Source: Planctomycetales bacterium (GTDB taxonomy: Bacteria; Planctomycetota; SBBH01). From it: a stretch of 35,579 nt of DNA. Every line of letters starts with the position of its first letter. Positions within the stretch are counted from its first letter, which is position 1. The stretch spans positions 1-35,579 of the forward strand of contig SBBH01000113.1 in NCBI GenBank assembly GCA_005239795.1, written 5' to 3'. Position numbers and translations under genes: made by a program. Shown here in pieces: positions 1-35,579 of this stretch. The notes under the pieces are model-generated. The model was not told the DNA's origin, did not search any database, and worked only from the letters and a program-made list of their open reading frames with translations.

Positions 1-107
1 CCCCTGTAAAGCGAAACGATGAAGACCACCGAGGCGGCCGCCCACAGAAGAGCGGCCCACCCCGGCCAGGGAGACAGGAATTCGAGCGCTCCGACGACCG
101 CGATCAC
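1..107 (-). CDS. Partial CDS (N-terminus only, runs off left edge): predicted membrane protein, last visible gene of the MoxR/vWA operon
   Basis: GTG at 107..105 overlaps the TGA (106..104) of the upstream gene (GTGA coupling). The frame stays open to base 1. My translation MIAVVGALEFLSPWPGWAALLWAAASVVFIVSLYR.. is hydrophobic and TM-like. Absent from the ORF track because no stop lies in the window. Confidence 0.35.
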   Translation of the reverse strand, partial: MIAVVGALEFLSPWPGWAALLWAAASVVFIVSLYR

Positions 108-2287
108 AGCGTCCCTCCCTTGCCGCGGCCGTGAACGGGCCGCCCGGCCCGCCAGGCCAGATACGACTCCACATAGAGAAAAGCCAGGATCAGAAAAAGG
201 AGCGATTGCGACAGGTCCGCCCCGCGGGCTTTTTCCGCGGAGATCCCCCAAGATCTCCCTGTCTCAAGGGGGAGGCCTGGAAGAAGCGCCTCGAGTTCGG
301 ACGTTTTCAGGCGCGTCAAATCCGATTCCCCCGGCGGCAATCCCACCGCGATCGGTATCTCCTCTCTCTCCCCCTGGAGTGCAAGCCGCCAGAGCCCCGA
401 CCGGTCCAAGGGGCCCGTAGCGACCTCCCACCCCGGCTGGGGCCCCTTTGCCTCCTCCTGGACAGGCGTCAGCTCGTAGCGCTCTCCCGCGGGGGAGACG
501 AGATTCGCACGACGCCCCACCGATTCCACAGGGATCTCCCAACGCAGAGACTCACCCCAGGCGAGATTCGCTCGGCTCTCGCTAGGCAGGGTAAGCTCCC
601 GGACGAGTTGATGAACCCAGGGAAGGAAAACCGGACGCGCGGGAAGATTCGTCCAGGAGGACGACACTCCCCCTCCCCAGACGAGCGCCGTCCCACGCCC
701 GACATCCCTGGCGACGAGGGCCGGCCCGGCGCCGTCAAAAGCCAGGAGAACACGGGCAAACGGCCCCTCCCCCTCCAGAACCCACCGGCGCCAGGCGGCC
801 ACCCTTCCCAAGTCGCCGCGCGCGACAGGGAAAGGGGCCAGGAACAACCCGGCGGCAGGTCCCGGAATGAGACGGAGCGGTCCTCCTGTTTCCCTCTCGA
901 CTTCCCTGGCCTCGATACGCGCCAGACGCGCCGGCAGGATTCCCGCCCCTGCCCGGTAGAGCTCGGCGTTGTAGAAATCGGCGTCGACCGAGCCCGCCGG
1001 AAAGAAGGCGACCCCTTTGCCACGACGCACGTACCGCTCCAGCGCCTCGACAGCCCTCTTGTCCAAGATCGGCACGTCCGCCAGAAGCAGGGCATCGAAC
1101 ACTGGCTCTCCCCGGCTGTTTTCGAGAGTGTCGGCAAGATCCCTCGCCAAGAGGGGGATTGCCTGAAAAGAGGTGAGGCCCGGCGCAGGAGACAAGGCAC
1201 ATTCGAGAAAGGATGTGGGCCGGGCGAGATCGGACGCGGCCTCCGGATTGTAGACGCACCCGATCCGGACCGAATCCTTCGCCGGGACGACCGCCGCGAG
1301 GCGATTGTCTCCTTCTAGAGGATCGGCCGGGACCGTCGCCATGACCTCGTGGAAACCGGGGCCGTCGAAGACGAGCGTCGCGTCGCAGGACACCGCCCCA
1401 TGCGGCGGGGGCGCGACCAGGCGGCTCTCCTTCTTAGTGCCGTCCACCCAGAAGGTCACGGGGACTTCCTGGGCGGAATCGGAAATCCCGCCGGAGCGAA
1501 AAATCGTCGCGCGCACCACCGCGGGGCGCCCCGGGGCGACCGGACCGTTGACAACCGCGAGCCCTGTGAGGCCGATGTTCGACGGCTGCCCGGCGCCGAC
1601 ATCTACGAAACCCACCGTTCCCTTTTCTTGAATCCTGCGGGCGAAATCGTTCCAGGCGCGCTCATTCCCATCCCCGAACGACCGCCTCTGCATGTCGGTG
1701 GCCACGAGAAAACGGACCTGGGGAAGCGAGAGCGTCTCGCATGCTTCCCATCCGGAAAAGAGCGCCGCCAGGAGGTCGGCGGGCCCCTCCGCCAGTTCCA
1801 TTTTTTCCACCTCTGCGGCCGCCTCAGGCATGTCCCCCGTGAAAGAGATCGCGCGGCCGGCCACGGGCGGCGCCGAAAGGACGAGAACCCGGTCCCCCGG
1901 AGAGAGGCTCCTGATCCAGGCGGCGGCTTCGCTCCGGAGGCGCTCCCAGAGGGGCGTCCCCTGCTCGCGGTATCCCAGGCTCATCGAGCGATCGAGCACC
2001 AGGACGAAATTCTGCGGGGCGCGCGCGAGGGCCGCGGCCACCTCCGACGAAAGATAGGGGCGCGCGAACGCCAGGGCCAGAAGCGCCAGCAGGAGCATCC
2101 GCACCGCCATCAGGAGAATTTGCGTCAGGCGGCGCCGGCTGGCGCTTCTCTCAACCGCCTCCTTCAGGAAACGCATCGCGGCCCAACGGAGGGTCACGTA
2201 GCGCCGGCGAAAAAAAAGATGAAGGACCACCGGGATGGCGACGGCCCCGAGCCCCCACAGCCATCCCGGATTTATAAAAAAGTTCAT
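104..2287 (-). CDS. BatA-like protein: N-terminal double-transmembrane region, von Willebrand factor A domain and a long C-terminal extension
   Basis: N-terminus MNFFINPGWLWGLGAVAIPVVLHLFFRRR, then a second TM (ILLMAVRMLLLALLALAFARP). MIDAS-like DRSMS follows the FVLVLD strand. ATG 2287 overlaps the MoxR stop (ATGA). Confidence 0.85.
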   Translation of the reverse strand: MNFFINPGWLWGLGAVAIPVVLHLFFRRRYVTLRWAAMRFLKEAVERSASRRRLTQILLMAVRMLLLALLALAFARPYLSSEVAAALARAPQNFVLVLDRSMSLGYREQGTPLWERLRSEAAAWIRSLSPGDRVLVLSAPPVAGRAISFTGDMPEAAAEVEKMELAEGPADLLAALFSGWEACETLSLPQVRFLVATDMQRRSFGDGNERAWNDFARRIQEKGTVGFVDVGAGQPSNIGLTGLAVVNGPVAPGRPAVVRATIFRSGGISDSAQEVPVTFWVDGTKKESRLVAPPPHGAVSCDATLVFDGPGFHEVMATVPADPLEGDNRLAAVVPAKDSVRIGCVYNPEAASDLARPTSFLECALSPAPGLTSFQAIPLLARDLADTLENSRGEPVFDALLLADVPILDKRAVEALERYVRRGKGVAFFPAGSVDADFYNAELYRAGAGILPARLARIEAREVERETGGPLRLIPGPAAGLFLAPFPVARGDLGRVAAWRRWVLEGEGPFARVLLAFDGAGPALVARDVGRGTALVWGGGVSSSWTNLPARPVFLPWVHQLVRELTLPSESRANLAWGESLRWEIPVESVGRRANLVSPAGERYELTPVQEEAKGPQPGWEVATGPLDRSGLWRLALQGEREEIPIAVGLPPGESDLTRLKTSELEALLPGLPLETGRSWGISAEKARGADLSQSLLFLILAFLYVESYLAWRAGRPVHGRGKGGTL

Positions 2288-3324
2288 GCCAAGAGCCCCG
2301 CGAGCGCCGGGTGCTCCTCGATGGACCCCTGCACGAACGGAGACTGCGCCAGCACCCTGTCGATCACGGCGTCGGCGTCAAACCCCTCGGCGCGCGCCGA
2401 CCAGCGCAGGATGATCCGATGGCGCAGGACCGCCCGCGCGGCATCCGCGACATCTCCCGCAGAGGTGAAGCCGCGTCCGGAAAGAACCGCGCGGGCCTGA
2501 GCCGCCAGAAGCAAATCCCGCGCCGCCCGGGGGCTCGCCCCGCAGGCGATCGTGCGCTCCGTCAGCGCGGGGGCGGCACGGTCCTGGGGGCGCGTGGCGC
2601 GCACGACACGACAGACCGCGTCCAGGACATACAGCGGGATGGGAAGATCCCTCAGGGCTTCTCGCGCGCGGCAGACCGCCTCCCGGGATACAAGCGACGG
2701 CCGAGACTCTAACGGCCCGGTCCACCGGGCGATCTGGCGCTCCTCTTCCTCCTTGGGATAGTCGATCTCGATCTTCATCAGGAAACGGTCACACTGGGCG
2801 GCCGGGAGCGGGTAGGTCCCCTCCTGCTCGATCGGGTTCTCGGTCGCCAGCACGATGAACGGATCCGGGAGGGGGTAGGTCACTCCCCCCACCGTGACTT
2901 GGCGCTCTTCCATCGCCTCCAAGAGCGCCGCCTGGGTCTTCGGGGGGGCCCGGTTGATCTCGTCGGCCAAGACCAGGTTAGCAAAGAGCGGCCCCGGCAT
3001 GAATTTCTCACGCCGGTCCCCCGTGGCGGGATCCCCCAGGATCACCTCGGTCCCCACCAGATCGCTCGGCAGAAGATCCGGCGTGAACTGGATCCGCCGG
3101 AACGAAAGCGACATTGCCTGCGCGACCGTTCTGGCCAAGAGGGTCTTCCCGAGCCCCGGCACTCCCTCGATCAGGGCATGTCCCCCGCAGAGGATGCATG
3201 CCAGAAGCTCCTCCACGGCCCCGCTCTGCCCGACGATCGCGCGGGCGATCTCCTGGCGCAACGCCAAAGCCGCCCGGCGGGCCGCCTCGAAAGGATCTTC
3301 CTCGACAGGATCGCGCACCGTCAT
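2284..3324 (-). CDS. moxR: MoxR-family AAA+ ATPase
   Basis: Walker A GVPGLGKT; Walker B and sensor region VLADEINRAPPKTQAALLEAMEE. The ORF-track start 3477 is trimmed to ATG 3324 (MTVRDPVEE..), which forms an ATGA overlap with the upstream stop at 3321-3323. Confidence 0.9.
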   Translation of the reverse strand: MTVRDPVEEDPFEAARRAALALRQEIARAIVGQSGAVEELLACILCGGHALIEGVPGLGKTLLARTVAQAMSLSFRRIQFTPDLLPSDLVGTEVILGDPATGDRREKFMPGPLFANLVLADEINRAPPKTQAALLEAMEERQVTVGGVTYPLPDPFIVLATENPIEQEGTYPLPAAQCDRFLMKIEIDYPKEEEERQIARWTGPLESRPSLVSREAVCRAREALRDLPIPLYVLDAVCRVVRATRPQDRAAPALTERTIACGASPRAARDLLLAAQARAVLSGRGFTSAGDVADAARAVLRHRIILRWSARAEGFDADAVIDRVLAQSPFVQGSIEEHPALAGLLA

Positions 3325-4421
3325 CGCTGGAAGATCGGAAGGTACCGATAGGGGATCTGCAGAATTAGACACGCTATCGACGTGGCATAAACGGGGTCGA
3401 CGGCATCGGCCCAGGCTCCGTCGGGGCGCTGGAGGATGACGATCTCGTCCCGGGTTCTGGCAAACCATCGCTCCCAACGCTCCCCGCCGGCCTGGAACAT
3501 CGCCTGGGCTGCGTAATAATTGCCGTAGAAATAGTCGAACCGGACGGTGGAGCCCGGCCGCGGGCCGCCGCGGCCCCAGGGGGCGATCTCCGCGCGGTTC
3601 TGGGGGCGCTCCAGGAACGCCAGCCCTTGGTCCAGGATCGGATCATGGTAGATCCCCAAGCCGTAGAGGGCCGTCAGCCCCGCCGCCGTGAGGGAATAGG
3701 TCACGCGGTTGTGGCTCGACTCGGCATGTGCCGGCTGGTACTTGAACCCCCCCGAGAGCCACGGCTCCCCCGGCATCTGCTTCACATGGCTTCGCCGGAT
3801 GTAATCCAAGGCGCGCTGGATCGTTTCGGCGGGGACGTGCAGGCCGTTGTTGCGCGCGACCCGGAGGGCCTGCACGACGCAGACCGTGACGGAGATGTCC
3901 GAATCCCGGTCCATCGGGAGGTAGCGCCATCCCCCTTCCTCGTTCTGCGAACGCACAAGGAGATTCACGACGGCTTTCAGCTTCTCCCGGACCTCGGGAT
4001 TCTCCGATTCTCCGTAGAGCTCCCCCAGGAAAAGCGCCGCGAACGAACAGCTGTACATCCGCGTGTTGGGGCTTCCGATCCATCCGTCGGGGCCGGCGCA
4101 GGACAGGACGTACGCGAGCCCCTTTTCGACGACAGAGCCGTAGCGCCCGCGTCCGGGCGTGTTCCCCCCGGCCAGGAACGCCAGGCATGCGACCGAGGTA
4201 ATCCCCACATGGGGCCCGCTCCACTGAACCGAATAGCTGTCCCCGACTTTCGCCCCCACAGAGGCCGACCAGGAGCCATCCAGGTTCTGGAGACGCGCCA
4301 GGATTTGAAGCCCCTTGTCCACGGCTTCCCGGGACGCGCTCGTCATCTCCTCCGCGGAGGCCCCAGCTGGAAAACCCGTGAGCGCCGCATAAACAGAAAT
4401 CCCAGAAAGAAATCGTTTCAT
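3321..4421 (-). CDS. Exported prenyltransferase/squalene-cyclase-like (alpha/alpha toroid repeat) protein
   Basis: Repeated Q-x2-(D/E)G-x-W motifs (QNLDGSWSA, QNEEGGWRY, QRPDGAWAD). Signal-peptide-like MKRFLSGISVYAALTGFPAGASA from the ATG at 4421, which overlaps the upstream stop (ATGA). The ORF-track start 4523 is a GTG extension. Confidence 0.7.
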   Translation of the reverse strand: MKRFLSGISVYAALTGFPAGASAEEMTSASREAVDKGLQILARLQNLDGSWSASVGAKVGDSYSVQWSGPHVGITSVACLAFLAGGNTPGRGRYGSVVEKGLAYVLSCAGPDGWIGSPNTRMYSCSFAALFLGELYGESENPEVREKLKAVVNLLVRSQNEEGGWRYLPMDRDSDISVTVCVVQALRVARNNGLHVPAETIQRALDYIRRSHVKQMPGEPWLSGGFKYQPAHAESSHNRVTYSLTAAGLTALYGLGIYHDPILDQGLAFLERPQNRAEIAPWGRGGPRPGSTVRFDYFYGNYYAAQAMFQAGGERWERWFARTRDEIVILQRPDGAWADAVDPVYATSIACLILQIPYRYLPIFQR

Positions 4422-6523
4422 TTCGCCAGCTCCTCGACCGCTTCGACCATTTTCCAGGCGGCCGCGCTGCGAAAAGAGAGCACGACGCCGCCACGCCCCT
4501 CCACGGCAACGGGGCCGACGCACGGGAGGTCCTCCGCGAGGCAGACGATCCGTCCCGTGGCCGCGTCAAGCCCCGTCAGGCGCCCGTCGGCTAAAAAATA
4601 GAACCGGCCGGCGCTGGCTGAACCGGGATGGACACAGCGGGCCCGCAGGACCGAACGCCACCGGACCCGGCCGTCGGCGAGCGCCAGCCCCACCGCGTCG
4701 TCGCGGCCGACGACGCAGAGGGTTTCCGTAAGCGGATCCGCGAGAAAAAACGAAGCCCGCCGCCCCTCGTAGCGCCACAGCATCCGGCCCGTCGCGGCAT
4801 CGAGGACATAAAGATAGCGCGAATCGGTCGGCGCCACCACGAGGCGCGGCCCCACCACGGCGGGAGGGAGCGCCTTCCAATCCGACAGGCGCGGCTCGAT
4901 GTTGTACATTCGCGTCTCCTGGTTCTCCTGGGGGATCTGGTCGTACTGGAAAAGCCAGAGGGGTGCCCCCTTTTCCGGATCGAGCGCCGCCACGACACCG
5001 AGGTTAGTCGAGACGAAAAGCCTCCCCGCGTCCAGAACCGGCGTAGAGGCAACCGATTCCCGGATCGGACGCCCGAAATAATTCATCTCCTGCTGGCCGG
5101 AACAGAGGAAGGTGCGCCAGAGGGGCTTGCCGTCGACGGCCGAAAAGGCGGCGATGTGGGAGGCGAAGAGCCCCTTAAAAGTCATCGCCGGCGCGTACAC
5201 GACGCCGCCCGATACCAGGGGGATGGCCGGGAAGGAAAATTCTTCCGAGAACGGCGCGCCGGCCCTGGCGGCCGCCTCCTTGGCCCGCCAAAGCACCTTG
5301 GCATTTTTGAGGTCCCAGCAAAAAAGATCCTGCGTGGGAAGCGATACCATGGCGGCGATACGCGAATCAAAACTCGGCCGGACGTCCGGAAGATTTCCCC
5401 AGGCGCGCGCACCGTCGCAGGCCGTCCCGTGCAAGACCTGGGGACCATAGCCAATGCCGTAAGAGGCGGGCGCAGGAAGGCTCTGCGCGAGAAGCTTCCC
5501 GGTGGCTCGATCGAAAACTGTCAGGCGGCAGCCGTCTGACAGGAGGAGGCGCTCTCCGGCGAGACAGGGAAGCATCGGAGCCGGGAGCATCAGCTCCTGT
5601 TCGAAAAGGGGATCTCTGCGAGCCGGGGAGATCTCCTCGAACCGCCCTTCCCAGAGGGTTTCAACGGAGAGGACCGGACGCTGGGGAATGCTCTCGGCCG
5701 CTTCCCTCAGGATCCGTTTTTCGATCTCCTCGGCCCGTTTTTTCCAGGCCCCGGCGCCCTGGGTTCCCTCCCCATCCGCCTCGGAGCGCTCGCGTTCACC
5801 GCGGATCCAACGGAGCCACGGCAGATTCCCCGCGCGAGCCGCCTCCTCGAGAAAGGCGGTCCAGGCTGCCTCGTCCATGATGCCAGCGAGGCCCGTTCCC
5901 GCCGCCGCCTCCGAGAGCTCCCGCGCCGCCGTGGCAAAATCTCCTTCGGAAAGCGCGATCTTGACGAGCGCCGCGCGGGCCGCCTGCCCAGCCGGCGCGG
6001 CCTCATACCGGCGCGCCACCTCGCGCAACCTCCCGGCGTCGCGGCGCTTCACCGCCTCTTGAAAAAGCTTGCGCGCCGCGGCCTCATTCTGGGACGCGTA
6101 GACCTGTACCAGCGGTTCAGGCCCTTCCCGGATCATCCGCTGGGCGAGGCTCCGGGCGCTCGGCACGACCCGCGGGTCTTTTTCGGGGTCGGGATCAGCC
6201 GCAAGCGGCGCGTCCTTGCGGTCGCATAGTTTCTGCAGGATCGCTGCCGCCAGACGCCAGTCGGCCGCGCCAATCGCGCTCTGGGCCTCCTTCAGGGACT
6301 CCTCGGCCGCGCGATCCCGTGCGAGGATCAGGGTGTCCCCCCAACTCCGGAGGCCTTCCCCCCCCGTGTCAGCCACGGTGTCGCGGAGCTCTCGCAAGCG
6401 CGCCTGTTCCTCCGCCAGGAGATCCTCCCATGAGGGGCGCGCAACCGGATCGCCTTCTTCCTCGGCGCGGGCGCACGTCGATCCCGCGAGCAAGGCGAAA
6501 AACAGCGTCAGGAGGATCCTCAT
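4418..6523 (-). CDS. Exported protein: N-terminal helical region plus PQQ-like beta-propeller repeats
   Basis: Signal peptide MRILLTLFFALLAGSTCARA. C-terminal half has recurring propeller-blade motifs (VFDRATGKLL, AFSAVDGKPLWRT, VAALDPEKGAPLWLF, LYVLDAATGRMLWRY, LTGLDAATGRIV). ATG 6523 overlaps a TGA at 6522..6520. Confidence 0.7.
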   Translation of the reverse strand: MRILLTLFFALLAGSTCARAEEEGDPVARPSWEDLLAEEQARLRELRDTVADTGGEGLRSWGDTLILARDRAAEESLKEAQSAIGAADWRLAAAILQKLCDRKDAPLAADPDPEKDPRVVPSARSLAQRMIREGPEPLVQVYASQNEAAARKLFQEAVKRRDAGRLREVARRYEAAPAGQAARAALVKIALSEGDFATAARELSEAAAGTGLAGIMDEAAWTAFLEEAARAGNLPWLRWIRGERERSEADGEGTQGAGAWKKRAEEIEKRILREAAESIPQRPVLSVETLWEGRFEEISPARRDPLFEQELMLPAPMLPCLAGERLLLSDGCRLTVFDRATGKLLAQSLPAPASYGIGYGPQVLHGTACDGARAWGNLPDVRPSFDSRIAAMVSLPTQDLFCWDLKNAKVLWRAKEAAARAGAPFSEEFSFPAIPLVSGGVVYAPAMTFKGLFASHIAAFSAVDGKPLWRTFLCSGQQEMNYFGRPIRESVASTPVLDAGRLFVSTNLGVVAALDPEKGAPLWLFQYDQIPQENQETRMYNIEPRLSDWKALPPAVVGPRLVVAPTDSRYLYVLDAATGRMLWRYEGRRASFFLADPLTETLCVVGRDDAVGLALADGRVRWRSVLRARCVHPGSASAGRFYFLADGRLTGLDAATGRIVCLAEDLPCVGPVAVEGRGGVVLSFRSAAAWKMVEAVEELAK

Positions 6524-6912
6524 TTCTTGTCCAGTTCCTTCTCTGCCTCCTCCTGGACCCGTTTGTAGTACTCGCGCGTCAACCCCTCGTAGGCGGGGAC
6601 AAACTCCTCCTGCGTGGCGCTGGTCATCTCGTCCCGGAACTTGTCGGGCAGGTTTCCCCAGGGGCGCGACGTCCCGCCGGCCGACCGGAGTTTCTCTAAG
6701 AAGCGGTGTCGGTATTCGGCGCTATAGATGTCCCGGGCCGGATCGCTCGCCGGCGCATTCTGGGGCTTTTCGCCCGTTTTTTGAGGATCTTCCCCGTGCT
6801 GCGGGACGGGGTTAGAGGCCTGTTTTTGAGACTCAGAACCGGAGCCGCTTTCCGAAGATTCCTGTTTCTGTGTCGGATCCCCGCCGGGGATCGGGACCGG
6901 CGTGCTATTCGG
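6520..6912 (-). other. Start-less 130-codon ORF in the same frame as 6913..7260, separated from it only by TGA 6913-6915; conserved-looking C-terminal domain
   Basis: My codon-by-codon translation of 6912..6523 has no stop and no ATG/GTG/TTG until MTSATQ (35 aa from the end): PNSTPVPIPGGDPTQKQESSESGSGSESQKQASNPVPQHGEDPQKTGEKPQNAPASDPARDIYSAEYRHRFLEKLRSAGGTSRPWGNLPDKFRDEMTSATQEEFVPAYEGLTREYYKRVQEEAEKELDKK. Its TGA overlaps the ATG of the next gene (ATGA), as real genes of this operon do. Not in the ORF track. Confidence 0.55.
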
Positions 6913-7260
6913 TCACCCTTTCTGCAGCTTCAAGACGAGCCGAGCCAAGTCCTCCTCAATCTCCTTCTGACGCGTCTGGATCCCTTTGAAAAGCTGCGGC
7001 GCGCCGGCGTTTCCTTCTTCCGGCCTCTTTTTCGCGGTCTCCTGGAGCCATGTCTGGGCCGACTCCTCGACGCGGCTCATCTTGCGCAAGGCCTTCCGAA
7101 GGCTCTCAGCGGGGGTTTCCCCCTCATCCTTGGCGAACGGCTCTTCTTCAGCAACAGCGCCCGTGAAAGCCAACAACGCAACAATGGCACTGCACGAAAT
7201 GCGAAATGCGAAATGCGAAATGCGCCGGCGAGACCATGCGTCCTCTTGCGCATGACGCAT
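6913..7260 (-). CDS. Small exported coiled-coil protein (possibly the N-terminal part of a longer protein continuing through TGA 6913-6915)
   Basis: ORF track 6913..7305. I prefer ATG 7260 (MRHAQEDAWSRRRISHFAFRISCSAIVALLAFTGAVA/EEE, signal-peptide-like), which avoids a 23-nt overlap with the upstream gene. The N-terminal codons are encoded by heptad repeats. Confidence 0.5.
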   Translation of the reverse strand: MRHAQEDAWSRRRISHFAFRISCSAIVALLAFTGAVAEEEPFAKDEGETPAESLRKALRKMSRVEESAQTWLQETAKKRPEEGNAGAPQLFKGIQTRQKEIEEDLARLVLKLQKG

Positions 7261-7278
7261 GACGCATGACGCATGACG
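7196..7278. repeat. Heptad array pair: GAAATGC x4 (7196-7223), 27-nt spacer, CATGACG x4 (7251-7278)
   Basis: Read directly; both arrays are perfect 4-unit tandem repeats. The arms are only about 5/7 complementary per unit. The pair lies between the stop at 7283 and the signal-peptide region of the next gene. Confidence 0.85.
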
Positions 7279-7282
7279 GTTT

Positions 7283-9652
7283 CTATCGCTGTTCTTGATA
7301 CACATTGAGCCTCCAATCGTTCCCGAGCTGGCGGATCCGCGCCTGATCCTTCATCAAACGCTCAAGCGCGGCGCGCTGGTCCACAGTGAGCGCCGGGATC
7401 TCCCGGACTTGCCCCCGCAGCTTTTCCACGCGGGCGTTCAAATCCCTCTGTAAATTCCAGAGAAGCCTCACCTCGTCGACAGAACGCACCAGCGGCATCT
7501 CCATATCTCCCGTCGACGCCATCGGACGGGGGGCGGGACGCTCCCTCTCGGCGTCGAGGCGCCCGAGAAGCGTCTTCAACCCCTCCCGCATCTGGCCGAG
7601 AAGACCCAAGACTTCCGATTCGATATCGACCAGCGCCGCGGTGATCTCAGAACGCATCAAGCATGCCCGGATCTCTTCTATCTTTCCGGCCGCCTCCCCG
7701 GCGGCCCAGGCGTAGACGACCGACTTCCATTGTGGATTATCGAGCTTCTTCTGAAGCCCGCGGGCCTCCTCCACAAGGAGCCCCTCATCGACCACCAGGG
7801 TCCGGATCTCTTCCTGTTCCCAGACCCCGAGATCCCCCCCTTTCTTCAGATCCTCCCAGATCCCCTCGGTCCTATGCTTGACGGCCTCCTGTCCCGCAAT
7901 CAGCCGATCGAGATCCCCTTGAAGGCTCGAGAGCGTCACCTTGGCCTGCTCCGTCGCATACTGCCTCTGCTTGTCGCGCACGGCGGCGGCGGCATCCTCC
8001 AGGTATTTCAAGGCGCGCTGAGCCTCCCAAAGGCCCGAGTCGAGGTACTCCTCACGGAAAAGCCCTTCGACGAGAAACATCTGATCAGCCGCCTTCTGGA
8101 TCTGGCGGGCGGCTTCCTGCGAAAGATCCCGGTCGAGCGCGAGCGCCTCGGCCACACGCTTGGCTTCCCGGGCCGCCTCTTCCTGCGCTCGACGCAGGCG
8201 CTCCAGCTTCTGTCGGTCTTCGGCGCCAAGGCTCCCCCGCTCCAGGCGCTCGATCTCTTCGCGCGCCTCGGCCAAAAGTTTCAAGGCCTGCTTCTGATGG
8301 CCGGGAGCGTCGATCTGGGAGCCCGAATCCTCCTGCATGGACTGGCGGGCCTTCTGCATCTCGTCGGCGGCGGTCGAGATCCGCGAAGAGGCCGCCCCGG
8401 CCTTGCTCTTCTGGGCGTCGGCCGCTAGGGCCCGCGCCTCCTTCTCGAGCGCCTCCTGGCGGCGAGCCGCATCAGCGCCGGCTTCCGGAGGTTTTCCCGC
8501 CTCGTCCGGACCCGGCTGGGAGGCCGAAGTGCCAGGTTTCCCTTGCGGCCCGGGCGACGAGGAAGGGCTGGACGATCCCGATTTTGACGCGGACGCGCCG
8601 GAAGGTTTAGACAGCGAGGCGGCGCGCGCCTGGGCGATCGCCTGATCAAGAGTCGCGATCATCTGCTCAAGATTCTTTTCGGCATGTGCCTGGCTTTTTC
8701 CAGCCTGCGCACCGTCTCCAGCGCGGAGCGCCTCGGCCGCCTGCTCCATCGCCGCGGCCGCGGCGGCCGCATCCTTCCCGGCCTGTGCCAATGCCGGATC
8801 GGCCGGGGGGGTCGCTTCAGCCTGATTCTCCCTGGCGCCCGGGGCGCCCGGCTCGCCTCCAGCCGACCCTGTGAGCTCGCGGGCGAACTGGGCTGTTTCA
8901 CGCCCCAGGTTCGCCTGCGGCAAAGCTTGAGCCTGGGGACTGGATCCCTCCGACCCCTTGGATTCCTGAGGAGCTTCGCCGGGCTTCTCCTGTCCTCTAG
9001 CGGCAGGGCCGCCGAGCCGCTTCTGATTTTCCAGAATCTCCCGCGCCTTGTTCCGGGCCTCTTCAAGCGCCCCGGCCCTCAACATCCCCTCCTGGGCGGC
9101 CGCGAGAGCGTCGAGCCGGCGCTTGATCTCGCGCACGTCGGCCGGGACCGCTCGATCGAGGATGCTCTGCCCCTCCTCGATCACCTTCCGTTCCTTCGCC
9201 GAAAGATCCGCGATCGCGCGGGCGGCGTCTGCGAGCGACTTTTCGCGCTCGCGGACTGCCTCCAGCCGCGCCTCAAGCGTCAGCGCCTCCAGGATCTGGC
9301 GGAGGCTCTCACGCACGGCGTCGGCGCTGGACGCCGCCCCGGTGAAATCCTGCTCTTCGAGGGCGCGCAGGACCTCGTCCATCTCGACCCCGATCCACTC
9401 TTGTTCGAGGCGCGCGAGCGCCCGCTCGAGCCTCGCGCGCTTGTCCGCCTCCTCAGGTTTGGCGGCGTACTTATCCACGAGGCACCTCAGGGCCTCCGTG
9501 AGATGGTCAAAGCGCTCCCTGGCGGCGGCCTGACGGCGCCGATGCCGTGCGCCGTCAGGCCCGGCCACCACCCAGGAGACCGCCACCAAGGCCGCGATCA
9601 CCCCTCTTTTGAACGACCCTCGCGCCAGACGGGTTCTGAATTTTTGCTTCAC
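7283..9652 (-). CDS. Large membrane-anchored coiled-coil protein (low-complexity A/E/Q/R-rich)
   Basis: 789-aa ORF. N-terminal basic stretch plus TM (GVIAALVAVSWVVAG), then long heptad-like helical sequence. The GTG start at 9652 overlaps the upstream TGA (GTGA). Confidence 0.7.
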   Translation of the reverse strand: MKQKFRTRLARGSFKRGVIAALVAVSWVVAGPDGARHRRRQAAARERFDHLTEALRCLVDKYAAKPEEADKRARLERALARLEQEWIGVEMDEVLRALEEQDFTGAASSADAVRESLRQILEALTLEARLEAVREREKSLADAARAIADLSAKERKVIEEGQSILDRAVPADVREIKRRLDALAAAQEGMLRAGALEEARNKAREILENQKRLGGPAARGQEKPGEAPQESKGSEGSSPQAQALPQANLGRETAQFARELTGSAGGEPGAPGARENQAEATPPADPALAQAGKDAAAAAAAMEQAAEALRAGDGAQAGKSQAHAEKNLEQMIATLDQAIAQARAASLSKPSGASASKSGSSSPSSSPGPQGKPGTSASQPGPDEAGKPPEAGADAARRQEALEKEARALAADAQKSKAGAASSRISTAADEMQKARQSMQEDSGSQIDAPGHQKQALKLLAEAREEIERLERGSLGAEDRQKLERLRRAQEEAAREAKRVAEALALDRDLSQEAARQIQKAADQMFLVEGLFREEYLDSGLWEAQRALKYLEDAAAAVRDKQRQYATEQAKVTLSSLQGDLDRLIAGQEAVKHRTEGIWEDLKKGGDLGVWEQEEIRTLVVDEGLLVEEARGLQKKLDNPQWKSVVYAWAAGEAAGKIEEIRACLMRSEITAALVDIESEVLGLLGQMREGLKTLLGRLDAERERPAPRPMASTGDMEMPLVRSVDEVRLLWNLQRDLNARVEKLRGQVREIPALTVDQRAALERLMKDQARIRQLGNDWRLNVYQEQR

Positions 9653-12447
9653 TCTTCTTCCCCCAGTTTGCGCCGGATTTCCCCGGCGCGCGCCGAATCG
9701 CTCCGAATTGCCAAAGCCTCATCGACGGCCCGCCGGGTCTCGTCTCGCCGGCCGGCCGCCAGATGAATCTCGGCGGCCAGGCAATGCAGGTCATGCGTTG
9801 CGGCGTCCACTTCCTCCGGCATCTTCACGTAGACAGGCAGGAAGGAGAGCGATTTCAAGCCCGCCTCCGTCTCACGCAGGGCCGCCGCAGGGTCGGCCAA
9901 CGCCCTGTGCGCCTCGGCCATCGCCAGGTGCGTCCGGGCGTCGAACGGATCGATCCAGAGGAGCTGCATCCCCACGTCGAGGAGTTGCGCATGGCGCCCC
10001 GCCTCGCGATGGCGCGCCAGAAGCCAACGGCGCGACCGCTCGTCCTCATGAACGATGGCGATGCGCCGCTCGACCGCCTCGCGCATGAGGCGCTCGTCTC
10101 CCAGCTCCTTCGCTAGATCGTAAACCTTCCGATAGGGGTCGAACCCACCGTAGACCTGGCGCGGAAAGAACGCGCGCGCCTTCTCAAAATAGCGGATCGC
10201 CTCCGCCGCGCGCCCATCCTCCTCGGCCGTCAACACTCCCAGGGCATGAAAAAGGTAAAAGTCCTCGACGCCCAGTTTTTCCGCCTCCTCAAAATACTGT
10301 CGAGCCTTTTTGATCTCGTCGCGGTCAAATGCCATGTGCCCCAGAACGACGCAGGCGTCGGCGAGCTTTACCCGATCGAGACTCTCCCGCCAGGAGGCTC
10401 CCCTTTCAACGACGCGGCGGGCGTTCCGCTGAGCCTCGTCCAAAAGACCGTTCTGGAAACAACCTCGCGCCAGGCGCGCCGCCAAAAGCAGATCCTCCGG
10501 CGCCGCGGCCGCTTGCGCGGCCAGGCGCTCGACCTCCTCGCGGGACAGGCGGGGCTGGATCTTCCAGGCGGCCAGGCGCTTCCCCAGCCACGCCGCGAAA
10601 TCCTTGTCAAGGTCCGAAAGCGCCACGCCCAGCGCCTCGTGGACCACCGCGGCGTCGCGCCCCCCCGTCCAGCCGCGCATCATCTCCTGGGCGCGCGTCT
10701 TGGCGCCCGAGCCCTTCCGCCAGGCCGCCATCATGCGGGAAAGCCCCTCGACGCCAAACCGGCCGTCGAGATACTCGCAGACGAGGCTCGAAACGTAGTA
10801 GTACATCCGAACCTTGTCGCCGCCGAACCCCTGGCTGAGCCTTGAGATCGGCAGAAGCGTCCCGTCATGGAAAGCGTCGAAGATCTCCTCGTCGATCCCC
10901 TCCTCCCAGTCCCATTCGGGGCGGAAGCGCCTCTCCTCGTAGGTCGACAACCCTTCCGTGAACCATTGTGCCACCAGCCCCTCGGTGGCCTGGACCGAGA
11001 AGATGTGCGTGAGCTCATGGCGCAAGATCTGCGCCCAACACCTCTTTCGCGGGGCTAAGGTCGTCGGCGACTGGTTGACGACGACGCGTCCGAGACAGAC
11101 CCCCAGGAAGGGGACGCCGGGAGTGCCGAATCCGCGCACGGCGAAATCCTGCGCGTCGTCGTAGAGCTCGACGCGGATCGGAAGCTCCGGCTGGAAGCGG
11201 TAGCGGGCTGAGAGCTCCGCGTACCACGATTCCAAGAGCGACTCGGCGTAGGCGCGCAAGACCGGCGCCTCGCGGCGGGAGAGGCGCAGCTCAAAATGCT
11301 CGGTCTTCGAGACCTCGAAATAATCCGGCAGGTCCTCGAGAAGCGTCAGGCAATTCTTGGCCGTCACGTTGAAGAGATCCATAGCGCGCACCCGGCGAAA
11401 CGCTTCGGTGGCCGACGCGATGTCTCCCTCATTCATGCTGTGGAGGCCGAGCGAAAGCCATGCCTCCTTCAAAAACGGGTCGATCGCGACGGCCTTCTTC
11501 TCCCAGCGGATCGCCTCGCGTGGGTCGCGGGGGTTTTCCGACAGACGCGCGGCCCACAGTTCGGGAAGAGCGCAACAGGGATTTATCGCGCGAGCGGCGG
11601 ATGAGCTCTTTGTGAACTTCTCGAGATCCCCGTCGTAATAGTGCCAGGCGGCCGCCGCGGCATGTGCGGCAGCGCTCCGGGGGTTGGCTTCAAGCGCCCG
11701 CGCCAGGTGTTCCAGGGCCTCCGTGCGCGCCGCCGCGCTCGCCACATACCCGGGTCCGTCCCCCCGATAATCGGATCCCTCTTGGGCCTGTTCCTCCTCG
11801 CCCCCTCCCATGGAGCCCGCCTCACGACCGAAGAGAAGATTCAAGGCGCGGGCCACGCGGCAATCGGCGCGTTGAGGGGCCTGCCGGACCGCCTCTTCGA
11901 TCCTCCCCAACACCATCAAAAGATCGGGATCCCGAGGATCCTTTTCGAACGCTGCCGAAGTTTCAGCTTTGGCGTCGTGCTTCTGGCCGGCCGCCATGAA
12001 CGCGCGGATCCGCAGGACATGGGGACGCACAAGCCCCGGAGCCTCCCTCGAAATCGAGGGGAGCTCTTCTTGAATGACGCTTTTCATGAGCTCTGCGTCG
12101 CCAGTGAGCTCGGCCAGGAGAAAACGCGCTTCGGCCCGCGCCAGGCGCGCCGAAAGGGGCCCCTCCTGGCCGACGGCCAGTGGCGCCACCAGAGGCTTTA
12201 AGATCCCCACCGCCTCCTCGCGCCGGCCCGTCTCAAGAAACGTCCGGGCTGCCAACAGACGCGCACGGCCGTCCGAAGGATCTCGTGCCACGTACCGGAG
12301 AACCGCCTCGCGGGCTTTCTCATACTCGCCGCGGCCTAGCATCGCCTCGGCTTCCTCAAGAGAGGTGGCCCCGAGCAGAAAGGAGGGAAATGCCAGAAAG
12401 GCCGCGGCCCTCCACGCCAAAACCCCGCGCCGCGGCCGGCTCGTCAT
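9649..12447 (-). CDS. Exported TPR-repeat protein with a central MA-clan (HExxH) metallopeptidase-like domain
   Basis: Signal-like N-terminus (AAFLAFPSFLLGATS). TPR-like repeats at both ends. ILRHELTHIFS...WFTEGLSTYEE matches the HExxH plus downstream Glu pattern of Peptidase_MA-type domains. Strong SD AAGGGAGGG 5 nt upstream of ATG 12447. Confidence 0.8.
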   Translation of the reverse strand: MTSRPRRGVLAWRAAAFLAFPSFLLGATSLEEAEAMLGRGEYEKAREAVLRYVARDPSDGRARLLAARTFLETGRREEAVGILKPLVAPLAVGQEGPLSARLARAEARFLLAELTGDAELMKSVIQEELPSISREAPGLVRPHVLRIRAFMAAGQKHDAKAETSAAFEKDPRDPDLLMVLGRIEEAVRQAPQRADCRVARALNLLFGREAGSMGGGEEEQAQEGSDYRGDGPGYVASAAARTEALEHLARALEANPRSAAAHAAAAAWHYYDGDLEKFTKSSSAARAINPCCALPELWAARLSENPRDPREAIRWEKKAVAIDPFLKEAWLSLGLHSMNEGDIASATEAFRRVRAMDLFNVTAKNCLTLLEDLPDYFEVSKTEHFELRLSRREAPVLRAYAESLLESWYAELSARYRFQPELPIRVELYDDAQDFAVRGFGTPGVPFLGVCLGRVVVNQSPTTLAPRKRCWAQILRHELTHIFSVQATEGLVAQWFTEGLSTYEERRFRPEWDWEEGIDEEIFDAFHDGTLLPISRLSQGFGGDKVRMYYYVSSLVCEYLDGRFGVEGLSRMMAAWRKGSGAKTRAQEMMRGWTGGRDAAVVHEALGVALSDLDKDFAAWLGKRLAAWKIQPRLSREEVERLAAQAAAAPEDLLLAARLARGCFQNGLLDEAQRNARRVVERGASWRESLDRVKLADACVVLGHMAFDRDEIKKARQYFEEAEKLGVEDFYLFHALGVLTAEEDGRAAEAIRYFEKARAFFPRQVYGGFDPYRKVYDLAKELGDERLMREAVERRIAIVHEDERSRRWLLARHREAGRHAQLLDVGMQLLWIDPFDARTHLAMAEAHRALADPAAALRETEAGLKSLSFLPVYVKMPEEVDAATHDLHCLAAEIHLAAGRRDETRRAVDEALAIRSDSARAGEIRRKLGEEE

Positions 12448-12524
12448 AAAAACCCTCCCTTACTATAACGGCCCATCTCCGAGAAAGTTGGCCGGCGGAG
12501 CCGGATTTCGAAAAAATAAATCCC

Positions 12525-13523
12525 TCAAGGAGCGGTGGCGCGAACTTCGGTCACGACCCCTTCGCCCGACACCTTGAGGATCTTGGGAACCACCGATGTC
12601 CGAAACTCCGCCCAGGTTTGCGGGTCCACATTGATCACGGGGAACAAGATCTTGTAGCGCTCAGCGAAGCGGCGCGAGGAATCGGGGTCGCTTGTGCAGA
12701 TGCCGACGAACCGCATCTTTCCTTTCTCCTCGCCCCCCTTTGCTCCCCCCTCCCGCGCAAACCAGGCGTTCCAAGCCGGGGCCGAGAGAGCGCAGGCAGT
12801 GCAGGAGGATTTGAACAGAATCACGACGCATGGCGGTTCGCCGGGACCGAACGCCACCTTGTGGCGCGTCCCGGCGGGAGCCCCCACAAGCGCCCCCTGA
12901 AAAGAAGGAAGCTTCACCCCCGCCTCCATCGGGGAGCGGTTTGAAAACCCTCCCGAGGGGGAATACCCCCCCTCCCGTATGATCTTGGCGTTGATCCCCT
13001 TCTGGTAGAGCGTTGTCACGGTGAGACAGAGGATCAGCACAACTTGAGCGATCCGCCAGCGCCCCTCCCACAGGGGGGCCGCGGCGCGGCCCAACCCCTC
13101 TCGGCGGCGGCTTCCCGAATGACGGTAGAGCAGAAAAACTCCCCAAGCACCCAGGAGAAGATTTCGGAAAAGAAGATGGGGTCCCACCGTGGTCCCCTGA
13201 ATCAAGGGGATCTTGCAGCCGCACTCATGGAATTCTCCCCGGTAGAGCGCCCGAGCGACGGCGGATGTGAAGACCGCCAAGAGCCCCAATGCCAGGCCGC
13301 ATCCAGCGGCGCGGGTGCGCGAAACGGCGATCAAGACCCCCGCCGCGACCTCGGCCGAGACCATCGCATAGGCCAAAGGATCGACCCAGGACGTCGGCAG
13401 GATCTGGTAGGCTGAGACCGAGATCGCGAACTGCGGGACGTCCACGGCCTTCCCCCACCCGGCGGCGATCCAGAAGACGCCGTAGAGAACCCATAAAAAG
13501 ATGTCGGCGGCGCGATTGAGCAT
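12525..13523 (-). CDS. MauE/DoxX-like membrane domain fused to a thioredoxin-like (TlpA/ResA-type) domain
   Basis: N-terminal multi-TM region with the FHECGCK motif typical of MauE-family proteins. C-terminal VVILFKSSCTACALSAPAW carries a CxxC (CTAC) motif. Confidence 0.7.
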   Translation of the reverse strand: MLNRAADIFLWVLYGVFWIAAGWGKAVDVPQFAISVSAYQILPTSWVDPLAYAMVSAEVAAGVLIAVSRTRAAGCGLALGLLAVFTSAVARALYRGEFHECGCKIPLIQGTTVGPHLLFRNLLLGAWGVFLLYRHSGSRRREGLGRAAAPLWEGRWRIAQVVLILCLTVTTLYQKGINAKIIREGGYSPSGGFSNRSPMEAGVKLPSFQGALVGAPAGTRHKVAFGPGEPPCVVILFKSSCTACALSAPAWNAWFAREGGAKGGEEKGKMRFVGICTSDPDSSRRFAERYKILFPVINVDPQTWAEFRTSVVPKILKVSGEGVVTEVRATAP

Positions 13524-13598
13524 TGCGAGAGGAGGATTATACGTTGCCTTGACACTCCCGGATCCGTGGCATACCGTGCTGGAGAAAGGAGCGGATCC

Positions 13599-14051
13599 AT
13601 GCGCATCGCAAAGCAGTTGTCAATCTTCCTCATCAACCAGCCGGGAAGACTGGCCGCCGTGTCGGCGAGCCTGGCCAAGGAGAAGATCAACATCACGGCC
13701 CTGACCGTCATGGACAGCACGGAGCACGGCGTGTTGCGCCTGGTGGCGGAAGAGCCCGAACGAGCCTTGAAGGTGCTCGAGAAAAACGGCTGTTCGGTGA
13801 CCCAGACCGATATTCTGCTTCTTGAACTTCCCAATCGGCCGGGGGCATTCGCCTCGGTGGCTAAAATCCTCGCCGAGTCCCACATCAACATCGACTATGC
13901 CTACTGCACGTCGGGGGCCCCCGGCGGCAAGACCACCGCCATCTTCAAGGTCCCCTTCATCGAGAAGGCGATCAAGATCCTGGCGGGGAACAGCCGCAGG
14001 CCCGAACACGACGCGGCAGTCCCCAAAAGCCAGCGGGCGGCGCACCGGTAG
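13599..14051 (+). CDS. ACT-domain (tandem ACT) small-molecule-binding protein
   Basis: MRIAKQLSIFLINQPGRLAAVSASLAKEKINITAL.. and LLLELPNRPGAFASVAKILAESHINIDYAY are two ACT-like beta-alpha-beta units. AGGAG lies 8 nt upstream of ATG 13599, so the ORF-track GTG 13566 is trimmed. Confidence 0.8.
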   Translation: MRIAKQLSIFLINQPGRLAAVSASLAKEKINITALTVMDSTEHGVLRLVAEEPERALKVLEKNGCSVTQTDILLLELPNRPGAFASVAKILAESHINIDYAYCTSGAPGGKTTAIFKVPFIEKAIKILAGNSRRPEHDAAVPKSQRAAHR

Positions 14052-14145
14052 CAGCAAATAAAGCCCCTTTTCTAACGGGGGGCGAGGGAGACTGGGAGAC
14101 GAGGCGAAGAGGCCCTGCCCATTCTGATCGTTCCTTGTCCGCGTC

Positions 14146-14172
14146 CCCGGGCTACCCCCGGGCGTTCTTTTT
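14146..14172 (+). terminator. Putative intrinsic terminator of the ACT gene
   Basis: CCCGGG (14146-51) / loop CTACC / CCCGGG (14157-62), followed by CGTTCTTTTT. Confidence 0.45.
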
Positions 14173-14174
14173 CC

Positions 14175-14180
14175 TATAAT
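14175..14180 (+). promoter_or_regulatory. Perfect -10 hexamer TATAAT upstream of the tRNA
   Basis: TATAAT ends 14 nt before tRNA position 1. No convincing -35 is seen (CTACCC at the 17-nt spacing). Confidence 0.4.
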
Positions 14181-14194
14181 TCCCCAACTTCGGA

Positions 14195-14268
14195 GGCGGG
14201 GTAGCTCAGTCGGTTAGAGCGAGGGTTTCATAAGCCCTAGGTCGCCGGTTCGAGTCCGGCCTCCGCCA
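14195..14268 (+). tRNA. tRNA with CAT anticodon (elongator tRNA-Met, or tRNA-Ile2 if C34 is lysidinylated)
   Basis: Manual cloverleaf. Acceptor GGCGGGG/CTCCGCC (one G-U). D arm GCTC-AGTCGGTTA-GAGC. Anticodon stem AGGGT/GCCCT with loop TTCATAA. Variable AGGTC. T arm GCCGG-TTCGAGT-CCGGC. Discriminator A. CCA is not encoded. Confidence 0.9.
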
Positions 14269-14305
14269 TTTTCGCGCATCGCGCTTCCAGCGCGAACGCG
14301 AAAAA
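14269..14305. other. Perfect nested palindrome immediately 3' of the tRNA
   Basis: TTTCGCG-CA-TCGCGC-TTCCA-GCGCGA-A-CGCGAAA. The T-run and A-run are part of the stem, so it is not a canonical U-tailed terminator on either strand. Confidence 0.6.
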
Positions 14306-14306
14306 T

Positions 14307-14412
14307 AGAACAGGAGAGGGTAGAAAGTAGAAAGGAGAAAGTAGAGATCTCCTGGGAATGACAAGAGGACACCCTCTCCTACGGTCTACTGTTCTCCTTT
14401 CTCCTCTCTCCC
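14307..14412. repeat. Heptad array pair: purine-rich GTAGAAA-type x4 (14320-14347) and a pyrimidine-rich TTCTCCT-type arm (about 14375-14411)
   Basis: Read directly: GTAGAAA GTAGAAA GGAGAAA GTAGAGA, then ..ACCCTCTCCTACGGTCTACTGTTCTCCTTTCTCCTCTCTCC. GGAGAGGGT (14312-20) pairs perfectly with ACCCTCTCC (14371-79). Confidence 0.7.
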
Positions 14413-14462
14413 AAGAGCCAAGTTTCGCGTATCGTCCACCTACACACCTTCGGTGTTACGGT

Positions 14463-14610
14463 GGATCCGCCGGAGCGAACAAAGTAAGCGTAGGCGGACT
14501 CGCCGCGGTAGGTGTCACAGGCAGACACGACGTCGCGGCTTGCGCCTTTCCGCCTACATCACGTCGTGATTCCAGCGGATCCGCCGGAGCGGCAAAGCCG
14601 CAAAGGCGGA
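14463..14610. repeat. Two homologous stem-loops sharing a 15-nt perfect direct repeat GGATCCGCCGGAGCG (14463-77 and 14577-91)
   Basis: Each copy closes TCCGCC...GGCGGA (14466-98; 14580-610). Between them lie nested stems GTAGGCGGA/TCCGCCTAC, GCCGCG/CGCGGC, GTGTC/GACAC and the 8-bp pair CACGACGT/ACGTCGTG. Confidence 0.6.
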
Positions 14611-14743
14611 GCATCTGGCCCACGCTTCGCGAAATGGGCAACAAAGCACTGAAATATCGAGTGGACCATGTGGAGCGTTTCTCGTCTCTACGCAATCTAT
14701 GCGCCATTGCGAAGTGTCCTGCGCCATCATTTCGTGGGATAGC

Positions 14744-15418
14744 ATGAGATCGATGCCGGAACCGGAGCGCGATTTCCAACGAGAGCGCACGCGGATGGTG
14801 GCAACACAGATCGCCGCGCGGGGCGTAAAGGATCCCCGGGTCCTGGCGGCGATGAAACGCGTCCCACGGGAGCGGTTTCTCCTGCTGGAAGATCGCGGCC
14901 TGGCCCATGAGGACCACGCCGTCGCGATCGGCCGGGGACAGACGCTCTCCCAGCCCTACATGGTCGCGAAGATGACGGAGGAGCTTTGCCTGACGGGTTC
15001 CGAACGGGTCTTGGAGATCGGGACCGGGTCGGGGTACCAGACCGCGATCCTGGCGGAGCTCGCCGCCGAAATCTTCACCGTCGAGCGGATCGAAGAGCTG
15101 TCCTTAAGGGCGCGCCATACCCTCGAGGAGCTCGGCTACCGGAACATCCGTTTCCGCGTGGGGGACGGCTCTCAAGGTTGGGGCGAATTCGCCCCTTACG
15201 AACGGATCCTTGTCACAGCGGGGGCGCCGGAACTTCCCCCATCGCTCGTCGCCCAACTCGCCCCCGGGGGGATTCTCGCCATTCCCGTCGGCGACGAGCG
15301 TTCGCAGATACTCACGATCGTCTCAAAAACCGCCGACGGCCGGATTGTGCAATCGCGCTCGACTCTCTGCACGTTCGTGAAGCTGATCGGACAGGAAGGG
15401 TGGACCGCGGAAAAATAA
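14744..15418 (+). CDS. pcm: Protein-L-isoaspartate O-methyltransferase
   Basis: RTRMVATQIAARGVKDPRVLAAMKRVPRERFL, VLEIGTGSGYQTAILA (SAM motif I), ILVTAGAPELP. The ORF-track start 14699 is trimmed to ATG 14744 (ATG 14753 is also possible). Confidence 0.9.
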   Translation: MRSMPEPERDFQRERTRMVATQIAARGVKDPRVLAAMKRVPRERFLLLEDRGLAHEDHAVAIGRGQTLSQPYMVAKMTEELCLTGSERVLEIGTGSGYQTAILAELAAEIFTVERIEELSLRARHTLEELGYRNIRFRVGDGSQGWGEFAPYERILVTAGAPELPPSLVAQLAPGGILAIPVGDERSQILTIVSKTADGRIVQSRSTLCTFVKLIGQEGWTAEK

Positions 15419-15486
15419 TTCAAGAATCCGTTGAACAAAACGCCCCTCCGCCGCACCTAGAGAGAGGGGAATGTGACCAGGGAATC

Positions 15487-15939
15487 ATGGGAAACGCCAG
15501 CGACCTCGACGCGCTTGTCAACGGACTCCTACCCCGCCTCTACACCACGGCGCACTGGATGGCGCGTCCCCCCATCCGGCCCGAGGATGCGGTCCAGGAG
15601 ACCCTGATGCACTTCATTCGGTCGCACCGCCAGGATCCCGCGCGGATCCGCGACCCGCTGGGCTGGTGCCTGAGCGTCCTGATCCGCGAATGCCGGCGCC
15701 GGCCGAGGGAATCCTCTCTGCCGACCGGCGACATCCTTTCCCCCGCAGCAGACCCGGCCCAAGAGGCGGCGGATCGCGAACGGGACCGGATCCTCCACGA
15801 GGCGCTCGCCGGGCTTCCCGACGACGAGCGCGATCCGATCGGCCTGCACGTGTTCGGAGGGATGACGATCCGACAGGCGTCCGAGGCGCTCGGGGTCCCC
15901 TCCGCCACCGTCCACCACCGGCATCCGCGTCGGATTTGA
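15487..15939 (+). CDS. ECF-type sigma-70 family RNA polymerase sigma factor
   Basis: Region 2-like EDAVQETLMHFIR and region 4-like LPDDERDPIGLHVFGGMTIRQASEALGVPSATV. ORF 14986..15939 overlaps pcm, so it is trimmed to ATG 15487 (MGNASDL..). Confidence 0.8.
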   Translation: MGNASDLDALVNGLLPRLYTTAHWMARPPIRPEDAVQETLMHFIRSHRQDPARIRDPLGWCLSVLIRECRRRPRESSLPTGDILSPAADPAQEAADRERDRILHEALAGLPDDERDPIGLHVFGGMTIRQASEALGVPSATVHHRHPRRI

Positions 15940-15946
15940 GCAATTT

Positions 15947-16489
15947 ATGGCTCAAGAGATGCGGTTACCGGACGAATCTGAAATCGCGTACTTAAAGTCC
16001 ATTGTTGATGAGTCGGGCGACCCTTTCCTCCGGCTGGCTCTGGCTTCCTTCATGGCGGGAGACGCCAGGATCGTCGAACTCAAGAAAGCGGCCGAGAATT
16101 CTCCGGACAATCTACGCATTCACCTTGCCATCGCCGAAGCGATCCTCAGGGACCCGTCCCGGGATGTTGAATTCACCGAAGCGATCCAAGAGGCCAGGCG
16201 CATCGACCCGACAAACGCCTACCCGGACTATCTCGAAGCGATGCGTCTGGCCGGCGGGGGCAACCCGGAAGAAGCAATGCAGGCAATCGCGACCGCTGTA
16301 GAAAAAGGGCACTTCGACCCTTTGCGAGGAACTGATCTGGCGGCGAGGGAAGAACTCTTGATGCTCGGAGGATATTCCGAAGGGCCGCGCTTGGCGATTA
16401 CCTTCTTGGGTCTGCTGTTTCCTGTAGACCCGCGGCGCCTTCCCGAGGCTCTTTGGGATCACGCCAGCCAGCTTGTCCAAACCGGCTAG
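15947..16489 (+). CDS. Hypothetical helical-repeat protein in the position usually held by an anti-sigma partner; low-GC composition
   Basis: 180-aa ORF starting 8 nt after the sigma gene. No TM or zinc anti-sigma motif seen. Ends at a TAG that is in frame with the following ORF. Confidence 0.55.
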   Translation: MAQEMRLPDESEIAYLKSIVDESGDPFLRLALASFMAGDARIVELKKAAENSPDNLRIHLAIAEAILRDPSRDVEFTEAIQEARRIDPTNAYPDYLEAMRLAGGGNPEEAMQAIATAVEKGHFDPLRGTDLAAREELLMLGGYSEGPRLAITFLGLLFPVDPRRLPEALWDHASQLVQTG

Positions 16490-16582
16490 GTTGATGCGGC
16501 TGAGACGATCTACAAAAATCTTGATGCTCTCGGCTGGCAAGAGCAATCGGCTTCCCGATGCCTTGCCGAGGAACACCTGTCG

Positions 16583-16831
16583 ATGGCTGGACGTTCCAAA
16601 TCCCTCGATTATCTTGCCAAGTTGCAAGAAAACACTGGACACCCTGAGGAAGCACTCAAAACGCGTCGCGCCTTGGAAAAACTCAACGAACGGAAAATCC
16701 TCCTCTCAAAAATGGTCCGACAACAAGACGAAAAGCAAATCCTGAAAAGTGAGAAAGCGATGGCGCGCTATTTTCGCAACGTCCTTCTGGCCGGGGAGGT
16801 GTACGCCACGAAAATGACCCAGGCCAAGTGA
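16583..16831 (+). CDS. Hypothetical protein, or the C-terminal part of 15947..16489 (same frame, open from 16490)
   Basis: The frame is open from the TAG at 16487-89 (VDAAETIYKNLDALGWQEQSASRCLAEEHLS-M..). The first ATG is 16583. Low GC like the upstream ORF. Confidence 0.4.
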   Translation: MAGRSKSLDYLAKLQENTGHPEEALKTRRALEKLNERKILLSKMVRQQDEKQILKSEKAMARYFRNVLLAGEVYATKMTQAK

Positions 16832-18004
16832 TCAGGAGAGCGCGATCTGCGCCAGGACGGCCGGCCCCAGGGCGAGCGCCTGTTCGTCGAGCTGGAAGCG
16901 GGGCGAGTGGCAAGGCTCGGTGATGCCGGCCGCGGGATTCCCCACCCCCAGGAAGGCGAACGCCCCCGGCACCTTCTGCAGGTAGTAGGCGAAATCCTCG
17001 CCGTACATCGTCGGATCGCACTCCACGAAACGAAGAAGAGGGGAGGCGTCTCCTGCCCCAAGCGCCTCGCAGGCGGCCCTGATGCGTGCCACACCGGAAG
17101 CATGGTTCACAAGAGGCGGATACCCCGCCTGGTAGACGACGCGCGCGGAGGTGCCGCTCGCGGAGGCGATCATCTCTGACATCTGCCGGAGCCATGTCGG
17201 AACCTTTTGGGCCGTCTCCGGCCGCATCGTGCGCACGGTCCCGGCGAGCTCCGCGCGGGCGGGGATGGCGTTAAAGGTGTCCCCGGCCCGGACCCGGCAG
17301 ACCGAAAGCACGATCGGATCGACGGGGCTTGCTCGGCGCGAGGGGATCGTCTGAAGCGCACTGATCAAGCTCGCCGCAACCGGGATCGGGTCGACCGCGG
17401 TATGCGGCATCGACCCGTGCCCCCCCTTCCCTTCGATGGTGATGTCGAACCGGTCCGACTGCGCGAGCATCGGCCCCACGCGGCTTCCCACGACCCCCAC
17501 GGGGGCGCGGGGCTCCACGTGCAGGCCGTAGATCTCGGCGACCCCCTCGAGCACCCCCGCCTGGATGAGCTCGGGCGCCCCCCCGGGAGGTTTTTCCTCG
17601 GACGGCTGGAAGAGAAAACGCACGTTTTTCTTCAAGGCGCTTTTGCGCTCGACCAGGATCCGCGCGGCCGCCGCGAGCATCGCCATGTGGGCGTCGTGCC
17701 CGCAGACATGGGCCGCGCCCGGGGTGCTTGAGGCGTAGTCGAGGCCGCTTTCCTCCTGGATCGGCAGAGCGTCCATGTCGGCGCGGAGCGCCACGAACGG
17801 AGCTTTCGGGTCGACCACGAGATCCGCCAGGATCCCGGTCCCGGCGACCCCCTTTCGGATCGAAAGCCCCAGCGGCGTGAGAGCCGCGAGGATCTTCTCG
17901 GCCGTCTTCTTTTCCTCGAAGGCCAGCTCCGGCTCCCGGTGGATGGCCCGGCGCAGCGCGACCGTCTCGCCATGGACCGCCCGCGCCGCGGCCAGGAGGT
18001 TCAT
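16832..18004 (-). CDS. M20-family amidohydrolase (N-acyl-amino acid amidohydrolase/hippurate hydrolase-like)
   Basis: LRRAIHREPELAFEE, ADMDALPIQE, HVCGHDAHMAML, ITIEGKGGHGSMPH. The ORF-track TTG 18106 is trimmed to ATG 18004 because the extension is encoded by GC palindromes. Confidence 0.85.
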   Translation of the reverse strand: MNLLAAARAVHGETVALRRAIHREPELAFEEKKTAEKILAALTPLGLSIRKGVAGTGILADLVVDPKAPFVALRADMDALPIQEESGLDYASSTPGAAHVCGHDAHMAMLAAAARILVERKSALKKNVRFLFQPSEEKPPGGAPELIQAGVLEGVAEIYGLHVEPRAPVGVVGSRVGPMLAQSDRFDITIEGKGGHGSMPHTAVDPIPVAASLISALQTIPSRRASPVDPIVLSVCRVRAGDTFNAIPARAELAGTVRTMRPETAQKVPTWLRQMSEMIASASGTSARVVYQAGYPPLVNHASGVARIRAACEALGAGDASPLLRFVECDPTMYGEDFAYYLQKVPGAFAFLGVGNPAAGITEPCHSPRFQLDEQALALGPAVLAQIALS

Positions 18005-18023
18005 CCGAACACCCCCACCCCAA

Positions 18024-18101
18024 CCCTCCCCCATCGAGGGGGAGGGAGCAGACTCCTGACGGATTCCCTCCCCCCTTGCGGGGGAGGGAAAGGGAGGGGG
18101 G
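18024..18101. repeat. Twin GC palindromes CCCTCCCCC-N4/5-GGGGGAGGG (18024-46 and 18066-88) plus a G-quadruplex motif (18080-18101, plus strand)
   Basis: Read directly: CCCTCCCCCATCGAGGGGGAGGG and CCCTCCCCCCTTGCGGGGGAGGG. The G-run string is GGGGGAGGGAAAGGGAGGGGGG. Confidence 0.8.
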
Positions 18102-18113
18102 AACAAGTAACGT

Positions 18114-18692
18114 TCACAATCGTCCCTCCAAGAAATTCGCCAGGATCTTCTTCCCCTCTGGCGTCATGAACGACTCCGGATGGAACTGCACCCCCCAAAC
18201 CGGGAGGGTCTTGTGGCGCATCCCCATGATGACACGCGCCCCGGAGGGTTCTTCTGCCCAGGCGGTCACCTCAAGACAGTCCGGCAGGGTCGCTTCGTCC
18301 ACGGCCAGGGAATGATACCGCGCGGCCTCGAACGGGTCAGGAAGGGACCTGAAAATCCCCCCCCCGTCGTGGCGCACAGGGCTCGTCTTGCCGTGCATGA
18401 GGCGCGGGGCGTGAACCCAACGCCCTCCGAAGGCGACGGCGATCGCCTGATGCCCCAAACAGACCCCCAGGATTGGCACCTTTCCCGCCAGCTCCCGGAC
18501 AAGCGGGATCGAGATCCCGGCCCGCTCCGGCGTTCCAGGCCCTGGGGAGATCACAAGATGCGTCGGTTTTTTGGCCGCGATCCCATCGCCGGTCGCGGCG
18601 TCGTTCCGGACCACGTCGACCGAGGCCCCGAGTTCTTCCAGGTATTGAAGAAGGTTGTAGGTGAATGAGTCGTAGTTGTCGATCAGAACCAC
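18114..18692 (-). CDS. trpG: Glutamine amidotransferase of anthranilate/aminodeoxychorismate synthase (TrpG/PabA type)
   Basis: [20 protein letters not shown] (catalytic Cys), GVQFHPES. The start is uncertain. GTG 18692 gives the canonical [11 protein letters not shown]-terminus. ORF-track ATG 18749 adds 19 aa encoded by a heptad array. Confidence 0.85.
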
Positions 18693-18698
18693 ACGAAA

Positions 18699-18782
18699 GT
18701 GCTGAGTGCTCAGTGCTGAGTGCTGAGTGGTGCGAGACAGAGAAGACATCAGACTCAGGACTTAGGACTCAGGACTCGAGAC
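18699..18782. repeat. Heptad array pair, 12 phased units: GTGCTGA-type x4 (18699-18726), 28-nt spacer, TCAGGAC-type x4 (18755-18782)
   Basis: Read directly. About 20/28 arm positions are complementary by eye. Spans the rlmN stop (18755-57) and the trpG 5' end. Confidence 0.8.
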
Positions 18783-19804
18783 TTTCTTAACCTCAACTGT
18801 CCACACGCAGCGTCAATATCGGCTCCCTTTCGAACGCGCAGGGTGGTGACAATCCCGCCGGTGCGCAGGCGTGCCGCGAACGCTGAACAGCGCTCCCGCG
18901 GCGGCGTCCGGTAGGGAGTTTCGGGAACCGGATTGAAGGGGATTAGGTTCACCTTGCAAGCCAGGCCGCTGACAAGATCGACGAGATCCGCGGCTTGGCT
19001 GAGGGAATCGTTCACGTCATTCAAGAGAATGTATTCAAAAGTCACCAAACGGCCGGTCCGTTTTTGGTATTTCTGGAGAGCCTCCATCAATACCGGAATC
19101 GGGTACTTCTTGTTGATCGGCATGAGGCGCGTCCTCAGCTCGTCGCGCGGGGCATGGAGCGACACGGAGAGGCGCAGTTGCCCTTCCATCTGGGCCATCT
19201 TGGCGATCCCCGGGACAATTCCCGACGTCGAGATCGTGATGCGTCGGGAAGAAAGCCCCCCTCCTTCCCCTTCGGGCGCGCACAGACGCTCGATCGCCCG
19301 CTGGACGTTCTCCACATTGAGAAGCGGCTCCCCCATTCCCATGAAGACCACGTTCGTGATCGGGGCGTCGGTCACCCCCTTCAGGGCCAAAAATTGGTCG
19401 AGGATCTCGGCCGTCGTGAGGTTGCGCTCCAGGCCATCGAGCCCCGACGCACAGAACCCGCAAGCGATGGGGCATCCCACCTGCGTGGAAAGGCAGACGG
19501 TGCGCCGCCCATCCTCAGCGGGGATCAGCACGCACTCGACGAACTTCCCGTCGGAGAGTTCCAGGAGATATTTCTGCGTCGCGTCTTTCGATTTCGGCGA
19601 TTCGACCACGCGGGACCCGAGGACCGGATATTGGGCCGCGAGCCGCCCCCGCAGATCCTTGGGAAGGTCGGTCATCGCGTCATAGGAAAGCGCCCCCTTC
19701 TGCCAAACCCAGGCCATGACTTGGCGAGCGCGGAAGGGGGGGAGACCGACCGATTGGAAGGCAGATTCCAATTCCGAAAGCGTAAATTCCGCTAGTGCCT
19801 TCAC
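18755..19804 (-). CDS. rlmN: 23S rRNA/tRNA adenine-C2 methyltransferase RlmN (radical SAM)
   Basis: [25 protein letters not shown] (CxxxCxxC), [18 protein letters not shown]. The start is uncertain: GTG 19804 ([13 protein letters not shown]) or ORF-track TTG 19831. Confidence 0.9.
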
Positions 19805-19813
19805 GCGAAAACT

Positions 19814-19976
19814 CCAAACGCCAAACAGCAAACACCAAACAAACGCCCAACAACCAAACGCCCAAAAAACAAACCGACGCCAGACATGTTTAGGCCTTCT
19901 CTCTTCCGGTTTTGTTTTGCGTTTGTCGTTTTTCCGTTCGTTTGGCTCTTGTCTTTTCGGTGTTTTACGTTTCGCC
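19814..19976. repeat. Long heptad array pair: A/C-rich CCAAACR-type (19814-19876), spacer, G/T-rich YGTTTKG-type (19907-19976)
   Basis: Read directly: CCAAACG CCAAACA GCAAACA CCAAACA AACGCCC AACAACC AAACGCC.. and CGGTTTT GTTTTGC GTTTGTC GTTTTTC CGTTCGT TTGGCTC... Fills the thiolase-rlmN spacer. Confidence 0.75.
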
Positions 19977-19978
19977 CC

Positions 19979-21166
19979 TTATGGGGCGCGGAAGCTCATC
20001 GCAATCCCAAGACCCCCTGAAACGCACAAAGTGGCCAATCCCAGTTTCGCCTGGCGCTTTTGCATCTCGTACAAAAGCGTCACCACGACGCGCGCGCCCG
20101 TGCAACCGATCGGATGCCCCAGCGCGATCGCGCCGCCATTCACGTTCAGACGTTCTCGGGGAAGTTTCAGTTCTCGGTCGCACGCCAGGACCTGGGCCGC
20201 AAACGCCTCGTTGAGCTCAATCAAGTCATAATCGTCGACCTTGCGGCCGAGCTTTTCCATGAGCTTGCGGACCGCGGGAACCGGCCCGATCCCCATGATC
20301 GAGGGGTCCACGCCGACCGTCACCCAGTCCTCGATGCAAGCGAGAATCGGAAGCCCCTTCTTTTGGGCCTTCTCCTCGCAGACCACAAGAAGCGCCGCCC
20401 CCCCATCGGTGATGCCGCTTGAGTTCCCCGGGTGGATCGTGCCGCCGGTCTTCCGGAAGACCGGCTCGAGCTTGGCCATGTCGGCCATTGTCACGCCATC
20501 CCGCGGGTGTTCGTCGAGCGCGGCGCGGACCGTCTTCCCCTTCAGAGCGACGTCAACAGGGACAATCTCATCGGCGAATTTCCCCGCCTTACGCGCGGCC
20601 TCGCAGCGCCTCTGCGTCTCGACCGCATAGGTGTCCTGCTCCTCGCGCGGGATCTTGTACTGCTCGACGAGGTTCTCCGCCGTCTGGCCCATGATGAGTC
20701 CGGACAGGGGGCATAAGAAACCGTCGCGGTACATCGCGTCGACGATCGACGAGTCCCCCAGCCGGTATCCGGTGCGGGCGCGGTCGAGAAGAAATGGCAC
20801 GCGCGTCATGCTTTCCATGCCGCCGGCCACGGCCGCGTGGGCGCGCCCCAGCTGAATTTCCTGCGCCGCCAGGGCCACCGCCTGTAGGCCCGAGGCGCAC
20901 GCCTGGTTCACGGTAACAGCGGGAACCTCAAAGGGAAGGCCCCCTTTGGCCGCCGCCTGGCGGGCGGGGTTGGGGCCGCACCCGGCCTGGCGCGCGTGGC
21001 CGAAGACCGCCAGATCCACGGACGAGGGTTTCGTGCCGGTGGCCGAGAGAACCGCGCGCAAGGCCGCCGCCCCTAACTCCACGGCCGGGACCTGGGCGAA
21101 CTGCCCCAGGAACTTTCCGATCGCCGTACGCTTCGCGGCGACGATGACCGGTTTTTCAAGAGTCAT
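19979..21166 (-). CDS. Acetyl-CoA C-acetyltransferase (thiolase II)
   Basis: [22 protein letters not shown] (active-site Cys), [27 protein letters not shown]. The ORF-track TTG 21301 is trimmed to ATG 21166 (MTLEKPV..). Confidence 0.9.
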
Positions 21167-21216
21167 TAGGGAAAGTATATCAGAGCGGAGTCTGACGCGC
21201 GCACAGCCATGACAGC

Positions 21217-21298
21217 GCGGCTCGTGATGCGTGGCTCGAAATTCATGGCTCGCCGGAGGCGGTCCTCCTGCGAACCACGAATTACGTTCCACGAACCA
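21217..21298. repeat. Heptad array pair: GYGGCTC/GTGATGC-type (21217-21251), spacer with apical GGAGG-CGGT-CCTCC hairpin, CGAACCA-type x4 (21271-21298)
   Basis: Read directly. About 21/28 positions are complementary. The arm motif is shared with the element inside the methyltransferase gene. Confidence 0.8.
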
Positions 21299-21309
21299 CA
21301 ATCAGGCTC

Positions 21310-21495
21310 TTATTTGATAGGGTGGATCACAGCCTTTGAGAGAATCTCCATCAGCCGCTCAAAGATCGGGTGCGCTTTCTCGGGCTGACCCTGGGCGTAG
21401 TAGCGGACGGCCGCCTCGTGAAGCGCTGAGGCCGTCGACATCACCATCGTGTCCGGACCGCGCGAACCGGGGACGCGGGAATCGCTTTCATTCAT
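21310..21495 (-). CDS. Small hypothetical protein (weak call)
   Basis: ORF 21310..21534 (TTG). ATG 21495 (MNESDS..) or the later MVMSTAS are possible starts. C-terminal ALHEAAVRYYAQGQPEKAHPIFERLMEIL looks like a single TPR-like hairpin. No SD seen. Confidence 0.3.
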   Translation of the reverse strand: MNESDSRVPGSRGPDTMVMSTASALHEAAVRYYAQGQPEKAHPIFERLMEILSKAVIHPIK

Positions 21496-21537
21496 CCTCG
21501 GTATAACCGGGAAGGCCGGAGAAGGTTCCCTCAAAAA

Positions 21538-24075
21538 TCAATGACCGCGGGCATCGGACGTGGCAGAGGAAGGCGCCAGGGGAATAATGGGAATCCGCCA
21601 AAAACGACGCTCGCCGCCGACTTCCTGGACCGTGACCGAGGCCCCCTCGCGCAAGGTCGCCAGCGGGAACCGATGTAACACAAGCGCCTTGGCGCCAGGG
21701 GGAACCACGCCGAACTGGATCATCCGATCCTGTTCCCCGGGAAGAGAGAGGAGGCTCGCCAAGACGAGGGGCTCCAAGGAGCTTGAAACCACCTCATGCA
21801 TCAGTTCTGCCAATCCTGCCTCCCCGACTTCCGGGGTGATCAGGGTGTAGCGCGCCGAAAATCCCTGCGCCGCCAGCGAGAGGCTGTGGCTCCAGCGGAG
21901 AACCCTCTCACGCCCGCGGTCGTGAAGCCGGAAGACCACCTCGGCCGGGTGCACGTGCGCCTCGCCTTCCAACTTGGCGCTGGGCGTCACCTGGAAGCGG
22001 CCGATCCATTTTTCCTTAGGGAGGGCCGAGAAGATCCTCTCCGATTCCTCGATGCGCCACCCCGGCCCCAGGTCCACCGTCAGGATCCCCTGCATAGGAT
22101 TCGTGAAGTGGTTGACGAATTCCAAGGTCAGCGGAAAAACCTCCTCGCTCGCCGGGATCTTGTCCGGGAGCATCTTGATCGAAAGAATCGTGCGGACCAC
22201 CTCGATATCGACCCCCTGGATATAGATCGGGACCGGCGGCACGTGGAAAACGCTCCCGCCGCGCATGGCCTCCACGGGAACACGGTTTCCCATGATGTCC
22301 TCGGCAACGACGTCAGCTCCCAGGTTGGTCCGCCAGGTCGCTACAGCGTCGGACTTCGACCAGACAACGACAACGAGCTTGCCGTCGCGCTCGAAGACGC
22401 GGCCGTCGACCCCCAAGGGCAGGGTCGGGTGTGCCTCGCGCCAGGGGCGGGCCCCCGCCAGGCGCGACTGCCACTGGTGCCAGCAGGCCAAAAACGGCGT
22501 CGGCGCTCCTAGAGCGTCCCAGCATCCGCCGGGCCCTATCCTGTCGATCGCCATCTGCTCCACGCCCCAGTGCTTGAGATCGGCGCAGGTCCGTATGAAA
22601 TCGGAAACCTCTCTTGCGCACCCTTCCTGCGAGACGGGATCCCCTGGCATCCCCCGCACCTTCACCAGTCGCTTGGAGCGTGAGTCGCCGAGCGCCATCG
22701 CCTCTTCCGGCCCAAGGCACCAGAAGTCGACCCCCTCTGGAAGGAACGGAAAGAATGTCCCGACGCGGACCTTGTCCCCCCCCTGAAAGGGGATCAACCC
22801 AGAGAGCATGCGGGGCAATTCCCGCCAGCGCAGGTCACGATGATCCACGCCGCGTTTCTCGTCGATAAGCCAGACATCGACCCAGCGGGAGGTTCGCGCA
22901 AAGAGACTGTCTGCGCGGGGATCCGCCCGCTCGAGCCACGCCAAGATCGACGACACCCCCACAGGCGGGCGCACGACGCCAAACGTCTCAATATGGAAAA
23001 GCTTCATCCATTTTAGAAAAGCCATGAGAGGCGAGACCTCCCCATCATCGTGCGCAAGCTGGACCATCACGAACGCAGGTCCCAAGCGCGCGATCTGGTC
23101 GCCCGCCCCGTCCCCGACGGGCCGGCCGCAATCGATCCCGAATCCTTCATGAGGGGTGTCATCAGGATTGAGGATCACAAAGGAAGCCCGCCTCTCAATG
23201 AGCGGCTTCCCTTCATGGGAAAAGTGCACCTTCCAGAAAAACCAGCCGGTGCTCAAATTTTCCGGGCGCCAGACCCGCTCGATCTCTCCGCTAACGGGGG
23301 ACTGGACGAGGGAGTCCCTGGCCACGACGCGCCCCTGGAAATCCCACACCTCCTGCTCGACCTTATAGGCGCCTGAGGGAAGCCCCCAGTAACGCACCGT
23401 AAAAACGGGCGGGTTCCCTCCCCTCCAGAACGTGCCGTCCCGAGCCCCGGTGTTGAACTCGGAGCGGGGCCTTCGAAAAAAACGCATCCCGTCGAAAGCG
23501 ACGCGCCCCTCGATGGAGGGCCCCAGCCCTTCGATCGGCGTCTGAACGATCTCGAGGCGGATCCGCGCAAAGCGCGTCCCGCGGGGGATCTCGTGGATCT
23601 CGACAGAAAACGAGCGCGCGCCTTCCCTGACGTCTCGGTATACGGAAACGGTGGATAAAACCTGCCGGTCTCCGTCCAACCATTCAATGACCACGCGCGC
23701 CTCGCCCCCGCGCGAGCGGATGCCAGCGAGCTCTAGACATCCTTCCAATAAATAGGAAAAAGAGGAATCGACCTCGACGGGGTTGCGCATCTGAAGTCCG
23801 ACGTTGGTGCCGTTGGCGACGAGCACGGCCTGGCGTTCTCCCATGACGCCTTTCTCCAGATTCACCACGCCGTAGTGCATGTAGCCGGCATCCCTGTCCT
23901 GAAACTGCAGCCATCGGTCGGGCTTCTTGTCCAGATCCTCGTCCTGCTCGAAAGAGCCATCCTGCCCCTCCTGGGCCAGGAGGTCTTCCCAGAGCCGCGC
24001 CTCGCCGGCCCATGATTCGAGAGGCCACAAGAGAACAAAGCAGACGAGCGCCGCCGCGCGGAGGATGGAGTTCAT
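21538..24075 (-). CDS. Large secreted protein of unknown function (N-terminal beta-sandwich/CBM-like region)
   Basis: Signal peptide MNSILRAAALVCFVLLWPLESWA from ATG 24075, with AAGGA 6 nt upstream. ATG 24087 and 24111 are alternatives, and ORF-track 24258 is an extension. No catalytic motif recognised. Confidence 0.7.
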   Translation of the reverse strand: MNSILRAAALVCFVLLWPLESWAGEARLWEDLLAQEGQDGSFEQDEDLDKKPDRWLQFQDRDAGYMHYGVVNLEKGVMGERQAVLVANGTNVGLQMRNPVEVDSSFSYLLEGCLELAGIRSRGGEARVVIEWLDGDRQVLSTVSVYRDVREGARSFSVEIHEIPRGTRFARIRLEIVQTPIEGLGPSIEGRVAFDGMRFFRRPRSEFNTGARDGTFWRGGNPPVFTVRYWGLPSGAYKVEQEVWDFQGRVVARDSLVQSPVSGEIERVWRPENLSTGWFFWKVHFSHEGKPLIERRASFVILNPDDTPHEGFGIDCGRPVGDGAGDQIARLGPAFVMVQLAHDDGEVSPLMAFLKWMKLFHIETFGVVRPPVGVSSILAWLERADPRADSLFARTSRWVDVWLIDEKRGVDHRDLRWRELPRMLSGLIPFQGGDKVRVGTFFPFLPEGVDFWCLGPEEAMALGDSRSKRLVKVRGMPGDPVSQEGCAREVSDFIRTCADLKHWGVEQMAIDRIGPGGCWDALGAPTPFLACWHQWQSRLAGARPWREAHPTLPLGVDGRVFERDGKLVVVVWSKSDAVATWRTNLGADVVAEDIMGNRVPVEAMRGGSVFHVPPVPIYIQGVDIEVVRTILSIKMLPDKIPASEEVFPLTLEFVNHFTNPMQGILTVDLGPGWRIEESERIFSALPKEKWIGRFQVTPSAKLEGEAHVHPAEVVFRLHDRGRERVLRWSHSLSLAAQGFSARYTLITPEVGEAGLAELMHEVVSSSLEPLVLASLLSLPGEQDRMIQFGVVPPGAKALVLHRFPLATLREGASVTVQEVGGERRFWRIPIIPLAPSSATSDARGH

Positions 24076-24100
24076 CACATCCTTCATATCGACAGGGAAC

Positions 24101-24149
24101 TCATGAGTCATGAGAAATGAGTGACGAATCTCGATCGACGAACGACGTC
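24101..24149. repeat. Degenerate phased heptad tract (TCATGAG TCATGAG AAATGAG TGACGAA TCTCGAT CGACGAA CGACGTC)
   Basis: Read directly. Lies in the spacer between the 118-aa ORF and the large secreted protein gene. Confidence 0.5.
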
Positions 24150-24151
24150 CG

Positions 24152-24508
24152 TTATGCGGAGACATCCAGAGACAGTCCCAGATCAGGGATCGTCTGCGTC
24201 CAGCGCGAGCGGGGAACGACCCGGAGCTTGCGCCGTTTGCCGCGCAGGTCGGGTTCATGGTCCGCGCGATTGGCCAGGGGCGTACGCGAGCGCTCGGCCA
24301 CCAGGATCGGTAGATCCGGCCGCGACGTCACAAGCGACGCCAGGGACCGATCGGGCTCCGGCGTGGCGGGGGACTCCTGCCTCATCTGTCGAGCAAGGGC
24401 CTGCGGGGCTAGCGCCGCCTCAGCGTCCGGAGCCGGCAGGGCCGACGAAACAGCCGTGGCGGCCAGAAGAGGCTCGCGCAGGGCAGAGACCTGCATCTCG
24501 CCGGACAT
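24152..24508 (-). CDS. Hypothetical 118-aa protein
   Basis: Strong GC3 bias in this frame. ATG lies 3 nt after the upstream stop. No recognisable motif, and it does not resemble FliS. Confidence 0.45.
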   Translation of the reverse strand: MSGEMQVSALREPLLAATAVSSALPAPDAEAALAPQALARQMRQESPATPEPDRSLASLVTSRPDLPILVAERSRTPLANRADHEPDLRGKRRKLRVVPRSRWTQTIPDLGLSLDVSA

Positions 24509-24511
24509 GGA

Positions 24512-26530
24512 TCACCCCAGCTGATCCGTGAAGGACCCGATCGCGGACGCCCTCAGATGTTTGGCCAGGATCTCCTCGACCAGCTCCGTGAACTCTCGTT
24601 CGCTGACAGGGTCATCCTTCAGACGGTCGCCTAGGAAGCGCAGCCGCCCGGTCTGGCGGTCCGTCGAAAGTTCCAGGATCTTCGCGACCCGCGTGAGGGC
24701 CCCCTCCGGACCGATCAGGAGATCGCGCACCCCGGCGCGCTCCCGAGTCAGGGCCTTCCGGAAGAGATCCGCATCGAAGTGGACCAAGCCGTCCGCCTCG
24801 TCGACAATGCCGATTGACTCCAAGGAGTTGGCCGGCGTGCGCGGCGCGGCAATGCGGTCGAAGACACGGCTCAGCCCCTGGCGCAGATGGGTCACGAGAA
24901 CCTCCAACTGAAGCTCGTGGATGGTCAGGCGCTTGGGGTCCCGCTCGGCCTGGACGCCGACAGCGGTGAGCTGGGGATTGTCCTCCACCTCAGAGCCGAT
25001 CTCCTGGCGGATGCGGCTGACGGTGGGCTCCTCGTCGAAAATCCCTCCGCGCACGAGAAAACCATTCAGGAGACCCAATGTCTTGTTGTACTGGTCGATG
25101 AACCGCGAGATCTGGTCGACCAAGGGATCGAAAAAGCGGTCCACCGTCACCGTGCTCTTCCCCTCGCCCAGAAGCGTCAGGCGAACCGACGGGATCGCCC
25201 CGTCCACTGTGTTGGACGGTGACTTCTTCTCCTGTCCGTCGACAGTGAACGCCGCGTCCCGGGAAGCCACAAGCAGCGTCTTGGGGACCAGCTCGAGGTT
25301 GGCATCGCGCGTCAAAAGGCCGATCTCCTGAAGAATCCCATCTGGATCCTCGAATTCCAGTGTCACGTCGGCCGCCGGCGCTGTGATGACCAAGCGGTTT
25401 CCCTCCAGGCGCGCCCTAATCCCAAGACGGGAAACGCCCCCATCCAAAGTAAAATCGAAATCGCGGTCTTCTGAGATGTCGAGGCGGCCGTTGTAGTTCA
25501 AGTCCTCTCCCGTATCGAGGACCCCGTCGCCATCCTCATCTTCTGCCGTGTCGAGGACACCGTTCCCGTTGGCGTCCTCACCGTGGTTCAAGGTCCGGCT
25601 GAAGTTCCGGTCTTCCGCGTTGTTGAGGCGGCCGTCTTCGTTGACGTCCTCCCCAAAGTTGATCCGGCGCATGATTGCGCCCAGGCCGTCGGTCTCCTGA
25701 ATCAGGATGACGACTCCATTAATCGAAAATTCTCCCAAAAGGTCGAGCGCTGCCGCGCCGTTGCCGACGGGATCGGAAACGATCGACGCCCCCGAGGCCA
25801 GCTCCAGGACCGACACCGCCGACGTCTCCAGGCCCTCGGCGAAGGCGCCTGACGGAAGGGGGCTTGCCGAAAGCAGATCGCCGTCTCCCACGCGGACGCG
25901 GCGTCCCTCGAAGAGTGCGTCATCCTGAATCTCGCGCAAACGACTCAAAAGCGATGTCAAGCTCTCCTCCAAGCGCGGGATCTCGAACCGGCGGGAGTCG
26001 GCGACAGGCCCCTGCAATTCCCGCAGGGCCTGGAGGATCCCGTCGCGGTTCGCCTCGAGGACCTCTCTGCGCGCCTGCTCCACCCTCAAGCGCGAGGCGA
26101 AAGCGTCGAAAACCGCGAACTGCGGCAGGATCCGGCGCCCCTGTCCGAAAAATATGGCCGATTGGGCCAGGAAAGCGCGGCGCACGTCGCTCACGAAGGC
26201 GAGCTCCTTGAGAAGCGTCGTGCGGCCCGCGGCGTCCTCGAGCACCGTCGTCGTCTCGCCGCCCGTCGCGATGACCCGCCCGTCGGAGCTGATCGCGGTG
26301 TGGATCGTGACGCGCTGGCCCGTGACGGAGAAATCCTGCCCGTGGCGCTTGGCCGCCAGGCGCTGGAAGGCGGTGTGCTGGCGCTCGAAGGCGTAGACCT
26401 GAATGATGCTGTTGCTCTTGCGAGCCGAGGGAGGGCGGCTCGCGCCCGATTCGCCAATGGGAACCCGGTAGCCGATCGGCCCGGCGAGCTCCGCTTTTTC
26501 CTCGTCCCCCCGGCGGCGCTTGACGCGCAA
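24512..26530 (-). CDS. FliD C-terminal-domain-like (filament-cap-like) protein with acidic Ca-binding-type repeats
   Basis: AAFTVDGQEKKSPSNTVDGAIPSVRLTLLGEGKSTVTVDRFFDPLVDQISRFIDQYNKTL..IGIVDEADGLVHFDADLFRKAL parallels the FliD core and C-terminal region. Insert DVNEDGRLNNAEDRN..DANGNGVLDTAEDEDGDGVLDTGEDLNYNGRLDISED. TTG start with GGGGGG SD-like run 4 nt upstream. Confidence 0.6.
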   Translation of the reverse strand: MRVKRRRGDEEKAELAGPIGYRVPIGESGASRPPSARKSNSIIQVYAFERQHTAFQRLAAKRHGQDFSVTGQRVTIHTAISSDGRVIATGGETTTVLEDAAGRTTLLKELAFVSDVRRAFLAQSAIFFGQGRRILPQFAVFDAFASRLRVEQARREVLEANRDGILQALRELQGPVADSRRFEIPRLEESLTSLLSRLREIQDDALFEGRRVRVGDGDLLSASPLPSGAFAEGLETSAVSVLELASGASIVSDPVGNGAAALDLLGEFSINGVVILIQETDGLGAIMRRINFGEDVNEDGRLNNAEDRNFSRTLNHGEDANGNGVLDTAEDEDGDGVLDTGEDLNYNGRLDISEDRDFDFTLDGGVSRLGIRARLEGNRLVITAPAADVTLEFEDPDGILQEIGLLTRDANLELVPKTLLVASRDAAFTVDGQEKKSPSNTVDGAIPSVRLTLLGEGKSTVTVDRFFDPLVDQISRFIDQYNKTLGLLNGFLVRGGIFDEEPTVSRIRQEIGSEVEDNPQLTAVGVQAERDPKRLTIHELQLEVLVTHLRQGLSRVFDRIAAPRTPANSLESIGIVDEADGLVHFDADLFRKALTRERAGVRDLLIGPEGALTRVAKILELSTDRQTGRLRFLGDRLKDDPVSEREFTELVEEILAKHLRASAIGSFTDQLG

Positions 26531-26612
26531 GTATCCCCCCTTTTTCCCTCAAGCCCGGGGGGAAAAGGACCGATGGAAGGGGGGATTTAAAGACGTCTTA
26601 AAACGGTCTTAC

Positions 26613-26689
26613 CCCGCATCGAACCCTCTGTGAGCCCCCCTCACAGACCTTCCAGCGGCTAAACCCGCCCTCGATGCGGGTTTTTTATT
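26613..26689 (+). terminator. Multi-stem RNA element ending in a U-tract (orphan intrinsic-terminator-like structure; candidate sRNA 3' end or leader attenuator)
   Basis: Perfect 10-bp outer stem CCCGCATCGA (26613-22) / TCGATGCGGG (26671-80), then TTTTTTATT. Inner hairpins CTGTGAG-CCCCC-CTCACAG (26628-46) and GCGG-CTAAAC-CCGC (26655-68). Confidence 0.5.
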
Positions 26690-26742
26690 CCCCCTCAAAA
26701 ATTACTCTATGCCATCTCCTCCCCTTGTCAAGATAACACCCC

Positions 26743-26771
26743 TTCACACTAGATCATAAATCAATTATTTA
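26743..26771 (+). promoter_or_regulatory. Candidate sigma70-type promoter for pcp in an AT-rich patch
   Basis: TTCACA (26743-48), 17 nt spacer, TATTTA (26766-71), about 65 nt upstream of ATG 26836. Weak -10 match. Confidence 0.3.
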
Positions 26772-26835
26772 AAAGTTTTGTGTTATTTTAAGAAGAAAAA
26801 CATCGACGCGAACATTTTTCACCTTGGACGGTTTC

Positions 26836-27627
26836 ATGAAAGAGCGATATTGTCGTCTCCTTATGTGGCGCCGAAAAATATTTCTGGCGGCCCTGGCCGG
26901 ACTCCTGACGGGGTTGGTTTTCCTTCTCCCGGCAGCCCCAGAGGAAAAGACTCCTGCGTCTGCGGAACATCCCCCCCGGCTTCTGCTGACCGGATTCGCC
27001 CCGTTCGGCGGAAAACCCCGCAACGTCTCCTGGGACGCAATCGCTCCCCTGGATGGAAAGAGCGTGGACGGCGTCAAGGTGCATTGCCTAGAGCTCCCCG
27101 TGGAATGGGGCAAGATCCAGGAGCCCCTCTCCAAGGCAATGGACGCCTGGCAACCGCAAGGGGTCCTCTGCCTGGGTGAAGGGCTCTCCAATACGATCTC
27201 CATCGAGACCGTGGCGAAAAACGAGGTAAAGCCGAACCCAGACAACGCCCGGCGGCTGCCGGGACGCAAGGTCGTCCGGGCGGACGCTCCTGAGAGCTAC
27301 GCGACGGCCCTTCCCGTGCAGAAAATCCAAGAAGGGCTTGAAGAGAAGGAAACGGGGTTCCGGGTTGTTCGTTCCAAGAGCGCCGGCCGTTACCTCTGCG
27401 AGGAATGCTTTTTCACACTCATGCACCTGGGGACGATGCGCTTCGCCGCAGGCCAGCCGCACGGCTTCGTCCATCTCCCCCCCTATCCCAGCCAGAGCAC
27501 GCCAAATCAGCAAAAGGCGCACGAAACAAAAGTCCGCGACGTGGTGCTTGTAATCATCCGGGTCATGATCCAAGAGCATCCCGACCTTTTCGCGCTTCCG
27601 GCCGAAACAGCCGCCCAGCCGCAGTAG
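26836..27627 (+). CDS. pcp: Pyroglutamyl-peptidase I (peptidase C15) with an N-terminal hydrophobic signal/anchor
   Basis: LLLTGFAPFGG, LCLGEG, SAGRYLCEECFF (catalytic Cys context), HGFVHLP. N-terminus MKERYCRLLMWRRKIFLAALAGLLTGLVFLLPA. ORF-track TTG 26824 is trimmed to ATG 26836. Confidence 0.85.
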   Translation: MKERYCRLLMWRRKIFLAALAGLLTGLVFLLPAAPEEKTPASAEHPPRLLLTGFAPFGGKPRNVSWDAIAPLDGKSVDGVKVHCLELPVEWGKIQEPLSKAMDAWQPQGVLCLGEGLSNTISIETVAKNEVKPNPDNARRLPGRKVVRADAPESYATALPVQKIQEGLEEKETGFRVVRSKSAGRYLCEECFFTLMHLGTMRFAAGQPHGFVHLPPYPSQSTPNQQKAHETKVRDVVLVIIRVMIQEHPDLFALPAETAAQPQ

Positions 27628-28446
27628 ATGCCGAAGCTTCCCCTCAACCGCCGCTCCTTCCGGCAGACGCTCCAACGCTACGACAGCGCCGTGGAGCGGA
27701 AGATCCGGGATTTGAACGCCGCTCGAGGGGAGCCGGCGACGCGCCGGGAGGTGAATGCCTTTTTCAAGCGGGAGCTTGCGCGCCTCGGACGCTTCGAGCA
27801 CGCCATCGACCTCGGGTGCAACACCGGCGATTTTGCACGCGCGGTGCTGGCCCCCCGGTGCCGGGAGTTGATCCTCGTCGATTTTTCGGCGAAGGCGCTC
27901 GCCCGCGCCAGGGCCACAGTCACTTCTCCCAAAGGTGGAAATCATCCGCCGTCCGTGACTCGTGGATCGTGGATCGTGGATCGCGAACAGTCACTGCGCC
28001 GGCGAACCACGCGCCACGAACCACGAACCACAAAAAGCCTCTCGTCTATTCCGCTGGCGGTCTCTTTCCTGCAAGCCGACCTCACCCGCGACTGGGCCAA
28101 GATCGCCTCGGTGGGGCCGTTCGATCTTGTGACTCTTTGCGAGGTGATCCAGCATATTCCCGATGCAGTGAAGCGGCGCCTTGTCTTTGCCCGCGCGGCG
28201 CGCCTCGTCAAGCGCGGCGGGCTTTTCCTCTTCTCGCACTATGCGCGGGTGCCCGGAGAACCGGCCGAAGGATTCTTCCACTCGCCGCATTACCGACATC
28301 TCCTCTACTACCACTCTGCGCAGGCGGGCCAGATCGAGCGATGGGCGAATCGGGACGGACTCCTCATCCTCAGGCACGCGCGCCTCGGCCCCGTCAACGC
28401 CTTCCTCATGAAGAAGGGGCCGTCCGGAAATAACTGCTGTGTCTGA
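27628..28446 (+). CDS. Class I SAM-dependent methyltransferase carrying an approximately 40-aa repeat-encoded insertion
   Basis: Motif I AIDLGCNTGDF, motif II LILVDFS, then VSFLQADL and FDLVTLCEVIQHI, GGLFLFS. The ATG directly abuts the pcp stop (TAGATG). Confidence 0.8.
   Translation: MPKLPLNRRSFRQTLQRYDSAVERKIRDLNAARGEPATRREVNAFFKRELARLGRFEHAIDLGCNTGDFARAVLAPRCRELILVDFSAKALARARATVTSPKGGNHPPSVTRGSWIVDREQSLRRRTTRHEPRTTKSLSSIPLAVSFLQADLTRDWAKIASVGPFDLVTLCEVIQHIPDAVKRRLVFARAARLVKRGGLFLFSHYARVPGEPAEGFFHSPHYRHLLYYHSAQAGQIERWANRDGLLILRHARLGPVNAFLMKKGPSGNNCCV
27954..28030. repeat. Heptad array pair inside the methyltransferase CDS: CGTGACT CGTGGAT x3 (27954-81), 21-nt spacer, CGAACCA CGCGCCA CGAACCA CGAACCA (28003-30)
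   Basis: Read directly; 11 phased units. About 23/29 positions are complementary. Translated in frame as ..SVTRGSWIVDREQSLRRRTTRHEPRTT.. Confidence 0.85.
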
Positions 28447-28477
28447 TAGAATCGATCGATTATGTTCGCGCGAGTCC

Positions 28478-29275
28478 TTAGCTTCCTGTCGAGTGATACC
28501 TTCGGATTCCGGCGCGCCAGACGAGGCCCGCCATCAGCGCAAAAACCACGGCGACCACCGGCGTCAAAAGCGCGACCTGGCGCGTCCCGTCTCCCCAGCG
28601 CTCTCCCGCGATCAAAAGCCCTGCCGGGTAGTATCCGATGAACGCGAAGGGGATCACAGTTTGCAGGAGGATCCGGACAGCCGGGTGGAAGATCTCGATC
28701 GGATATCGCCCGAAAACGATGCAGTTGAAGACCGGGGGCTGTATCCCCAGGCGGTCCTCGAACCAGAAGTTGACACAGGTCAACACAAGAAAAACCGAGG
28801 TGATGATGACGCCCCCTGAGAGAGCTAGAAGCGCCGCTGCCGCCGCGTGACCCACCGTCCAATCGACAGGGAGCCTGGCCCCCGACCAGGCGACCAGGGC
28901 CCCGCCGACCATGATCTCGGTCACGGCCAGCGGATTGAAGCTGTGCAGGAGCACCTGGAGGAACGGCGAGAACGGCCGCAACAGCACCTGGTCGAACCGC
29001 CCCTCGATCAAGTACTCCTCGCTGAAGCGATAAAGGCTCTCGGCGAAGAATTCGAGGACCCCCACCGAGATCATCGAGAATCCGTAGATGAAAAGGATCG
29101 CGTCCCGCGGCCATCCGCCGATCGCTGTCACCCCCGCCCCGGCAAAGATGCCGGCCAGGAACGACAACCCCGCCGCTGAAACCATGAGATCCCCCAACAC
29201 CTGGGCCAGGAAATCCCATCGATAGGCCAGCCGTGCCTTGAGGTACTGCACAAGATACAGCCAGGCGATCCTCAA
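28478..29275 (-). CDS. ABC-2-type transporter permease (second permease)
   Basis: 265-aa multi-TM ORF. TTG start with AAGGAAGGA about 9 nt upstream. Paired with a paralogous permease and an ATPase. Confidence 0.75.
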   Translation of the reverse strand: MRIAWLYLVQYLKARLAYRWDFLAQVLGDLMVSAAGLSFLAGIFAGAGVTAIGGWPRDAILFIYGFSMISVGVLEFFAESLYRFSEEYLIEGRFDQVLLRPFSPFLQVLLHSFNPLAVTEIMVGGALVAWSGARLPVDWTVGHAAAAALLALSGGVIITSVFLVLTCVNFWFEDRLGIQPPVFNCIVFGRYPIEIFHPAVRILLQTVIPFAFIGYYPAGLLIAGERWGDGTRQVALLTPVVAVVFALMAGLVWRAGIRRYHSTGS

Positions 29276-29293
29276 GCCGCCTGTCCTTCCTTA

Positions 29294-29328
29294 CTCATGT
29301 CCCATGTCTCATGACCCATGACTCATGA
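29294..29328. repeat. Single heptad tract CTCATGT CCCATGT CTCATGA CCCATGA CTCATGA in the permease-permease spacer
   Basis: Read directly. 14-nt super-period. Each unit contains the self-complementary CATG, giving five AUGs on either strand. Confidence 0.8.
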
Positions 29329-29334
29329 CTTTCC

Positions 29335-30210
29335 TCATCCCCCCTGTATCGTGAGCCGCCGGATCGCCCGATGCCAACCCCAGATCCCCGTTCCCCACAG
29401 GAGGAGGCTCCAGAACGCCTGCCCAGCAAGCGCCGCCGGAACCGCCAGATCCGGGATCTTACCTAGGTAGACGAGCACCGGAACCTGGCTGATCCCGGCA
29501 AACGGGAGAAGCTCGAGAACCCGCGCCGCGGCTGGCGGGAAGAAGCTCAAGGGAATGAGAAGCCCCGAGAGAAGCTGGATCCCCACATGCTTGGCCCAGA
29601 TGAGCCCCTCCACGTTCTTCAGAGAAAAAGAAGCCAGGGCTACCAGGAAGTTGATACCGCTCATCAAGACGAGAGACAACGTGACGCTCACCAGGACCGC
29701 CAGGGCCTGCCGGCCGTCCGCCGGGAGGGGAATGCCGAACACCGCCCCCACCACCACGGCGATCGGAAGGGTAAAAAAAACAAGGCGGAAGGCCGATTCC
29801 CCCACGGCGCCAACGAGCTTGGCGACGGGGTAGTTGACGGGCCTCAGGAGCTGTGCGCCGATCCGGCCCTGGCGCACCTCGCCCGCCACCTCGCGGTCGA
29901 TGTTGTTAAAATAGAACGACCGCAGAATCCAGCCGACCGCGACGAAATTCATCATCTCGCCGACGCCAAAATCTCCCAGCCGCTCGGCTGGGCCGTAGAT
30001 CCCCTTCCACAAGAAGGAATAGGCCGCAATGTAGACGCTGTAGGTGAGAATGCCGGTGACGTAGCGCAGCCGGTAGGCCAGAATCTGCAAAAAAGCGATG
30101 CGGGCAAAAGCCCAATAGGACCGAAATGGGAAATGGGAAACGGGACATGAGATTGGCTTGCCCATCAGATTTTTCATTTCGCATTTCTCATTTCGCATTT
30201 CGGACGTCAC
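29335..30210 (-). CDS. ABC-2-type transporter permease (first permease)
   Basis: Multi-TM ORF (YRLRYVTGILTYSVYIAAYSFLWKGIY..). GTG 30210 overlaps the ATPase stop (GTGA). The alternative ATG 30165 lies in the loop of the heptad hairpin. Confidence 0.75.
   Translation of the reverse strand: MTSEMRNEKCEMKNLMGKPISCPVSHFPFRSYWAFARIAFLQILAYRLRYVTGILTYSVYIAAYSFLWKGIYGPAERLGDFGVGEMMNFVAVGWILRSFYFNNIDREVAGEVRQGRIGAQLLRPVNYPVAKLVGAVGESAFRLVFFTLPIAVVVGAVFGIPLPADGRQALAVLVSVTLSLVLMSGINFLVALASFSLKNVEGLIWAKHVGIQLLSGLLIPLSFFPPAAARVLELLPFAGISQVPVLVYLGKIPDLAVPAALAGQAFWSLLLWGTGIWGWHRAIRRLTIQGG
30122..30202. repeat. Heptad array pair: CGAAATG GGAAATG GGAAACG GGACATG (30122-49), 25-nt spacer, CATTTCG CATTTCT CATTTCG CATTTCG (30175-202)
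   Basis: Read directly. About 23/28 positions pair, including one G-U. Confidence 0.85.
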
Positions 30211-31202
30211 CGCCGTTCCTTTCCTTCGAGATAAATCTTTCTGATGATCTCCTCGATCGGTGTGGGAGCGACCGATAGGTCCGTCACGGGAAAGCGCGCC
30301 AGAAGCTCCCGCATCAGGGCCGGCACCCGGCGCCGCTCGACCTGGGCACGGAAGCGGTTGGCGCCCAGGGGCTCCCAGGCCGGAGTCTCGTCATCCGAGA
30401 AAGCCACCAGATCCCCGGGCGCCACCGCCTGGGCGAAATCGACGATGATCCGGGCCGCGCGGTCGTGACGGCGGCGGATCTCGGCCAGGGCTCCATCATA
30501 GAGGAGCCGGCCGTGGTCGATGATCATGACGCGCGGGCAGATCTCCTCGATATCCACCAGGTCGTGCGTCGTGAGGATCATCGTGGTCCCGAGGCGTTTG
30601 TTCGCCTCCTTGAGGAAGCTCCGCACCGCGGCCTTCGCGACGACATCGAGGCCGATCGTCGGCTCGTCCAGGAACAGGATTTTAGGCTCATGGATCAGGG
30701 CCGCCGCCAGGTCACAGCGCATCCGCTCGCCCAGCGAAAGCTTGCGCACGGGCGTCCGAAGATAGGCCCCGATGCCTAAGAGCTCGTCGAAGAAGGCGAG
30801 CCGCTTGCGATAGATATCCTTCGGCACGCCGTAGATCTCGGCCAAAAGCGTCAGAGATTCGGCGACCGCCAGGTCCCACCAGAGCCCGGTGCGCTGGCCA
30901 AAGACCGCGCCGATCGTGGCGACATAGCGGCGCCGCTCCTTCCAGGGGACGAATCCCCCCACCTCGACTGTCCCGGACGTCGGAACAAGGATCCCCGTAA
31001 GAACTTTCAGCGTCGTCGACTTCCCGGCGCCGTTGGGGCCGATGTAACCGACCATTTCGCCGGGCTTCACATGAAAACCGATCCCGTCCACCGCGCGCAC
31101 GGCCCGGGTCTGCCTGTGGAAAAGATCGCACACAGCTCCTAAGAGCCCCTCGCGGCGGTCGAAAACCTGGAATTCCTTGACGAGGTTCTCGACCCGGATC
31201 AT
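30207..31202 (-). CDS. ABC transporter ATP-binding protein
   Basis: Walker A GPNGAGKST, signature LSLGERMR, Walker B ILFLDEPT, H-loop TTHD. Confidence 0.9.
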   Translation of the reverse strand: MIRVENLVKEFQVFDRREGLLGAVCDLFHRQTRAVRAVDGIGFHVKPGEMVGYIGPNGAGKSTTLKVLTGILVPTSGTVEVGGFVPWKERRRYVATIGAVFGQRTGLWWDLAVAESLTLLAEIYGVPKDIYRKRLAFFDELLGIGAYLRTPVRKLSLGERMRCDLAAALIHEPKILFLDEPTIGLDVVAKAAVRSFLKEANKRLGTTMILTTHDLVDIEEICPRVMIIDHGRLLYDGALAEIRRRHDRAARIIVDFAQAVAPGDLVAFSDDETPAWEPLGANRFRAQVERRRVPALMRELLARFPVTDLSVAPTPIEEIIRKIYLEGKERR

Positions 31203-31234
31203 GGGGGAAGAATACAGAAGCCGGGAGCCGGGAG

Positions 31235-31807
31235 TCAGGGGATGTTGAGAGGCGTTAGAGGGAATCGGGCGAGTACCGTGTGGACGGCCCCTTCAGTGCC
31301 GAGCTCCGACTGGTAGAGAATCACCCCCTCCACGCGGTGGGTCCCCCTGGGCGGCGGCGGTGTAGATAGGATCGTCCGCACGTCGACAGGCCGTCCCTTC
31401 CCCTGGAGGCGCGCCAAAGTCAGGTGCGCCGTAAAAAATCTCTCCTCCAAGGGGACGGGAAAAGGGGCAAGCGCCCCGCGCAAAACGTCAGCCAGCCGCG
31501 CCAAGCTCCCCTCGGGGTCCGCGAGCCCCAACCACAGAATGCGGGCGCGCGCCGGACTCGGGAAGGCCCCCCATCCCGCCGTCGACACGGAAAACGCCGG
31601 ACGCCCGGCGGCGGCCTTCGTGAGAACGAGCGTCATCGGAAGCACCTGCTCCCGAGCCACCTCGCCCAGGAACAACAGCGTCAGATGCACCGCTTCGGGC
31701 GCGGTCCAGCGGAATGCGGCGCCCCCCTGGCTTTTCAGGAGGCGCTGGGCCTGGGTGACGATCGATGAAACCGGAGGGACGAACTCGGCCGCAAGAAAGA
31801 CCCTCAT
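31235..31807 (-). CDS. thpR: RNA 2',3'-cyclic phosphodiesterase (2H phosphoesterase, ThpR/LigT family)
   Basis: Two H-x-T-x motifs: HLTLLFLG and HLTLARL. 190 aa. Confidence 0.8.
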   Translation of the reverse strand: MRVFLAAEFVPPVSSIVTQAQRLLKSQGGAAFRWTAPEAVHLTLLFLGEVAREQVLPMTLVLTKAAAGRPAFSVSTAGWGAFPSPARARILWLGLADPEGSLARLADVLRGALAPFPVPLEERFFTAHLTLARLQGKGRPVDVRTILSTPPPPRGTHRVEGVILYQSELGTEGAVHTVLARFPLTPLNIP

Positions 31808-31811
31808 TGCA

Positions 31812-31910
31812 CGAAATGAGAAATGGGAAACGGGAAATGAGAAAAAAACAGTGGCCGGCGATGCGACCGCCTCCGCATCTCACATTTCACATTCCTCATT
31901 TCACATTTCA
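31812..31910. repeat. Heptad array pair: CGAAATG AGAAATG GGAAACG GGAAATG (31812-39), 43-nt spacer, CATTTCA CATTCCT CATTTCA CATTTCA (31883-910)
   Basis: Read directly. About 22/28 positions are complementary. Begins 5 nt from the thpR ATG and ends 4 nt from the Rieske stop. Confidence 0.85.
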
Positions 31911-31914
31911 GCAA

Positions 31915-32220
31915 TCAGGCTTCTACGTAAATCTCGCTTCCCTCGACCTTCACCGGATAGGTCGAGACGCGCGAGCGCGGATTCAAGGTCCCCGCCCCCG
32001 TCTTGATGTCGAACTGCCAGCCGTGCCAGCAGCAGGTGACGACCGACCCCTGGATCTCGCCGTCAGCCAGGGGCCCTCCCGCGTGGGGACAGGCGTTGTC
32101 GAGGGCGAAAAATTGGCCGTCGACATTGAATAGAGCGATCTCGTTGCCGCCCACGGAAACCATCTTGGCGCAGCCAGGGGCGATCTCGGAAATGGAAGCG
32201 ACCTTGACGGAACTCGGCAT
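31915..32220 (-). CDS. Rieske [2Fe-2S] domain protein (small ferredoxin/NirD-like)
   Basis: CPHAGGPL...CCWHGWQF (C-x-H ... C-x2-H). The 101-aa reading from ATG 32220 is used; the ORF-track 31915..33189 extension overlaps the next gene. Confidence 0.85.
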   Translation of the reverse strand: MPSSVKVASISEIAPGCAKMVSVGGNEIALFNVDGQFFALDNACPHAGGPLADGEIQGSVVTCCWHGWQFDIKTGAGTLNPRSRVSTYPVKVEGSEIYVEA

Positions 32221-32231
32221 GCGCACTCCTT

Positions 32232-33401
32232 TTAAGAAAAGGCGGATATGCCGGTAATATTTTCCCCGATCACCAATGTGTGGATATCGTGCGTCCCCTC
32301 GTAGGTATAGACCGACTCGAGGTTGGCCATGTGGCGGAACGACTGGTACTCGTCGGCGACGCCGTTGGCCCCCAGGATGTCGCGCGCCATGCGCGCCCCC
32401 TCGAGCGCGATCTGGACGTTGTTCCTCTTGAGCATCGAGATCTGATAGGGCTTGGCCTCCCCCTTGTCCTTCATCCGCCCAACGCGCAGCGCCAAAAGCT
32501 GGGCCTTCGTGATCTCCGTCAGCATCTGGACGAGCTTGTTCTGAACGAGCTGGAAGCCGGCGATGGGTTTTCCGAACTGGATCCGGGTCTTGGCGTACTC
32601 CAGCGCCTCCGAGTAGCAGGCCATCGCCGCGCCGATCGCCCCCCAGCCGATCCCGTAGCGGGCCTGGTTCAGGCACATGAGGGGGGATTTCAAACCCTCG
32701 GATTTCGGCAGGAGATTCGCGGCCGGGATTCGGCATCCGTCGAAGGAAAGCTCCGAGGTGACCGAAGCCCGCAGGGAGAATTTCCCCTCGACGTCCGAAG
32801 TCTTGTAACCGGGAGTCCCCCGCTCGACCAAGAATCCCCGCACGACGCCGTCGAGCTTGGCCCAGACCACGGCGACATCGGCAATCCCGCCGTTCGTGAT
32901 CCACATCTTGGTGCCGTCGAGAACGTAGGAGCTTCCCTCCTTGCGGGCGGTCGTGCGCATCCCGCTGGGATCCGAGCCGAAATCGGGCTCGGTGAGGCCG
33001 AAGCACCCCACTTTGCGCCCCGCGGCCATCTCGGGAAGCCACTTCCGCTTCTGCTCCTCGCTCCCGAACGCGTAGAGGGGGTACATCACGAGCCCTCCCT
33101 GCACCGACACGAACGAGCGCAATCCCGAATCGCCGCGTTCGAGCTCCTGGATCGCCAGGCCGTAGGCGACATTCCCGAGCCCCGCGCATCCGTACCCCTC
33201 AAGCGTAGCCCCCAGGAGACCCATCTCGGCCACCTGGCTGATCCAGGGTTTGTGAAACGTCCCGTCGCGGAAATGCTTGGCGACGATTGGGACGACCTCT
33301 TTCGACACGTACTGCCGGACCGTGTCGCGGATCATCCGCTCCTCGTCGGAAAGCTCCGCGTCGAGATTCAGGAAGTCGGCGCCTTTGAAGGGGAGAGCCA
33401 T
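32232..33401 (-). CDS. Acyl-CoA dehydrogenase (glutaryl-CoA dehydrogenase-like)
   Basis: CFGLTEPDFGSDPSGMRTTA, KMWITNG, YEGTHDIHTLVIG. AAGGAG lies 5 nt upstream of the following Rieske ATG. Confidence 0.9.
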   Translation of the reverse strand: MALPFKGADFLNLDAELSDEERMIRDTVRQYVSKEVVPIVAKHFRDGTFHKPWISQVAEMGLLGATLEGYGCAGLGNVAYGLAIQELERGDSGLRSFVSVQGGLVMYPLYAFGSEEQKRKWLPEMAAGRKVGCFGLTEPDFGSDPSGMRTTARKEGSSYVLDGTKMWITNGGIADVAVVWAKLDGVVRGFLVERGTPGYKTSDVEGKFSLRASVTSELSFDGCRIPAANLLPKSEGLKSPLMCLNQARYGIGWGAIGAAMACYSEALEYAKTRIQFGKPIAGFQLVQNKLVQMLTEITKAQLLALRVGRMKDKGEAKPYQISMLKRNNVQIALEGARMARDILGANGVADEYQSFRHMANLESVYTYEGTHDIHTLVIGENITGISAFS

Positions 33402-33435
33402 GCGGAGCGCATCGTAGCGCCCGCGCGGGCCGGTT

Positions 33436-34872
33436 TCAACGGCGTTGGCCAGAGGATGTGCCGGGGGGCCTGCACCCCGGGCCGTCCCCCTTGAGGCCGC
33501 CCAGTTCCTTGCGCATCCGGTCCGCCAGCGCTCTCAAGCGGGTGGCTTCCTCGGGATGGTCTTGGATGACATTGTTTTTTTCGCCGATGTCGGTCGCCAG
33601 ATCGTAGAGCGCCTCAGGAACCTTCTCATGGGCCTCCGGCGGAAGTTCGTTGAGCCGCGTGTAAACGTAAAGATTCTCCTGCATCTTCAGGCGCGGGTAG
33701 ACCAGCTTCCAGCGGCCGCTCCGGACCGCCTGCAGGTCGTTCTTGTAGTAATAGAAAAACGCCTCGTGGGGGGATGTCGCGCCGGGAACACCCGACAGGA
33801 GCGGCCAGATCTCCTTCCCGTCGATCGGCCGCGCGGGGATGGGCGCGCCGGCAAGCCCCGCCACCGTCGGCAGGATGTCGATCACGGAGGCCACCTCGGA
33901 CGAGAGCCGGCCGGGGGGAATTTTGCCGGGCCAGCGGGCGATGAAGGGGACCCGCATCCCCCCTTCGTAGGTCGTCCCCTTGCCGGCCCTCAAAGGACTG
34001 GCCTTCCCTCCCTCTCTCTCTTTCACGAGCCAGGGGCCATTGTCCGACACAAAGATCACCAGGGTCTTTTCGTCGATCCCTTCCGACGTGAGGGAGTCGA
34101 GGACCGAGCCGACGCACGCGTCGATCCGCATCACGGCATCGCCGAAGGGACCCCGCTTCGATTTTCCCAGGAAGCGCTCCTCCACGTAGATCGGCACATG
34201 GGCATCCGTGCAGGCCAAATAGAGGAAAAACGGTTTGTCGCGGCGCTCCTTGATAAACGAGACCGCCTCCTGTGTGAAACGATCCATGAGCGTCTCTTGC
34301 AGGTATGTTGTCTCAATGACCCGGGCGCCGCGCATGAGGGCCGCCGCCTTGTAGTCATGCCCGAAAGGGAGCCCATAGAAAAGATCGAACCCCTGGGAAA
34401 CAGGGAGGAATGGCGGCTGGTATCCCAGGTGCCATTTGCCCACGCAGGCGGTTGCATAGCCGGCCTTTTTCAATAGTTCCGCGAGTGTTGTCTCATCCGG
34501 GTGAATTCCGATCTCCGATTGCGTCCCGAGCACGAGGCCCCGCACGTTCAAAGGATCGGGATCTCCCGGCGCGCCCAGCCCCACGCGAGGCGGATAGCAC
34601 CCCGTCATCAAGGCCGCGCGGGTCGGCGTGCAGACGGAGGCGGCCGCGTAAAAATCGGTGAACCGGATCCCCTCAGCGGCCATCCGATCCAGGCGGGGCG
34701 TCTCGATCTTCTCGTAACCGGGCCGGTCATCGGGGGTCCAGAAGCAACCGATGTCGTCGTAGCCGACGTCGTCGGCCAAGATGACCACGAGGTTGGGACG
34801 TTCCGGCGCGGAAGCGGCCCCTCCTTCCCCGATGAAAAAGGCGGCCCCAAGACAAATGAAGCGCGACTTCAA
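33436..34872 (-). CDS. Exported arylsulfatase-family (formylglycine-dependent) sulfatase
   Basis: NLVVILADDVGYDD, CTPTRAALMTG (C-x-P-x-R). The signal-like (M)KSRFICLGAAFFIGEGGAASA needs the TTG at 34872. The ORF-track extension to 35457 overlaps etfB on the opposite strand. Confidence 0.85.
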   Translation of the reverse strand: MKSRFICLGAAFFIGEGGAASAPERPNLVVILADDVGYDDIGCFWTPDDRPGYEKIETPRLDRMAAEGIRFTDFYAAASVCTPTRAALMTGCYPPRVGLGAPGDPDPLNVRGLVLGTQSEIGIHPDETTLAELLKKAGYATACVGKWHLGYQPPFLPVSQGFDLFYGLPFGHDYKAAALMRGARVIETTYLQETLMDRFTQEAVSFIKERRDKPFFLYLACTDAHVPIYVEERFLGKSKRGPFGDAVMRIDACVGSVLDSLTSEGIDEKTLVIFVSDNGPWLVKEREGGKASPLRAGKGTTYEGGMRVPFIARWPGKIPPGRLSSEVASVIDILPTVAGLAGAPIPARPIDGKEIWPLLSGVPGATSPHEAFFYYYKNDLQAVRSGRWKLVYPRLKMQENLYVYTRLNELPPEAHEKVPEALYDLATDIGEKNNVIQDHPEEATRLRALADRMRKELGGLKGDGPGCRPPGTSSGQRR

Positions 34873-34929
34873 AATCCCCGCCCCCTCCTCTGGCCTGCGC
34901 GGTCTTCTTAGATTAGACTCGCCATCCTG

Positions 34930-35579
34930 ATGAAGATCGCCGTTTGCGTCAAGCGGGTCCCCTCGACCGAAGCGAAGATCAAGGTCGCCCCCGACGGCAA
35001 ATCGATCGATCCAGCGGGGATCGAGTCTGTCGTCAGCCCTTACGACGAGTACGGGATCGAGGAGGCGCTGAAGATCAAGGAAGCGAAGGGAGGCGAGGTG
35101 ATCGCCGTCTCTGTCGGCCCCAAGGAAGCCGAATCGCAGATCCGGACGGCCCTCGCCATGGGGGCCGACCGGGGAATCCTGGTGAAAAGCGACGCCGCGC
35201 TCGATCCTTTCTCGACGGCGCAGGCAATCGCCGCGGCCCTGAAGGACGAAAAACCGGACCTCGTCTTTTTTGGCATCAAGGCGGTCGACGACGACGCGGC
35301 GCAGGTGCCCGCCTACGCCTGCGCGGCCCTGGGGCTCCCGCTCGTCTCGGTCGTCGTCAAGCTGGAACTGGCCGATGGAAAATTCGTCGCCCATCGGCAG
35401 ATCGAGGGGGGAACGGAAGTGGTCGAGTGCTCCCTGCCGGCCGGGATCACGGCTCAAAAGGGGCTCAACACCCCCCGCTTCGCGTCGCTCCCCAACATCA
35501 TGAAGGCCAAGAAAAAACCGATCGTGGAAGTCGCCTTGCCTTCCGCCGCCCCCAAGACCGAGACTGTGAAACTTGAGCC
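34930..35579 (+). CDS. etfB: Electron transfer flavoprotein beta subunit, 3'-truncated by the window edge
   Basis: My translation from ATG 34930: MKIAVCVKRVPSTEAKIKVAPDGKSIDPAGIESVVSPYDEYGIEEALKIKEAKGGEVIAVSVGPKEAESQIRTALAMGADRGILVKSD..FFGIKAVDDDAAQVPAYACAALGLPLVSVV... Not in the ORF track (no stop in the window). Confidence 0.85.
   Translation, partial: MKIAVCVKRVPSTEAKIKVAPDGKSIDPAGIESVVSPYDEYGIEEALKIKEAKGGEVIAVSVGPKEAESQIRTALAMGADRGILVKSDAALDPFSTAQAIAAALKDEKPDLVFFGIKAVDDDAAQVPAYACAALGLPLVSVVVKLELADGKFVAHRQIEGGTEVVECSLPAGITAQKGLNTPRFASLPNIMKAKKKPIVEVALPSAAPKTETVKLE

Follow-up and report, generated by a model that had tools for sequence, protein, structure and literature searches.

STRR heptanucleotide repeats were reportedly described in cyanobacteria by Mazel et al. 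in 1990, and Vioque is said to have found, in 1997, that helix P12 of the RNase P RNA carries STRR units on both of its strands. The definition of STRRs is based on heterocystous cyanobacteria, and their units are not those presented here. They form intergenic tandem arrays of several 7-nt unit families per genome and can lengthen both arms of an RNA helix without loss of RNA function; a succession of array, spacer and inverted array is not their defining feature.

In many bacterial genomes, the most frequent long simple-sequence repeats are reported to be those with heptanucleotide units, and a suggested cause is slippage of the polymerase (summarised in PMC4679880). TAACTGA heptamers occur as direct repeats in Beggiatoaceae, cyanobacteria and Bacteroidetes (MacGregor 2015, PMC4679880). 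In Xanthomonas campestris and X. axonopodis, GGGAATC heptamer arrays form inverted pairs, with 70-75 per genome; the species differ in array length while keeping the type of pair (Rehm et al. 2015, PMC4692102). Class 3 sites of Geobacter metallireducens consist of five tandem MTYCTGA units; there are eight such pairs, one of them lying between proB and proA (Aklujkar et al. 2009, PMC2700814). The hmw 5′UTR of H. influenzae carries an (ATCTTTC)n array (Rapun-Araiz et al. 2025, PMC12721329). An earlier note on the DNA analysed here took its architecture, four 7-nt units, a spacer and four inverted units, to be undescribed; the inverted heptamer pairs reported in Xanthomonas (PMC4692102) and G. 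metallireducens (PMC2700814) speak against such novelty.

Here we describe ten short loci (A to J) built of 7-base tandem repeats in a planctomycete, 10 of 10 at gene boundaries. They lie in a window of 35,579 nt, by which we mean the whole stretch of DNA analysed. Arrays were called with Tandem Repeats Finder (TRF) and with a separate lag-p scan. In the lag-p scan of the window, 13 arrays were found at period 7 and none at periods 4-6 and 8-13, period 14 being only a harmonic, and dinucleotide shuffles (n = 30) gave 0.00 period-7 arrays. Period 7 is the sole enriched tandem period, and the phased arrays read by eye in the earlier note are real. Arrays were present at all ten of its sites, but D is degenerate in both arms and E in its left arm, and F is marginal. 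Eight loci (A, B, C, D, E, G, I and J) are paired in the order array, spacer, inverted array, with spacers of 19-31 nt; F and H are unpaired. An inverted partner was found at most 110 nt away for 12 of the 13 arms, compared with 4 of 74 in the reversed-only control. The complementarity of the arms, put at about 70-80% by eye, measured 60-81% without gaps, far beyond chance. The unit sequence differs between most loci, and Rfam held no family matching the elements.

Chance similarity or an assembly artefact is hardly conceivable as the explanation. F, with a TRF score of 30 and a fold z of about 0, is marginal, and short-read assemblies break at these loci, but there were zero arrays in shuffles and at other periods, and a homologous array exists in another organism, the relative L162. 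Moreover, a short-read contig of independent origin (L081, a separate data set) is an exact match to window positions 30155-31867. Its ends fall within the loops of I and J, and for each of the two it covers one arm and some of the loop; the arrays are therefore no assembly artefact of the window. By the period scan, the arm-partner control and the independent contig, this explanation was refuted for 9 of the 10 loci.

Two elements lie between convergent genes. A (7195-7278, no strand assigned) has the arms (CGAAATG)x4.3 at 7195-7224 and (CGCATGA)x4.3 at 7249-7278, both with 100% matches by TRF, around a 24-nt centre; a minus-strand ORF stops at 7283. Its arms are 73% complementary, with a 5-bp helix and a 2x2 mismatch every 7 nt (fold z -3.2 / -4.2). 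B (14307-14412, no strand assigned; TRF 14320-14345 / 14392-14411) has a GTAGAAA/GGAGAAA arm and a TTCTCCT arm, between tRNA-Met (14195-14268, plus strand) and the stop of the minus-strand gene 14456-14917. Read on the minus strand, B is then followed by UAUUUUUC, with a U-run after the element. The other eight are on the minus strand. The elements had been described as filling same-strand junctions. All ten are at gene boundaries, but A and B do not fit this description, and since nearly all genes of the window are on the minus strand, a same-strand junction is the default and shows no enrichment.

The extent to which elements fill the space from stop to start also varies. D (19809-19976, 168 nt) spans the whole gap from the thiolase stop (TAA 19979-19981) to the RlmN start (GTG 19804). 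It has about 9 degenerate units per arm, on the minus strand a CRAAACG-type 5′ arm and a YGTTTGG-type 3′ arm (fold z -4.2 / -3.7); TRF called degenerate repeats at 19809-19841, with other periods called too, up to 19874. J (31813-31910; TRF 31813-31844 / 31876-31910) lies wholly in the intergenic space that separates the Rieske stop (31915) from the LigT ATG (31807). On the minus strand its arms are (TGAAATG)x5 and (YCATTTC)x4.6 (z -5.5 / -4.1), and its centre holds a small GC hairpin and T7 (31868-31853), which is terminator-like. G (27954-28031; TRF 27960-27983 / 28003-28031) reads (GTGGTTC)x4, a 19-nt centre and (GATCCAC)x3.4 on the minus strand (z -4.8 on both strands), and ends 8 nt upstream of the ATG (27945) of a 285-aa gene. 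Its paralogue E (21217-21299; TRF 21271-21299, 63% matches) is a degenerate heptad hairpin at an operon end, with z -6.5 on the minus strand. E follows the stop of a conserved 58-aa ORF (about 21309) but does not fill the junction, as the thiolase ATG (21166) is about 50 nt downstream. Of the unpaired loci, H (29294-29330; TRF 29293-29330) is a GTCATGA/GTCATGG array (minus strand, x5.4) between the stop of a first ABC-2 permease (29335) and the start of a second (TTG 29275). F (24101-24149) is a weak tract of about 3 TCATGAG units between the stop of a 118-aa gene (24152) and the start region of a 906-aa ORF (TRF 24101-24122, 3.1 copies).

C and I instead overlap ORF ends in frame. C (18698-18783, 86 nt; TRF 18698-18729 / 18752-18777) reads on the minus strand (GTCCTGA)x4, GTCTGATG and an 18-nt centre, and (ACTCAGC)x4. 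Its loop holds the RlmN stop and the GATase ATG (18749), its 5′ arm reads as the C-terminal tail of RlmN, and its 3′ arm is a 39-nt in-frame insertion at the N-terminus of GATase. I (30123-30202; TRF 30123-30149 / 30175-30202), a paralogue of J and A, reads (CGAAATG)x4, a 25-nt centre and (CCCATTT)x4 on the minus strand (z -4.5 / -5.1). The entire hairpin is a contiguous in-frame insertion right after codon 3 of an ABC-2 permease ORF, whose start (GTG 30210) overlaps the ATPase stop at 30207. This ORF is 24 codons (72 nt) longer than its 267-aa orthologues, which begin MTA/G; the repeat-derived stretch, by our own delimitation, spans 26 codons (78 nt). Some arms are thus coding tails or part of an in-frame insertion, which comes close to the outcome, stretches conserved in relatives as ordinary protein termini, that the earlier note had named as refuting it; the 7-nt periodicity of these arms, however, demonstrates an origin at the nucleotide level.

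The reading that we prefer, with about an even chance of being correct, is that these are STRR-like simple-sequence-repeat hairpins that slippage and template switching have produced and kept uniform and that are tolerated at gene ends only, with any RNA effects secondary. Comparison with relatives at orthologous junctions, as the earlier note had proposed, is informative here. Four relatives (L001, L162, L164 and L165; proteins about 80% identical) were compared at thiolase-RlmN-GATase. The thiolase-RlmN gap measures 9-15 nt in all four, as against the 168-nt D in the window, and RlmN-GATase shows TGATG or a gap of at most 3 nt in L001, L164 and L165, as against the 86-nt C. The arrays in the window are therefore lineage-specific insertions. 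At the junction of I there is a 4-nt overlap in L167 and L168, and at that of H there is 0 nt in L168 and, in L167, a 69-nt insert with weak period-7 character by eye.

Arrays are thus missing in relatives at C and D, and L162 keeps one at C only. This homologous array has 4+4 units and the same centre, and its units have changed in concert, from GTCCTGA to GTCCCGG and from ACTCAGC to ACGCGGC. The arms of C are 64% identical to those of L162, compared with 50-52% at four-fold synonymous sites, and unit identity within an arm stays at about 90% in the window. A D-type unit is also found in L164 (8690-8750), at a non-orthologous site. The same architecture was seen at 16-17 further loci in Planctomycetota and Acidobacteriota, divergent and convergent intergenic regions included. 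One phage-like contig is dense in such arrays; between two strains with a 98% identical protein and identical flanks, the copy number differs (7+7 vs 4+~2.5 units) with concerted unit change.

The arrays might alternatively be selected intercistronic RNA hairpins, serving in polycistronic mRNA as an RNase III-type substrate, a 3′-end protector or a terminator, which we consider possible but doubtful. Such hairpins would give neighbouring cistrons different stabilities or, alternatively, would hold back the next start as long as the 3′ arm had not been opened, either by a ribosome from upstream or by a small ORF initiated in the loop. The predicted folds are strong, as 7 of the 8 paired loci, on one strand or both, beat shuffles with z values between -3.2 and -6.5; the weak folders are B (z -1.3 / -2.2) and H (z -2.6), and F shows no signal (z -0.06). 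Between the paralogues E and G, 7 stem pairs have changed and 7 of 7 are still paired, 2 by double change, and the arm substitutions between I and J are all structure-neutral (5 of 5, in mismatch columns or wobbles). The two comparisons hint at some constraint on pairing, which counts against our preferred reading. E stands in place of a plain GC hairpin found at the operon end in L001, and the terminator-like centre of J and the U-run after B also fit this explanation, for which the RNase III-cleaved (ATCTTTC)n array that controls expression from the hmw 5′UTR provides a precedent (PMC12721329). Against it, the four relatives lack elements at the same junctions, and the sole orthologous copy, that of L162, has lost its pairing (fold z +1.06). 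F and H are unpaired, like pairs also occur between divergent genes, and C folds better on its antisense strand (-41.8 vs -28.7 kcal/mol). G-U pairs are in excess in stems on the mRNA-sense strand (17 vs 3), but this agrees with the G+T-rich composition of that strand and was not repeated on the sense strand of elements in other genomes. The evidence for selection on RNA structure, one of the two origins that the earlier note offered for the co-variation of the arms, is therefore weak, as the L162 orthologue no longer folds and the G-U excess follows base composition.

A further observation in support of selected hairpins concerns translation. At 7 of 8 loci, compared with 3.5 expected, an ORF starting at an ATG within the element runs up to or into the downstream start, ending on that start (GTGA, ATGA, TTGA, TAATG) or sharing its frame (p about 0.003 in an ATG-only shuffle test). 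This pattern could reflect selection on translation and counts against our preferred reading. It loses significance once GTG and TTG starts are allowed, however, and of the cases in other genomes only about 3 of 7 have a downstream frame that stays open across the 3′ arm.

The loci are related to one another in sequence. Whereas the earlier note held that the heptad sequence differs between loci, and the unit does differ at most of them, arm sequence is shared among I, J and A, between E and G, and among A, H and F. I and J are identical at 29 of 31 positions of a 31-nt arm stretch, down to the variant unit CCGTTTC and the unit order X-X-A-X, an arm of A matches I at 27 of 28, and E and G can be aligned across the whole element. 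A and H have a common unit and lead-in, the other arm of A matches the H unit, and the F tract is similar to the H unit (score 31). This sharing indicates that copying or conversion between loci occurs. Within 35 kb, GAAATGN recurs three times, CATGASN three times and CGTGGWT twice; given this recurrence and the variant-unit order of I and J, local slippage alone is insufficient and copying between loci is needed.

Dispersed copies with a common sequence, together with the insertion of I as a contiguous block in a conserved ORF start, would also suit non-autonomous mobile elements (MITE-, REPIN- or RPE-like) with a transposase elsewhere in the genome and heptad slippage remodelling the copies. 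By eye, the end motifs GAAA (5′) and TTTCG(T)G (3′) are common to A, C, D, I and J, and REP-type repeats, often inverted pairs, are present in Planctomycetes (PMC3733652). We consider this explanation improbable. No transposase was found within the window, inspection by eye gave no clear target-site duplication, the units of most loci are private, and GAAATGN arrays were absent from the contigs of L001, L162, L164 and L165. The centre of C seems to correspond to the ancestral stop/start with the first codons; its arms would then flank local sequence and not have arrived as one block. I and J have near-identical arms around unrelated centres, for which simple transposition or simple divergence is insufficient; this counts against our preferred reading as well, as does the lack of a significant correlation of arm lengths across loci (Spearman 0.29, p 0.17).

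Very unlikely, in our judgement, is a third alternative, that the heptads are iterated DNA sites for a nucleoid-associated or regulatory protein. Three 7-bp units make two helical turns, TRF also gave periods 14 and 21 in B, C, H and I, pairs occur in divergent promoter regions of other genomes, and the paired sites of G. metallireducens, with 3-5 tandem 7-9-nt units, have been read in this way (IHF/HU; PMC2700814). However, one protein could not read all of the units, as these vary by locus, and inverted-complement arms suit a hairpin better than a protein filament. Several copies are within the ends of ORFs or in tight junctions of operons, places at which one would not expect transcriptional control, and no candidate protein was identified.

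For the preferred reading, simple-sequence-repeat hairpins tolerated at gene ends, we envisage the following. A locus consists of a short array of a 7-nt unit, a 19-31-nt centre and an array of the approximate reverse complement, added lineage-specifically to the planctomycete chromosome. Slippage and gene conversion within an arm would remodel it unit by unit at the DNA level, so that units within an arm would stay similar even as their common sequence drifts. The complementary arm might be made, and arms copied between loci, by template switching or ectopic conversion. Purifying selection would then spare only harmless sites: from a stop to the next start, in convergent gaps, or in frame in the first or last codons. 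Elements inside operons are transcribed and so able to form hairpins of 25-60 bp that are mismatched once per 7 nt. RNA effects, such as RNase III-type processing, 3′-end protection, termination or masking of the next start, may follow from this as secondary, locus-specific consequences and would not be the reason for the existence of the elements. Of the initial interpretation, the complementary arms, the long hairpins, the variety of units and the lack of an Rfam family hold; the independence of loci and the novelty do not, and the case for selection on structure is weak.

These elements appear to represent a fast-evolving repeat class, probably selfish or mutational, akin to the repeats of Xanthomonas, Geobacter and cyanobacteria, and not a new regulatory system. 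Like I and C, Rickettsia palindromic elements (RPEs), reportedly described by Ogata et al. in 2000, are palindromic repeats in frame in conserved ORFs and presumably translated. RPEs are, however, single-family elements of 100-150 bp without a heptad substructure, and their hosts are unrelated to the planctomycete. Cyanobacterial STRRs resemble the window elements in their multiple 7-nt unit families and intergenic arrays and differ in units, host and the regular paired architecture found here. REP/BIME/REPIN repeats and GTAG/CGTC-tagged palindromes are likewise intergenic, dispersed, hairpin-forming and species-specific, often inverted dimers folding as a larger hairpin, at operon junctions and after genes, but the REP unit is a 20-40-bp palindrome with a conserved tag, hundreds of near-identical copies and a link to RAYT transposase (PMC3733652). 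The window elements have tandem-heptad arms and mostly locus-private units, with no transposase seen in the window.

As in TAACTGA repeats, where arrays of 2-6 units lie in intergenic regions directly 5′ of start codons, the corresponding intergenic regions of relatives are shorter and lack repeats; TAACTGA repeats, however, have a single unit and are almost always direct (inverted in one of 170 sets; PMC4679880). In hmw, too, a heptamer array of variable repeat number is transcribed, and it supplies one side of a long, imperfect RNA hairpin shortly before a start codon. The partner arm there is non-repetitive and G-rich, however, hmw is one phase-variable virulence locus, and both the cleavage by RNase III and its connection with changes in repeat number were demonstrated there by experiment (PMC12721329). 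Geobacter sites share with ours the 3-5 tandem units of 7-9 nt, an opposite-strand partner at a variable distance, species specificity and a place within operons between same-strand genes. They differ in having one consensus unit per class, in tens of copies, and are interpreted as binding sites for IHF/HU or a global regulator; that study (PMC2700814) has no comparison of orthologous junctions and no folding analysis, both of which were done here. The Xanthomonas arrays are alike in their tandem 7-nt units, their mostly intergenic position, their close convergent pairs on opposite strands and their possible stem-loops. They consist of a single G-rich unit forming G-quadruplexes, in another host phylum, whereas many unit families, none of the G4 type, are found here, and the report on them (PMC4692102) does not include in-frame placement at ORF ends or the contrast with the tight junctions of relatives, both of which are given here.

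A lag-p self-match scan of the window found 13 arrays with a period of 7 nt and none with periods of 4-6 or 8-13 nt; period 14 appeared only as a harmonic, and dinucleotide shuffles (n = 30) gave 0.00 arrays per period. The tandem 7-nt units that the earlier note had read at ten sites were confirmed: this enrichment agreed with Tandem Repeats Finder, which returned period-7 arrays at all of them, with the unit types GAAATGN, CATGASN, CGTGGWT, GTCCTGA, YGTTTGG and GTAGAAA. An independent short-read contig (L081) matched window positions 30155-31867 exactly and ended in the loops of elements I (30123-30202) and J (31813-31910). It was identical to the window where the two overlap, without spanning a whole array, and the arrays are therefore real.

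For 12 of the 13 arms, an inverted partner lay no more than 110 nt away, compared with 4 of 74 for a reversed-only control arm. In eight loci, the paired arms showed 60-81% ungapped complementarity with spacers of 19-31 nt. The RNA folds predicted for both strands were long hairpins of 5-6-bp helices with a 1x1 or 2x2 mismatch at each seventh position. Folding better than shuffled sequences was found for A (7195-7278), C (18698-18783), D (19809-19976), E (21217-21299), G (27954-28031), I and J, with z of -3.2 to -6.5 on at least one strand. It was weak for B (14307-14412; z = -1.3 and -2.2) and H (29294-29330; z = -2.6) and absent for F (24101-24149; z = -0.06). An Rfam search of the window returned tRNA only; the sole RNA gene found was a tRNA-Met (CAT) at 14195-14268 (+), 39 nt upstream of B.

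The window has a G+C content of ~64%, and its minus strand carries nearly all genes from 7283 on. Within the species collection, the nearest genome is that of an uncultured Planctomycetales bacterium, a MAG in which gene order is conserved and the thiolase is 84% identical. The arrays add up to 869 nt (2.4% of the window) and occupy 10 of 26 junctions. On the minus strand, D fills the gap from the thiolase stop (19979) to the GTG of RlmN (19804) and J that from the Rieske stop (31915) to the LigT ATG (31807). On the same strand, H separates two ABC-2 permease genes (29335 and 29275), G stops 8 nt short of an ATG (27945), and E lies 3' of a conserved 58-aa ORF with the thiolase ATG ~50 nt downstream. 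We place E at an operon end because a conserved sequence, TGTTATACT, precedes the thiolase ATG downstream of it. A and B lie between convergent genes, B just past tRNA-Met. All 10 array midpoints were outside gene cores, in a fraction that makes up 11.8% of the window (p about 5e-10); because C and I overlap ORF ends, this test is partly circular for those two. The earlier claim that the arrays fill same-strand junctions holds for most loci but not for A and B, and since such junctions are the default in the window, their predominance carries no information.

Several features of the adjoining sequence may be recorded here. The ~58-aa ORF (21309-21485, minus strand) lies between a 906-aa gene and the thiolase and matches no Pfam family. 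The contigs L001, L164 and L165 of relatives all have a conserved copy, called as 58 aa in L164 and L165. The TGTTATACT sequence (window 21167-21185; L001 9975-10000; present too in L164 and L165) is conserved in three relatives as well as in the window, ~8 nt before the thiolase start codon (alignment A7). It looks like an extended -10 box very near the start codon, and given this position the thiolase mRNA may have little or no leader. The Rieske-domain ORF (31915-33189, minus strand) has 424 aa with the domain limited to residues 328-412, and its orthologue in L167, L168 and L169 has 101 aa; the long stretch N-terminal to the domain may result from over-extension of the ORF or may represent a separate gene or a fusion. 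Many element centres carry a GGAGG- or AGGA-like motif, often within a small apical GC hairpin, as in A (7225-7248), D (19877-19907), E (21251-21270) and J (31845-31875) and in centres at the other loci L012 (2210-2225), L036 (7876-7890) and L037 (5158-5181). The motif could be left over from a ribosome-binding site or terminator of the ancestral junction, or could be a loop bound by protein.

The junctions were compared with those of four relatives whose proteins are ~80% identical (contigs L001/L168, L162/L167, L164 and L165). Thiolase and RlmN are 9-15 nt apart in all four, as against the 168-nt element D in the window. RlmN and GATase overlap in TGATG or lie at most 3 nt apart in three relatives, where the window has the 86-nt element C. 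At the position of H, L168 has no gap between the two permease genes, and at that of I the genes for the ATPase and the first permease share 4 nt in L167 and L168. A metagenome scan with RlmN for orthologous junctions gave, among the matches listed, generic RlmN of at most 48% identity, usable as background sequence only. Judged from the junction sequences, the arrays are derived insertions in the window lineage.

At two of these junctions, the arms lie within ORFs. Permease orthologues open with MTA/G right at the ATPase stop (alignment A1). The window permease retains GTG-ACG-TCC (M-T-S) at 30210, continues in frame through the whole of hairpin I and then reads R-S-Y-W-A-F-A-R. This insertion immediately 3' of codon 3 gives the ORF 24 codons more than the 267-aa orthologues have; the permease peptide encoded by the I arm sequence, EMRNEKCEMKNLMGKPISCPVSHFPF, is a predicted translation. 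At C, the 5' arm is the RlmN tail in its reading frame, the loop contains the TGATG stop/start overlap and the first six GATase codons, and the 3' arm is a 39-nt (13-codon) in-frame insertion in GATase, from R6 to the conserved VVLIDNY. In L162 the GATase has no other in-frame start, so the 3' arm of C must be translated there. The possibility raised in the earlier note, that such stretches are simply conserved protein termini, applies in part to I and C; but their 7-nt periodicity shows a sequence generated as nucleotides, whose in-frame position is no more than tolerated. A general rule that the ancestral TGATG junction lies in the loop was rejected: it is true at C, and at I the ancestral GTGA overlap is upstream of the hairpin.

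Arrays also shift or blur the choice of start codon, and longest-ORF calls read through them. The window's own gene calls give RlmN 320 aa and the permease 287 aa, with starts other than those that orthologues support (18755-19831 and 29335-30210, minus strand), and the longest-ORF call for the thiolase is 440 aa versus 392 aa in relatives.

The array at C has a homolog in L162, which reads (GTCCCGG)x4, GTCTGATG plus a similar centre, and (ACGCGGY)x4, where the window reads (GTCCTGA)x4 and (ACTCAGC)x4. The number of units is equal, and the changes recur in most units of each arm. Identity is 36/56 in the arms and 19/26 in the centre, compared with 0.50-0.52 for four-fold synonymous positions in the genes on either side, and units within an arm are ~90% alike in the window. 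Together these values point to concerted evolution within arms. The L162 sequence folded no better than shuffles (z = +1.06), and pairing is therefore not conserved in L162. Compensatory change at C was rejected, the stem having one U-A to C-G change beside one A-U to G.G change and L162 being unfolded.

The earlier note had read the heptad sequence as differing between loci, a pattern it expected from selection on structure or a templated mechanism and not from one conserved sequence. Shared arms qualify this. In all-against-all local alignment of the loci (99th percentile of the null score, 25), the highest score was for I and J (52; 29/31, including the variant unit CCGTTTC, with both 5' arms in the order X-X-A-X), followed by A-I (51; 27/28), A-J (44), E-G (36, over the whole element), A-H (36, unit and lead-in) and F-H (31). 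I and J nevertheless have unrelated centres. A TGTTTGG/CGTTTGG array at L164 8690-8750, flanked by the divergent genes for an ACT-domain protein and MauE, has the unit type of the D 3' arm (YGTTTGG) at a site not orthologous to D. Arms are therefore copied or converted between loci, which have more in common than structure. RNAalifold gave 27 common pairs for E and G, with two compensatory AU-to-GC changes, five one-sided changes and none broken, and 24 pairs for I and J, with two wobble changes and the other three substitutions in the periodic mismatch columns. With two sequences only, the E/G covariation was not significant (121 of 500 shuffles reached the observed value), and likewise that of I/J.

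Period 7 was also the commonest tandem period in 80 loci of other genomes (1.27 Mb), with 61 arrays compared with 39, 23 and 31 for periods 6, 8 and 9; 28 of the 61 had an inverted partner. All non-redundant comparison loci (~1.8 Mb) held 16-17 good pairs, hosted by Planctomycetota, Acidobacteriota and two metagenome contigs. Their arms have 3-8 units and their centres 3-65 nt, frequently with a small GC hairpin. Many start a few nucleotides past a stop and end 5-20 nt ahead of an ATG; the flanking genes are divergent for four pairs and convergent for one. Paired arrays are ~24 times denser in the window (8 pairs per 35.6 kb versus ~17 per 1.8 Mb). The other 168 loci lack the GAAATGN unit, but it matches 40 IMG/VR contigs.

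One of these IMG/VR contigs is phage-like (IMGVR_UViG_3300031867_000530, 61% G+C; L197 1-13983 and L173 1-7546) and has 31 heptad arrays in ~21 kb. They belong to many unit families including that of J, and some clusters exceed 200 nt. Among the families are GTGAAAT/GTGAGAT, CCCTTTT, GCTATCG, CTGCCTG, GGGTGTT and AAGTGAA, and a sense-strand layout is stop-(GGGAAAA)n-short loop-(CATTTCA)n-SD-ATG. At one junction with the same flanks in two strains whose protein is 98% identical, L197 (8095-8220) has 7+7 units and L210 (7245-7310) 4+~2.5; the unit changed in concert from GGGAAAA to GGGAGAA, and the loop differs too. A second junction also differs (L197 5875-5985 versus L210 9428-9536). The two strains are direct evidence that arrays of the heptad class are hypervariable. 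The arms of these junction arrays pair weakly. At L197 8207-8250 (minus strand), a perfect 17-bp palindrome, GGACAGTATTGACCCGCG...CGCGGGTCAATACTGTCC, lies directly upstream of a heptad array and is identical in L210.

We give roughly even chances to the most likely explanation, in which a DNA-level simple-sequence-repeat (SSR) process makes hairpin-shaped inserts and selection confines them to gene ends, RNA effects being secondary. Unit slippage and conversion would remodel the arms, template switching or ectopic conversion would help to build the inserts, and selection would filter them, leaving those at gene ends.

That the hairpins are instead selected as RNA seems to us rather doubtful. 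On the mRNA strand of the window there is an excess of G-U pairs (17 versus 3), but this matches the G+T richness found throughout that strand. The excess was not reproduced on the sense strand elsewhere, where the better-folding strand was as often antisense, and C itself folds better as antisense. We therefore rejected the G-U asymmetry as evidence of RNA-level selection. Strand calling in the other genomes is approximate: a caller using GC3 was ambiguous for antisense frames and improved when GC1 and GC2 were added.

Small ORFs within the elements bear on the same explanation. They lie on the minus strand in D (19801-19887), G (27942-28031), H (29272-29319), J (31804-31914) and E (21166-21246). 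From an internal ATG, their stops overlap the next start in D (GTGA), H (TTGA), J (ATGA) and E (TAATG); in G the overlap (ATGA) depends on a GTG or TTG start, and in C, I and F the internal-ATG ORFs are in frame with the downstream start. With ATG starts only, an ORF reaches or overlaps the downstream start at 7 of 8 loci versus 3.5 expected (p about 0.003 by our own Poisson-binomial arithmetic). With ATG, GTG and TTG allowed, the pattern was not significant (null probability 0.43-0.98 per locus), which counts against a selected RNA hairpin, as does its lack of generality elsewhere: in other genomes, only about 3 of 7 cases had a downstream frame that stayed open across the 3' arm. Small ORFs ending on the next start were accordingly rejected as a designed feature, the pattern being suggestive with ATG only and otherwise not significant or general.

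A more speculative reading, which we think improbable, is that these are undescribed self-extending hairpin repeats common to Planctomycetota, Acidobacteriota and their phages, and that the operon copies hand on ribosomes. Both arms of a transcribed hairpin would gain or lose 7-nt units in step, by an RNA-hairpin-dependent or template-switch process like that proposed for H. influenzae hmw. Persisting operon copies would carry their own start codon, within either the loop or the 5' arm, and translation through the 3' arm would pass ribosomes to the next gene. If so, ~100 nt could be inserted into a translationally coupled junction without polarity. Arm lengths were not significantly correlated across loci in an automated measure (Spearman 0.29, p = 0.17) because most arms are simply 3-5 units long, and an equal number of units in both arms was rejected as proof of coupling.

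Heptanucleotide repeats have hardly been studied, and the window is a dense, multi-family planctomycete case. With its relatives, it indicates that hairpins can be inserted exactly at overlapping stop/start junctions, even in frame at ORF ends, that units evolve in concert in each arm and that arms are common to several loci. The heptad-hairpin class is under-described and taxonomically broad, and it affects annotation and assembly; the window analysis demonstrates no new mechanism. Array-affected starts are placed away from the orthologue-supported ones (RlmN, permease). Logan short-read contigs (L081, L163, L166 and the end of L210) stop within hairpin loops or arrays, which implies that short-read assemblies of element-rich genomes are systematically fragmented at operon junctions. 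If the hairpins are processed or couple translation, they would add to operon architecture an unannotated layer that is widespread among soil and aquatic phyla; otherwise, they would be a clean natural system for the construction of structured DNA by slippage and template switching.

Among known systems, the arrays resemble the STRR-type heptanucleotide SSRs in having at least three tandem 7-nt copies in excess over other periods and in lying mostly outside conserved coding sequence, a feature partly circular for C and I. They are not STRRs in the strict sense (cyanobacterial host, STRR1-3 units), since the relatives are Planctomycetota and the units differ. Vioque is said to have found in 1997 that cyanobacterial STRR heptamers lengthen both strands of helix P12 of RNase P. 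In being inserted in frame in a conserved ORF, I and C are RPE-like. Integron attC sites were rejected, the flanking housekeeping genes being syntenic in four relatives and an integrase not found in the window, as was CRISPR, the units being contiguous without spacers and without cas genes. An intrinsic-terminator consensus scan of 14000-32500, which leaves A outside, reported no whole element and matched a small hairpin with T7 in the J centre alone; the sequence after B is UAUUUUUC, and that after D is GUUUUC.

REP/REPIN elements occupy the same niche with another anatomy (PMC3733652). The REP/BIME/REPIN unit is a 20-40-bp palindrome in many near-identical copies, whereas the window arms are non-palindromic tandem heptads, with only three small subfamilies in 35 kb. 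Mobilisation in trans could bring such elements to new sites. In a comparison with MITEs, the arms act as inverted repeats, and no consistent direct repeat that could be a target-site duplication was seen by eye beside I, J, E or G, whose ends are imprecise; no RAYT (IS200/IS605-like) transposase was found among the window ORFs scanned against Pfam. We consider this origin unlikely.

Heptanucleotide repeats are reported to be the commonest long SSRs in many bacteria (as summarised in PMC4679880), and heptamer direct repeats occur upstream of start codons in Beggiatoaceae and others (PMC4679880). The earlier note did not recognise the 4x7-spacer-4x7 architecture as a described element; precedents exist in Xanthomonas (PMC4692102) and G. 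metallireducens (PMC2700814). Xanthomonas has inverted pairs of heptamer arrays with one G-rich unit, convergent on opposite strands as in eight window loci; that unit is of the G-quadruplex GGGAATC type, whereas the window units have no G3 tract. In G. metallireducens, paired tandem 7-9-nt sites are interpreted as IHF/HU sites; that the window arrays are likewise protein-binding DNA is, in our judgement, very improbable. In the literature searched, such arrays were not described for Planctomycetota or Acidobacteriota, and none of the compared systems joins many unit families, arm sharing, insertion at stop/start overlaps and in-frame insertion in ORFs. In H. influenzae hmw, the heptamer array is an arm of a 5'UTR hairpin cleaved by RNase III, and change in repeat number requires transcription and folding of the array (PMC12721329). 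By prediction only, the window elements have in common with it a heptamer array as an arm of a long imperfect RNA hairpin beside a start codon.

Follow-up and report, generated by a model that had tools for sequence, protein, structure and literature searches.

A tandem-heptad hairpin lying in frame within a NodS-like methyltransferase gene, and its counterparts along a planctomycete-like contig

The host methyltransferase and the hairpin within it

The stretch of DNA analysed here, 35,579 nt in length and called the window throughout, carries at 27628..28446 (+) the gene of a NodS-like class I SAM-dependent methyltransferase of 272 aa, identified from its open reading frame, Pfam matches, homologue alignment and an AF2 model. 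The Pfam profiles Methyltransf_12, 23, 25 and 11 match the protein above cut-off, in two pieces, of which the first ends at about residue 103 and the second resumes at about residue 139, and the DLGCNTG and LVDFS motifs are conserved in the alignment with homologues. The AF2 model (mean pLDDT 86, pTM 0.84) has its best Foldseek match in NodS 3OFK (E = 5e-11), and a profile search of the PDB likewise places NodS first (3OFJ, E = 9e-10); profiles, motifs and fold are all those of a class I SAM-dependent methyltransferase. The gene order around it, Peptidase_C15, methyltransferase and ABC-2 operon, is kept in the related loci L001, L004 and L012.

Between the two Pfam pieces lies a lineage-specific in-frame segment (27925..28056, + strand, approximately residues 100-143, SPKGGNHPPSVTRGSWIVDREQSLRRRTTRHEPRTTKSLSSIPL), recognized by a gap in the alignment, by low pLDDT and by the split of the Pfam domain. 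The model places helix B at residues 88-99 and strand 3 at residues 144-149, joined by a low-confidence coil with a 3-residue helix at 138-140; the block-mean pLDDT of residues 101-140, mostly coil, is 43-56, and that of the flanking blocks is 88-98, mostly above 90. The link that NodS (3OFK/3OFJ) has at this position is short. A look at the structure had been proposed in the initial annotation, and AF2 does model the segment as disordered, linking helix B to strand 3; the approximately 41 encoded residues are thus predicted to be a disordered surface loop at a permissive site. The stretch joining helix B to strand 3 in class I methyltransferases leads into the N-terminal end of that strand, opposite the SAM-binding edge. 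From this established fold topology, rather than from coordinates, the insert would be on the side of the enzyme away from the SAM pocket, and we infer both that the segment is translated and that it is probably neutral for the enzyme.

The hairpin itself occupies 77 nt of the segment (27954-28030), and the open reading frame passes through it in frame. Its left arm (27954..27981, +) is composed of the four heptads CGTGACT CGTGGAT CGTGGAT CGTGGAT and its right arm (28003..28030, +) of the four heptads CGAACCA CGCGCCA CGAACCA CGAACCA, and the spacer between them (27982..28002, +; CGCGAACAGTCACTGCGCCGG) measures 21 nt, which is exactly three heptad lengths. TRF reports both arrays at period 7 (27960-27983, with 100% matches, and 28003-28031), and an inverted-repeat search pairs 30-nt arms at 27955-27984 and 28002-28031 with a complementarity of 80% and a gap of 17 nt. 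The arrangement that had been annotated, four heptads, a three-unit spacer and four heptads in 77 nt, can be read directly at these positions, and the uninterrupted ORF encodes the peptide quoted with it. The accompanying claim that the frame is kept is right for the ORF, which stays open, but not for the element as such, 77 nt not being divisible by 3; the frame is preserved by the lineage-specific segment as a whole, which is 41 codons longer than its counterpart in L005 and 26 codons (78 nt) longer than that in L004. Direct reading of the CGTGGAT and CGAACCA units finds a stop codon in none of the six frames.

The stem is made of 6-bp helices with one interruption per heptad, mostly a central A.A mismatch. 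As RNA, the element folds to about -41 kcal/mol (z = -4.15), a value equalled by none of 200 shuffles, and as DNA to -24.4 kcal/mol (z = -3.5); when the RNA of each strand is folded, the minus strand reaches -47.5 kcal/mol vs -40.5 kcal/mol for the plus strand. An intrinsic terminator was considered and rejected, because the sequence 3' of the hairpin (CACAAAAAGCC on the + strand, GGACGGCGG on the - strand) has a T-tract on neither strand, and the terminator scan does not list the element. The 9-nt direct repeat ACAGTCACT (27916 and 27987) was likewise rejected as a duplication scar, its frequency being about that of chance within 181 nt. The Rfam scan matched no family to any heptad element of the window.

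The same loop in homologues and relatives

The homologue set consists of 13 proteins drawn from 5.8e9, all of 217-242 aa apart from a 161-aa fragment and a protein extended by a C-terminal tail. The segment is missing in 10 of the 13, which show an alignment gap and no extra residues, and is partial in two; where the host carries its insert, homologues typically have a link of about 20 residues. The longer-than-usual spacing between motif II and β3, which had been remarked on in the initial annotation, is therefore lineage-specific; unrelated taxa were checked for a conserved segment of equal length, and none was found among the homologues. A profile search of 1.84e9 cluster representatives returned just five proteins at E <= 1e-30, none of them with the insert, so that the methyltransferase family itself is rare. 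At the DNA level, the loci of the distant homologues L007-L009 and L012 have short links, and folding gave no notable hairpin at the link of L007-L009. The search of metagenome contigs recovered distant homologues alone, with 38-40% identity and without the insert, and the search of genome contigs for relatives had the L001 MAG as its sole match. Nearer relatives of the window organism were sought with its ABC ATPase, for which the best match is 78% identical; none above 80% protein identity was found, and a recent gain, loss or change of unit number is consequently not visible. When six-frame peptides of the element and of its paralogue at 21217, described below, were compared with 5.8e9 proteins, the window's own protein was the sole match.

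The L004 protein, which comes from a different assembly, is 62% identical to that of the window overall and 71% identical without the insert. At the same codons, L004 has CGCGGAT CGTGGAT CG, then CAGACAACCGCCCCGTCGG, then CGAGCCA, that is, 2+1 heptads vs 4+4 in the window, with a length difference of exactly 78 nt and a spacer about 69% identical (counted by eye). The TGGNTCG / CGANCCA unit, read directly, has its central mismatch in all three versions but with different bases, namely A.A (window), C.A (copy 21217) and A.G (L004). Since the element is common to the window and L004, the insert is old and predates the split of the two lineages. No heptad element occurs in L005, which is the sister of L004 (86% identical when the insert is left aside) and has the palindrome CGGGGACGTCCCCG alone; either a single clean in-frame loss or two gains must therefore be assumed, and this additional event weighs against the explanation that we prefer. 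The loop of L001 holds a different hairpin, CCTTCTCCCC-CAC-GGGGAGAAGG, whose homology to the heptad element is uncertain. Judging from these four sequences (window, L004, L005, L001), the methyltransferase loop has been occupied repeatedly by hairpin-forming DNA. The idea that the heptad elements are expandable finds direct support in the 2+1 heptads of the L004 orthologue, and the series from none in L005 through 2+1 in L004 to 4+4 in the window suggests, at one and the same site, a stepwise lengthening of a protein loop with the frame kept.

A heptad number that differs between lineages, in arrays that lie inside coding sequence and have a unit length not a multiple of 3, is also what a phase-variation (contingency) switch would show, the gain or loss of one 7-nt unit shifting the frame and turning the methyltransferase off or on. 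This is a very improbable explanation of the element: the arrays are imperfect and hold 3-4 units each, which is few for high-frequency slippage, and a small NodS-like methyltransferase has no obvious need for switching. Even less credit can be given to an assembly artefact or a decaying pseudogene. The window is a single metagenomic contig and the protein occurs on one contig only, but the ORF is intact, 42 of the 42 family-invariant residues are present in the homologue alignment and the GC3 of the gene (0.76) is similar to that of the adjacent genes. In addition, the orthologous element is present in the independent assembly of L004, a typical read is longer than each 28-nt array, and some ten similar elements are distributed along the contig, all of them at sensible gene boundaries.

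Heptad hairpins along the window

A self-similarity scan, which detects period-7 arrays without regard to complementarity, returned 14 runs in the window (13 arrays after merging) vs a mean of 0.02 in shuffles, and zero runs at periods 5, 6 and 8-11. For 10 of the 13 arrays there is an inverted partner whose complementarity exceeds the 99th percentile of random windows. The strict search, with at least three units per arm, found six hairpins in the window and none either in 20 shuffles or in some 60 kb of the loci of five relatives; a single period-7 run is present in each of L004 and L001, over 15-20 kb, vs 14 in the 35.6 kb of the window. On a gene map that combines Pfam scans with alignment to the L001 and L004 orthologues, nine of the 13 arrays fall in the non-coding 11% of the window, and the copies mostly fill intercistronic gaps of minus-strand operons. 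For the explanation preferred below, this intergenic bias is selection against coding copies.

The paralogous copy 21217 (21214..21302, -), with GTGGTTC / GCCACGA units, lies upstream of the thiolase gene and folds to -51.2 kcal/mol on the minus strand. Copy 31812 (31808..31914, -), with TGAAATG / CATTTCN units, fills the gap between the Rieske and LigT genes and has 6-bp helices with 1x1 mismatches, and its paralogue, copy 30122 (30118..30208, -), is found at the ABC_tran/ABC2b junction. The arms of copy 18696 (18692..18788, -) flank the junction between the RlmN stop and the GATase start, which is contained in the spacer as CTGATGTC. Copy 7191 (7188..7288, -; CGTCATG / CATTTCG units) lies just 3' of the DUF4175 gene and has 5-bp helices with 2x2 loops, and a further hairpin with GTAGAAA / TTCTCCT units (14306..14418, no strand assigned) lies about 40 nt downstream of tRNA-Met. 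Two arrays have a single arm, one of five GTCATGA-like units without an inverted partner, lying between the ABC2b stop and the ABC2a start (29294..29331, -), and one reading AAACNCC on the + strand, which ends at the GTG start of RlmN (19809..19874, -).

Some of these copies also enter coding sequence. The ABC2b frame, read from the conserved GTGA start, is open throughout copy 30122 (VTSEMRNEKCEMKNLMGKPISCPVSHFPFRSYW...), and stops occur in both alternative frames; the GATase frame, read from the conserved ATG within the TGATG junction, is likewise open across the 3' arm of copy 18696, which gives GATase 13 extra N-terminal residues relative to L001; the 5' arm of the same copy provides RlmN with a C-terminal tail and a new stop. 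From these open frames, copies 30122 and 18696 are likely to be translated as well. The element in the methyltransferase had been singled out as the only copy internal to a domain, and within the window it does stand alone in this respect, but its company in coding sequence is larger than that statement implied, since two other copies run into the N-termini of ABC2b and GATase and the C-terminus of RlmN.

The likeness between copies goes down to individual units. TGGNTCG doublets occur only at the 27954 and 21217 loci, with seven matches vs 0.36 expected, and the two copies share their 5' boundary TTGTGGTTCGTGG, the unit, the unit order and the position of the variant unit. The arm motif said to be shared by these two copies is therefore real, and the common origin that had been argued from it is reinforced by the boundary and the unit order. 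Copies 31812 and 30122 (alignment A4) have a mean column identity of 81% over the whole elements and of about 90% in the arms (own count), and contain the same variant units, AG(G/A)AATG as third 5' unit and CGTTTCC as second 3' unit. Exact heptad doublets of both subfamilies were present in none of the 14 fetched loci. The spacers of copies 27954, 7191 and 31812 have a GCCGGCG core in common, which is thus found in three of seven spacers (P = 4e-4 by resampling). The site of copy 30122 is a bare 4-nt stop/start overlap in L001, L004, L012, L013 and L014, from which it follows that this copy is new in the window lineage. The 21 larger ORFs of the window that were scanned include no transposase, and neither terminal inverted repeats nor a convincing target-site duplication was found, copy 30122 being flanked by GTCC..GTCC and copy 27954 by nothing. 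The proposal that the elements are mobile is accordingly backed indirectly, by the unit-by-unit paralogues and by the arrival of copy 30122 at a bare junction, but not as regards a transposition mechanism or a target-site duplication.

Other observations concern the growth of the arms and the way in which they stay complementary. The Rieske-LigT junction of L004 and L013 has a heptad hairpin with GAAGCGC / GCGCTTC units, which by its sequence is likely orthologous to that of the window; GAAATG/CATTTC in the window vs GAAGCG/CGCTTC in L004 and L013 amounts to two compensatory pair changes, present in all units of both arms. In copy 21217, a deviant third unit (AATT) has its complementary counterpart in the opposite arm. 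The junction inside the spacer of copy 18696 is the ancestral one, identical to that of L001, with the arms in the two flanking genes, and for this copy growth in place fits better than the insertion of a ready-made element.

A purely in-place origin of the hairpins, in which nothing moved, is accordingly an alternative to be taken into account, possible although clearly not probable. It would start from a short inverted repeat (made, e.g., by template switching) whose arms then grew by 7-nt slippage, the likeness between loci being due to gene conversion or convergence. The 2+1-unit version of L004 at the same codons, the other small palindromes in the same loop of L001 and L005, the conserved TGATG junction in the 18696 spacer and the single-arm arrays at 29294 and 19809 are all consistent with such an origin, and a published summary names heptanucleotide tandem repeats as the most frequent of the long simple repeats in many bacteria and ascribes them to slippage (PMC4679880). 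Independent growth does not, however, predict the boundaries and variant units shared by 31812 with 30122 and by 27954 with 21217; the GCCGGCG spacer core is common to loci with different heptads, and the five relatives with a bare overlap at the 30122 site have no precursor hairpin there.

It is improbable, too, that the hairpins are a selected nucleic-acid signal, acting in mRNA processing or stability, as a ribosome pause, as a protein-binding DNA cruciform or as an element of the antisense strand. Such a signal would account for the stable fold of 27954 as both RNA and DNA, for the retention of the element in two lineages (window and L004), for the position of family members exactly at operon stop/start junctions and for arms that covary between species, and 27954 folds better on the minus strand, an orientation shared with the operon copies. 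Across the family, however, neither strand folds consistently better, the stronger one changing from copy to copy, so that a strand-specific RNA function is unsupported. No heptad hairpin of the window has a T-tract tail in the terminator scan, the methyltransferase copy lacking one on either strand and hence being no intrinsic terminator, and Rfam is without a match. The element was moreover lost in L005 and is absent in L012 and all more distant homologues, the gene still being intact, and the nearest minus-strand gene ends about 450 nt from it. RNAalifold found no consensus on a MAFFT alignment of seven elements, because MAFFT leaves the arms out of register.

With its anatomy, in-frame position, lineage specificity, shorter orthologue, paralogy and the intergenic bias of its family established, the element in the methyltransferase gene is best explained, and on balance probably, as one copy of a lineage-specific, dispersed heptad-hairpin repeat that can be copied and expanded and is tolerated in a permissive loop. 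The family would normally reside in intercistronic operon gaps, and a copy or a shorter precursor of it would have been acquired by the methyltransferase gene before the lineages of the window and L004 diverged, at the point where helix B is linked to strand 3. The arms may later have grown to 4+4 units in the window lineage, where heptad arrays are far commoner than in the relatives, probably via slipped-strand mispairing of the 7-nt units, and their complementarity could have been kept by selection against unpaired variants or by arm-to-arm templating. The copy would have been retained because its units are free of stops, its net length is a multiple of three and the disordered loop is off the active site. 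As for a function of the family, translational coupling, mRNA processing or none at all are the candidates that we infer.

A more ambitious reading joins all these traits, and in its entirety it must be called doubtful. It would make the heptad hairpins a bacterial repeat class of their own, not described before, consisting of palindromes that renew themselves, with arms evolving concertedly as arrays of 7-nt units and with a stem rhythm of six paired bases and one mismatch that is kept deliberately. Hairpins of this class would pass from site to site as copies and would grow around stop/start junctions in such a way that the junction comes to lie in the loop; in operons they would control translational coupling or mRNA processing, and they would generate, as a by-product, new disordered protein segments, either at termini or inside a folded domain. 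If a complete genome were to confirm the family, it would offer a tractable system for studying the origin and spread of hairpins and the remodelling of operon junctions and protein termini.

Comparison with known repeat systems

Heptanucleotide repeats of bacteria are arrays of 2-6 copies of a 7-nt unit, strongly biased towards intergenic DNA and often ending beside start codons (PMC4679880). The window arrays qualify as simple repeats of this kind, at least three direct 7-nt copies being found by TRF and by the period scan, and they resemble the cyanobacterial STRR and the Beggiatoaceae TAACTGA repeats in the 7-nt unit, the intergenic bias and the proximity to start codons. The STRR and TAACTGA repeats are, however, single direct arrays of one genome-wide heptamer, with 169 direct sets and one inverted in Beggiatoa, whereas here the unit varies by locus and 10 of the 13 arrays form inverted complementary pairs. 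The literature searched, in which direct heptamer repeats and Rickettsia palindromic elements (RPEs) were found, gave no description of paired heptad-array hairpins; its coverage being incomplete, this is not proof of novelty.

MITEs, such as ERIC, BOX and others, are small non-autonomous repeats that can sit in ORFs and extend proteins (PMC10969869). The heptad hairpins may differ from them, as neither transposase-linked terminal inverted repeats nor a clear target-site duplication was found; the methyltransferase copy as a whole is an inverted repeat. With REP, BIME and REPIN elements, they have in common that they are imperfect palindromes, dispersed in copies with subfamilies, and that they occupy intercistronic gaps of operons without a T-tract or terminator tail. 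They are unlike these elements in that their arms are tandem heptads with a periodic mismatch, and in having neither a 20-40-nt consensus nor a GTAG head, nor a RAYT in the window; in place of the conserved palindrome and head that are accompanied by a RAYT, consensus is limited to subfamilies and the window has no transposase.

The closest parallel to an in-frame hairpin is provided by the RPEs, which are palindromic, occur both in intergenic regions and in frame in unrelated metabolic genes, and add a peptide in a manner compatible with the protein fold (PMC10969869). In the same way, the element described here is a palindrome in frame inside a protein-coding gene, an in-frame hairpin that would form a disordered surface loop in an otherwise intact enzyme. 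RPEs are about 100-150 bp in length, form consensus families with a conserved encoded peptide and belong to AT-rich, obligately intracellular Rickettsia, and nearly half of them lie within ORFs. By this description, the present element is unlike an RPE, with its 77 nt, its arms of tandem heptads, a unit that changes by locus and an uncultured, planctomycete-like host of 64% GC, and domain-internal copies number one in about ten in the window vs approximately half of RPEs in ORFs. Nor does it belong to an RPE consensus family, as judged from descriptions of RPEs rather than from RPE sequences. On the best reading of this comparison, the element appears to behave like an RPE but not to be a member of the RPE family. 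To our knowledge, in-frame palindromic repeats are documented mainly in Rickettsia and rarely inside a well-defined fold; the methyltransferase element would represent such a case in a free-living, GC-rich lineage, involving a kind of repeat that differs from the RPE.

Methyltransferase family and the loop site in relatives

The methyltransferase that carries a heptad hairpin in frame (27628-28446) belongs to a very small family, with only five cluster representatives at E <= 1e-30 (among 1.84 billion), and its members always adjoin the same neighbours, a pyroglutamyl peptidase and an ABC-2 transporter operon. In the related locus L001, the methyltransferase loop that carries the heptad element in the window holds a different perfect hairpin, CCTTCTCCCC-CAC-GGGGAGAAGG (10320-10345), and in L005, the sister of locus L004, the loop holds a 14-nt palindrome, CGGGGACGTCCCCG (570-585). 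Palindromic DNA seems to be drawn to this site.

Hairpins at gene junctions

The minus-strand heptad hairpin between RlmN and GATase (18692-18788) holds in its spacer the conserved overlap of the RlmN stop and the GATase start, CTGATGTC, which is identical in L001. RlmN takes its tail from the 5' arm, where a new TGA stands two codons ahead of the ancestral stop, and GATase gains 13 in-frame residues at its N-terminus from the 3' arm.

The minus-strand hairpin at the start of ABC2b (30118-30208) is paralogous, unit by unit, to the copy in the Rieske-LigT gap (31808-31914). Its site is a 4-nt gene overlap in five relatives; the ancestral GTGA is retained, the ABC2b frame is open across the entire element, and both ends are flanked by GTCC. 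At the apex of the large Rieske-LigT hairpin, a small GC-rich stem-loop, GGTCGCATCGCCGGCC, is followed by ACTGTTTTTTT (31853-31868, minus strand, within the spacer), the two together forming a nested terminator-like motif in the loop. In relatives, the heptad hairpin at the Rieske-LigT junction is built from another unit, GAAGCGC / GCGCTTC (L004, 9665-9735; L013, another relative's locus, 1850-1920), and its unit counts are asymmetric, about four versus two.

Array ends, start codons and other copies

Read in the sense direction, TTTCG(C)GTG terminates four arrays (7190-7200, 18692-18700, 19800-19812 and 31805-31815), right at or beside the start codon of the gene that follows. Two heptad arrays have a single arm with no inverted partner (29294-29331 and 19809-19874); the former, between ABC2b and ABC2a, consists of five (GTCATGA)-like units, giving each of the three frames both an ATG and a TGA.

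A further heptad hairpin (14306-14418), built of purine/pyrimidine-rich units (GTAGAAA / TTCTCCT), starts within about 40 nt after the tRNA-Met gene (14195-14268). A minus-strand ORF (6913-7305) spans the whole of the hairpin just 3' of the DUF4175 gene (7188-7288) and continues into the signal-peptide-like sequence RRRISHFAFRISCSAIVALLAFTGAVA-EEE; this copy may code for the N-terminal end of a small secreted protein.
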